Made by a program: the position numbers and the translations under genes
From: Mobula hypostoma
Taxonomy: Eukaryota
Assembly (NCBI RefSeq): GCF_963921235.1
Contig: NC_086097.1
Location: 87,174,001-87,238,000 of the forward strand
Length of the DNA stretch: 64,000 bases
Direction: 5' to 3'
The notes under the pieces: generated by a model
The model's input: the letters and a program-made list of their open reading frames with translations, nothing else
Databases searched by the model: none
What the model was told of the DNA's origin: nothing
Part shown: positions 1-64,000 of the stretch, in pieces
Layout of the letters: each line of letters begins with the position of its first letter
Position numbering within the stretch: the stretch's first letter is position 1

Positions 1-230
1 AATCCTATCTTTCCAGACCGGCAGCATGACGAACTCCTGAAATGTACTGCCTGTGACATTTTCTGAATCCTAGATGTTCCCTAGGAAATCCAGCTGCCAT
101 TCCAACTGCTGTCTGCAGTGTGACAGGAGTTGCAGTCCGACACACTTCCTGTCGGATAATGACAAGCGACATTTGACAGTTCATGAGTTCCATGTATTGT
201 AGAAGTTTACCATTGCCCAACTTCAATATC
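1..230 (-). mobile_element. Decayed CR1 LINE 5' region / ORF1 remnant
   Basis: Reverse strand resembles the CR1 ORF1 start (MWE...C.KC..LQLL...LE.QLD.LR.I), heavily mutated. Confidence 0.5.
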
Positions 231-1046
231 CTTTATCCCCAGCCCCTTCCACCAAAAAAAAGAAAAAAAAACTTACTTGGTATTACCCACCTTCCAAACT
301 GAAGCCTGATGCTTACCAATGACTGCATTTTGACCTTAATAGAAGTACCTTGTTCTCACAGCCCTTCTCAGAAAGTTTGCTCCCATTCCGTCCACCGAGC
401 TTTTTATACCTCTTGTTCACTGATGGTCCCACCTGTTGCATCTTCAGGGCTGAATGTCAAGAAGATGAACAAGTCTTCCAAGTGTTATTTGCTGTAAATT
501 TGCTACGTTGAATTGCTGGTGAATATGCTTCATGCTTCCATTTCAACTATGACACAGTGTAATTTCAATCCATTGTTATTAGCTCCATCTCTATTTTGCC
601 CATGAGAATGCAATTTAATTCACTGAATTGCTGTAGATGTTTTGTTATAAAATGCATTGACATATCCAATAAAGGAAGTCAACGTGTACAGAGATGCAGA
701 CTGACTTTTACAAATACTCGTATAAAACATTGCCCCACTGTTTGCTATTCATCATAATGATCCCACCATGAAGGTAGAAGAATAATTAGACTTATCATAC
801 TACTGTCAAATATAAAGTCAATTCACTTCCTTCAGATGTATTAATTTTCATCATTCTCTCTCACTCATTTAGTGCAATACCAGAAGGTTTAAAAAAAGAT
901 AGTTCCTGAAATGTGAACATCACTGACAAACCAAGCATTTATTCGCCATTGCTAATACATTAAAAATACTTTTTTAATATCTGGATGACATTGGCGGAGC
1001 TTGTGAAGTTAGTAGTGAGGACAATCTGATAGCCAATCCCAAGTAA

Positions 1047-3620
1047 GACCATAAAACCATAAGACAAACGAGTAGAATTATGCCATTCAGCCCATTGAGT
1101 CTGCTCCACCATTCAATCATGGCTGATCCTTTTTTTTCTCTCTCAGTCCCATTCCCTGGTCTTCTCACCATAACCTTTTATGCTGTGTCCAATCAAGAAC
1201 CTGTCAAGCTCTGCCTGGCCTGGCCTCTACAGCTACCTGTGGTAATAAATTCCACAAATTTACCACCCTATGGCTAAAGAAATTTCTCTGCATCTCTGTT
1301 TTAAATGGACACCCCACTATACTGAGGCTGTGCCCTTTTGTCCTAGACTCCCCATGGGAAACATCCTTTCCACATCTACTCTGTCTAGGCCTTTCAACAT
1401 TTGAAAGGTTTCAATGAGATTAGATTATGAAGACACGTAGTCCTCTCTTATTGTCATTTAGTAATGCATGCATTAAGAAATGATACAATATTTCCTCTGG
1501 TATGATATCACAAAACACAGGACAGACCAAGACTGAAAAGCTGACAAAACCACATAATTATAACATATAGTTACAACAGTGCAACAATACCATAACTTGA
1601 TGAAGAAGTCCATGAGCACAATAAAAGTTCAAAGTCTCTCAAATATCCCACATCTCACACAGACGGGAGAAGGAAGAAAATCTCTCCCTGCCATGCCAAC
1701 CACAGTCCGACTCTGAGTCATCCAAAAACTTCAAGCTCTGATCAGCTCTCCGACACTGAGTACTGAGTGCCATCTCTGTCCGAACGATTCGACCTCAACC
1801 TCGGTCGCCAACAGCAGGTATTTTGAGGCCTACCCACCGAAAGATTCCCGACCACGCAGTAGCGACAGCAGCGAATGGGCATATCAGAAATTTCTCCAGA
1901 TGTTCCTCAGTGCTTTCAGGTCCATTCTCCATCAAAACAGAATTGTCCACGGCCCCTATTTAACAGATACGATATCATTTTTCACCGGAGGGCTGCGCAC
2001 GCGCAGGCACGCTGCTCTCTCTCCTCCCGCCAGATCCCTCATCCTTCTAAATTCCAGCATCCTCGTATGATAACCCTTTCATTCCCGGAATCATCCTTGC
2101 GAACCTCCTCTGGACCCTCTCCAATGCCAGCACATCTTTTTTTTTAGATGAAGAGCCCAAAAACTGCTTATAATACTCAAGGTGAATCCTCATCACAAGG
2201 TGAAGCCTCAGCATCACATCCTTGCTCTTGTATTCTAGACCTCTTGAAATGAATGCTAACATGGCATTTGCCTTCCACACCACTAACTCAACCTGCAAGT
2301 TAACCTTTAGGGTGTTCTACACAAGGATTCCCAAGTCCCTTTGCATCTTGGATTTTTGGATTTTCTCCCCATTTAGGAAAGAATCTGCACATTTATTTCT
2401 ACTACCAAAATGCATGACCATGTACTTTTCAACATTGAATTTCATTTTCCACTCTCTTGCCCATTATCCTAATCTGTTTAAGTCCTTCTACAGCCTACCT
2501 GTTTCCTCAACACTACGTGCCCATCCACCAATATTCGTATCATCTGCAAACTTGGCAACAAAGCCATCTTTTCCCTCATCAAAATCATTGATATACAGCA
2601 TAATAAGAAGTGGTCCCCTGTGGAACACCACTGGTCACTGGCAGTCAACCAGAAAAGGATCTTTTTATTCCCACTCCCTGCCTCCTACCAGTCAGCCAAT
2701 GCTCTAACCATGCTAATAAATTTCCTATAGTACCAAGGACTCTTAACTTGATAATCAGCCTCATGTGTGGCACCTTGTCAAAGGCCTTCTTAATGTCCAA
2801 ATATACAACATCCACTGCATCCCCTTTATTTATCCTATGTGTAATCTCCTCAAAGAATTCTAACAGGTTCATCAGGCAGGTTTTACCTTAAGGAAACTAT
2901 GCTAACTTTTTCCTGTCTTGTCCTGTGTCCCCTAGTACTCCATAACCTCATCCTTAACAATTGACTCCAACATCTTCCCAACACCGAGGTCAGCCTAAAC
3001 GGACTATAATTTCCTTTCTGCTGCCTTCCTCCTCTCTTAAAAAGTGGAGTGACATTTGCAATTTTCCAGTCCTCTGGCACCATGTCAGAGTCCAATGATT
3101 TTTGAAAGATCATTACTAATGCCTCCACAATCTTCAGTACCCTAGGGTGCAGTTCATCTGATCCAAGTGACTTATGTACCTTTAGGTCTTTCAGCTTTCT
3201 GAGCACCTTCTCCCTTGTAATAGTAACTGCACTCACTTCTCTTCCCTCACACCCCTCAACATCTGACATACTGCTGGTGTCTTCCATAGTGAAGACTGAT
3301 GCAAAATACTCACTTAGTTCATCTGCCATCTCCTTGTCCCCCATTATTATTTCTCCGGCCTTATGTTCTAGTGGTCCTATACCCACTCTCATCTCTCTTT
3401 TATTGTTTACATACTTGAAGAATCTTTTACTATCCACTTTGATATTGTTTGCTAACTTGCTTTCATATTTCATCTTTTCCCTCCTAATAATTCCTTTAGT
3501 TGCTCTCTGAGGGTTTTAAAAGCTTCCAAATCCTCTGTTCTCCCACTAATTTTTGCATTATTGTATGCCCTCTCTTCTGCTTTTACATTAGCTTTGACTT
3601 CGCTTGTCAGCCGCGGTTGT
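1047..3620 (-). mobile_element. CR1 LINE, 5'-truncated ORF2 (RT) and 3' end, interrupted at 1421-2030
   Basis: ORF pieces [65 protein letters not shown]1 3' UTR at 1047-1420. Confidence 0.93.
1421..2030 (-). mobile_element. Non-autonomous retroposon (SINE-like) inserted in CR1
   Basis: Splits the CR1 at gagat|ccc with AGAT on both sides; homologous to 19638-20220; ends in a stem-loop plus AATCT tail. Confidence 0.75.
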
Positions 3621-3624
3621 TCCA

Positions 3625-3880
3625 TGATCTCTACCACCAGGAGGTTCAAGGACTACAGGTGGATGAGCAAACTACCACCAAAGTACACTCATTCTGTCTT
3701 GGGTATATATCACTGTCTTTCATTATTGAGAGACGTAAATCATGAAACTCCCTTCACCACAATTGTGCAAGTACCTTCACCTGAGGACTGCAATGATTCA
3801 AGAAGGTGATTCACTGCCACATTCTAAAGGGTATTTAGGCATTAGGAACAACTATTGGCTTTGGCTGTTTCATCCAGATC
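3625..3880 (+). mobile_element. Old LINE 3' end (CR1/L2 group) remnant
   Basis: ggactgcaatgattcaagaaggtgattcactgccacattctaaagggtatttagg resembles a common chondrichthyan LINE 3' terminus. Confidence 0.55.
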
Positions 3881-4061
3881 TCATACTGTAAATAAACTGA
3901 TTACAAAAAATTCTTGTTGGGTAAAGATTTCGGAATTCAGACCCAGCAATGGATGAATATTTTGGAATACATATATTTCCAAATTAGGGAAGTGCGATTT
4001 AAGGTGAAACCTGTGGATGATGGCATTCTTCTGCTCCTTCTGCTCCTCTCTTTGTGGGCTG

Positions 4062-4210
4062 TTCAAATTCAAGTTTGTCATTGTCATAGGCATACATATA
4101 TGCAGTATAATTGCCATGAAGGTTAGGTTTTTTTTTGCAGCATCACAGTACATTACAAGATAAGGACAAACACGAGTTAACATAAACTTAAGTTAACATA
4201 AATTATACAT
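4062..4210 (-). mobile_element. Rex1/Babar-type 3' tail fragment
   Basis: Reverse strand ends ...atgacaaacttgaatttgaa, like other Rex-type tails in the window. Confidence 0.45.
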
Positions 4211-4832
4211 AATTTGCACATGTAGAGACTGTGGTTTGTGAAATGTCATTTAAGTATTGTAGAAGAGGAATTATGATGTATTTTTCTACTGGTGCACACT
4301 GTAACTATGTGTTGGTGAGGGTCAGAAAGTTTAAGATGGTGGTTAGAATACCATTCATGCAGGCAGCTTTGTCAAGCAATAAATAAAGCCTTTTAAATGT
4401 TGAACTCATTCAAGCAAGTGACAAGAACCTGCAGTCCTGAATTTTGTCTTCCAGATAGTAGAAAAACTTTAGCGAGTCTCAGGAGGAGTAATTTGCAAAA
4501 ATGTACAAAGGCTCTATGTCTTTGAGCCTATTAGGTTTCTAATTAATGGTGACTAATTGTAAGATACTGGTGGGCCAACTTTACAATAATAATATCATTG
4601 AATGCCAAAGGGTGATGGTTAGATTTCTTGTTATCAATCTTTGCCTCACTGGAGGAAGTAGGCTGCTGTATTATCTGAGATGTTGCAAACAGGTTTCAAG
4701 CTAAATAGCATCTCTATTTTTGAAATCATGAAGGAGGGCAACTCATTGAGGAAGCAGTGAAAAATAGCTGGATTTAGGAGATGTCCAACAGATGGTAAGC
4801 ATCCTCATATGTGCTGATGAAACATTTTCTCC

Positions 4833-5359
4833 TATATATAGCTAGGGTGTCTAAAACTTTTGCACAGTTCTGTAGTAATTTTATATACTGCACTGTACTG
4901 CTGCCACAAAAAAAAAACAAATTTTGTGACATATGTGAGTGATGATAGACCTGATTCTGATATGGGTCTCTGTTGTGCACTAAGAGTGGGAAGGGGGCAG
5001 GGAGAGGGGAATTACGGTTGGGAAAAGGGGAAGGGAGAGGGGAGGGAATGGGAAGCACAAGAGAGATATTCTGCAATGACAATAAACCAATTGTTTGGAA
5101 CCAAATGAACTTGCCTGGTGTCTCAGGACTGGGTGTGTCTGCACCTGCATCATCCCTCCACACCATACACTCCTTCTCTGCCACCTGTCCCACACACCCC
5201 CGCCCCCCCCCCCCCGCAGGGCTCCTCACCATTCCCCACATCCATTGCTCCCGGCAAATTTACAAACTCACTCTCTGCTCCACATTGACAAATACAGTGC
5301 TGTGCAAAAGTCTTAGGCACCCTAGCTATATATGTGTCTAAGACTTTTGCACAGTACTG
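4833..5359 (+). mobile_element. Non-autonomous Tc1/mariner-like composite element, copy 1 (left end truncated)
   Basis: TIR cagt(a/g)ctgtgcaaaagtcttaggcac; palindromic terminal unit 5295-5359 flanked by TA; homologous to 37257-37530 and 49964-50479. Confidence 0.85.
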
Positions 5360-6149
5360 TATGTTAGTTGAGAAAGTGCCATTTGTTAAGACTGTCAGCA
5401 CTTTCTGTTGCTTTTAGCATGGGCTGATGGAATGTTGCTTTCACTGGGTTGGCTTCTTCCTGCTTCCAGGACATATTGAAAGCCTTCTTAATCGTTAATT
5501 ATATACTGATGTTGCAGATGTACTGGAACAGTCTGGCTAGAGATCTGACTTTTCTGGAGCACATTTCCACTGTTATATCTAGCATGTTGTCACTTTCCTG
5601 TGTGCTCACTGGTTTCTTTGTATCTCATAGAGTGATTTGTATTGACAAATAACAATGACAATAACAGGGATTTGTATCCACAGTGATGGTAGCCTCACGA
5701 GGTCTCTGAGATGGATCATCTTTTTGACATATCCTGAAGCCTAGAAATGTGTTCCTAGTCAATATTATCAAATGCATCTGGGTATCGCATTGCATTTCCA
5801 AAAATCATTAACAGAAGATCTAACTTCAAAGGAATTTTAGAACAGCATGTGATACTTAGCCAACTACTATGTGTGTGATTAGTGTTACTAACAAAGGAAG
5901 AATATCTGCCCTTGCTTTTTGCATTTGTGCTTCGAATTTTCATATTTTGGGGTATGATGCTGATCATGGAGCTTCCTCCATTGTTAAAGATGGCAAGACC
6001 TTGACTGAACTTTTCATTTGATCGCTTCACCATGCTGCTTATGGTGTTCAGTGTGCACTTAGTCCTGTTTCTTACTGATATCTATTTTTTAGCTACACCT
6101 GGTGCTTTTCCTGGCGTCCTTTTCTACATTGCAACAGGCTTGGATGGGC

Positions 6150-6600
6150 AAATAAGGGGGTTAATGGTCGAGGTGCAAAATTTAAAAGCAAGAGGGTCAT
6201 TCTGGAGATGTAAAAATAAACCACAAGTTAGGCCACAGTTAAATATTGTATACTTCTATCACCACGCTTTAGGGAAAATGTGTTAGCATTAAAGTGGATG
6301 CGGATGGATGTTGGCAGATCTGGAGAACTGAGGAGACACTAGATAGGCTGTGACTGTTTTCTCTGCAATAAGGAGGCAGGGAGTAGATCTTATTCAAGAG
6401 CTTGACATTGAACAAAAATTATTAATTTCAACAATTAGGAAGGTAATTGGCAGAAAGATCTGAACAAGGTTGAGAGAGTTTTTTTTTTCACCCTGAAGAG
6501 TGATCAGCAACTGGAACTTACTATTTGAAAGGGTAATGGAAACAGAAACACTCAAAACATTCAGAAAGTATCTGATTGAGGTACACACAGTCCACTGGCT
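6150..6600 (+). mobile_element. Decayed CR1 3' portion
   Basis: gttaggccacagttaaatattgt (VRPHLEYC-like) and ttttcaccctgaagagtgatcagcaactggaac resemble the CR1 ORF2 C-terminus. Confidence 0.55.
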
Positions 6601-7005
6601 ACACAGCGAGTATACCTCCACCTAAAGTCAGAAATGGAGAAAAAGTTACAAGCCAAAACTGCAGCACTTTTATCTGAGTGCATGTTACATTTGTAACAAG
6701 ATAGATGAATTAATGACACATATAAAAATAAATATGTATGGTTTAGTAGCTATTACAGAGATGTAGATGGAAAGTAACTGAGTTTGGCAACTATTTACTC
6801 GAGGATATTTAAGTTTTAGAAGAGATAGGTCAGCTACAAAGGAAGGGGTAGCTCAAAATATTGGAAGGGATAAAGGCAAAAGAAAGAAAGGCTCTTAGAT
6901 TGGAAAATCAAGAAGTAGAATCTTTTTGAGTGCAGCTAAGAAACAAGGAGCAGACTATATTGGTAGGAGTTGTCAATCGGCTCCCAGGCCGTAGTGGCAA
7001 TACAA

Positions 7006-7822
7006 GTTCAAAGTTCAAAGTAAGTTTATTCTCAAAGTACATATATGTCACAATATACTACCCCGAGATTAATTTTCTTGTGGACATTCACAATAGAACA
7101 AAGAAATACAACAGAATCAATGGAAAACTACACACAAAGACTGACAAACTATCAGCGTGCAAAAGAAAATACACTGTCCAAATACAAAAAAAAAGGTAAG
7201 TAAGTAAATAAATAAATACAACTGAGAACATGAGTTGTAGAGTCCTTGAATGTGAGTCCATAGGTTGTAGACTCGGTTCAGTGTTGAGTGAGGTTATCTA
7301 CACTGGTTCAGGAGTTTGAGAGTCGGTGTAATAACTGTTTCCAAGTCTGTTAATGTGAGACCTAAGGCTACTGGACCCCTTTTTTGAGAAGAGAGCATGG
7401 CCTGGACGGAGGGGGTCCTTGGTGATGGGTACTGCTTTTCGTGGCAGCGCTCTTTGTACAGTAGATGTGCTCAATGGAGAAAAGGGCTTTTTCTGTAATG
7501 GACTGGGCTGTGTCCATCACTTTCTGTAGGCTTTTGCATGCTTGGACATTGGTGTTTCCATACCAGGCCACGATGCAACCAGTCAGGATACTCTCCACTC
7601 TGCATCTATTGAAGTCTGTCAATGATTTAGGTGACATGCTGAAGCAGTGCAGGTTTCTAAGACAGTAGAGGTGCTCTCATGCCTTCTTTGTAATGGCACC
7701 TACATGCTGATCCCGGGGCAGTTCCTCTGAAATGATAACGCCAAGGAATGTACAGTCACTGACTGTCTCCACCTTTGATCCCTTATTAAGGACTGGTCTT
7801 CCTCCTGTAGTCAATAATCAGA
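7006..7822 (-). mobile_element. Rex1/Babar LINE 3' fragment nested in CR1
   Basis: ORF 7368-7637 (VESILTGCIVAWYGN..LQKVMDTAQSIT); tail aataaacttactttgaactttgaac on the minus strand. Confidence 0.88.
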
Positions 7823-8226
7823 TAAAGTACAAATTATGAAATCAGAGGGGCATGTAATAGGGATACTAAATAATCATAAGGAAGCTTAATCGGCATTTAA
7901 AATGGGCAAAGCAAGCAAGCAGGAATATTAGGGAAGATAAACTCTTGTCATGATTAAATCTTATGTCAAGGAGCTAAATTGAGATCTGGCTAATGTACAT
8001 CTAATATTGGGCAATAAATAATGACTGGAAATATGGCTAATAAGAGAAGTTAAAGGAAGTATTCTATCAAAGCAAAAGGTTTATAATGTTGCTAAAAAGA
8101 ACAGGAAGCTTTGGGATTGGGACAATTTCAGAACTCCACCGAATAGGGCCTTGAGACTGATAAGGAAAGGTGAAGTAGAAGAGGAGAATAAAATAGTGAG
8201 AAATATAAAAACTAACTTCAAAAGTG

Positions 8227-8725
8227 AATAAACTCTTCTTGGGCTTCCAGCCAGGTACAATATCAATTTTAACCAATGCTTCAATGACAGGCTATGGCCA
8301 TTGCAAACACGATATTCTGCAATCACAGATTTCTCCAGGTAACCCAAACAGATTCACAATGGCCATAGGATTGACTTTGTTGGCACAAAACTACTGCGCC
8401 ACGCCAATGGTCTTTAGGGCTGCCAGGTGAAAGAAGGTATTGAAATAAAACCAGAGGAAAATAATTTTGTCAAAGGTGAAGGTCTTGATCTTAGAACTGG
8501 AATTAGATTGTAAACAAAGTGAGACAGTGGAAACCTGATTGGATGAGGACTAACAAATCAGGAGGGACAGATGACGGAGTATGAACACCACTGGACTAGA
8601 CATACTCAAGCATTTTCCCTGATGAAGCTGGCAGAGTTTGTCATTGAAACATTGGTTAAAATCAATACCTGTACCCAAGAAGAGTTTATTTGTCATATAT
8701 GCCAGGAAAGCACTAGATCCTTTTT
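8227..8725 (+). mobile_element. Penelope-like element family B: GIY-YIG C-terminus, pseudo-LTR and inverted partial pseudo-LTR
   Basis: Decayed NGHRIDF..TKLL...VKE.IEI...ENNF.K.EG; 8227-8300 is an inverted copy of about 8627-8690; flanked by taacttcaaaa(g/a)tgaa at 8213-8228 and 8726-8741. Confidence 0.8.
8615..8657 (+). ncRNA. Hammerhead ribozyme motif (decayed), Penelope family B
   Basis: CTGATGA-A-gctggca gagtt tgtcatt-GAAAC-att; stem II largely retained; cleavage triplet altered, consistent with CpG decay of GAAACGTCGG. Confidence 0.65.
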
Positions 8726-9653
8726 TAACTTCAAAAATGAAAAGATCAGCTAACGTTGACCCTTACAGACTGAAGGAACAATTACAAGAATAAAGAAATG
8801 GTAGAGAAATTCAACGAATATTATGTGATTATGTTTGCAGAAAAACAAATACTAATCCCAGAAATAATGGGGAATGGGTCCAGAGTGAATAAAGAGCTGA
8901 ACTGAATATGTTGTAGTTAAAAATAAAGTATTGGAAAAATTAATGTAGCTGAGATCCAGTAAATCCTGGATAACCTGCATCCCAGAGCTTTGAAAGTGAT
9001 GGCTTGGGATATAGTGGTTGTACTAGTTATCTTTCTACAAAAAATAGAGGTATTAGAATGGCTCTGACATACTGTATTAGGATAGAGAAAACAGAGAACT
9101 AACAGCCATTTATCCTAAAATCAATAGGAGTAAGGATACTGGCACCTACAAACGTATTATTAAGGAAGTGATAGCTAGACCCTTAAAAATAATAATAGGA
9201 TTAAGTAGAGTCTCAATGGATTTATGAAAGGGAAATCATGAAACAGTCAATATTCTGACTTTAGACTTTGAGAAGGTCTTTAATAAGGTGCTGCAGAAAA
9301 GGTCATCAAACAAAATTAGAGCAAAATTGAAGTAATATACCTAAGTGTAGATTGAGAGCTACTTAATGTTCAGAACAAGTAGGAGTTAATATGTCCATTT
9401 CCATTTGGGAGACTTTAAACTAAGAGGGTGTATGAGGACTGGTACTAAGGAAGCACTTGTTTACAATCTCGCTTCATGATTTGAATTAAAGGAGCTCATG
9501 TTGTAAATTAAGGTTCATCAAAGATAGAAACCTGGCTGGTTTTGGAAACTGGGGAGAATATGCAAAGTTTCAAGGGGATAAAGAAATGACAGATGCAATA
9601 CAATATGAATATGTGAGGTCACCCACTTTGATAGACAAAAACAGAAGAAACAG

Positions 9654-9859
9654 CAAACAAGAGGAATTCTGCAGTTGCTGGAAATTCAAGCAACACACAT
9701 CAAAGTTGCTGGTGAACGCAGCAGGCCAGGCAGCATTTCTTGGAAGAGGTACAGACGACATTTCAGGCCGAGACCCTTCGTCAGGACTAACTGAAGGAAG
9801 AACTCTTCCTAGAAATGCTGCCTGGCCTGCTGCGTTCACCAGCAACTTTGATGTGTGTT
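9654..9859 (-). mobile_element. Miniature fold-back Penelope family A insertion (non-coding)
   Basis: Inverted arms 9692-9748 and 9803-9859; TSD aacagaagaa(a/c)cag at 9640-9653 and 9860-9873; homologous to the 3' end of 52473-53773. Confidence 0.88.
9753..9788 (-). ncRNA. Minimal type I hammerhead ribozyme motif (mutated)
   Basis: Minus strand agtc-CTGACGA-a-gggtctcggcct-GAAA-t-GTC-gtct. Confidence 0.7.
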
Positions 9860-11519
9860 AACAGAAGAACCAGGATAGCTTATAAACGATGGGAGTTTGA
9901 ATAGTGTTGGCATTCAGAGAGACCTAGATGTCTCTGCACACAAGGTACCAAAATTAACCTGTAGATACAACAAGCAACTGAGGAGACTAATAGCGTGTTG
10001 GCCTTTATTGCTAGAAGATTTGTGTACATTAGTAAAGGCATCATACTGGAATTATATAAGATTCTAGAGAAAATATATCTGGAATATTGAGCTCAGAACT
10101 AACTCCCTACTTAAAAATAAAAAAACTAGCAATACTGAGAGTGCAGTGAAGGCTCACCAGGTTGATTTATGGGAAACTGGAGCTTGCCTTGTAAAGGAAA
10201 GATTAAACAGACTGGACCTGTACTCTCTTGAGTTTTGAATGAGAAATACCTTTATAAAAATAGGCAATTCTTATGGGATTTGACAGGATGGATGTGGTGA
10301 TGATGTTTCCACTACCTGTGGAAGTCACAAACTCAAAATAATCGTCCAGAAAAGAAGATTTTTTTTTTCACTCAGCAGGTGGTATGTCTCTGGAATTCGT
10401 TATGCAACAGGCCTGTGGGGGCTTTGTTACTGAGTACATTCAATGAAGTGTTTATAGGGTTTTGGATATGAATTAATCAAGGAATATGATATTTGTAAAG
10501 GTAAAAGGTACTGAGGTAAGTCATCAAATGTGATATTTTGAGTGGTGGAATTGTAGGTGCTTCGGCTTCTATTCCTTCTGTACTTCGTAAAGTGATTCAG
10601 CTTAAATTTGGAGAAGTGCTATGTAGATGACTATTGACATGCTTAGGGCCTGCTCTCAGCAGATACATTCGTTCATCTTGTGCAGCTTTCCCTTATCCAG
10701 CTATTTATAAAGTGGCTCACATATTAATTAAGTCAGCCTGTGACATTTATAGTCTTTAGCTGTGCAAAAAAAAAAATGTCACTAAATAACACTGAGTTAA
10801 TCAGTAGCAGCAATATTCTGGTGAATACTGAAAGTCTAATGAATACCTTCCAGTTGAGAAATGCCATTCTGAGGAAGTGAGCAGTAAATCTTTCACTGAG
10901 CAGGCTGATGGCCTGGATTGTGGAATCTTTAAAAACAGAGATATCTGAAGCTATCTGCAAAACTGTGAACTGATTTTTAAATCTATAGACATCCGGAAAC
11001 CAGATTTTACCCTTTTAAAGCAATAAAAAGACATGCTTTTTAATTGTAACATATACAAAGGGTGATTTATTCTTAAAGTGGGACATAATATCTCTACAAA
11101 TTTATCTTAATTCTCAGTAAAGCCTTTTCTTTCTGTCAGCTATTCGTGTTATAACTTTAGTTAAGCATGATACTGTGCAACATCTGTCATGTGATTTAAT
11201 ATCAAAATAACTTTTGACCAAGAACTTGTGGTTGTGATAATCCAAGATATGAATACACAGGAAATGAAGCATAGCTCACAAAAAGCAAAGCTGTGCTAAA
11301 GAGATAAAAGCCATCAGTGAGTACATACACTGAAAATAATATTGAGGCTGAGTCCAATATGTGATTTCCAATATTATGTTAATTGTAACAAGCTCCAGTA
11401 ATAACATTACATTCCACAGTATGTTTTTTTTAAATACAAACAATTCTCTTGGGGTAATTGATGCAGACTGGGGTGTTTGGTGAAGATGGCCATGACCTTG
11501 CATTGGCTAGTGGTGTGGC

Positions 11520-11760
11520 ACTGAACTGAACTAAATACTACTGGACTCCCGGTTTGATGTTTGATATTCTATGTGTTTTCTCCTCACTTTTTCCCGTTTA
11601 CGCAATTCGTTATTTTTTTCACACGTTGGGTATTTGAAGTTTTCTTGAACGTGTTCCAAGGTGTTTCTTGGTTTCATGGCTGCCTGTGCGAGAATTAATC
11701 TCAGAATTGTATTCTGTATGCATACTTTCAGAATAAATGCACTTTGAGTCTTTGAATCTT
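11520..11760 (+). mobile_element. Non-autonomous retroposon fragment with Rex-type tail
   Basis: Ends aatctcagaattgtattctgtatgcatac...aataaatgcactttgagtctttgaatctt. Confidence 0.6.
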
Positions 11761-12051
11761 ATACGTAGTGTCCTCTTAGAATTAAAAAGAACCACATATG
11801 TTTTAATGTCATTGGCTAAATGTAAAGGAAGGAAGGATTTCTGGACCTAGAAAACAGTAAAGTATCTTTGTACCTTTGTTCTACCATGCACACAGAGACT
11901 GGCACAATCACAGTGTATTCAATCATGTAATTTCAATCGTAACTACAAAACACAATGATAAAAGAAACAAATGGCAATGAGGTGCCAGGAGCAGAAATAA
12001 TTACAATTACAAAATAGATATAGGGAAGGAACACAGACTGAAGATAACCAT

Positions 12052-12310
12052 TGGCGACATGTGGTCAGCACAATTCTTTACAGTACCAGTGACCAGGGTT
12101 CAATTCCCACATCTACCTGTAAAGAGTTTATACATTCCTCCTTTGACTACATGGGTTTCCTCAGGGTGTTCCAGTTTCCTCCCACAGTCCAAAGACGTAC
12201 TGGTTGGTAGGTTAATTGGTCATTGTAAATCGGGAGTTGCTGGGCGGAGCGGTTTGAAGGGCTGGAAGAGCCTATTCTGTGTTTTGTCTCAATAAGTCAG
12301 TAAATAAATA
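12052..12310 (+). mobile_element. tRNA-derived V-SINE
   Basis: B-box gggttcaattccc; V-domain gggtttcctcagggtgttccagtttcctcccacagtccaaagac; AAAT tail. Confidence 0.85.
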
Positions 12311-12360
12311 GCCAATTTGATCCAAGATGTAAGTGCTTTTCATTCCTAATTGTCCATCAG

Positions 12361-13562
12361 ATTATAGAACTTAGAGCATAGAACATAGAATAGTACAGCA
12401 CAGTACAGGCCCTTCGGCCCACAATGTTGTGCCGACCCTCAAACCCTGCCTCCCATATAAGCCCCCACCTTAAATTCCTCCATATACCTGTCTAGTAGTC
12501 TCTTAAACTTCACTAGTGTATCTGCCTCCACCACTGACTCAGGCAGTGCATTCCACGCTCCAACCACTCTCTGAGTAAAAAGCCTTCCTCTAATATCCCC
12601 CTTGAACTTCCCACCCCTTACCTTAAAGCCATGTCCTCTTGTATTGAGCAGTGGTGCCCTGGGGAAGAGGCGCTGGCTATCCACTCTATCTATTCCTCTT
12701 ATTATCTTGTACACCTCCATCATGTCTTCTCTCATCCTCCTTCTCTCCAAAGAGTAAAACCCTAACTCCCTTAATCTCTGATCATAATGCATACTTTCTA
12801 AACCAGGCAGTATCCTGGTAAATCTCCTCTGTACCCTTTCCAATGCTTCCACATCCTTCCTATAGTGAGGTGACCAGAAATAGATAAGTACTCCAAGTGT
12901 GGCCTAACCAGAGTTTTATAGAGCTGCATCATTACATCGCGACTCTTAAACTCTATCCCTCGACTTATGAAAGCTAACACCCCATAAGCTTTCTTAACTA
13001 CCCTATCCACTTGTGAGACAACTTTCAGGGATCTGTGGACATGTACCCTGAGATGACTCTGCTCCTCCACGCTACCAAGTATCCTGCCATTTACTTTGTA
13101 CTCTGCCTTGGAGTTTGTCCTTCCAAAGCGTACCACCGCACACTTCTCCAGGTTGAACTCCATCTGCCACCTCTCAGCCCACTCCTGCATCCTATCAATG
13201 TCTCTCTGCAATCTTTGACAATCCTCTACACTATCTACAACACCACCAACCTTTGTGTCGTCTGCAAACTTGCCGACCCACCCTTCTACCCCCACATCCA
13301 GGTCGTTAATAAAAATCACGAAAAGTAGAGGTCCCAGAACAGATCCTTGTGGGACACCACTAGTCACAATCCTCCAATCTGAATGTACTCCCTCCGCCAC
13401 CACCCTTTGCCTTCTGCAGACAAGCCAATTCTGAATCCACCTGGCCAAACTTCCCTGGATCCCATGCCTTCTAACTTTCTGAATAAGCCTACCATGTGGA
13501 ACCTTGTCAAATGCCTTACTAAAATCCATATAGATCACATCCACCGCACTACCCTCATCTAT
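12361..13562 (-). mobile_element. Young CR1 LINE, 5'-truncated RT and 3' end
   Basis: ORFs 12798-13565 and 12439-12852 ([30 protein letters not shown]); one frameshift near 12880; (TTCTATG)n tail. Confidence 0.97.
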
Positions 13563-13569
13563 CATTCAC

Positions 13570-14118
13570 ATCTTCCTGGTAAAAATTACAGATACTTTGT
13601 CTCCACTTTGCCAATCAAATAGATCACTTTCTTTCTGAAATAAGATGAACTTTCTGGCATCCAGTTTAGGAACCTTTGAAATATCTTCCTTTTTCCTGAA
13701 CCATGGCTTTTCCTCTACTCTTCTTGCCTATACTCTTAATCAAATCTCATCCATTTCCTGAGCCCCTGCTCTTACTGCTTAGAACAGAGATAGAGTTCCA
13801 CTGGCCATCATCATACACCTCTCTCCATCCTCTCCATTCAACAAATCATTCTCTGCAATTTAAACCAACTTCAAACAGATTCCAGCATAAGGTACATCAT
13901 CCCCCACAACATTTCACAGGGACTATTTATTTTGCAAACTGCTGGTTCCCAGTTCTGTTCCCACCACCCACTCCCCTTCTCACGGCACTTTCTTTTGCAA
14001 CTGCAGACAACGTAACCAATGTTAGCAGTGTTGACAAATGCTTTTTGAACTGAAAAAATTAACCCTGTTTCTCTTCCCACCACTCCACCCCGACCTCCTG
14101 AGTATTTCCAGCATTTTA
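13570..14118 (+). mobile_element. Decayed Penelope-like fragment (RT C-terminus/linker plus 3' end)
   Basis: aacagagatagagttccactg (NRDRVPL), ctctccattcaacaaatcattctctgcaattt (L.IQ.IIL.NF); 3' end gacctcctgagtatttccagcatttt. Confidence 0.7.
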
Positions 14119-14121
14119 AGG

Positions 14122-14487
14122 TAAGATATAAGGGAAAAGAGCAGAACTAGGCTATGTGGCCCATCAAGTCTCTTCCACCAGTTCATCATGGCTGATCCAC
14201 TTCCCTCTCAACCCCATTCTCCTGCCTTTTCCCTGTAACCTTTCATGCCCTGACTAATCAGAACCTCTCAGCCTCTGCCTTAAGTGCACCCAGTGACCTG
14301 ACCTCCACAGCCAAATGTGGCAACAAATTCCACAGATTCTTCAGCCCCAATGGCTGAATAAATTCCTCCTTATCTCTGTTCTGAATGGACATTTTGAGGC
14401 TGTGCCCTCTAGTCCTACACTCCCCCACTAAAGGAAACATCCTCATCACATCCACTTTACCTAGGCCTTTCAATATTTGATAGGTTA
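14122..14487 (-). mobile_element. CR1 3' end fragment
   Basis: ORF 14258-14557 (YQILKGLGKVDVMRMFPLVGECRTRGHSLK); similar to 1047-1420. Confidence 0.88.
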
Positions 14488-16822
14488 GAGAGTTTGTCCT
14501 ATAAGGATCACCCGAGGCCGTGAAGATGGAACTTAGAAATAAAAATAGGGTGATCACTTGGCGGTGGTTACAGGATACGCATCCAAACAGTCAGTAGGAA
14601 TTTGCGCCACAGATATGTAGGCAGATCACAGAAAGCTGTTAAGCAATGGGAGATTATAACTTTCCCCGCAATGGGATTGCACCAGTGAAATGGGCTTACA
14701 TGGAGTGAAATTTGTGAAGTATCCCCAAGAAAGATTTTCACAGACAATATATAGAGAGTCCTACTAGAGATTGGGCAGACCTTCACTACATCTTATGAAA
14801 TGCAATTGGCCAGGTAGTGAAAGTGTCTGTCGGAGAGCACTTTGGGAATAGTGACCAGATTTCCGTAGATTTCAAGACAGTTTTGGAAAGGGATAAGGTT
14901 AGTCCTTAATTTAAGTTCCTGAACTGGGGTAAAGCTAATTTCAATATTGTAAGAGTGTATCTGGAAAAAGTAGAACGGGAGTAGATGCTTACACATAAAA
15001 CAACAGCTGAGAAGTGGAGTCTTTTAAAGCAAGCTAGCAAGAATTCAGAAACTGTATATTCCAGACAGGGTGCAAGGCTAAAGTAGCAAAATGGTGAAAC
15101 CTTGGATGACAAAGGATATTGAAGGCTTGTTTGGTAATGAAAGAAAATATTTGCAGATATAGATAACCGAGTGAGAAGGAATCTCTTGGGGGAGATAGAG
15201 TAGGATAAAACTCAAGAAAGAGTACAGGAAAGGATCACAAAGTATCCTTTGTATTAAAGAAAAATGTCAAGACATTTTTTAGGGATATCAGAAGGAAGAG
15301 GGTAGCCAGTGAAAGAGTGGATCTCCTGAGAGATGGAAGTGGTTACCTATGAGTGGCTCAAGGTTTAAACAAATACTTCTCATCTGTATTCATGAAGAAG
15401 AAAGATGTTGGAGGTAGTGAGTCGAGGGATGGGAATGTGGGTAACCTGGAGCAGATTGGTCATAAGAAGGAGAAGGTGTTGAATGTCAGTGGGATGCATA
15501 AGAGTAGATAGATCGCCAGCAACAGGTTGCTATGGGAAGCGAGGGAGGAGATAGCTGAGGACCTAATGGATATTGTTGCATCTTCCTTAGTCGTAGATGA
15601 GGTGCTAGGAGATCGGGAAAAGCTAAGATTGGTACCCTTACTTAAGAAGGGCAGCAGGAATAAACTGAGTAACTACAGGCTGTTGAGCATTACATCAGTG
15701 GTACTAGAAAAAATCCAAAAATACCAACATTTTGAAAAGCGGATCCCGATCAAAGATAGTCAGCATGGCATGTATAGAGGAAGATTTTGCCTCATTACTC
15801 TGAATTATTTTTGACAAGTTAACTAAAAATATTGATGATCACAATGAGGCTGCTGTTGTGTATATGGACTTTAATAAGACAATGTCTCACATGGTAGGCT
15901 GATTCAGAAGATTAAGGCTCATGGCTTCGAAGGTGAGCTGACAAATTCAACCAGCTTTTGAATGACCTGAAATTTGGTGATGTCGTAGATGAAGAGGATG
16001 CTTGCCTAAAGCTGTGCAGAACACAAATCAGATGGAAATTTGGGTAGAGCTTTAGTAGGTGGAATTTAATTCTGACAAGGATAACGTGATACATTTTAGG
16101 AAGTCAGATAGAGGTACGATGCAAAACGTAAATGATGGATTGCTGAGGAATGTTGATGAACAGAGGGGCACTGGGGTTCAAGTCCATGGCTCCCAACAAG
16201 TGGCAACAGGTAGACAAGTGGGGAAGAAGGCATATGGTATGTTTGCTTTTGTAGGTCAGGGCATAGAATATAAAAACTGGATATTATAACGTATCCTTAC
16301 AAAACACTGGTTAGACTGCACTTAGAGTATTGTTTGCAGATCTGGTCGTCACGTTATTGGAAGGATGTGATTGCTCTGCAGAGATTTCAGAGCAGACTCA
16401 CTAGTATGTTGCCCAGACTAGAGGATCTTAGTTTTGGGCTTTGTTTCCCTGGAGCATAGGAGACTGAGCGGTGACTTGACTGATGTATGTACAATACATG
16501 GATGAAGTGGTTAGAATATTTTTCCCATGATGAGCTATCACCTACAAGAGAACATAGGTTTCAGATGAAAGGAAGGAGTTTTAAGGGAGATATCAGGGTA
16601 GAGTTCTTTTACACAGAAATTGATACCTGGAACTTGCAGTCTGAGGAGATAATGTCAGATATAGTATCTGTGTTGAAGAGACACTTTGATTGCAAGACCT
16701 ATAAGTGGCAACAACTTATGCACCTGATGGTTGCAAATGGGATCAGTACAGACAGTTTGAAATTTATGTGATGGGCTGAATGGTCCATTGCTGTGTCATA
16801 CGATTTTGCAACTCTGTGACTC
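14488..16822 (+). mobile_element. Old CR1 ORF2 remnant
   Basis: LWEAREEIAE, VPLLKKGSRNKLSNYR, MEFNSDK, KKAYGMFAF, HRFQMKGRSFKGDIR; many stops and deletions. Confidence 0.88.
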
Positions 16823-18892
16823 AATGAATATGGAGACTCTGATAATTCACACTACTCTAAGTAGCCTCCTATACAAATTAAACACTATTTCACTGTTTCT
16901 AAGTACTGTATTCAGAAATATTCTCCATACAAAGATTAAAATTCTGTGCAAGACATCAGGATGGAAGGCACTTGCAAGGGGTCAAGCCTGTTTGCAACCC
17001 TCAAGCTGAAAACGATTGTGGCGTGAGCATATTTGCTGTCTTCTTCTCAGAATCTAAAATGACTGGGAAGTGTTTTGGCTGTAAAAATCAAGCTTACTGT
17101 CTGGTAACTTCAAAAATTGCTTGAATTTCGCTCTTGGCCATCATTCTTGGAACAAGCTCTCTGGCAGCTGTTGTTCCAATTTTTTCCAAAGTGGTAGTGG
17201 TATGTACAGAATCCCACTGGAATCCGTCTGACAGCATCAACCTCTGTGGCAATGAAAACTAGGTTGGAACTATAAAGAAAATGAATCTGTTGCAATGAGG
17301 CATTGATGCTAATTCTGGATTCCACTAAAGAACAAATGTCACCACAACTCAGAGCAAGTGAAATAGTAGTGGATAAGTGAGGCTTATCTCTGGAAGGCAC
17401 CAGACCAGAGACAAGGAGAAGAAACAGGGGATTGAATATTCTGAAGTTTTACTTCATTGGTCTCGGTGATGGGGAAGTACTTTTGCAAGGGCCTTGGGGA
17501 GGAGACCAGATAGACAAGTTGCATTCTCATAAGGATAAATTCTTGGTGGTCTATGGAATAAGCAAGCTGATAAATAACACTTATTTTTGCATCTTTTACT
17601 GCCAAGGAATGAAATCATTTTGTCTGCTTGAGATGGTACAATCGGAAACTCACCATGTGGGAAATTGCCTGCTTCAAACAAATAATTGCTCTGTCAGTCA
17701 TGGAGAAAAGAAAATTGGAGACTGAGTCACCCACTGCCACTGCAGAGCTGGCATCGAAGTTGTTCCTTTTGGTTGGACTGTCATGTGGTGCTAACAATTG
17801 ATACTTAGATTCAATGTGTAATTCTACAAACTGAGCATATAAATCTGCATCTGCCAAACTATTAATTTACACATCACTCAACACTGATCCAATTAAAAGG
17901 GATTGGCAATGTGAAGGATATGTTACCGTTCTGCTGACTAACTAATAAGAACTAACTGATGAAAACGATTCCTATGGTGGAACAGACAGACCAAAAGGCT
18001 AATCTACATTGTTCCCCATTAATTTATTTCAGATAGATAGAGCTGAGTGCCACCAGGCAGCTTGGTAGCAAAGCAGATATTAATTTCATGTGGTTGTCAC
18101 TGGTAGCAGCACTTGAACAAATACTGAGAGGTGATTGGAAGAATACCCTGAAAATCTTTAGGAACACTGTGGTGTCAGCAAGAACATTTCTATTCTTTCT
18201 GGTAAGAAATATGTCATCAGTTAGGCCTCGTAGACCAAAATACTATGAATATAGCTGGATCAGAATCGGTAAAAATCAGGCTGTCCGACTTCTGAGAAAC
18301 ATCCTAAAGTAGACACGTGGCATGTGGCCCCTCAGTGACGTGAGCTAGGGAAAAAGAATTCAGTGCATCCAATTATCCTGCACCTAGCTCACTGACTAGA
18401 TAGATAATCTGCTTCCTGCAGCCTGGACTTCTCTTTTTTTGGTGGGCTGCATTGAGAGATGCCCCACAAATGAAAGCAGCTCTCAGACTATGAGTAGGTT
18501 CTGGTGTTTATACAAACCTTTTCAATTCTTTTAAATGACCTCGAAACATACTTAACTTATATATATTCCCTGGGAGGCTTCTTCATAGACTTCCCCAGTT
18601 ACCTTCCCACTTAACTTGTATCCTCAGCATCTTTAGTACCTATAGCTTGATGCTTTCATCCAAAGTATTTATATAAATAAAAGGTATCAATCGTTGTGGC
18701 ACACTGATAAATGTAGACAAGTGGATAAAGTTCCATCTATGCCCACCCTCTGTTTCCTGTTAGCCAACCAAACTCTTGTTCATGCCATTATGATACTTCC
18801 TGCATCATTAACTTTAAGTGTACTCACATTCTAGCCCCTCTTCTCAGGGGTTAAAAGACTTAGTGGTGAAACCAGTGTCACAAACATCAAAC

Positions 18893-19066
18893 TGTAGGGT
18901 AACGTAATTGGGAGAAATGTACATAATTCATAACCACCGACACTGAGTTGGGGTTTGGCTTTAAGAGTCTGGTCTCACGTGATGACGTTATTATGTAAGA
19001 GGTTTTTAGCGCGCATTTGTTGTGTAGGTTTTGGAGTTCAATAAAATGTGTTATGGGTATTGTTAA
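18893..19066 (+). mobile_element. Solo or partial LTR related to the Gypsy LTRs at 58047 and 61983
   Basis: tgtagggtaacgtaattgggagaaatgtacataattcataaccaccgacactgagttggggtttggctttaagagtctggtct aligns with both LTRs; AATAAA near 19040. Confidence 0.8.
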
Positions 19067-19637
19067 AGGGGGACTAATTTCCAAGTGAGAAACTCTTAAG
19101 AAAAGAATTAAGAACTGTGGGATTGAACTTCAGTGAGATTCCCCAACTATTCTAGACTCTGCCCAATGCTTTGTTACATCGAAGCTAAACTAAAAGAGAA
19201 TTGGTTGAGTATGATAGGTTACTGCTCTGATGCTGCCTCTTTTCGACCTTTATCAAGTTTGAACTTCACTTCTTTGTTATGTGAGGTTACTATATTATAA
19301 GATCACAAGATGGTTATAGATAAATAAGACTATTGAACTTGAGCTTATTAAATGACTCCATAGAACCCTGTAATATCTCAGCCCCTCCAATTAATGGATC
19401 TGATTCCAGAGTTTGGAATCATAGATGTGCTATTGGGTTAACAAGATGCCATTTGGCCTATTGAATCTATGCTGGTCCCAAGTAGACAATTCATCCTTAT
19501 ACTCTTTCCCCATACCCCACCAGGTCATTCTCTCTCATGTGTCTAACTCCCTTTTGAGGATACTGTTTCCAGCACCCCAAAGGCAATAACCACAAAAGCA
19601 TCCTGAGAAAAAAAAGGTGTTTATTCAAATATTTCTT

Positions 19638-20222
19638 TAGATTATGAGAACACTCAATCCTCTTTTATTGTCATTTAGAAATGCATACATGCATTAAGAA
19701 ATGATACAATGTTTCTCCGGAGTGATATCACAGAAAACAGGACAAACCAAAGACTAACACCGACAGAACTACATAATTATAACATATAGTTACAGCAGTG
19801 CAAAGCAATACCATAATTTAATGATAAACAAACCATGGGCACGGTAAAAAAAAAAATCTCAAAGTCCCCGAGTCGATCAACTCCCAATCGTCCCCGATAG
19901 CAGGCGGCAAAAGGGAGAAACTCCCTGCCATAAACCTCCAGGCACCATCAACTTGCCGATGCCTTGGAAGCAGCCGACCACAGCCGACACTGAGTCCTTC
20001 TGTCCAAAAACTTCGAGCCTCTGACCAGCCCCTCCGATACAGCCTCCTGAGCACCTTTGACCTAGCCGTGGCCGCTGAAGCAAGCAAAGCCAAGGATTTG
20101 GGTCCTTCTGCTCCGGAGATTCCAGTTACCACACAGTAGCAGTGGCAGCGAAGCAAACATTCCAGAAGTTTTCCAGATGTTCCTCTGTACTCTCACGTCT
20201 GTCTCCATCAAATCAGAATTTC
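19638..20222 (-). mobile_element. Non-autonomous retroposon related to 1421-2030
   Basis: Shared blocks atgcattaagaaatgatacaat, gatatcaca.aaaacaggaca, cataattataacatatagttaca, ttccagatgttcctc. Confidence 0.78.
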
Positions 20223-20224
20223 TT

Positions 20225-20500
20225 GTACTTTTATCCATAAATTTACAACTCTGTCCCATTATCCTTGAATCATTTATTAATGGGAATGGCTTCCCTTGAC
20301 CTAATCTACCTAAATCTGCCATACTCTTGTACATGTCTATCAAATCTCTTCTCAACCTTTCTTAGACCAATAATATCTAATTCCTGGAACAGATCTATTA
20401 AGGATATAATCTGTGCTAATGAAAGAAATTATGTACCAAATCTATCTTCTTTTTCTCTGAATCCCACATTGATTTTAATCTTCAAGCAGTGGCCAGTAAA
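20225..20500 (-). mobile_element. Decayed CR1 3' remnant
   Basis: ORF 20062-20355 start MRRDLIDMYKSM..LGRL resembles CR1 MRGDLIEVYKIM.GLDR. Confidence 0.55.
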
Positions 20501-20504
20501 TTAA

Positions 20505-20985
20505 AGGAACCACATCTTATATTCCACCTGAGTCACCTGCAACCGAGCAACATGAATGAAGATTCAGCTTCTGCTACCTGCTTCCCCTTTGTTCCTTTTC
20601 TCTTTTCTCACTCCTCCTGATCAACCTGACCTTATCACCATAACTATTTACCCCCACCTCCTCCCTCCATTTCCTCTCCCCACCTCTTTCCCTTTATTTC
20701 ATTCTCCTCCTTCCACCCATCACCTTCTAGCTTCTGATGCTTTTGACACTCTCCGTTGGCCTGCCAGCCCTCCTCAAATGGATCCTCCCATTGCCTACCA
20801 GCTTTTGATCTACCCCTTCTTGGCACTTATTTTTTTACTGCCTACTTTCCTCCATCTTTTGGGGCAGGTGTAGGCTCTCGACCTGAAAAGCTGACTATCT
20901 GTTTCCACCCATAGATGCAGTCTGACCTGATAGTCCTCCAGCACTTTGTGTGTTGCTCCAGATTTTAGAAACTGCACTCTCTTCT
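20505..20985 (+). mobile_element. Decayed Penelope family A-like 3' fragment
   Basis: gaaccacatcttatattccacctgagtcacctgcaacc (E.HLIF.L..LQP), CT-rich tract, eroded hammerhead region near 20870-20897 and typical 3' end. Confidence 0.75.
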
Positions 20986-21298
20986 GTACCCAGCACGATC
21001 ACTTGCTAGAAATTCTATGTAATTGCAAACCCATTATTCTATAAAAATCAGAGTACAAGTAATAAGTAACCACAATAGAAATGCGCCTAGCAGTAGACTG
21101 AATTTGCTGATGCCAACACATTAAAATGTGAACTCCTGCCAAAACTTGTCACGTATCTTGAGCCAAGGCTCAGATCCATTTACAATGAGAGTTATAGTGA
21201 GAAATACAACTTTAGGTTTTCAATGGAAGTGCAGAAAATGAGAAGTGAACTAGAACATGGTTCTTCTGTATATGACACATTTTTCACTTTATCATATA

Positions 21299-21884
21299 CA
21301 CTTAGTGACCACTTTATTAGATACAGGAGTTGGATCCAGTGAGGCTCTCTGCTGCTGTAGCCCATCTGCTTCAAAGTTCGATGGGTAGTTCATTCAGAGA
21401 TGCTCTCCTGCACACCACTGTTGCAATGCATGCTCCCTCAATTTCCCTCAGGGTCAATAAAGTATGACTATGACTATGACTATTTGAGTTACTGTCTCCT
21501 TCCTGTAGGCTTGAACTAGTCAGGCCATTCTCCCCTGATCTATCTCATTAACAAGCCATTTTTCCCCGCTGAACTGCTGCTCACTGGATTTTTTTCTTAT
21601 TTGTTTTTTGCACCATTCTCTGTAAACTCCAGAGACTGTGTGAAAATCACAGGAAATCAGCAGTTTCTCTGATACTCAAACCACCCGGTCTGGCACAAAC
21701 AATCATTCCACAGTTAAAGTTACTCGGATCACATTTCTTTCCCATTCTGATATTTGGTATGAACAGCAACTGAACCTCTTGACCATGTCTGTGTGCTTTT
21801 ATGCATTGTGTTGCTGCTACATGATTGGCTGATTAGATATTTGCATTAGTGAACAGGTGTACCCAGTAAAGTGGCCACTGAGTG
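21299..21884. mobile_element. Tc1/mariner-type MITE
   Basis: TA-cacttagtgaccactttattagataca ... tgtacccagtaaagtggccactgagtg-TA: imperfect 27-bp TIRs with TA TSD. Confidence 0.88.
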
Positions 21885-22234
21885 TACCATGGTACTTTCC
21901 AATATAATGGGATAAGTGCCAGAAATTTTCAAAATTAATAAGATTTTGCTGAAGGAACATAATTTTGGCTCCATTACCTCCATCAGATGCCAATTTTATA
22001 TGTTGATTACACTTTGTGTGAAGTGTTCAATAATTCAATACTCTGAACTTTTTCCAATATACATGCTTCCAAATTTACCTTTATATGCTTATCTATTATG
22101 TTACTATCTTAATGGGTTCATTTTTTTCCAATTGCCTTCTTTTGCAACATAGCAGCTAAATTCTCCTCCCAATTGAGTCCTAGGGTCATAGGGCTTAGCT
22201 GTGTAAATATCATCTATACCTCATTAAAATCCAT

Positions 22235-22560
22235 AGTAAATGTATTATCAAAGTACATATATGTAATCATATACTATCCTGAGATTCATTCACAGTAAAT
22301 ATAAAAAATACAACAGAATCAATGAAAAATACACACAGTAAAGACAGACAAACAACCCATACGCAAAATTCTGCAAATACAAAGAAAAAATATAATAGTA
22401 ATAATAACAATAATATGCAGAACATTAAACACAAAGAAAGGAGCACTAGAGCTAATAGAATACAAAACAGAGCAGCAGGATATAATACAATCAATGGATG
22501 AATATGAAGCATAAGTATCTGGGTTATCAATGAGCGAAGAAAATAGATCATAGTGTGATA
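22235..22560 (-). mobile_element. Rex1/Babar 3' UTR fragment
   Basis: ttatcaaagtacatatatgt..catatactatcctgagattcatt matches Rex tails at 7020 and 54715. Confidence 0.65.
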
Positions 22561-24979
22561 AACACAGAACATAGAACATAGAACATAGAATAGTACAGCA
22601 CAGTACAGGCCCTTTGGCCCACAATGTTGTGCCGACCCTCAAACCCTGCCTCCCATATAGGCCCCCACCTTAAATTCCTCCATATACCTGTCTAGTAGTC
22701 TCTTAAACTTCACTAGTGTATCTGCCTCCACCACTGACTCAGGCAGTGCATTCCATGCACCAACCACTCTCTGAGTAAAAAACTTTCCTCTAATATCCCC
22801 CTTGAACTTCCCACCCCTTACCTTAAAACCATGTCCTCTTGTATTGAGCAGTGGTACTCTGGGAAAGAGGCACTGGCTATCCACTCTATCTATTCCTCTT
22901 ATTATCTTGTACACCTCTATCATGTCTCCTCTCATCCTCCTTCTCTCCAAAGAGTAAACCCCTAGCTTCCTTAATCTCTGATCATAATGCATACATTCTA
23001 AACCAGGCAGCATCCTGGTAAATCTCCTCTGTACCCTTTCCAATGCTTCCACATCCTTCCTATAGTGAGGTGACCAGAACTGGACACAATACTCCAAGTG
23101 TGGCCTAACCAGAGTTTTACAGAGCTACATCATTACATCGCGACTCTTAAACTCCATCCCTCGACTTATGAAAGCTAACACCCCATAACCTTTCTTAACT
23201 ACCCTATCCACCTGTGAGGCAACTTTCAGGGATCTGTGGATATGTACCCCGAGATCCCTCTGCTCCTCCACACTACCAAGTATCCTGCCATTTACATTGT
23301 ACTCTGCCTTGGAGTTTGTCCTTCCAAAGTGTACCACCTCACACTTCTCCAGGTTGAACTCCATCTGCTACTTCTCAGCCCACTTCTGCATCCTATCAAT
23401 GTCTCTCTGTAATCTTTGACAATCCTCTACACTATCTACAACACCACCAACCTTTGTGTCGTCTGCAAACTTGCCAACCCACCCTTCTACCCCCACATCC
23501 AGGTCATTAATAAAAATCACGAAAAGTAGAGGTCCCAGAACAGATCCTTGTGGGACACCACTAGTCACAATCCTCCAATCTGAATGTACTCCCTCCACCA
23601 CCACCCTCTGCCTCCTGCAGGCAAGCCAATTCTGAATCCACCTGGTAAAACTTCCCTGGATCCCATGCCTTCTAACTTTCTGAATAAGCCTACTGTGTGG
23701 AACCTTGTCAAATGCCTTACTAAAATCCATATAGATCACATCCACTGCACTACCCTCATCTATATGCCTGGTCACCTCCTCAAAGAACTCTATCAGGCTA
23801 GTTAGACACGATCTGCCCTTCACAAAGCCATGCTGACTGTCCCTGATCAGATCATGATTCTCTAAATGCTTATAGATCCTATCACTAAGAATCTTTTCCT
23901 ACAGCTTTCCCACCACAGACGTAAGGCTCACTGGTCTATAATTACCCAGACTATCCCTACTACCTTTTTTGAACAAGGGAACAACATTCACCTCCCTCCA
24001 ATCCTCCGGTACTATTCCCGTGGACAACGAGGACATGAAGATCCTAGCCAGCGGCTCAGCAATCTCTTCTCTCGCCTCGTGGAGCAGCCGGGGGAATATT
24101 CCGTCAGGCCCCGGGGATTTATCTGTCCTAATGTATTTTAACAACTCCAACACCTCCTCTCCCTTAATATCAGCATGCTCCAGAACATCAACCTCATTCA
24201 TATTGTCCTCACCATCATCAAGTTCCCACTCATTGGTGAATATCGAAGAGAAGTATTCATTGAGGACCTCGCTCACTTCCACAGCCTCCAGGCACATCTT
24301 CCCACCTTTATCTCTAATCGGTTCTACCTTCACTCCTGTCATCCTTTTTTTCTTCACATAATTGAAGAATGCCTTGGGGTTTTCCTTTACCCTACTCACC
24401 AAGGCCTTCTCATGCCCCCTTCTTGCTCTTCTCAGCCCCTTCTTAAGCTCCTTTCTTGCTTCCCTATATTCCTCAATAGACCCATCTGATCCTTGCTTCC
24501 TAAACCTCATGTATGCTGCCTTCTTCCTCCTGACTAGATTTTCCACCTCACTTGTCACCCATGGTTCCTTCACCCTACCATTCTTTATCTTCCTCACTGG
24601 GACAAATTTATCCATTACATCCCGCAGAGATCCCTAAACATCGACCACATGTCCATAGTACATTTCCCTGCAAATACATCATCCCAATTCACACCCGCAA
24701 GTTCTAGCCTTATTGCCTCATAATTTGCCTTTCCCCAATTAAAAATTTTCCTGTCCTCTTTGATTCTATCCTTTTCCATGATAATTATAAAGGCCAGGGA
24801 GCGGTGGTCACTGTCCCCCAGATGCTCACCCACTGAGAGATCTGTGACCTGACCCGGTTCATTACCTAGTACTAGATCTAGTATGGCATTCCCCCTGGTC
24901 GGCCTGTCCACATACTGTGACAGGAATCCATCCTGGACACACTTAACAAATTCTGCCCCATCTAAACCCTTGGAACTAA
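22561..24979 (-). mobile_element. Young CR1 LINE, end of endonuclease plus RT plus 3' end
   Basis: Consecutive ORFs ([58 protein letters not shown]) with few stops or frameshifts; (TTCTATG)n tail; nearly identical to 12361-13562. Confidence 0.97.
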
Positions 24980-25204
24980 AGAAAAAACTTTTGACAGAAT
25001 TTACTTCAAGGCTTACGAAAATCTGCCAGAGTTCAACTGTAAAAATACAATAAAGGCAATAAACACATTTGCTTACCCAAAGTGACATAATATCTTGGTG
25101 TGAAACCGATCTAGAAAATTGAAAAGAAAAATAAGAACTGAAATGACCAATTTCAGAGAACATTAAGTACACTTAAATGCATTTAGATTAACACGACCTT
25201 GTGT

Positions 25205-25493
25205 GTTGGCACGTGGTCAAGTGGTTAAGGGGTCGGTCTGGTGATCTGAAGGTCGCTAGTTTGAGCCTCAGCTGAGGCTTTGTCCTTGAGCAAGGCACTT
25301 AACCACACATTGCTCTGCGACGACAAGCTGTATGGGCCCTAGTGCCCTTCCCTTGGACAACATCGGTGGCGTGGAGAGACTTGCAGTATGGGCAACTGCT
25401 GGTCTTCCATACAACCTTGCCCAGGCCTGCGCCCCAGAAACCTTCCAAGGCGCAAATCCATGGTCTCACGAGACTAACGGATGCCTATAATAA
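25205..25493 (+). mobile_element. tRNA-derived SINE
   Basis: A-box tggtcaagtgg, B-box-like gtttgagcc, central tgtccttgagcaaggcacttaacc, short TAA tail. Confidence 0.82.
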
Positions 25494-26841
25494 CACTACC
25501 TAGGACATAAGGAAGAAGAGGAGTAATAGATATTAAAAAATTACACAACGGGTCAGATTTAACTTCTAAGTATATATTTTCATCAATGAAAATAAGCACT
25601 CCACATGAGCATATGCAATTGTGATAAGAAGAATACAGCACCACACTTAAATGAGAGCACAGCCCAGAAAAATGAAGAAATTATCACTATTGAAGTAATT
25701 ATGTAACTAGTTTTGGGAATGTGAGTTTAGAGTCCTTGAAAGTGAGTTCATAGTTTGTGGAATCAGTTCAGTGTTGGGGTAAGTGAGGTTATCCACTCTG
25801 GTTCAAGAATACAATGGTTGAGGGGTGATAGCTGTTCCTGAATTTGGTGGTGTAGGACCTGAGACCTTCATCCTGATGGCAAGAAGAGAGCATGGCCTGG
25901 ATGGTGGGGGTTCTTGATGATAGTGAGGTATATCATTATTTTCTTCAGTAGTGATAAATTCTTCTTTTTTTCTGGGCAGTGCTCTCATTTAAGTGTAGTA
26001 GAATGACCCTCCATGGAAGACAACTCCACGGTCTGAGCAGACTGAAATTTGGCAAGGAAGTGTTAAATGCCTGGGTCAGAGTTGGAGACTTCTTCCCAGA
26101 AACAGAGGGGTTCCTTGTGGCAATACAGGACCTGGTGGTTAACACAAAATTATCAAAGGTATGTAATAAAAGACCAACAAATTCAAGATGATAAATGTGA
26201 AAATGCTAAGAAACATCAGAAACAATCCAACAGATTACAGGATCCTGTAGCAGTTTGACAGAATCTGATTACTTACACAGGCACAATCAAGTGGCAAACA
26301 TTGTTTACCAAAATCTTGTTTTAAAATAGAAACTCATAAAAGAAATCATACCTACCTGATCCAGTTTTAGAATCAGAATACCACAAATTATATTGTGACT
26401 GATCCATTATTACAGATAGGATAATCTTTAATAACTGTCTGGATATAATAATACAGGCTAAACAAGGAAGAACAACTTATTCAATAGATACAACCATTCC
26501 AAGCATACAAAACCTACAGAAATCAATAAGTGACAAACATCAGAATTATGCTGAATTAAAAGAAGAAATTGAAAGACTTTGGAACATGAAATGGATATAC
26601 ATTGTCCCAATAGTAATATCTATAACTGGTATCATCCCAAAGGCACTAAACAAAAGCATTAAGCAATTAGGCCTACTCAGCAATATCTATGTAAATCTTC
26701 AGAAAGCCAAAATACAAAACACCACTAAAATAGTCCAAAAGTTCCTAGCAATTGAGAAATGAGTAGGCTTTTCTATGCCTGTATCTCAGCTTCACCAGCT
26801 TGAGCTGAGTAAAAATAAGTGTCAATAATAATAATAAATAA
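25494..26841 (+). mobile_element. R4/Dong-clade non-LTR retrotransposon 3' part (CCHC finger and restriction-like endonuclease), decayed
   Basis: TLPR..GR.G, LHGR, NAW...GDFFPETEGFLVAIQD, DDKC..., SDYLHRHNQVANI; ends in (AAT)n. Confidence 0.85.
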
Positions 26842-27422
26842 AGATGTAATCAATATTGAGTATGTGAATTTAGAGTCCTTGAAAGTGAGTCTAGAGGTTG
26901 TGGGATCTGCTCAATGTTGGGGTGAGTGAAGTTCTCCATTCTGGTTCAAGAATATGATGCTTGAGGGGTAGTAACTGTTCTTGAACCTGGTGGTGTAAGA
27001 CCTAGGCCTCCAACTTGATGGCGAGAAGAGAGTATGGCCTGGTTGGTGGGAGTTCTTGATGATTGATACTGCTTTCCTGCTTCAGTGCACTTTGTAGGTT
27101 TTGAAGATGGTGGAGAGGCCTTTACCAATAACCATAACAAAATCAGTGAAAGAATGCACCCAACAGGGTGGACAACTAGTGCGCAAAAGACAACAAACAG
27201 CGCAAATACAAAAGAAAATAAAACAAGTAATAAATAAATAAACAATAAGTATAAAGAACATAAGATGAAGAGTCCTTGAAAATGAATCCATTGGTTGTGG
27301 AAATAGTTTAGTAATGGGACAAGTGAAGTTGAGTGAAGTTATCCCCTCTGGTTCAAGAACCTGATAGTTGAAGGGTAATAACTGTTGTTGAACCTATTGG
27401 TGTGAGTCCTGAGGCTCCTGCA
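26842..27422 (-). mobile_element. Two adjacent Rex1/Babar 3' fragments
   Basis: Repeated agagtccttgaaa.tga..c..t.ggttgtgg and ctggttcaagaa...taactgtt.ttgaacct blocks. Confidence 0.75.
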
Positions 27423-27558
27423 AATAAATATTTATTTATTTATTTAGTTATTGCTTATTGTAAATTATCACTTCTTTATTATGTATAGCACTGTACTGCT
27501 GCTGCATAATAACTCATTTCACAACATATGCCAATGATATTAAACCTGATTGTGATTC
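27423..27558 (+). mobile_element. Rex-type LINE 3' tail
   Basis: gcactgtactgctgctgc...atttcacaacatatgccaatgatattaaacctgattgtgattc. Confidence 0.7.
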
Positions 27559-27701
27559 ACCATTCACTTCAAGCGTCTTCCATAATTGATATGGATTGAT
27601 ATGTTGGCAATAATTTATGGATAGCGGACATGATTGGCATCTGTATCTGAACTGAAAATGGGTGAAGTACTAATATCAATCATTTTTTTCCATTCTTGTA
27701 G

Positions 27702-27798
27702 ATTACATTAGATTTCTACCGTGGAGTTATATTTGGGATTCTGTGCTAAACTGACTTACTTGAAACCAGCAGATATACGAGTTAGCCAGGGGCTAAAG
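27702..27798 (+). other. Candidate 97-bp non-coding exon
   Basis: Branch-like TACTAAT at 27668-27674, polypyrimidine tract ending tgtag, donor AAG|gtgagc; stops in all three frames and no ATG. Confidence 0.4.
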
Positions 27799-28317
27799 GT
27801 GAGCTTTTCATTGAGAAGACAGGAGCAATATTTTAACAAGAGTATAACCTTGTTGTTTTATGCACTATGTGCTTGATCTTCAACAGTTACATTCAGGACA
27901 TATTTCATTGGCTGATAGTCTAAACCCTGCACTGGTGATGCACTTTATTTCATGATGAGATGATATATCTTAATGAATAAATATCATGTGTCCTATTCAA
28001 GTGCTAATTCTCATGAAACTTGTTGGGCAAGTAAAGAAGCTCCCTTTTGGTAAATTGGTTCAATTTACTGGAGTAACCAATAGCTCTTAAAACAAACACA
28101 ATCAGATATTTTTCAGAAAAACACAGGAGTAACATTTTACTTTAAAGCATAGAAGAGTGCATCACTGGACAGGCTATAAAGCCCACGATGTTGATGCCAA
28201 TTTATATTAAATGACCCCCCCCTTGTGTATTATCTGTATCCCTCCATTTTAGCTCAAACTCTAACCAGTGACTCAAAAACACTGAACACGGTCAAAAAGT
28301 TTTAAAAAAAAATTGTA

Positions 28318-30140
28318 CAGTGGATTCTGGTTAATTGGGACATATTGAGATCCGTATGTTTTGACCCAATTAAGTGGCTGCCCAGAATTACCTAAAGTTT
28401 CATGGAAATAGTTATAAAGGTATATTAAAAAATGACAACCTACCATTTATGTGAGTAACAAATCCTATATTTAAATGAAATACAGCACAAATTAGAATAC
28501 CACTAATACAATACTATAAAACTGTGTATTTGTTCCTAATAGTTATCAATGGAGGAATTCATCCAGAGTAGGCTGCCATGTTTCTTTGATTGACTGCAAA
28601 TGGAAAAAAATTTGTGCAGACACCTAGTCCTGATAGTGGATTGCCATCATATAATACTTCTGACAATTGCATCCTTCAAATCATTCCATTGCAATATTCA
28701 AGATGATTGCTGATACCTTCAAGTTCTTCAGAATTCCTAACTTGCAGAAGTAGTGAAACTGTTTTATTTTCACTCCTGGTCGTTTCTGACATCTCCAACC
28801 CTAAATGCTTGAAACTGCAGTGAGCAAAACGGTTCTGCATTGTCTTACTGCTTACTTCTTGCCAACTATCAGAATCAGAAACAGGCTTAATATCACTGCC
28901 AAATGTTGTGAAATTTGTTAACTTTGCGGCAGCAGTATAATGCAATAAATGATAAATAAACACATTACAGTAAGTATATATGTATATTAAATAGTTATAT
29001 TAGAGTAAGTAGTGCAAAAAGAACATGTTTTAAAAAAGGTGGAGAGGTGGTCTTCATGAGTTCAATGTCCATTTAGAAATCGGATGGCAGAGGCAAGAAG
29101 TTGCTCTTGAATCACTGAGTGTGTGTCTTTAGGCTTCTGTACCTCCTTCCTAATGGTAACAATGAGAAGAAGGCATGTCCTGGATGGTGGGGGTCCATGA
29201 TGATGGAAGCCAATTTTCTGAAGAACCACTCCTTGAAGATGTCTTGGATACCACATAGGCTAGTACACATGATGGAGTTAACTAATTTTACAACTCTCTG
29301 TAGCTTGCTATAATCCTGTGCAGCAGCCCCCTTTCCCATACCAGACAATGATCCAACCAGTCAGACTGCTCTCCATAGTACATCTGTAGAAGCTTTTGAG
29401 TGTTTTAAGTGACAAACCAGATCTCCTCAAACTCCTAATGAAATATAGCTACTGTCTGGTCTTCTTTATAGCTGCATTGATATGTTGGGACCAGGTTAGA
29501 TCCTCAGAGATCTTGACACCCAGGAACTTGAAATTGCTCGCTCTCTCCACTTCTGATCCCTCAATGAGGATTGGTTTGTTTTCCTTCGTCTTACCCGTTC
29601 TGAAGTCTGCAAACAGCTCTTAGGTCTTACTGACATTGAATGCAAGGTTGTTATTGTGACACCACCCAACTGGTTGGTATATCTCGCTCCTGTACATCCT
29701 CTTGACACTATCTGAGATTCTGCCAACAATGGTTGTATCATCAGCAAATTTATAGATGGCATTTGAACTATACCTAGCCAGATAGTCTTGGTATAGAGAG
29801 AGTAAAGGAATGGGATAAGCACACATCCCTGAGGTGCGCCAGTGCTGATTGTCAGTGACAAAAATCACTGATTTTTGAAGACAAACACACAAAATTGGCA
29901 CTATTTAAAAACTGTTTGCTCTAAACATTGAGTAGTGTCTCACAACCATGCAAGTGCATGTGATTAATGCTAGTTAAAAACTGTTTGGCAACAGTCTCCT
30001 GTCCCAATTAAGTGCCATGTTGTCCCAAGTAAATGAAGGCAATCCGGGCTATTTTCTCAATTAGTTTTTGTTCTTTGTGAGTTTTCCCAAATAAGTGGCT
30101 GCTCCAATTAATTGATAGCCCAATTAAGTGGAATCCACTG
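28318..30140 (-). mobile_element. Tigger/pogo-like internally deleted DNA transposon with nested Rex LINE
   Basis: TA-cagtggattctggttaattggg ... cccaattaagtggaatccactg-TA; removing the insert restores LQKSVIFVTDSWQEVSSKTMQNRFAHCSF (pogo-type AW..V...TI.NCF...GF). Confidence 0.85.
28869..29855 (-). mobile_element. Rex1/Babar LINE, RT C-terminal half and 3' end
   Basis: STGAPQGCVL.PFLYSLYT, YKFADDTTIVGRISD, WCHNNNLAFNVSKT; (ATTCTG)-type tail. Confidence 0.93.
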
Positions 30141-30339
30141 TACATATTTTTATTGATACCTTTGGCCATTGCACTTTCCAGTTAACAAAATAGTACTTCT
30201 AATTTCTAATGGCCCTTACCAACGGAGTGCTTTTTCAATTATCTGACTGAACTATATATGATAAATTTCCATTTGTATAGTGTTTTTCATCTAAATTATT
30301 ATTCTAAGATATTTCACTGGAGTGTTATCATTCAAAAAT

Positions 30340-30730
30340 TGACCTCAAGACTCAAAAGCAGGACTAGGGCAGGTGGCCAAATATTTGGTCAAGAAGATCA
30401 TTTTTAGGAATGCTCTTAAAAGAAGACTGGGAAGAGAAGTTCTCAAGAACGTAGAGCTAAGTGCTCTTGCTCTAGACGTTGCTACCAAAACAGGGTGCAT
30501 GATACATGAGGATACATTTTTCTTCAATAATCACGGAGATGAGAATGTTGAAGAGAAATAGAGGAACAACCCCTTGGTGGCACTTGAAGATAAGACTTTT
30601 AAAAATCAGCATGGTGCTGGTGTGGAAGCCTTCACTGTTCTAGGAGCCCTAGGGCTATGGATATATAGATTTGGTGCTAAATATGATTCGGGCAATGGCA
30701 TTTAGGATGAACGTAAGTTCACAAATGCTT
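30340..30730 (-). mobile_element. Decayed L2 3' remnant
   Basis: ggtggccaaatatttggtcaagaagatcatttttaggaatgctcttaaaag resembles the reverse strand of an L2 3' region. Confidence 0.5.
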
Positions 30731-32084
30731 GTACATGCCAGTGAATGTCATCCTTGATTGTGAGCCAAAACATAAATTCTAACTTTGCTGGCAGCTTTCA
30801 AAGAACAGTGATTGTCACTGGATTCACAAAAGAGTTGACAGGCTTATGCTTAACTCATTTACATGGAAACTTACTTCCGTGGGTTATACTACACAGAAGA
30901 TTTGCCCAGATTTGTGGTGTGGAATTTCATAAGTCATCCAGATCTTTCTTTGATAGGTCACAATTTAACCATTTTAATTAGATTTTGATTCTCAAGCAGT
31001 TGTTTCTTGTTTTTATATTTATTAAGCATTTTTCTTTTGAAACACTTCCTCAATATTATTAATTATTTAGGAAATATCCCATGCGTCTTAATGAACTAAT
31101 GTTTGGGGAGCACTGCATTGCATCAATTACTCAGATCATTTGTCATTTAAAACCTTATTACAGGGCGCAAAGTCCTGAAGTATTTATGAGGACAATGGAT
31201 TTGCTCTGGGAGTCCTACCCAAAGTATACAAGAGTGCAATTTAAATTTATGAATTAAGTTTACAGTGACTGAATAATGTGTTGGGCAGGTGCAATTTAGT
31301 CTGAAATTGGTAATTTTGGTTTCAAGCATAAGATAGAAATGACATATTCTATATATTTGTTAAATAAAATAAACAGACATCACTTCACACATCTGTGAAA
31401 CACTAACTCAACCTGATTTCACTGCTGCTGTTAATGCCAGGCCATATCTATTGAAATTGCTGTTATCATCTTGTGTCTCTCATTAGATTCTAAGCTGCAC
31501 TTTATTCTCCTTAGGTCAGAATTTGTTTTCATTTTAGCTCTGTTCAGTAACACATCCACAACCAGCAAGACATGCTTCTGAACACTATTTGTCGGGAATT
31601 TAATTCCCCCTGTGGCCTAGTGGCTACAAATCATATTAGTCTCATGACATCTGAATATGAGCTACGATAATTATCACAGGAGTTTTGCATGTAAAATCAG
31701 ATTTATTCCTCAGTGGGGCACAAATCAGGAGCCTTCTCAATTACTAGGAACTTTTGTCCATCATAATTACCTGCGCTGTGGCTTAATAGGTACATCTACC
31801 TATGAATGAACAAATAAGCTTACCAATTCTAGTAAAATACCATTTGCCATTCTAATCACATGAGAAACAGATGATGTGACAATGATTTGTAATCAAATAT
31901 GAATGCCTCTCCAACTTAAATCTATTTTTAGTGAGCCACTGATGGGGATTGTAAACTGCCATTTCTGGTCACCATTTTTCACCAATGCATGCAGAAGGCC
32001 AACTTCTTCCAGGCTGCTCATATGCAAGATTTATTGGTGTCACTTCTCTTACAGCTAGCTTGAACTATTTGTCTTCTGAGAACC

Positions 32085-34255
32085 CAAATGAAAAACAAGG
32101 CCTTGGGCGCAGATGGTATCCCCAAGTAAATTCAGAAACTCGGCAGTGAAGGGCTTCAGTCAGAAATCAACAATCTTATCATGTATCAGGAAACTTCAGA
32201 GGTTCCAAAATCATGATCGCATTGAGAAAAGGACACAAGACTCTGGATGACAGAAGAGTTTCCATGTTGTTTAACTCTATGACAAGTTCATTCGTGGTAC
32301 CTATAAAGGAGTCTCAAAGTGGAAGTCATCACTAGGGTCTTCCGGGTTTCTAAAATCTGCTCTCTGAGCCATGTTGTTTACACCATTCACCTAGAGGCAC
32401 AGCGGACATACTCTGCACCTCCGCAACGTCAAAAGAAATGCAGGGAGTAGCATTAACCACTGTGCATAACCATTTTTTTCTGACTCACTAAACCTTTGAC
32501 TGTCAATCAGAAGGATTATTGAATGAAATATTTAAATTCAGCTGCCCACAAGAATTCATCCACTTGGTGCACAAGCAATGATCCTAACCAAAATGTCCAG
32601 ATCAGTTCAGTGAAGACCAGTATCCAACAAGGCTGTGCAATTGCTCCAACATTTCTAGATCTAACTCAGTGAATTTCTATAATTCACCTTCAACAAGCTT
32701 CCCATGGGGGGAGGGCGGAGCTAAGCTTTCAAACAAATCGGAATCTACTTAACATATCACAACTCTAGAACCAAGGTTAACCCCGGCTTCAATTTTTATC
32801 CGCAGTATACACAGAATGCAGCTCGGAGGCCAGCTTCCAAGCCATTGTTAACTTGTTCACTGAAATATCAGAGGGGGTGGGCACAGAAACTGTTGCATAA
32901 CAAAGATTCCCTATCAAACTATCTCTACTGCACAATATTGTTCTCCACCTATAAAATTTCATGACAGGAAAACTGATCAACAAGCTTCAAAACCTTCGCC
33001 TCAGTGCTTCCTTGTACGATTTGATCCTCCACAATCAGTTCAGATTGGCAACAACATCTCCTCCACAATCTCCATCAGTATCAGAGATCCATGAGTCTGT
33101 CTTCATTGGAGAATTGGAGGTGAAGAGGGTCAGCAAAGTTAAATTCCTCACTGTTATCATGTCAGAGGACCTTTCCTGGGCACAGCACCTAAGTGAAATT
33201 ATGAAGAAAGCCCGGCTGCGCCTCTACTTCCTAGAAAGTTTGTGAAGATTCAACATAACATCTAAAACTTGGACAAACTTCTATCACTATGTGGTGGAGA
33301 GTATATTGGCTGGCTACATCACAGGCTGGTATAGAAACAGCAATGCCCTTGAATGGAAAATCCTATGAAAAAGTAGTGGATATGGTCCCGTCCATCACAG
33401 GTAAAACCCTCCCCGCCATTGAGCATATCTACATGGAGCGTTGTCAAAGGGAAGCTCCTTGAAGGTGTGCTCAATGGACATATATGTTGTCAGGACCTCC
33501 CACCACCTAGATTATGCTCTCTTCTCGCTGCTGCCACCTGGAAGAGAGTACAAGAGCCTCAGGATTCACACCAGCAGGCTCAGGGGCAGTTATTACCACT
33601 CAGCTATTAGACTCTTCAAACAGAGGGGATTACTACACTCTACTTCACTTGCCCCACCACAACCAATGCCTCACTCTCAAGGACTCCTCATCTCATGTTA
33701 TCAATTTTTTTTGCTATTTTATTTATTAATTACATTTTTTTTTGTTTTTGATCAAATTGTTGTCTTTAGCAGACTGGTTGTCCACCCTGTCAGGTGTGGT
33801 ATTACGGATATTGGATTCACTGATTATGCCCACAAGAAAACAAATCTCAGCATTATATATAGTGACATATATGCACTTTGATAATATACTTATTTTGAAC
33901 TTTGTACATGATGGAAAACATAGATTATTTCTTTTAACTTAGACGGCACCTCACAGAGAAAATAGACTTCAGTTATAAAATTTATCGTCAATGTACCAGC
34001 ACAGCCATTGGTCACTTGAGAAAAGGCAGCAAATATGGAAACAAACAGATAGTTTAATGAGCACCGTTGTTCCCTGTCCACCAACGTACTTCTGCGATAG
34101 AGACTACCTACAACAGGTATCTCAAGACAATGCAATGATACCATTAATGCTGCCTCCAAATCCACATATCATTCTCAATTCCAAAGAATTGCCAGGGAAG
34201 AAGAAGAAGAATTAAACCCACATTGATGCACTTAAAGCAAGGCGTTTTGTAGACA
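32085..34255 (+). mobile_element. Decayed RTE (BovB-like) LINE interrupted by Rex1
   Basis: K.NKA.GADGIP, RGTAD, .KKCRE, F.CPQEFI, VKTSIQQGCAIAPT; resumes after 33905 with remnants of ENVD.F.YL and STAIG.LRKR. Confidence 0.75.
32968..33905 (+). mobile_element. Rex1/Babar LINE 3' part with deletions
   Basis: KLINKLQNL, VKRVSKVKFL.VIMSEDLSW, KKARLRLYFL, ALFSLLPPGREYKSLR; tail tttgataat..acttattttgaactttg. Confidence 0.88.
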
Positions 34256-37200
34256 TGGTAGATTCATTCAAAAGAGATCCTTTTCCCTATAGCCTGATGT
34301 AGGAGAGCCAAGTCTCCAAGGTTTCTAGACCTGTACAAGAGTTCAAGAGTGGTATCAGTGTACTGTCTAATCAGGAAGTAAGCAGGACTTCCAAATAAGC
34401 TCTCAAAGGAATTCTTGAGATTCAACACAGAGATGAGGTAGGTAAAGTCACAATGTGATGCAGCAATATACTGTATCTCATGGCCACCCATGCTTGGTCA
34501 AGATCATTACTGTATTTCATACATGTACTATGGAATATCTTGACATTGTGAATGCAAGTATTTATGTCTAAGGCCATATAATCAAGTGCCCAGGGAATCG
34601 TGTTTAATCTGCATCCTGCCAGATTAATGAACAGTTAAGAGTGGAATACCATAAAACCACAGCAAACTGGAAAATTAATCCCACAATTTGTCTTGACTGT
34701 TTAAACAGTCCAAAGGTCTTCTGACAGCAGAACTCCTTTGAAGAGTTTACTTTATTGTTGCAAATCAATGATGATTGATGATGTGATAATATTGATGTAA
34801 TAGGAATAACTTAACATACAGTATAAATGAAAGTGCTTACTGCTGTGTTATGCACTTCTGATTTTTATAGATCAAGCATATTGTGGCATTAGGCCTCAGA
34901 TGCATTGTCAGTTCCTGCTCCTAACAAGTAATTCTAGGAACATTAACATTGAAAGTGTCCAGTAAACAAGAGTTCCAAATAGGAACTACATATCTGAGAT
35001 ATTGTGCTACAGTAGATGCGTTGCTACAACCCGGTGATAATTCACCAGAATAATTCCTAGGACATAGAAATATTGCTTTGCAAATACACAGCAGAGGCAA
35101 ACATAGGATTAAATATAAAACCTTCTGTGTTATTTGCTGTCAGAGCAATTCATTTACCCAGTAAGAGCTAATAATAAATAACTAGTCCATAAAACAAATC
35201 CATTGGCAAAGCAAAATAAATTAATGTTATTTGGAGATGATTCACCCATTGATGTAATTTACCATTCAAATGAACTGTTAAATCCGCTTGCTGTTGATGC
35301 GTCCCTTTAAAGGCCTAAGTATTTTTAGATCCAAAAGCCTGAAATACACATGATATAAAAAATTATGGTGTAGATTACTGATATTAAGTGACTAGAAGAA
35401 CATTTAACAGCATTCTGCTCCTGAAGAGGCCACTTAATCTCAGAAGTTAAAGAAATGAGTGTCATGAACGAATCTGAAAGTGAACACTTGAAAACATTGT
35501 AATTTCACAAACTCAGACCATTGTTAACTACAAGAGGCCAGCAGTACAGTGTGTAAGTTTGTTTCCCTGGGACTCACCATTCTGCTTTTTTAATGTTAAC
35601 TTAATTTCTGAATCATGCGTTAAGCAGCTGTATGTAGATATCCTACCGCATAACTTAAGAACCCTCTTTCAGAGAAGTACTTTCAGAACCTCTTCATTAT
35701 TTCCGTTCTTCTGTTCTTTTTTTGGGTGCAACCTCTGCTTTAAATAGCAACACTGTCGCCTGTGTTATATGGTTTCAGGCTGCTAAGATTTACTTGGTTC
35801 TACATCTAGCTGCTGTAATATATTCTCATTAAAGGGACAGTGTCTGAAACTGCTCAGTTGTCAGAATCACTAAACCATAAGGCAGTGACTAATTCAATAT
35901 CCCTTCTGGTAGTTTACCTCTTGCATGGTGAGGGAGAGGATATTCTAATTGCTGCCAGTTCCTCTGTACAATAAAAAAAGAAGAAAATATCAGCCAGGAT
36001 TCCTATTCCCTCTTGGCTATTTTGGGAAGTGAACTTGAACAGATTTTAGTCAATTTAGGAAATGAAGAATGGGTGTCATATCAAGCATCAAAGGGCAGTG
36101 TTCTGGGAGACTTGTATCATATCAGATATGGTTGCGGAGGGGACCAAAACAAAGCTGGAAAGTGTAAAATAATAAAAATGTGAGAGATTTGGAATTTTTA
36201 TTCTGTGACTCTGAGGCTTGCCGCCAGGATGATTGTATCTGAGGCTTGCCACTGTTTGCAGATGGCTATGTCTTGCAGAACACCCAAGTCAGTGACCGTA
36301 TCAGGGACTTTTGGAGTCACATCACTGTAAAAGCTTAATGCAGCTATGAGTTGTAGGCCAGGATTACGGTGATGGGGCATGATGTGGGGACACTTGTATC
36401 TTAGGATTTCCTGAAGGATATTAACGAACTCCACTGTTTATAATCAGCAAGTTTAAATCAGTGCAATTACATGAATTTGAGCCAAGCAATTAGGCCATAA
36501 ATTTAAAAAATACCTCCACTGAAGTGTAGCATTACCCTACTCCTCATCCTCAGTTTCTTCCCCTGGAGCATTGTGACTCACTGGTATACAAGTGCCAAAT
36601 GTATTTCAATACATCCCACTCAAATTGCTCTTGACAGTAGTTGTAAGCAAGCTATTTAATGATAGAGATTTATCATATAAGGTCCACAAATTTCCTCTTG
36701 CAAGCAGGAGCCTCTTTCTTCCAGGGAATGTACTTCATACCATAATAAAATCAGAACATGAATGACATTGTCCTCACATAGGAGTGAAACGATCTTCATG
36801 TTTCCTTACAATACAGTATTTACAAAATATTGATATGTCACTGATGCTCCATCTGCAATTATTTCATTACAGTTGGCAGCATTTGGCTGTGAACATCTTC
36901 TTGCACCAGAAGACCAATAAGTTTTCAACAGACCAAGGGGGTGTGGGTTGTTTGGGGGGAAGGGGATGTCTTTTACCAAGCTGATGATCTTACAGCAGTC
37001 ATACCTAGCATTAGCCTGTAAGGTCAGCCATGATCACAAAACAAATCCTGGCTCATCTAATCTAAATATAACATTTGCCTCGAGGTTGTCAAAGTTAATT
37101 CTGATTGTGTATACCATCAAATTCAGCCCACCACCTTATCTGAATATTTCTGATCTTAATTCAGTAGAGTAATGGTAAAAGAAAACCCTACCAGTTATTC

Positions 37201-37256
37201 ACTGCCACTCTCCAGAACTTGTATGTTCACATCTAAATGTTAATTTTATTCATGTA

Positions 37257-37530
37257 GTGTACTATGCAAAATTCTTAAGCACATATAAATAGCTAGGGTG
37301 CCTAAGACCTTTGCACAGTACTGCATTTGTCAATGGGGGAGCAGAGAGCAAGTTTGTAAATCTGGCAGGAGCAAAAGATGTTGGGAATGGTGAGGGTGGA
37401 CTGCCACAGGAGGGGTGTGGGACAGGTGGCAGGGGAGGAGCGCCAGGTGGTGGGGGGTTGCACGGGTGCAGACACACCCAACCCTGAGACACCAAGCAAG
37501 GTCATTTGATGCCAAACAATTGGTTTATTG
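37257..37530 (-). mobile_element. Composite Tc1-like element, copy 2 (half, cut by Penelope insertion)
   Basis: Palindromic terminal unit about 37257-37323 followed by the reverse complement of the 5080-5290 interior. Confidence 0.82.
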
Positions 37531-38230
37531 ATAAACAAGAGAAAATCTGCAGGTGCTGGAAATCCAAGCAACAAACTCAAAATGCTGGAGGAACTCAGCA
37601 GGCCAGGCAGAATCTATGGAAAAAAGCACAGTTGATGTTTCGGGCTGAGACCCTTCAGCAGGAATGGAGAAAAAAGGCTGAGGAGTAGATTGAAAAGGTG
37701 GGAGAGGGGGAAAGAAACACAAAGTGATAGGTGAAACCAGAAGGGGAAGGGATGAAGTGAAGTGCTGGGAAGTTGACTGGTGAAAGAGATACAGGGCTGG
37801 AAAAGGGGAGTCCGTTAGGAGAGCACAGAAGACCATGGAAGAAAGAAAAGGGGGAAGGAGCACCAGAGGGAGGCAATGGGTAGACAAGGAGATAAGGTGA
37901 GAGAGGGAAAAAGAGATGGGGAATAGTGAAGGGGTCGGGGGGGGTGGGGGGAGAATAACACCAAAAGTTCGAGAAATCAATGCTCATGCCATCAGGTTGG
38001 AGGCTACCCAGATGGAATATAGGGTGTTATAACCTGTGTGTGGCCTCATCACGACAGTTGAGGAGGTCATGGATGGACATATTGGAATGAGAATGAGAAA
38101 TGGAGTTAAAATGGATGGTCACTAGGAGATCCTACCTCTTCTGCCGGATGGGGTGTAGATGGTCAGTGAAACAGTCTTCCAATCTACATCGGGTCTTACC
38201 AATATAAAGGAGGCCACACTGGGAGCACTG
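37531..38230 (-). mobile_element. Penelope family A-like 3' part (GIY-YIG C-terminus and pseudo-LTR)
   Basis: Minus strand LYIGKTRCRLEDCFTDHL ... LGSLQPDGMSIDFSNF; complete 3' tail; hammerhead-like motif at 37630-37665 (CTGCTGA variant). Confidence 0.88.
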
Positions 38231-38340
38231 GAAATCCAAAGCAAAGGGTCTCGAACCTGAATTGTTGACTTAGTTTCTCTGCTCACGGATGTGGCCTGTA
38301 CTGTTGAATATATCCAGCATTTCCTGTTGTTAATTCTTCC
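38231..38340 (+). mobile_element. Older Penelope-type 3' end in opposite orientation
   Basis: aagggtctcgaacctgaattgttgact...atatccagcatttcctgtt. Confidence 0.55.
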
Positions 38341-38559
38341 CATAGATTGTCCCTAGTTAGTAGTTAAACCCATGCAGACTTAAAGGGTGAGGTGTCTAAT
38401 GGGAATTGATGGTATTCATCAATGGACAAAAATCATTTCTAATGAAACAGTGGTAGGACCATTTATTGCAAAAGGTCCATGCTAATTCCTAGTTTTGTGT
38501 CTACCCAACATTATTTTCAGCAGCAGTTGAAAGTGGCCACGGATGTATTTCAATTGAAA

Positions 38560-38872
38560 CATATAAACATGACATAACAGGCCATTTAGCCTATTGAGAC
38601 CATGAACTCCCTAATTAAACTGATCCTACCTTAACACCATTCTCTCCATTTTCTATCAATTCCTTTCAGGTTCCATCGTTTACCTGTGCACTAGCGGCAA
38701 TTTGTAATGGCCACTTTGTTGGGACAGGGGAGGAAACTGGAACACCTGGAGGAAGCCGAAACAATCAAAGAGAGAATGTTCATATTTCATACAAACAAAA
38801 CACTCGAGGTCAGGATTGAATCCATTTCTCTGACACTGTGAGGTAGTAACTCTATTACCTGAATCACCATGC
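38560..38872 (-). mobile_element. V-SINE with CR1-like tail
   Basis: ggaggaaactggaacacctggaggaagcc (reverse V-domain) and caggattgaatcc (reverse B-box). Confidence 0.75.
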
Positions 38873-38944
38873 GGTCTTCTTCAGAAGTGGAAGGAAAAGT
38901 AGCTCGAACAGAATGAAGGAACAGGGAACTGGGTCAAACAGGAA

Positions 38945-39332
38945 AGCAGGGCATGGGATCGGAGTGCTGGCGAGCTACTGGAGTGAGAGATCGGAGATCT
39001 GGGTGAAGGATTGGAGAGCTTTGTGAGAGATTGGAAAGAAAAGTGAGAGAACTGAAGGATTAAATAGCTGGGTATGAGATTCAGAATCAGGATGAGATTC
39101 CGATGAGTATGGTGAGAGATCAGAGCACCAGGTGAGGGTTCAGAGAGTCACGTGAGGGATTAGGGAGCACTGTGAGGAATCAGAAAGAGGGGTGAAGCAT
39201 TAGAGAACTGGATTAGGGATTGAAAGAAGGAGTGAAGAAGGATCAGAACGCCTGGTGAGAAGTGGGAGAGCATGGTGAAGAATTGAAAAGCAGATTAGGA
39301 GACCAGAGAGTCGGGTGAGAGATTAGAACACC
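38945..39332. repeat. Degenerate 20-bp purine-rich minisatellite
   Basis: Units ggtgagagatcagagcacca, ggtgagggttcagagagtca, cgtgagggattagggagcac, tgtgaggaatcagaaagagg from 39111. Confidence 0.75.
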
Positions 39333-39357
39333 TATTGGGGGAAATAGCTACCAGTGG

Positions 39358-40075
39358 GATTCAAAGATCAAAGTAAAATTCTTATCTAAATAAATATATT
39401 TCACCATATACAACCCTGAAAATGATTTTTTTGTGGGCAATCACTGTAAGCACAAGAAACGCAATGGAGTCAATGGAAGTCCACACCCAACAAGTCAAAC
39501 AATAACCAATGTGCAAAACAAAACAACAAACTGTGCAATACAAAGAGAAAAAGGGGAAAAAATATAAATAAATAAATAAACAAACAAACAAGCAAGCAAG
39601 CAATAAACAAGATGATAACATAAAACGAAGGGTCCTATAAAGTGAGTTCACAGATTGTAGACTTTTTTGTTCAAGGGCACTGATATTTTCATACCAGCTC
39701 ATGATGCAACCAGTCAATATAAAAGTTTGTCAAAGCTTTGGATGACATATCGAATCTTTGCAAACTTCTCAGAAAGTGGCCGAACTTTGTGCTTTCTCCA
39801 TTAATTACACTGACGTGCTGTACCCAGGACAGATTCTCTAAAATGATAACATGGCTAAAATGATGACATGAAGGAATTTAAAGTTGCTGACCCTCTCCAT
39901 ATTTGATCCCCCAATTAGGACTGGCACATGAACCTCCAGTATGCTCCACTTGAAGACAGTAATCATCTCCTTGGTCTTGCTGACATTGAATGAGAGGTTG
40001 TTGTTGTGGCACCACTCAGTCAGATTTCCAGTCACCCTCCCATATGTCACCACCTTTGATTCGGCCTATGATGGA
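39358..40075 (-). mobile_element. Rex1/Babar 3' fragment containing a compound AAAT/AAAC/AAGC microsatellite
   Basis: WCHNNNLSFNVSKTKEMI, ERVSNFKFL, LTGCIMSWY. Confidence 0.85.
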
Positions 40076-40661
40076 TTGGTGAATAAAGTGAGGAATCAGA
40101 ACACTAGTGCATTCCCCAAAGTATAGGTGCAGAAAAGTCAGGACCTGTGCTGGATTTTGGAGCTGTCCCAAGATGCTTATCAATAGAATAATTACCTTGC
40201 AAGTCCACAGGATAAACTACTTAATATTAAATCTATATAAACATAATATTAATATGAATCTGAGAAATGCACAAATAATGTGCTTTTGTTTGGATAAATC
40301 CTGGAAACAAGAGCATAAATAACATAGGTGCCCCTTGATTAACCTGATTTAGGAAATAGGTTGATGTTGATGTCAAGGAATCAGCAAAAAATTAGCTCCT
40401 TAAATTATGTCACAGATTGTTTTAGTGGGATTGCTTAGATACCCTGTACGTTAATAGTAGAGAGGTTGCTAGGGAACCATCTGATATAATTTTCAGGCTG
40501 AGTGAGCAAACAGGGGACAATTACTTATATTTCTACAGAATGGAAGTAGATTAATAAAATTACAGCTCCAGTTTTAAAATGGAGTAGTAATTTGGCAGAT
40601 GGGGTAGTTGAGAGGGATGGGATGAAGAAGTTTGTGAATTGGGTGGATTGAAGAAGTGGCT

Positions 40662-41000
40662 AAAAGAAAAGCTCGTATTTATTTAGTTCCTTTCACATCC
40701 CTTTAAGGATAGTGCAGGGCACTTTAAATGTAATGAAGTTGGTCACCTTTATAATGTTGGAAATATGGCAGCCAATGTGTGCATAGCAAATAAATTTGTC
40801 AATAGCCAAATCTGTTTTAATGATATTGATCGAGGATCATTATTAGCCAGGATCTCTGGCAGACTTTTTGAAACAGGGATCACATACATCAATCTGAGAG
40901 AACAGGCCAGTAAATTTCCCAACACCATGGAGATCAATTTATAACCGCAAAGGCACATTATAGTGTAGTTGCATAACCTACTTTCAATGTTTCAACCATT
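40662..41000 (-). mobile_element. Ancient Deu-domain SINE remnant (SacSINE1/AmnSINE1-like)
   Basis: taatgttggaaatatggcagccaatgtgtgcatagcaa...tctgttttaatgatattgatcgaggat..tattagccagga matches the recalled reverse Deu domain. Confidence 0.65.
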
Positions 41001-42709
41001 TTCAGTGCCTCAGTTGTGTTCTAGTATAAAAAGCTTCATTCAGTATGTTAAGCTGCAGAGGCAAACCAGGAATGTAGTACTATTCACTGGAATGATTTTA
41101 AGATTTCCACAGAAATTCAGAGTGTCTATTGAGCACTGCATGATAAGTAATAGTGTGGTGTGCAAATAGGTTATCAGATTTACATGGAGATCCAACATTC
41201 TGTTTATCCCCTTTAAAGCACTTCTTGCTACACTCCCTGAAGCAGCCCATTTTCTGTTTACCAGTGGAATTGTGAATCGATTTATCGGATGCCATGTACT
41301 CTATTTTCCTCTTACACTTCTGTCAGATTAAATCCCATATGTATACTAGTAAATGCCATTACATTATCAGTAGTCTAGCTGTCAGCTGTGTGAAATTTGG
41401 AAAATGCCAGCCTTTTAGACAAAGGATCCTGAGGAATGACCTGATATCTGATATCACCATGATTGAGGTGTTTTTCACAATGCTGAAACCAGACATGTTG
41501 CATAAGGACATTGCCAGGTGAATCCAGTCAGCAACAGGGATAGACTGGCCACAAGGTTTTAGCATATTAAATTCATTTAACAAGGAGTGAGGTGATCATT
41601 TTAGATCATCCTGGATAACCAGATGAAATGGTTAACAGAATTTCCTGAGCCGAAGCTAGGAAGTCCAAAGTTGGCCAGAACGTTGCTAGAAAGTGCAGTC
41701 CCTACAACCTCCACATCACAGATACAGTATTTGCCAGAATGCAACTGAAAGTTCAGTCTAATTAAAAGAGAAACAAACTTTGGAGTTAATGTGATGGTTG
41801 TAAAACCTGCACACAGCTGCTAGCTGATTAGAGCCATCTGATGATTGGGGACTACTGGCAAATTTCCATTTTGCAGTATATCTGAACCCTTTTTCACCTT
41901 TAATCATTGGTAAAGGTGTCATTGATTGGAATGGAGTTTTCGCATAAATTGTTTGGTTTGACTTGTTTATACAAGTGATGCCTAGTGAGGAAAACAAAGC
42001 GCATCAAAGCAGCACATAGCTGTGGGAAAACCAAGCTACGAACTTCAAGGTCAAAAAAATGCCAGACATAATTGCTTTATTTTTTTCCTACAATCTGTAA
42101 TCAAAAGGTTCAGCATGTGTTGGAAAATTACAAGCACATTGCAAATAAGTTATACCATTCCTTTGTGGACTTGGACTTGTGGCCTTTGTATTTTCCAGGT
42201 TTTTTTAAATTATTATCTTGAAGTTTCTAATTTGTACTGGATTACTGATGAGGAATCCTCCACCCATCTCAGTACATGTTGTAAGTCTACAAGAAACTAA
42301 AAGCAAATCCTAACCTGTATTCAGTTGAATTCAGTGAAAATTCCCTTCTTGTAAATCACTTCTGGATTACTCATACAATCTGGGAACCTTGACCTAGAAG
42401 TTACTGCACTTCACATTTTTTTCAAATTATATTAATATTGGGAGTCAGTTGTTGGTGATTTTTTTATTTCAAAGATAAAGTTTATCATAATTTATACATA
42501 TTACACAGTGCAAAAACTTTTTTACATTCTTAATGCTATTTGGTCAATCCATTCGATAGTGTTAACACTTTATTAAAACATGGCACCATTGCCACTCATA
42601 CGACCCCGCTGGGATGATACATCCTTTCAGTGTTTGAGGGGCTTCACGAAATATTACCGAACAGAATTGTTGTTGGGCTCTGCTGAAGCTGAAATTGGTG
42701 GTTTTAGTC

Positions 42710-43324
42710 CAGTGGTCCCCAACCTCTGGGCCACGGACCGATACCAGGCCACGAAGCATGCAGGGGTGCAGTGGTAGCCAGAGCATACCCAGCACATCTT
42801 TAAGAAAAAAGCCAAAATTAACAAGCTAATTAATTAGGTGCTGCCAGAATCCAGTCTTCATTAGAGGAACTGAGGTGGAGAGGGTCAATAACTTTAAATT
42901 CTTCAGCATTAAGGATCGATGTTTCTCTCTCTGAAAAGTGTCAGAGGATCTGTCCTGGGACCAGCACGTAACCGTCATTACAAAGAAAGCATGGCAGCAC
43001 CTATACTTTATTAGAAGTTTGTGTAGATTCAACATGTTACCTCAATCCTGACAGGCCTGTCTTTTCAGCCTGTCTGGGCTGGCGTTTAAATTTACCAAAC
43101 AATGGAACAGCTAAAGGCTCCAGCGCCCTGGAAAGAGGAGTGAATATCACGTAGAGCAAGTGAAATCGACAATCGCCTCTGATCTGGGCTGACATTTACG
43201 TGCCGGGCGGCACCTAATTAATTAGCTTGTTTATTTTTGGCTTTTTTCTTAAAGATCTGCTGGGTGCGCTTCGGATACCGCTGTACCCCTGCATGCTTCA
43301 CGGCCCGGAGGTTGGGGACCACTG
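42710..43324. mobile_element. hAT (Charlie-type) non-autonomous element with long TIRs carrying a Rex fragment
   Basis: cagtggtccccaacctc ... gaggttggggaccactg; 8-bp TSD TTTTAGTC at 42702-42709 and 43325-43332; inverted similarity extends over 100 bp. Confidence 0.93.
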
Positions 43325-43526
43325 TTTTAGTCCATTTGATGTGTCACATGTTCTTCAAGATCCAAGCAACAGCAAAGTGTGATTTTTACAGTTTTCTCTT
43401 AAAGGGACATACCATGATACAAGCAAAATACTTTCATCTACAGTTGTTATTAAATGAACAGGAGCTTCAATAAAAAAAAATGTTGTATTGTGAGAGCCAT
43501 TCCTTGTGGTCTGAAGGGTTAGATAG

Positions 43527-43767
43527 TGTGGTAAACCATATATATATGTTGTAACTGGGTTACCTGTCTGGACATGCCTGGACACACCCCTCTGCTGACT
43601 GCTCCTGTGGCTCCTCCCAAAGACTCCTGAATAAAGGCGATTGTGTCACTGCTCCTCCCTCAGTCCGGGGCAGATACTCAGCATGGACGTTGGACCATTT
43701 ACTGTTAATAAAAGCCTTTCAGTATTTACTCAACTTCCAGTCTTTTGGAGTAATTGATAGTGCATCA
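43527..43767 (+). mobile_element. Solo LTR (241 bp)
   Basis: TG...CA ends, perfect 5-bp TSD GATAG (43522-43526 and 43768-43772), internal AATAAA. Confidence 0.9.
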
Positions 43768-45489
43768 GATAGGTTGATATTGACAGAACTTGTAGGAGAC
43801 ATGCTATTTGTGCATGGTCTCCACGGGAACTCTCCAGGTACTCCTGGTGAGAGGTTGCCGGGAAAATCTCTATAAGGATTTTGATGCAGTTTATGTATGT
43901 CACCAGTGGAAGCTACAATACATGTCTGTGAATGCAATACATGCCTGGTTCTATGGGTTAAGGAAAGTAGATGAATCCTACTCTCCTCAAATTTTGAGTT
44001 TGAATGCCCTCTGACCACCCCAACGTCAGCAACAGTTTGGAATGATAGTGAGATGAGATATCGGAGACTGACCGTGACCCTAATTCTGTGGGTGTAAGAG
44101 TCAAAGCATGAGTGTGAGGCTGTGAACTGGGCACTGGAGGTCAGAGATTTCAGTAAGGATAGCTTGAGTGTTGGTCCTTTAAATAGCCAAGTTTCAGTGG
44201 AAACTACATTAGTAAAAGTTGACTTCATTTTAGTAAAGGACTGTCATTTTTAAGAACAGTGAGGTTGAAAAGCTCATCTCAGCTGGATTTTGTATTGATG
44301 CTATTTTGGGAAAATTGACACCGGAAATTATCTGTGGGGGGTAGTGAATATCTCGCTAAAAATTAAGGGATATGTTTCCAAATTGGTGCCAAAACCACTA
44401 AGTATATGTGCAGAGTTGCTCTAAGGGTTAACCTAGTTCTCAGCAGCGCTGTACCTCTGTTTTGAAGATGTGTGAGTGACCTCTTATTCTCTTGACTAAA
44501 TTTTACAGTTTTTATCCTTAGGCTGCTAATGCCATGTTGAGATCTGCTCCACTAGAACAGACTATGAACTGAACTCGATACATCCTGCCTGTATAATCCT
44601 ATTTCTCACTTTAATTCATCCTGTAAACTGTGCTATTATGTAGGTTGGTCTTCAGCCTTTAGTAAAAGAGATTTCCTCTTGTTTGTGAATGACAAGGATT
44701 TCCATTTGGAAATATTTGCAATTCCATTGCTGTGAAGTTAAAATTAGTTTCTTGCCTTCAATATAATTCATTCTTCTCGCATTTGCATTTGCCTTTCACT
44801 TGAAAAAGTGACAAATGCTTTTGCTATTAGGGGTTGCAGTATGCTGTTTTTCCACCGGGAGCTCCAGCTGTAGAACGATCTCAAAGAATCCCTTGTTACC
44901 TCAGCTGCTATCTATCATTTTCCTGGGCTTCATTATACCAGTAAAAATATTCCTTATGGATTATCCCAGCACTAGTGAGCTTAACTATAATTCTTTCTCA
45001 TGCAACATAATTGTATCGACATAAGAATACAATGCTTGAGACAGCAGAGTTTGTCTAATTTTTAGAACTCAATTACTGACTGCCTAATGATACAATTTGT
45101 ATTTTCTTGGGATATTGAGCAATTATTTTAAATCTCCTACCAAGGACTTTGTCCCTGCTCAGACTTAACAAGCTTGCCACCAAAGTTGATATGTCATTTG
45201 ATTGGAAACTTAAAATCTGTACAGCGGTGCTGAGAGAATAAACTAGCTCATATTGTGTGTAATGAAGGACATTAAGGACAAGGTCTATTTGGGAAGCAGT
45301 ACTGCAAAATTTCTGCAGTTACTCTGATACGATGGCAGAAGAACAAAGTGGCATCTTAAGACATTTCTCCAGAGGTTCTGTCAATTTTCATTGGACCATG
45401 CAAGAAATTGTTTTTGCTTCCTGATTCTAATGATCCAATCTACATAAACTCATGAGGCTCTCGCCTGGTTTAAATGGGAATCCAAAAGC

Positions 45490-45650
45490 AAAATGCATCA
45501 GATGCTGGAAATTTGAAGTAAAATCAAATTTGGCAATATCTCTGGAGACAGAAAATAATGCTGTCATTTCAGGTAAATGGCCTTTCATCAATTCTCCATG
45601 CACACTGCCTGACAAACACAGAGCATTTGCATCGCTTTCAATCTTATTCC
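45490..45650 (-). mobile_element. Very old Penelope-derived fold-back remnant
   Basis: cagatgctggaaatttgaagtaaaa tail; minus-strand ttgatgaaaggccatttacctgaaatgac is an eroded hammerhead. Confidence 0.5.
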
Positions 45651-46700
45651 TGCTTTTATCAAACTCCTCAACCACAAACAAATGCACAAAGGTGTAGATC
45701 AGAAATAGAAAGGAAGTGTTGAGTTCTGAATGTGGGGACCTTGTTCATTTTTATTTCATTATTGCTGAACCATCTAGCTCCTCGGGCAGGTCATGTTAAA
45801 ATACTTGTAGTACACTCACTTTCTCATTAAGGTTGATTAATTCATATTAACCAAGTTTCAGTATCTCAATGACCAGACACATACATGCTGAGCCATTTGG
45901 AAAGACGTAATGTTCACTGCGAGCTCCACATATTCTAATTAATTTACAGGCTGATTTCTGCATTGTGTCGATAAAATCTTGTCCTTTCAATGACCTTGCA
46001 CTTACTTGCTTCTGCTCCACAAAGCCGTACTTTTAAAATAGAAAGTGTAGTTGGTATCTGGAATGAACAGTTAAAAACATTTAGTTTGAATGAGCAAGTC
46101 AATGGTGGATTGGGAATTAAAGCAGGCAAATTGGACCAATAAAGACAGGTGTGATGAGGGACGTAAACGTGATGGGCCACAGTGTGTTTCCTGGCTGTAC
46201 AACTCCATGACTGCATGATGAGCAGGGAAGTGAATGTGTCCTTTTGATTTTTTTGGAGAATAAGACTGGATAATTTCAATTAGCCTTGTGCTGCTTCCAA
46301 TTCAGCAGGTGTGATAATGCAAAATCAATTCAGCTTGCAACAGGCGATGATGCATAATTAATTAGATTGAAATAGATTTTCAAGTGATCACATTGATATG
46401 ACTAGATTTGACCATTTAAAAAGCTGTAGATTATATTTTACAATTATATGTTTCCAAAGTTGGCAGCCAAAACAAGACCATGACAGTAGCTGGATGGGGT
46501 CCATCATTAACTAAATATTCCGGTTAACCCAGGCAACCTGTTCATACTCTATACCTTCACAGTATGGTCCGGGTCAATTTTGACCCGGCCCAAGAATCCC
46601 CTCATAACACGAGGACATCTGCAGATGCTGGAATTTCAAGCAACACACAAAAAATGGTGGTGAACGCAGCAGGCCAGGCAGCATCTATAGGAAGAGGTAC

Positions 46701-46736
46701 AGTCGACTTTTCGGGCCGAGTCCCTTCTTCAGGACT
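46701..46736 (-). ncRNA. Minimal type I hammerhead ribozyme motif
   Basis: Minus strand agtc-CTGAAGA-a-gggactcggccc-GAAA-a-GTC-gact. Confidence 0.72.
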
Positions 46737-46851
46737 AACTGAAAGAAGAGATAGTGAGAGATTTGAAAGTGGGAGGGGGAGATCCAAAATGAAATAAAAT
46801 CTCCTCCTCCCCCACCCACTTTCAAATCTCTTACTATCTCTTCTTTCAGTT

Positions 46852-46887
46852 AGTCCTGACGAAGGGTCTCAGCCCGAAACGTCAACT
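46852..46887 (+). ncRNA. Minimal type I hammerhead ribozyme motif
   Basis: agtc-CTGACGA-a-gggtctcagccc-GAAA-c-GTC-aact. Confidence 0.75.
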
Positions 46888-47464
46888 GTACCTCTTCCTA
46901 TAAATCCCCTCATAACAAGTGTCTATACCAAATTTTGAACCACAGATCTATTTAGAATGTATAAATAGCCTATCTGACATTAATAAATGGGTGATTAATC
47001 CTTAATTAATGTTTCAGTGATGTAAAATCCATTTCAATAGATAAGGGTCAAATTTGACACGGAACAGCCTCAATGTACAAAAATCTGTAGCACCTGTACA
47101 AAAGTATAACATTTTTAAATATTTTTCATTTCTGCATTTTTTGGGTCACTTTAGGAAAAGTCATCAAATTTCGGCTAAAAATGGCACTTAGGATGTTTTA
47201 CTGCTATCAAATGTCAAAACGGGTCAAATTTGACCCAAACTGTATGTAAGAGTTAAAGATATTTACACATTTAGTTATTTCTTTCGGCTGGAAACTTAAT
47301 AACAAAAATCAAAGAAATGGCAGATATATCGAGTCAATTGCTTGCTTCAATTTTCACTGCAGAAGGTTCTGTAAATATCCCTAAGTGAAACAGAGGATAA
47401 TTCCAAATAATAATTAGAGACTTGTAAAACACACAATAGTGACTTTGGTTTAATCCAGACCACT

Positions 47465-47630
47465 AATGCTGTCTGTGTAGAGCTTACATGTTCTCCCTAT
47501 GATCACATGGATTTCTTTCAGGTTCTCCAATTTCCTCCCACATTCCAAAGATGTGTACGTTAAAAGGTTAGTTGACCACTAAATTCTCCCTAGCACATAG
47601 ATGAGAATTAGATTCTAGGAAGAATTGATG
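47465..47630 (+). mobile_element. V-SINE fragment
   Basis: catgttctccctatgatcacatggatttctttcaggttctccaatttcctcccacattccaaagatgtg (V-domain). Confidence 0.75.
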
Positions 47631-48655
47631 TGACTAATGGTGTGCTGTAGGGATCAGTGCTGGGTTCTCCTGTGACTAATGGTGTGCCACAGGAGTTGGT
47701 GCTGGGTCCTCTGTTGTTTGTCATCTATATCAATGATCTGGATGATAATGCGATCAACTGGATCAGCGAATTTGAGGATGGCACTAAAATTGGGGGTGTA
47801 GTGGACAGTGAGGAAGACTATCATAGCTTGCAGAGGGATCTGCATCAGCTGGGAAAATGGACTGAAAAATGGCAGATGCAGTTTAATGCAGACAAGTGCG
47901 AGGTTTTGAACTTTGGTAGGACCAACTAGGTTAGGTCTTACACAGTGAACGATAGGGCACTGAGGAGTGTGATAGGACAAAGGGATCTGTGAATACTGGT
48001 AAATAATTCATTGAAAGTGGCATCACAGGTAGACAGGGTCATAAAGAAAGCTTTTGGCACATTGGCCTTCATAAATCAAAGTAAAGAGTACAGGAGATGG
48101 GATGTTATGTTGAAGTTTTATAAGACATTGGTGAGGCCTAATTTGGAGTATTGTGTGTTGATTTGGTCACCTACCTACAGGGAAGATGGAAACAAGGTTG
48201 AACTAGTGCAGAGAAAATTTACAAGGATGTTGTTGGGTCCGGAGAATCTGAGTTATAAGGAAAGATTGAATGGGTTAAGACTGTATTCTTCAGAGGAGAT
48301 TTGATAGAGGTATACAAAATTATGAGTATAGTTAGGGTAAATGCAAACAGGTTTTTCCCACTGAGGTTGGGTGGGCTGCAACCAGAGGTCATGGGTTAAG
48401 GGTAAAAGGGGAGAGGTTTAAGGGGAAAATGAGGGGAAAGTTCTTCACTCTAAGGGTCATGAGAGTGTGCAATGAGCTACCAGCACAAGTGGTCCATGAA
48501 AGTTTGAGTTCGATGCTTAAAAGAAGTTTGGATAGGTACATGGATCGTCACGGTATCAATGGATATGTCCCAGTGCAGGCCGATAGGAGTAGGCCGTTTA
48601 AATGGTTTTGAAACGGACCAGAGGGCCACTTCTCTATGACTCTATGACTCTATGA
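47630..48655 (+). mobile_element. CR1 RT C-terminal half and 3' end
   Basis: [36 protein letters not shown]; (CTCTATGA)n tail. Confidence 0.93.
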
Positions 48656-48699
48656 ATGTGAGGGAAATTAACTGATTTAAGGGAGGATAGGATTTGGGA

Positions 48700-49785
48700 C
48701 AACATTTTGTTACTATATAGGACATTGGTGAGACTGCACGTGGAGTGTTGTGAACAATTCTGGCTGCTATATGATAGGAAGCATGTGATTAAGCTAGTGA
48801 GGATGCAGAAATGATTCAGAAAGATGTTGGTGGGACTGGAGAGTTTGGCTTATAAAGAGGGATTCTTTTCCTTGCAGCCAAGGAGACTGAGGGATGAACT
48901 TACAGAGTGTTTTTTTAAATCATGTGGGGCACAGATAAGATGGATGTTTACAGCCTTTTGCTCAGAATCAGTAAAGTATACAACTAGAGGACAAAGATAA
49001 GTGGGAAAATTTTTAAGTTGATTTGAGAGGCAAGTAAAGGGGCTTTGTGTGTCATAGGAGATGGAAGATCTCTGGCTGTGTTCCCAGAGACCCAAGATCT
49101 TTGGGAACAGAGCTTGGAAATAGTGACGCAATGGACTTTTAACATCGTAATCAGCGAGTTGTTTGTTATGTATCCCCTTTCACTGTGAAATGGAGACATC
49201 TCTTTCTCCCTTGTTAGGGAGAGAGAGCCTGTGGTATGTCAAATGCTGGGTGAACGAGTAGTCTTTGGGGTACTGTAAGTCTGCGTCTTCGCCATTGCTT
49301 TGCTGCACGCTTGAGTGCTCGGTGGTGGGTGCCAATGCTTTTTTTGCTGGTGGGAGAGGGGGGATCATTGTTCTGCTGCTGCTTACGCACGGGAGGGAGG
49401 GGAACTGGGGGTCTGTGGGTTTCTAACATTTAACTGTCATTCATTCTGTGGGAGCACTCCTCTGTTTTTGTGGATGGTTGCAAAGAAAAAGCATTTCAGG
49501 ATGTGTATTGCATACATTTCTCTGACATTAAATGCACCTTTGAACCTTCGAGCATTCACAGAATTCACAGAGTGTGGTGGGTATATGGAATGAGTTGCCA
49601 GTGAAGATAGTAGAGGTGGGTATAATTATAATGATAGAAAGATATTTGGATAGATACATGGATAAGAAATATTAAGAGTGATATGGGACAAATGCAGGCC
49701 AATATTTCATTGGCACCATAGTCCGAATGGATAAGTTGGGCCGAAGGGCCTCTTTCAGTGCTATATCGATCTGTGACTGTAATAG
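48700..49785 (+). mobile_element. Older CR1 3' part interrupted at about 49050-49552
   Basis: ggacattggtgagactgcacgtggagtgttgtg (LVR.H.EYC); resumes cacagagtgtggtgggtatatggaatgagttgcca; ends gggccgaagggcct. Confidence 0.8.
49050..49552 (+). mobile_element. Non-autonomous retroposon with Rex-type tail
   Basis: Non-coding body ending atttcaggatgtgtattgcatacatttctctgacattaaatgcacctttgaaccttcga. Confidence 0.65.
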
Positions 49786-49799
49786 TCTATCCAGATTAC

Positions 49800-50840
49800 T
49801 GAGCACTGCTCTGGTCCTTTACTTAATAAAAGGATGTGATAGCATTGGAAGCACCAGGCTAATAAATCAAATGAGAGGGTTTCCCTGTCAAGACTGTCTA
49901 GGTAGTTTGGGTCTGTATTCCTTGGAGTTTAGAAGAATGAGAGTGAACCTATTCAAACATATACAGTAGTGTGCAAAAGTCTTAAGCACATGTACATAGC
50001 TAGGGTACCTAAGAGTTTTGCAAAGTACTGTAGTAATTTTATGTATTGCATTGACTGCTGCCGCAAAAAAAAAACAAATTTTGTGGCATATGTGAGTGAT
50101 GATAAATCTGATTTTGATATGGGTCTCTATTGTGGACTGAGAGTGGGAAAAGGGGAAGGGGGAGATGAGGGAGCGGGAAGCCCAGAGAGACATTCTGTGG
50201 TGATCAATAAACCAATTGTTTGGAATCAAATGACCTTGCCTGCCGTCTCAGGACTGGGTGTATCTGCACTCATGCCATTTTTACCCATGGCACTCCTCTG
50301 TCACCTGTGCCACACCCTTCCCACAGCATTCCACCCTTGCAATTCTCAATATCCTTTGCTCCCACCAGGTTTACAAACTTGCGCTTCCCTCCACGTTGAC
50401 ATATACAATACCATGCAAAACACTTAGGGATGCTACCTATATGTTGTATATATGTGCCTAAGACTTTTGCATAGTACTACAAGTTCATAAGAGAGCTTGA
50501 GAGGATAGATATTGAGATGTTTTTGCTTATGGAAGACTCACAAACAAGTGGATGTAACTACAAAATAAGATGCCAGTCATTTAAAATTCAAGCTTTTTCT
50601 CAGAAGGTAGTGAATCTCTAGAATTCCCTGTCAGGGTATTGGAAGGCATATCATTACATTGATTCAAGGTGGTTGGATAAATAGTTAAAAAACTGGGGAA
50701 TTCTGGGTTATGAAAAACTGTTACAGCCAAAAGATAAGCCCAGCATAGATCAGCAATGATTAGACTGGATGGTTTGCAGGTTTCAGGTCTTGCTGGCCTC
50801 CCTAACCCTAACCCTACTCCTGCTCCTGTTTTCATGTGTT
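49800..50840 (+). mobile_element. Decayed CR1 3' part hosting composite Tc1-like copy 3
   Basis: LGLYSLEFRRMR; resumes after 50480 with gcttgagaggatagat and agaaggtagtgaatct. Confidence 0.75.
49964..50479 (+). mobile_element. Composite Tc1-like element, copy 3 (both palindromic ends present)
   Basis: Left unit 49964-50030, right unit about 50405-50479; inserted at a TA in CR1. Confidence 0.87.
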
Positions 50841-51974
50841 CTTGTGTTTTCCCTGCTACCTGCACTTCTCAATTACAAACATGAGAGAAAAACTTGACAA
50901 TCCCCTTCAAAAATTGCTGATGTTGCATTCAGTTTTCTAAATTCTGGAGTTCCTTTGCTAAATCTCAATATTTTCTTATTCTCTTTCAAAACACACAACT
51001 ATATAGCTACTTGTGCTGTGTGCTACATGTAGTGCGATGTGTGCTGTTGGTAATGTATTTTTCAAATTTGCCCCGGAAGAACGCTATTTCGTTTGGCTAT
51101 ATTCCTGTATAGTTGAATGATAATTAAACTTGAACTTGAACAACTGCCTTTTAGTATCTCTTCATTTAGAGAATAGTTAGTTTTTGTCTGATAACATTCC
51201 TATGACGCACCTTGAAATGATTTATAGTATAAACACAATCTGTTACTGTTACTGTAGTTTGACTCAATATCTGATATTACACAAAGATAATACTTCAATT
51301 AACAACTGCGTCTGAATAGTCATATAAATGGCTGTGTTTAAGTAAACCTGATCTCACAACTTAGAAATCCACATGCCAATAAAGCTGCAGAATTTACATC
51401 AATAAATCTTATTAATTAGAGGATATTACTAGAAGAAATAAGCAAGATAACAATAGGTCATTAAAATCTAAATGGTTAATTTGCATCCATCATCTGACTC
51501 ATGTGCAACCCTGCCTACTGGGCTGCACCTGACTCCAATCCTACATAACTCAGTTGAACAAAAGGATAGATAGTAGTGAACTCTGTTGGACTGTCAGACA
51601 TCTCTCGCCATATAGCATTAAAACAAGTGTTCACCAAGTGTACACTAACTACCATGTGCCCATTTTCCCTGATCCTATTTTCTCTTCACATCCCCATCAA
51701 CTTCCCCAGATCTTACCAAGCACCTACACACAAGGGGCTATTTGAAGTGGCCAATGAACCTACCAATGGAGTAACTTCAGAACCCTTTAAACAGGATAGA
51801 AATATGTCACCCATAATGCCAAAAGGCGGATGAAGTAGCAAAGAGGAATCAAAAAAAATCTAGCTCCATTGAAGTAAGTGAATCGACAGATGTAGAATAG
51901 ACCCTTTCCGTTTTTATAATGGAAATTTATTTCACTTTAAGTTAGATTTCTTAATTTAATTGGTAATTAGTTTA

Positions 51975-52472
51975 TATTACTGAGATACAGTGAAATCTTT
52001 ATTTTGCATGCCATCCATACAAAACATTTCAAAATGTAAGTATATTAGCACAGCACATTGGAAAAGCAATAACAGAATGCAGACTATATTGTTACAGTTA
52101 CAGAGAAAGTGCAGTGCAGGTAGACAATAAAATCCAAAGGCCATGACCAGGCAGATTGTGTGGACAAAGTTCATCCTTATCATAGAAGAAGCCTGTTCAA
52201 TAGTCTTATAACAGTGGGATAGAAGCTGTCCTTAAGCCTGGGGTTTGGCTTTTGTATCCTCTGTCTAACGGAGGGGCAAAGAAGAAGAAACTTGCGGATA
52301 GGTCAGGTTTTTAATGAATTTGGCTGCTTTTCTGAGGCGTTGGGAAATGCAGATGGAGTCCATGAAGGAGACTGGTTTTTGTGTTGGACTGAGCTGTGTC
52401 CACAATTCTCTGTAATTTCTTGCTGTTTTGGATAGAGCAGTCAGCGTACCAGGCTGTAATACATCAAAATTG
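51975..52472 (-). mobile_element. Rex1/Babar 3' fragment (continues briefly at 53788-53806 after Penelope)
   Basis: ctgagctgtgtccacaattctctgtaatttctt...taccaggctgtaatacatc | gatgttttctatgatgca. Confidence 0.75.
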
Positions 52473-52570
52473 CAAACACGAGGAAATCTGCAGATGCTGG
52501 AAACTCAAGCAACACACACAAAATGCTGATGGAATGCAGCAGGCCAGGCAGCATCTATAGGAAGAAGTAC

Positions 52571-52606
52571 AGTCGACGTTTCGGGCTGAGTCCCTTCGTC
52601 AGGACT
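52571..52606 (-). ncRNA. Minimal type I hammerhead ribozyme motif, intact core
   Basis: Minus strand agtc-CTGACGA-a-ggg actcag ccc-GAAA-c-GTC-gact: stem I agtc/gact, stem II ggg/ccc, palindromic ACGT stem III. Confidence 0.85.
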
Positions 52607-53675
52607 AACTGAAAGAAGAGATAGTAAGAGATTTGAAAGTGGGAGGGGGAGGGGGAGATCCGAAATGATAGGAGAAGACAGGAGGGGGAGGGATGGAGCT
52701 AAGAGCTGGAATGTTGATTGGCAAAAAGGATACAGAATTGGAGAAGGGGGAGGATCATGGGACAGGAGGCCTAGGGAGAAAGAAAGGGGGAGGGGAGCCC
52801 AGAGGAAAAAAAGGGGAGGAATAAAAATAAATAAGGGTTGGGGTAAGAAGGGGAGGAGGAGCACTAATGGAAGTTAGAGAAATCAATGTTCATGCCATCA
52901 GGTTGGAGGCTACCCAGATGGAATATAAGGTGTTGTTCCTCCAACCTGAGTGTGGCTTCATCTTGACAGTAGAGGAGGTCATGGATTGACATATCAGAAT
53001 GGAAATGGGACGTGGAATTAAATCGGAACAAGTGCTACACATGCCTTTACACTTCCTCCCTTTCCACCATTCAGGGCACCAGACAGTCCTTCCAGGTGAG
53101 GTGACACTTCACCTACGAGTTGGCTGGTGTGGTATACGATATCCGGTGCTCCCGTTACGGCCCTCTATATATCGGTGAGACCCGATGCAGACTGGGAGAC
53201 CATTTCGCTGAACACCTACGCTCTGTCCACCAAAGAAAGCAGGATCTCCCAGTGGCCACACATTTTAATTCCACGTCCCATTCCCATTCTGATATGTCAA
53301 TCCATGGCCTCCTCTACTGTCAAGATGAAGCCGCACTCAGGTTGGAGGAACAACACCTTATATTCTGTCTGGGTAGCTTCCAACCTGATGGCATGAACAT
53401 TGATTTCTCTAACTTCCATTAATTCCCCTCCTCCCCTTCTTACCCCATCCCTTATTTATTTTTATTCCCCCCCCCACTTTTTCCCTCTGGGCTCCCCTCC
53501 CCCTTTCTTTCTCCCTAGGCCTCCTGTCCCATGATCCTCCCCCTTCTCCAACTCTGTATCCCTTTTGCCAATCAACTTTCCAGCTTCTTCCCTCCCCCTC
53601 CTGTCTTCTCCTATCATTTCGGATCTCCCTCTCCCCCTCCCACTTTCAAATCTCTTACTATCTCTTCTTTTAGTT

Positions 53676-53711
53676 AGTCCTGATGAAGGGTCTCGGCCCG
53701 AAACATCGACT
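53676..53711 (+). ncRNA. Minimal type I hammerhead ribozyme motif
   Basis: agtc-CTGATGA-a-gggtctcggccc-GAAA-c-ATC-gact (G>A change in stem III). Confidence 0.78.
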
Positions 53712-53956
53712 ATACTTCTTCCTATAAATGCTGCCTGGCCTGCTGCGTTCCACCAGCATTTTGTGTGTGTTGCATATATCTAAATTGGATGTTTTCTATG
53801 ATGCAACCATAATAATTGGGGCTGTTCACCTTCAGAAACAGAAACAAGCTGTCTTTCTCTTACAAGCTGGTAAGTTATTTGACCCTTACCCTCACCTTAT
53901 AAAAACAAAAAGTTAATAAAGATTGGTTTATCTCATGTAGCACTGTTGGCCTAAGT

Positions 53957-54038
53957 CAGGAGTTCCCAACCTGCGGTCCACGGACTCCTTAGTTAATGGT
54001 ATGGCTCCATGGCATAAAAAAAAGATTGGGAACCCCTG
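53957..54038. mobile_element. 82-bp hAT (Charlie-type) MITE
   Basis: caggagttcccaacct ... agattgggaacccctg; 8-bp TSD GCCTAAGT on both sides. Confidence 0.9.
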
Positions 54039-54684
54039 GCCTAAGTCCATAGCATGGCTACAATGTAGTTAGCAGCAGATGAGTATATAGCACAGTTCCT
54101 TCCACTGGAAAGACTTGGTGAAAATAAAGAAAATGGGAATCACCGGAAATGTTTTCAAAGCAAGAATGAGCCATGGGTATGATCAACTCAGAACATTGCG
54201 TACATTTTCTAATAGTCATAGTACAAATAAGGATAATGAAATTATTCAGGGTTGATGGAAAGATTGAAGCAACAGAAAGATTACATTAAGTAAATAGGGC
54301 ATTTTTCACTAGAAAATAGATTAGAATCAATATTATTGGTGTGTTTAAGATCCTAAAGAAACTAGATAATGTAAAAATAACAAGCTCTAACGTTTTGCGT
54401 CAAACAGTAGAAACAGAAGGTACAGTCTGCATTGGCAGAGAATTGCACAAACTGATCAATAGAAAGAATATTTCAACAAGTCACTGGTCAGTCTATTTGA
54501 CTGCTTCTATAGAGGTATTGTTGAAAGCAGTTAGAATTAATTCATTCAAACATATAGATAGATATTGTTTACAATATAATGCATTACAAGTTGTTTAAGA
54601 CCCTGGCATGTGAAGTATAACATGCTTAGGAGAAGTAGGTGATATTGGCCCTTTGAGTTGATTTGTGACTGATTAGTGATGGTA

Positions 54685-56430
54685 GATTCAAAGACAAAGT
54701 CAAAATAAATGTATTGTCCAAGTACATACTACCCTGAAATTCATTTTCTTGCAGGCATTTACAGGAAAGTAAAGACATACAATAGAATTTATGAAAACTA
54801 TATATAAACAAAGAGTGACAAATAACCAATGTGCAAAAGAGGACAAAAAAAATACCGAGAACATGAGTTATAGAGTCTTTTAAAGTGAGTCAGTTGGTTA
54901 AGGAATCTGCTCAGATTCCTCAATAAATATTCCTGAATGTGGTGGGGGTGGGACCTAAGGATCTTGTACCTCTTGTGTGATGGTAGCAACAAGCAGAGTT
55001 CATGGCCTGGATGGTGGAGGACCTCGACACTGCTTTCTTGTGTGTAAATGTGCTCATTTGTGGGATAGGCTCTTCATGTGATAGACTGGCCTGTATCCAC
55101 CACTTTCTGTAGATGTTTCGGTTCTGTTCCTGGGCGTTGGTTTTTCCATACACAACCAATCAGAATATTCTCCAATGTGCATCTATAGAAGTTTGTCAAG
55201 GTTTAGATGACATGCTGAGTCAACACATACTTCTAATAAAGTAAAAAGTAGAATTTCTTTGAAATGATAATGACAAGGAATTTAAAGTTAATGACCCTCT
55301 CCACCTCCATTCCCCTAATGAGGACTGGCATATAGACCTCCAGCATCTTCCTCCTGTAGTCGATAATCAGTTCTTTGATTTTGCTGACATTGAGTGAGAT
55401 GCTATTTTTGTGGCACTATTCATCCAGATTTTCTATCTCCCTCTATATGCTGATTCGTCACCACTTTTGATTCAGCCAACAACAGTGGTGTGGTCAACAA
55501 ACTTAAATATAGCATTGAAGTTGTACTTAGCCATGCAATCAAGGATATCAAGTTAGTAGAGCAGGGTGCTAAGCACAGAACCTTGTGGTGCATCTATGTT
55601 GATGGTGTTTGTGGAGGAGATATTGTTGCCAATCTGAACTGACAAGGATGAACAAGTGAGGAAATTGAGGATCCAGTTGCAGAGGGAGATATCAAGACCT
55701 AGGCCTTGAAGCTTAGTGATTAGTTTTGAGGGCATGATAGTGTTGCATGCTGAGCTGTAGTCAAAAAAGACCATCCTGATGTATGCATCATGACTGTTCA
55801 GTTGTTCCAGGGTTGAGTAAAGAGCCAATGAAATGGCACCTGTTGTTGCCTGTTGTGATGGTAGGCAAATTGAAGTGGATCCAGTTCATACCTCTGACAG
55901 GGGTTGCTACGCTTCATAACCACCTTCTCAAAGCACTTCACCACAGTGGATGTAAGTGCTACTGGATGATAGTCAATGAGGCAGGCTACCATGTTCTTCT
56001 TGGGCACAGATGTGATCAAAGTCTGCTTCAAGCAGACTGCCAGAGTGAGAGGTTGAAAGTGTCTGGAAACACTCTAGCCCGTTGACCAGCACAGGCCTTC
56101 AGTACTCGTCCAGGTACTCCGTCTGGGCCAGATGCTTTCCATGGATTCACTCTCCTGACATCAGCCTCAGAAACTAAAATCACAGGATCTTTGGTGGCTG
56201 TAGTGGTTCATGAAGGCGTCATGATATGTTGGTCAAAGCAAGCATATAGGACATTGAGCTCATCTGGAAGCGAAATCTTGTTGCTTGGTTTTGTATTGTA
56301 GGAGGCGATGCCATTCAAGCTCTTCCATAGCTGTGGAACATCAAGTCTTGTCCAGAACTGCCACTTCACACATGAGATGGCTTTCCTGAGGCCATACCTG
56401 GACCTCTTGTACTTTCCTATATTCTCACCA
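54685..56430 (-). mobile_element. Rex1/Babar LINE, decayed RT region and 3' end
   Basis: VPKKN..CLIDYHPVALTSTVVKCFEK, LDPLQFAY, YIRMVFFDYSSA.NTIMPSKL, APQGSVLS. Confidence 0.9.
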
Positions 56431-57099
56431 TTCACAAAAGTCGCACTTCCACGTTTTTCAGTTTGATCGCTCTAAAATCTTTCAGCTACAAGCTGCCGAC
56501 TTCAGCACAGCATATGCCATCTTGTTTCAAGTTACGTCAGCTTTAGCAGAGGACCTTTTGACCTTCAACAATGGAGAGCATTGAAAGTTTGTTCTGCAAT
56601 AATTTTCCTAACAGAAATGCTTGTTTAAATCAAGGAGTTTGCATGTTTACATGTGACTATTAGGATGAGGGAAATGTGGCCTAAAGTCACCTGCCACTGG
56701 CAGTGGCACTGGTGCCTGTATGAGCTAGACTCTTTAAAGTTGCCTGATATTTCATCTTTGATTTCCTTAAGGCCAGTCAACAACCATTTCATTGTGCTTT
56801 CTGCTACATGCTTCCTCACTGAAATATTCAAATGTGTTTACTGAGACAGAACTGATGTGTCAAACAGGCAGTTGGCATCTCTCTGTCCTGGGGACGTGAA
56901 CAGCTGGCAGTTCACTTCGTCTAAGCTAGTGCCTGTAGGATGCAGTTGGTATTAAGTTGGTTGCTGCAATTGTCAGACCAAGTAACAAAATATTTTCTTC
57001 ACCACACTTCTCAGGTGGAGTTGTCAGTGCTGCTTGGTGAAGCAAATTTCTTAGCTATGTGCAGGAAGGCACAAAGCTGAAAAATGATGCCTGGGAGTG

Positions 57100-57560
57100 G
57101 AATGAGTTCAAGAAAGAGGCCTTTGTACCTGCAAAATCAGAAGAGTTATGAGTTGAAGTGGAAATAAGCTGAATTACAATAGTTAAGGAATGGTCATGGT
57201 ATCTTGGCCCCTGCCCCATAGATGGACAAAGAGTCTGTGATGGTCAGTCCAAAAATGTCAAGCTTCTCAAGGGTGGGTGGGTAGTCAGCATGTAGAGCTG
57301 AAAACAGTTTGCTACTGCTGTTGAGACAGGTGTTACACTATGTTCAGCTGGAGAAAGGAAAGTGTTATAGAGCATGTCTGGTAGTGAAACAGCCGGATTG
57401 AATAGATTGCAGGCCATGAAATGTGGTTATAAAGTTTACAATGGTGGAAAGTGTGTGAAGGCATTGGAATGTTTGATCATATCTTTAATTAAGAATTGAG
57501 AAGTTTGGATACATTGCACTGAGCAATGTTTGGCTATTGGTGCTGTTATAAGGAGATGGA
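57100..57560 (-). mobile_element. Highly decayed L2-like remnant
   Basis: Faint reverse-strand similarity to L2 RT (eroded YADD region near 57283-57297). Confidence 0.35.
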
Positions 57561-57620
57561 ATTTGATGTAAACATTGACCTTCATCGTGTATGATTATTG
57601 GATTTTGTTCTTGTTACTGT

Positions 57621-57792
57621 AAAAGAGAAAATGTTGGAAACACACCTTTCCATGCAGCAACTGTGGTAGAGAAAACAGAGGTCATGTTTCAGATCCTTTA
57701 TCATAACAGAGTTTATAAATGAAATATTAACTGAACTACTGTGTTTCCAACATTTTCTACTTTAACTCAGAATTCCAGCACCTCCAGCTTTT
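57621..57792 (+). mobile_element. Old Penelope-derived fold-back remnant
   Basis: Perfect 19-bp inverted repeat 57626-57644 and 57740-57758, with a one-sided tail cagaattccagcacctccag. Confidence 0.65.
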
Positions 57793-58046
57793 TTTTTTGT
57801 AGTTGGTTCTAGGGATCTGACTGCCTATGTTCACCTTAATTCCTGTCTCTAAATGGTGCTTGACTGTGTACCTGTATGTCTTCTTGATCACTGTGGATGG
57901 ATGACCTCTTTCTTCCTCTTCAGTTGGTTGAATATTAAGACTGGACTATCTGGATGCCTTTCTCCAGTTGTAACTGAAAAAAAATAACGGAAGAACTTTA
58001 GGCTGGCTTTCATCATCACTTGGCCTTGTTGAGGGCATTGACCAAA

Positions 58047-61000
58047 TGCAGTTAGTAACATAATTGGTGGAAGTGTATATAATTCACAACCACCGACATT
58101 GAGTTGGAGTTTCACTTTAAGAAGCTGGTCTGAGGTGCTGACAGAATTATATAAAGGGTTTTTTAGTGCAATTTGTGATCAGTTGTTTGGTGTTCAATTA
58201 ATGAGTTGCTATGGCTTTGGTGAAAACCTGCATTTGTCACACCAATGTTCTAGGATAATTCCAGAGTTATTGAACATGTTGGCCAATACAGTTGCTTTGA
58301 AACTGCCAGAGTTTTGGGAGCAAAATACCGTCGCTTGGTCCGTACGAGCAGATGCCGAACTTGCACTTCAAGAAATCTCTGCTGACAACACCAAATATTT
58401 CTATGTGATAACGTCACTCCGCAATTCTACGGCTGCAAGAATGGTGAGTCTACTTGAACACCCGCCTGAACATGATAAATAACAATCACGAAAACCCACC
58501 ATTTGCAAACTTCTGGACTCTCTTTGCCCAGCTGCAGCAATACTAGGCCTTCAAAGATAATGGGCCACCTGTTGTCTCCTCTGGGAAATCACCATCCTTA
58601 TTTTATTTTTTTAAGAACTCCTTGCAGCAAATGCCTGGTCAAGTTCACATAGCCTTCACTAATTCACCCAGGAAGGACAATAGGGAGCTTGCTAAAGTAG
58701 CTGATAGTCTACCGTGAGCAGGGCAGCAATGCATCATTCCTCTTCCCATCTCTACCTCAATAAGCCTAATCAGCAAGGCCCCCAATATAAGGATGCCCGC
58801 AGCCGTAAAACAGACAATGCCTCATTTGTGTTTTTACCATCACACTCGCTTTGGTATGAACGCTAGGAAGTGTCAACCGCCTTGCAACTTAAACAGTGCC
58901 AGCACATTGGTCCATGAACACAGTGGGTTCCAGCAGTCAGGGTTGTCTACTGTTCATTACAGGCACCCTTTCGGCTCAACACTTCTTCTGTGACACAGGA
59001 GCTCAAGTGAGTGTGCTGCCAGCATTGCCTATTGATAAGAAGTCAAAAAGTGATGAAACCTCGCTGGAGGCCACCAATGGCAGCAGGATCCAGACTTACA
59101 GGACACAATGGGTCGGCTTCAGTGGGTGACGTTACACATGGGACTTCATCCTGGCTAAAGAGGCTAGACTTCTGCTCGGTGCAGGTTTCCTGTGTGAGCA
59201 AAGTCTGTTAGTCAATCTTAAGAACTGCTGGCTTGTGGATGTTAAGGACTTTGAGCTGTTATGCTGCTTGAAATCTTGTTTGTGAACATGGAAAGACTTG
59301 GTAAGCTTTCATGGTTGCCAGCTTTTCTAGGACCAGTCTACGCGCGGGTATGGATTTGAGGGCCAATTGTGGAAATGTGTTGCTTGATCCCATGTTTTGT
59401 GACTGCAGTGGAGAATATGGGTTGAGTGAAGTTTGGGAATTTGCCCAGCAGTCGAGTAAACTCACATGTGGGGGTGCATGCGCTTGACAGAGTCATTGTG
59501 GGGAACTTACTGGGGGAGCAGCACAACAGCTCAAAGTCCCTAACATCCACAAGCCAGCAGTTCTTAAGATTGACCAACAGCCTTTGCTCACACAGGAAAC
59601 CGGCACCGAGCGGAGGTCTAGCCTGGCTTTGGCCCTCCACATGGTCCCTAAGTCCAATGGTGGTTGCCACCCGTGTGGCAAGTACTGGCAGTATAGCAAG
59701 GTCACCTCCCTCGATTATTACCTGGTCCCACACATCCAAGACTTTGCAGTATGTTTAGCCAGAAAGTTAATTTTTCTCCGAAGTTATTTTAATAAGGAAC
59801 TGCTATTAGATGCCTGTGTACTTGTAGAACATTCCCAAAACAGCTGTGATAACCCCATTCGGCCTCTTTGGGTTTCTCTTCATGCCGCTTGGTCTAAAAA
59901 TGCAGCACAGTCTTTCCAATGGCTGATGGACTCTGTATTAAAAAGCTTACATTTTCTTTTTGTTTACCTATGTGACATACTTATTGCCACAGCATCCCAA
60001 TCCAAACACGTATTCCATCTCCACATGCTTTTCAAGCGCTTAAGCAAACACGGGTTGATTACTAACCCTGCTTAATGCCAGTTTGAGTTGTCAACCATTG
60101 ACTTTCTTGGCCATCGCATCTCCACAGAAGGTGTGAAACTCCACCCATCAAAAGTAGCCACTATTATGGATTTCCCATCACCCCCACACTGCTAAAAAAC
60201 TACAGGAGTTTTTAGGCATGGTGAAATTCTATCACATCTTCATTCCGCAAGCTGCTGAACTTATGCTCCCCCGTATAGTGTGCTCAAAGACATACCCCTA
60301 ATCAAGTGCTTGACTGGTCAGTGGACATGACCGGGGCACTTGATGCTACCAACCAAGCTCATTCTAACATAACCCTACTGGGGCACCCGCTCCCAACACA
60401 CCCATAAGCATTACTACTGACGCTGCATGCTATGCTGTGGGTGGTGTGCACGACCAGTTGGTCGGAGGCGTGTGGTTGCCACTCGCCTTCTTCAGCCACC
60501 AGCCATGAGCTTCTCAGTCTCTATCTATCTGCCTATGCCTACCATTTTTGTTTCCTTCTAGAGAGTTACCATTTCATAGTGTCCGTTGACCACAAACCCC
60601 TCATACACGAGATGGCCAAAATATCAGACCCTTGGTCCGCAAGGCAGCAGTGCCACCTGGCCTACATATCCCAGTTCACAACTGATATACAACATATCAG
60701 GGGGAAAACAATGCCGTGGCTGATTGCCTCTTCACGGCCAGCCATTGAGGCTGTACACATAAGGGTTGATGATGCCGGAATGGTAGCTGACCTGGCTACT
60801 GATCCAAAGGATCTAGGCTCATAGAACAGCAGTCACAGGCCTGCTGTTGGCAAGTTTGGGGAAGGTGGGATGTTTATCCTGTGCGGTGTCTCAACCAGTC
60901 GCCCTTGCCCCATTGTGCCCACAAACTGGAGGCAGGCTGTTTTTGACTCCATACATGGCCTCCCACATCTGGGCTGGAAGGCCTCACAGAAAATGGTTGC

Positions 61001-62192
61001 ACTTATGTTTCTGTGGCACAGCCTACGAAAGGATATGTGTGATTGGACAGAGGCCTGTGTGGACTCCCGGTGGGCAAAAATTAACCATCATGATAAGGCA
61101 TTGTTGGCACCTTTTGAGGTCCCAGAGTGATGGTTTGACGGTGTGGACCTGCTGGTCCTATTCCCCCACCCGACCCCCGACCGCCGACCGCAGTTTCACG
61201 CACCTTCTTACCTCCTGGTGGACCGTTCCACCAGGTGTCCAGAGCTCATCCCCAATTCATATCAAATGTCTGGGTTGTGATGGCCGAGAACATCAGAGTT
61301 AAGCTGCATCACACCACAGCGCATCACATGCAGTCCAAATGCCCATACATGTGGTTTCACCATTCCTCAAAGGCTTCTCTGAGGGCTTCCCTAACTGATG
61401 AATGTTGACATGGCCATCTCCCATCGGTCCTGCTGCAGCTCAGAACTGCTGGAAAATAGGACCTGCAGTTGTCTGTGGCAGAGTTGGTATATGGGCAGCC
61501 ATTACAAGTACCAGGTGATTTCATTCCTGATGCCATGACTGCCTAGTCAGCCTCTCTATGGTGTCCTTCCCTCCTCAGTAAATTCAATTCCTTTTCACTT
61601 ATTCCGACCTCGCATCATGGCAGACAGCACTCTTGGGTTCAGATTGACCTACATTTCACCTCGTTTGTTTTCGTCCGCCATGACACACATCAGCATCCCC
61701 TTAGGCCCCCCTACAATGGCCTGTTCTGCATTTTGGAAAGGGGAGAAAAAACTTTTATCATAGGTAAGAGGGGTAAAACTGAATGTATTTGGGTACATTG
61801 CCTTAAACTGGCCCACCAACATTTGGAGGATTCTGCTACCATCACAACTTGACCATAAGTGCCAACATACCTCTGGAAGAGCCAGAGGAACCGGCTGTTC
61901 CTCCACCCTTGGAACATAGTACCCAAGCCAGGCAGTTCATCCGAGCTCCAAATGGGCTCACAATGTGGGGGGGTGGGGTGCATGTATCATGTAACATAAT
62001 TGGTGGAAATGTATATAATTCACAACCCCAACATTGAGTTGGGGTTTCTCTTTAAGAGGCTGGTCTGACTGATGTAATTACATAACAAGTTCTTTAAGTG
62101 CATTTTATGTTCAGTTTTTGATCTGTAAATGAGCTGCTATGGCTTTTCTGAAACATAGAATGCCTCCTCTGTTTTATTGGTGAAAACCTGCA
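58047..62192 (+). mobile_element. Full-length decayed Gypsy LTR retrotransposon (CsRN1-like); LTRs 58047-58232 and 61983-62192
   Basis: Gag VALKLPEFW...TKYFYV and CHCC motif CFYH...RFG.NARKC.PPC; protease DTGAQVSVLP; RT LHMVPK...KNAAQSFQ...FVYLCDILI; RNase H DHKPL; integrase FDSIHGL.HLG...C; G-rich PPT before the 3' LTR. Confidence 0.93.
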
Positions 62193-62339
62193 ATAGTTTA
62201 TTGGTGAAATCATGTTGATGGATCACACTATGAATCCTGATTGTGGCCCACATATGGTCAAATGGGCAGAAACTGTGCATCAGGATCTCAATGCACATTT
62301 TCCTGTGACATTCCTTTTATCCTCCTTTATCATTCAAAA

Positions 62340-62515
62340 ATTATTTGAGAGCACAGTAATGCTAAAAAGGGTTAAGAGGACAAACCGGGAGCATTATTTT
62401 AAGATAAGCAATACCATTGGAAAAAAGTGTCCTTGGCTCTCACTCGTGAATGCTGAATTTAGAAATGAGATCAGAAATAATTTCTTCACACCAAGAGCAA
62501 TTTATTCTTAAAATA
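62340..62515 (+). mobile_element. Decayed CR1 3' remnant
   Basis: gaatttagaaatgagatcagaaataatttcttcacaccaagag (F..EIR.NFFT.R). Confidence 0.5.
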
Positions 62516-64000
62516 GACGTATATCATTTTGTGGGGACAGGATGTGACAGGAGATCTTTCTTTTCAGACAGATGGATTAAGATAGTTTAATTACTGCCTT
62601 TTTTTCTTATAAACATTAGTTGGGAAACTTAAGAACTTGCCAGTAAGTTGTTTATCAACTAAGAGCTTTATCCAAGAACTTGCTTGATGGCATGTGGAAG
62701 CTTAATTTCAAAATCTGCTTGTAATTTATTAACACGCTCAAAAGTTCAGCAATTTAACTTTTTTTTGTCACTGAAGCAGTTCAAATAAAATTGGCATCAA
62801 ATATAAGATTATGGTTTCAGTGAACTATTTCTCTTCAAATTGAGCCTATGGGAAAAGAAAGGACGAAATGAGAAGGTCGCTGTGAAGACTGTCAGAAACA
62901 ATCTTTCCTTCATGGAGAAGAGGAGAGAATGGGCATAAAAGAATGATCTGTTTTTGCAGAGAGAAGTGATGGACAGGCTATGACTTGTCTTGTCATAGTT
63001 GGCTGATATCCAGCTTGTAGAAATTGTGTCCATTGTTGACAGATGTTTGAAGACAAATAATATTGTAACAAATGTGTAATTGTGTTAGATGACAACAATT
63101 AAGGCTGCATCCCATATAGGGGTGATAATGTTACCTTTCAGAATGCAAATATTCATATTGGAAAACAGTTTCCCTCTGGCCAGTAACTGTTCTGTTTCTG
63201 CATGAATACAATTCCTCATAGATCGCTTGCATTTCTTGAGTTGGGTGTCTGATCAGCTTGTTGGCTTGTGCTATTCAGTTGTCAAAACTCAAAAACCATT
63301 CAGTTGTTTGCTTAAGCTAAGTAATGCTGGGAATTTATTGTGTGCTCTCTGTGTTCAGTCTACATGCCCAAATAGTTTACAGCAAAACTTGACCCACAAC
63401 AAGTGATGCAAAGAACCAATGTTACTGCAGTAAGAATAATGCTATAGTGAACTGGAAGATGTAAGGGTTATGGGAATATCATGTTGCAATACAGTTCAGA
63501 TGAGAGTGTCAGCTACCTCTCTTCTCTGTACTTGTAGAGGAACTTTGTGCTTGGATGATTTAATCCATACAAATATACCCACTCAATAGCTTTTTATTTT
63601 AATGAAGTGTTTTGGGGATGACTTTACAAGCCTGTGAAAGCAGATGTAGGGGCTTGCAATTGCAGGCAAACTGCATCCATTATTTGCAATGCAGGTAGTG
63701 CCAACTTAGTGTAGTCTGTGAATTTCAATGGCTTTGCAGCCAGTCACTATTAACCTTTCTTTTAACTTAGAGCATTTGCAGTTTTTTTAAAATCCCATCC
63801 CACTGCTTATTCTTTCATTGCCTAGGTGCTTCTGATCGAAGCCAATAATGTGAGTGGCCCCTTCCAGTTAAAGCTACCCGGTATCTCTTAAAGAGAAGGT
63901 CAGTATACCTGAAGCAGTTGCTGGCAGCTGCTCTGCAGACAGTAACAATGAAAATAAGCTCACTTACTATCATCCACGTAACAAGAAGCCAGATGCAGAC

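What the first reader, a model, noticed from the sequence alone, without database searches (positions are those of the whole stretch)
8227..57792. Window-wide system of hammerhead-bearing, fold-back Penelope insertions with one shared architecture
Seen: four insertions (8227-8725, 9654-9859, 46610-46902, 52473-53773) from two families with unrelated sequence share a design. Each has one arm with a complete 3' end and an inverted arm lacking the terminal tail (about 35-38 nt missing in three cases, more in the fourth), 14-16-bp target duplications, and one or two CTGAnGA...GAAAnnTH hammerhead cores. Eroded versions occur near 20870, 37630, 45490 and 57621. Established: Penelope-like elements encode GIY-YIG plus RT, carry minimal hammerheads in pseudo-LTRs, and can have inverted pseudo-LTRs and short tails. 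Inference: this lineage repeatedly makes 200-300-bp ribozyme hairpins, either as truncation products of a strand-switching integration step or as an independently mobilised retrozyme-like class. The parts are known; the density and miniaturised series are what stand out.
Basis: partly seen in the sequence, partly recalled or inferred. Interest (0 to 1): 0.72.

Follow-up and report, generated by a model that had tools for sequence, protein, structure and literature searches.

The report
Inverted, truncated Penelope retroelement insertions
These hairpin-shaped inserts are real, but they are the ordinary broken-off, back-to-back tail ends that Penelope-type jumping genes leave behind when they insert, here from very abundant families in a ray genome, and not a new class of self-cutting RNA element.

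Summary
The four main insertions are real. Each has head-to-head arms, a tail on one arm only (the other arm lacks 35-38 nt, once 80 nt), a 14-16-bp target duplication and minimal hammerhead cores. Of the four "eroded" sites, two are fold-backs and none keeps a core or a clear duplication. The host looks like a myliobatiform ray. Family B is a Neptune-type Penelope-like element (PLE), with about 170,000-180,000 contigs per DNA run. This layout is the published standard PLE arrangement (Craig 2021; Arkhipova 2013). Opposite-strand hammerhead pairs 100-700 bp apart were reported in 2014, and two reverse-transcriptase start sites explain the tail (Frangieh 2024). Evidence against an independent retrozyme-like class: every junction differs, arms run from 57 to 751 nt, and no junction lies at the ribozyme cut site. 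No tandem units exist, 1 of 6 cores is intact, and most cores are predicted to be buried by their own antisense arm. Best model: two-ended priming with early termination. Unexplained: 9+2 contigs join a tail end directly to a tail-less end. The scan reached the same verdict before, on this and other genomes.

The parts
8213..8228 (+). Element A left TSD (16 bp)
8229..8296 (-). Element A inverted, tail-less arm (about 68 nt; covers only the 3' half of the hammerhead)
8297..8725 (+). Element A sense arm: broken C-terminal GIY-YIG-like coding relic (8298-8510, two stops), minimal hammerhead core at 8619 (predicted cut before 8654), 35-37-nt tail
8726..8741 (+). Element A right TSD
9654..9801 (-). 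Family B mini-insert, tail-bearing arm (148 nt) with mutated hammerhead core at 9784; TSD 9640-9653
9804..9859 (+). Family B mini-insert, inverted tail-less arm (56-57 nt, starts 9 nt past the predicted cut); TSD 9860-9873
13672..14120 (+).
   Evidence: tblastn E 2e-4; nhmmer E 0.37
20505..20990 (+). Old single-arm family-B-like 3' end with tail; no inverted arm, core or TSD
37533..38330 (.). Eroded family B fold-back: tail-bearing arm 37533-38236 (minus strand, includes GIY-YIG end), inverted tail-less arm about 38244-38330; no TSD
45490..45590 (-). Very old tail-bearing arm related to the 57621 relic; inverted partner not supported
46610..46792 (-). Family B mini-insert, tail-bearing arm with core at 46732 (stem III palindrome lost); TSD 46595-46609, whose last 4 bases also fit the element end
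46799..46902 (+). Family B mini-insert, inverted arm with core at 46856, ending 80 nt short of the tail end at a 3-base match with the TSD (46903-46917)
52473..53022 (-). Family B insert, tail-bearing arm (550 nt): GIY-YIG C-terminus, 3' UTR, the only intact hammerhead (core 52602, predicted cut before 52574), 36-nt tail 52473-52508; TSD 52459-52472
53023..53773 (+). Family B insert, tail-less arm (751 nt): end of the CX4CxxC linker, broken GIY-YIG endonuclease frame 53030-53419, core at 53680; TSD 53774-53787
57620..57793 (.). Very old short fold-back relic (tail on the right arm), no core, no clear TSD

Best explanation
These are one-off, 5'-truncated, head-to-head (inverted) insertions of two endonuclease-bearing Penelope-like element families in a ray genome. 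Family B is Neptune-type and extremely abundant; family A belongs to another PLE lineage. Likely mechanism: the element's GIY-YIG endonuclease nicks both strands of an AT-rich site about 14-16 nt apart (inferred from the TSDs; nicking of both strands is shown in vitro for the anole PLE). Each free end primes reverse transcription on element RNA, one at the start site that defines the tail end and one at the site about 35 nt further in (two such sites are shown in vitro for the anole PLE; here inferred from the arm ends). Both cDNAs stop early, at variable points, and are joined head-to-head with a few filler or shared bases (inferred). The hammerhead is present because it sits about 70-130 nt from the element's 3' end, so most short products contain it. 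The copies are dead on arrival and decay neutrally.
For: TSDs of 14-16 bp, 60-79% AT. The outer ends fall on two family-wide termini 36 nt apart: 3 of 4 main inserts use the tail-less terminus (A), and genome contigs of two species show a joint at exactly 52473 and 52508. Inner ends all differ: 147/93, 196/187 and 550/about 790 nt from the tail end in family B; A's arms are about 430 and 68 nt. In 52473-53773 neither arm can have been copied from the other: the tail-less arm carries 241 nt that the other lacks, and the tail is only on the other. This needs two engagements with a template and excludes simple cDNA snap-back for this copy. Its two arms share 6 of 18 alignable family-minority letters, as expected from one source. 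The GIY-YIG relic is 83-85% identical to Hypanus and Mobula PLE proteins with a CX4CxxC linker. Published: an inverted 5'-truncated copy plus a one-sided 30-40-bp tail is the typical PLE layout (PMC8557442 Fig. 2 legend; PMC3846280). Both strands are cut and extended, two RT start sites bound the tail, and hammerhead cleavage is not needed (PMC11167929).
Against: The 46610 arms end only 9 nt apart (196/187), and the 9654 junction forms a 6-bp hairpin; both fit snap-back or later loss of the centre of a perfect palindrome. The 46610 right arm ends 80 nt in, not at the second start site. The junction census is tiny (5 fold-backs with measurable arms). In the contig test only 15 of 555 joints were shown, and even normal family continuity gave only 15 contigs per DNA run, so a moderately repeated mini-junction could be hidden. 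Two-ended priming is not stated for PLE inverted copies in the papers read; Arkhipova 2013 favours self-priming on an antisense template.
Confidence: 0.85

Rival explanations
1. Same elements and same dead-on-arrival status, but the inversion arises by cDNA snap-back or self-priming (or antisense-template priming), giving a near-perfect palindrome whose centre is later trimmed by deletion between short repeats.
For: Near-symmetric inner ends at 46610. At 9654 both arms begin with the same 6-base word, which makes a small junction hairpin. Palindromes at inverted junctions are reported in PMC3846280. In 4 of 5 measurable fold-backs the tail-bearing arm is the longer one, which snap-back requires.
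Against: It cannot make 52473-53773, where each arm has sequence the other lacks. It does not explain why the second arm stops at the same tail-less terminus in both families.
Confidence: 0.3
2. The 200-300-bp hairpins are an independently mobilised, retrozyme-like non-autonomous class that uses its hammerheads to release and circularise itself.
For: Two of the four main inserts are 206 and 293 bp with clean TSDs. Non-autonomous PLE derivatives and PLE-derived retrozymes exist, including in one chondrichthyan (bioRxiv 10.64898/2026.07.22.740005). 9 contigs in X1 and 2 in X5 join a tail end directly to a tail-less end, as a circle junction or a tandem of fold-back units would.
Against: No two junctions are alike. 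No head-to-tail units or tandem cores occur. Each strand carries one core per element, so no intramolecular dimer can form. 1 of 6 cores keeps both the self-complementary ACGU and an unbroken start of stem I. Four cores are paired to the antisense arm with P 0.87-1.00 and A with 0.60; the only free core (9784) is mutated. 0 of 8 inner arm ends lie at the predicted cut. No head-to-head joint with more than one contig per run is among the 15 joints shown of 555. The tail-to-tail joint was seen in 0 contigs of the two putative RNA runs.
Confidence: 0.06
3. The structures are DNA-transposon-type foldback elements or MITEs with terminal inverted repeats.
For: Inverted arms and TSDs, as in MITEs; real MITEs do occur in the window.
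Against: The arms are unequal at their outer ends, so they are not terminal inverted repeats. The TSDs are 14-16 bp. The arms are 3' ends of RT/GIY-YIG retroelements.
Confidence: 0.01

Closest known systems
Complex inverted insertions of EN+ Penelope-like elements (Craig et al. 2021, PMC8557442, Fig. 2; Arkhipova et al. 2013, PMC3846280; Schostak et al. 2008, PMC2377424, Fig. 1C)
   Same: [quoted passage not shown]
   Different: The copies here are so truncated that no RT and no partial tandem remains. The TSDs are longer (14-16 bp, against 8-10 bp in the Adineta examples read). The ray families themselves were not found in the papers searched.
Minimal hammerheads of metazoan PLEs (Cervera and De la Pena 2014, PMC4209133)
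   Same: Type I minimal core, bulged base before stem II, 5-bp stem I, self-complementary tetramer in place of helix III. Pairs of motifs 100-700 bp apart on opposite strands, attributed to truncated PLEs, were already reported in Schistosoma mansoni.
   Different: Helix II in family B is short (3-4 bp) compared with the 7-8 bp described for S. mansoni. Activity of the ray motif is untested.
Anole Poseidon element PAc (Frangieh et al. 2024, PMC11167929)
   Same: Two RT start sites bounding the tail, AT-rich targets, both strands cut and extended, protein predicted to be a dimer.
   Different: A different clade from family B. The start region is described as AC-rich, whereas the family B termini read GU-rich on the coding strand. 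The main text read does not deal with inverted products.
Animal non-LTR retrozymes (Cervera and De la Pena 2020, PMC7229834; Li et al. bioRxiv 10.64898/2026.07.22.740005)
   Same: Short, non-coding, PLE-derived, with a type I hammerhead and long TSDs.
   Different: Retrozymes are head-to-tail tandem repeats with at least two same-strand hammerheads and give circular RNA. These inserts are head-to-head with one core per strand.
L1 twin priming (recalled, no paper read)
   Same: Both nicked strands prime cDNA, giving an inverted segment and a TSD.
   Different: In L1 the two primed segments are adjacent parts of one RNA. Here both arms copy the same 3' region, which needs two templates or re-use of one.

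Membership tests
EN+ Penelope-like elements | C-terminal GIY-YIG endonuclease with CCHH motif (family B) | tested here: met
   53105-53419 is 83-85% identical to ray proteins P0001 and P0002. Pfam GIY-YIG E 0.057 for the relic and 5e-4 for P0002, both below the cut-off. One of the two cysteines is mutated in this copy.
EN+ Penelope-like elements | C-terminal GIY-YIG endonuclease (family A) | tested here: inconclusive
   The relic is 62% identical to a Hypanus fragment, P0022. No Pfam or NCBIfam hit. P0022 1-75 resembles the models of clusters carrying GIY-YIG, HTH_animal and RVT_1, but under the atlas's naming bar. The motif reading as a PLE endonuclease C-terminus is from my own knowledge.
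EN+ Penelope-like elements | PLE-type reverse transcriptase upstream of the endonuclease | tested here: inconclusive
   Absent from the inserts (truncated). Present upstream in homologues of family B (P0002, P0014 with RVT_1 E 0.005, P0019). No RT phylogeny was run.
EN+ Penelope-like elements | Hammerhead motif in the terminal repeat, sense to the ORF | tested here: met
   Cores at 53680+ behind the + strand ORF, and at 8619+ behind the + strand relic.
EN+ Penelope-like elements | Inverted 5'-truncated copy with a 30-40-bp tail at one end only, and a TSD | tested here: met
   3 of 4 main inserts lack 35-38 nt on the second arm, 1 of 4 lacks 80 nt; TSD in 4 of 4.
Neptune clade (family B) | CX2-5CxxC linker before GIY-YIG (shared with Nematis, absent from Penelope/Poseidon; PMC8557442) | tested here: met
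   The CxxC half is at 53030-53044, cut by the junction; the full CX4CxxC is in P0001 and P0002. Neptune versus Nematis was not separated by a tree.
Non-LTR retrozymes | Head-to-tail tandem units with two or more same-strand hammerheads | tested here: not met
   No tandem array over any element (6 TRF rows, none overlapping). One core per strand per element.
Non-LTR retrozymes | A fixed unit copied to many loci | tested here: inconclusive
   All junctions in the window differ. No recurrent head-to-head joint among 15 of 555 joints shown; the test has low sensitivity.
Non-LTR retrozymes | Self-cleavage and circular RNA | not testable with these tools
   Only contigs were available, with no raw RNA reads. 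Folding predicts that the cores are buried.

The most novel reading that the evidence does not exclude
A minority of fold-back units is re-copied as a unit through a circular or tandem intermediate, marked by the exact tail-end to tail-less-end joints seen in 9 and 2 contigs of two species. In addition, the minimal hammerhead's self-complementary stem III may serve mainly to pair two element RNAs inside a dimeric RT-endonuclease complex, which would explain why both nicked strands so often copy the same 3' end. The ray genome's very large copy number would make both ideas testable by census.
Probability: 0.1. Interest if true: 0.6.

Novelty: new member of a known kind. Interest (0 to 1): 0.17.

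Why it matters
As found, it matters little: it is a clear vertebrate example of a published insertion pattern. The one lasting use is as material. How PLEs form inverted insertions is named as an open question in PMC8557442, and ray genomes hold enough TSD-bounded copies to count arm ends and junctions. The 52473 copy already shows that simple snap-back cannot be the only route.

Tried and rejected
No whole genome is held for this window, so the copy census could not be run. Pattern scans for more loci found nothing: metagenome contigs, viral contigs (19), prokaryote genomes (20). The run search listed no holder on record as RNA and no raw-read runs. The two putative RNA runs laid are contigs and say nothing on RNA ends, strand or level; no places where many molecules begin or end were listed. 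Contig depth along the arm does not fall steadily from the 3' end, but the tool says depth is no copy number, so it was not used. Flank-to-element contigs (X1 52212-52494; X5 52212-52499) reach only about 21-26 bases into the element, below the 31 needed to count as bridging, so a shared insertion in the two species is not claimed. Rfam found no hammerhead; the miRNA hits at 46727-46861 are below the gathering scores and were rejected as generic long-hairpin matches. The pair count used a wrongly registered structure and is void; the corrected listing shows stems kept in five young cores with single breaks and no compensatory change, which is uninformative. Homology searches for a full family A protein failed. 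The idea that junctions lie at the ribozyme cut was rejected (0 of 8 inner ends). The 20870 site was rejected as a fold-back, and 45490 is unproven. A co-fold of two copies of the intact core gave a mixed intermolecular structure (-33.2 kcal/mol) that was not checked against the active dimer and is no evidence of activity.
Full report
1. Is it there? Yes for the four main inserts. Self-comparison and repeat finding show head-to-head arms at 8229-8725, 9654-9859, 46610-46902 and 52473-53773. A flank search gave direct repeats of 16, 14, 15 and 14 bp with 1, 1, 0 and 2 mismatches. Three beat all 1500 random position pairs and the fourth is matched by 1.1% of them. One arm of each carries the full 3' end. 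The other lacks about 35-37 nt (A), 38, 36 or 80 nt. Six hammerhead-type cores are present. Family A and family B are unrelated in DNA and show no significant protein match.

The eroded list is half right. 37533-38330 and 57620-57793 are fold-backs, 20505-20990 is a single arm, and at 45490 only one arm is supported (null of 300 random window stretches). None of the four has a CTGAnGA core or a clear TSD. A ninth relic lies at 13672-14120. In all, 6 of 9 PLE-like remnants are fold-backs, 2 are single-armed and 1 is uncertain; together they cover 4305 bases, 6.7% of the window.

2. What is it? The 53030-53419 frame encodes a broken GIY-YIG domain. Its 105-aa open part found 20 proteins among 109 candidates, the best being Hypanus sabinus and Mobula hypostoma proteins at 83-85% identity, so the host is most likely a myliobatiform ray. 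These relatives carry RT sequence and a CX4CxxC linker upstream, which marks the Neptune and Nematis clades (PMC8557442, passages). Family A's 71-residue relic matches one Hypanus fragment (62%, E 2e-6; the only other hit looks spurious). That fragment resembles eukaryotic GIY-YIG/RT clusters in the atlas, under the naming bar; its clade is not established. Family B is huge: 178,826 and 168,197 contigs of two DNA runs from two organisms lay on 1064 bases at 85% likeness (contigs are not copies, and a short part of the left flank is also repetitive). The density in the window therefore needs no special explanation.

3. Anatomy of the junctions. Measured from the tail end, the inner ends in family B are 147/93, 196/187 and 550/about 790 nt; A's arms are about 430 and 68 nt. 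No two agree. The predicted cut lies at position 102 in B and at 8654 in A; 0 of 8 inner ends fall on it, the nearest being 9 nt away. The two small B junctions hold 2 and about 6 bases that fit neither arm. In 52473-53773 the tail-less arm has 241 nt that the tail-bearing arm lacks, so neither arm was copied from the other. The two arms nonetheless share 6 of 18 alignable letters where the left arm departs from the family majority (19 of the 23 listed rows in range were used, those with a majority above half in X1; one fell in a gap), as expected from one source element or subfamily.

In the contig data 15 of 555 joints were shown. The best supported are the normal family continuity (53022 to 53263; 15, 15, 5 and 9 contigs) and a joint from 52473 to 52508 on opposite strands (9, 2, 0 and 0 contigs). 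The latter confirms the two termini 36 nt apart in two species. Every other opposite-strand joint shown, apart from a 3-base variant of the continuity joint, had at most one contig per run, and none matched the window's mini junctions. The test is weak, because ordinary continuity itself gave only 15 contigs and X1 was too deep to be counted in full.

4. The ribozymes. The motif has the published minimal form: a 5-bp stem I, a bulged A, a 3-4-bp stem II and a self-complementary ACGU in place of helix III, which can pair only with a second copy (PMC4209133, parts 1-2 of 4). Only the core at 52602 keeps both ACGU and an unbroken start of stem I; the other five have a changed tetramer or a broken stem. 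Folding each whole element, four cores pair with the antisense arm at P 0.87-1.00, A at 0.60, and stem I forms in none of the six. Because the arms are head-to-head, a transcript of either strand passes the antisense arm first, so co-transcriptional folding would not help (inference). Each strand has one core per element and there are no tandem units. The fold-back geometry is thus the opposite of what a retrozyme needs.

5. Mechanism. Shown elsewhere in vitro (PMC11167929, parts 1-2 of 4): the PLE protein cuts and extends both strands at AT-rich DNA, starts at two sites that bound the tail, and does not need hammerhead cleavage; no RNA-seq reads ended at the cut site. Shown here: AT-rich TSDs (60-79% AT), outer ends at two fixed termini, variable inner ends, and one copy that needs two template engagements. 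Inferred: staggered nicks, two cDNAs started at the two sites, early termination and head-to-head joining. I put 0.85 on these being one-off truncation products of PLE integration, with two-ended priming as the likeliest route. Snap-back or later loss of a palindrome centre remains possible for the small copies and is closer to the view in PMC3846280 (passages and Discussion).

6. What is in print. An inverted 5'-truncated copy with a one-sided 30-40-bp tail is drawn as the typical arrangement (PMC8557442). Inverted repeats of variable size flank D. virilis Penelope (PMC2377424, passages). Minimal hammerheads 100-700 bp apart on opposite strands were reported and linked to truncated PLEs (PMC4209133). 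Animal retrozymes are head-to-tail tandems (PMC7229834, passages; bioRxiv 10.64898/2026.07.22.740005, parts 1-2 of 5). I found no paper on these ray families, none naming a foldback mini-class of PLEs among the 15 of 58 listed (listing only), and none tying twin priming to PLEs among the 2 listed (listing only). The library lacks most subscription papers and Repbase. No supplements were read; those of the bioRxiv preprint (closed) and of PMC4209133 may list chondrichthyan motifs. L1 twin priming is recalled. Earlier notes of this scan reached the same reading on this and other genomes; they are not independent support. One of them (e1-7790562) reports a single insert that starts at the cut site, which I did not see here.

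7. Verdict. The feature is real and the architecture is known; the families may be undescribed in the papers searched. Interest 0.17. The loose end worth following is the exact tail-end to tail-less-end joint.

Noticed in passing
contigs of runs X1 and X5 laid on window 52473 and 52508: 9 and 2 contigs join the family B tail end directly to an inverted tail-less end, at about single-copy depth in X1. This could reflect tandem fold-back units, a circle junction, or insertion at an older copy's own end.
   Followed up: partly
window 42710-43324: MITE-like element with terminal inverted repeats starting CAGTGG and an 8-bp TSD, suggesting the hAT type (superfamily recalled), with a LINE-like fragment inside.
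   Followed up: partly
window 28318-30140: About 1.8-kb element with terminal inverted repeats of about 23 bp flanked by TA, suggesting the Tc1/mariner type.
   Followed up: no
window 49964-50478, 5292-5362, 4834-5333 and 37251-37532: A second TA-flanked TIR family, including a 70-bp copy made only of the two inverted ends.
   Followed up: no
window 59153-59634: A 118-bp inverted duplication (92% identical) inside a decayed pol-like frame that looks like an LTR retrotransposon.
   Followed up: no
window 25635-26003: Inverted arms of about 63 bp around a LINE-like fragment; origin not examined.
   Followed up: no
window 12366-13562 and 22566-25172: Two young CR1/L2-type LINE copies, 95% identical over 1.2 kb, with broken RT frames (family name recalled).
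   Followed up: no
proteins P0003, P0005 and P0022: Ray gene models named as a kinase-domain protein, mucin-2 or uncharacterised include PLE endonuclease sequence, probably annotation read-through into these repeats.
   Followed up: no
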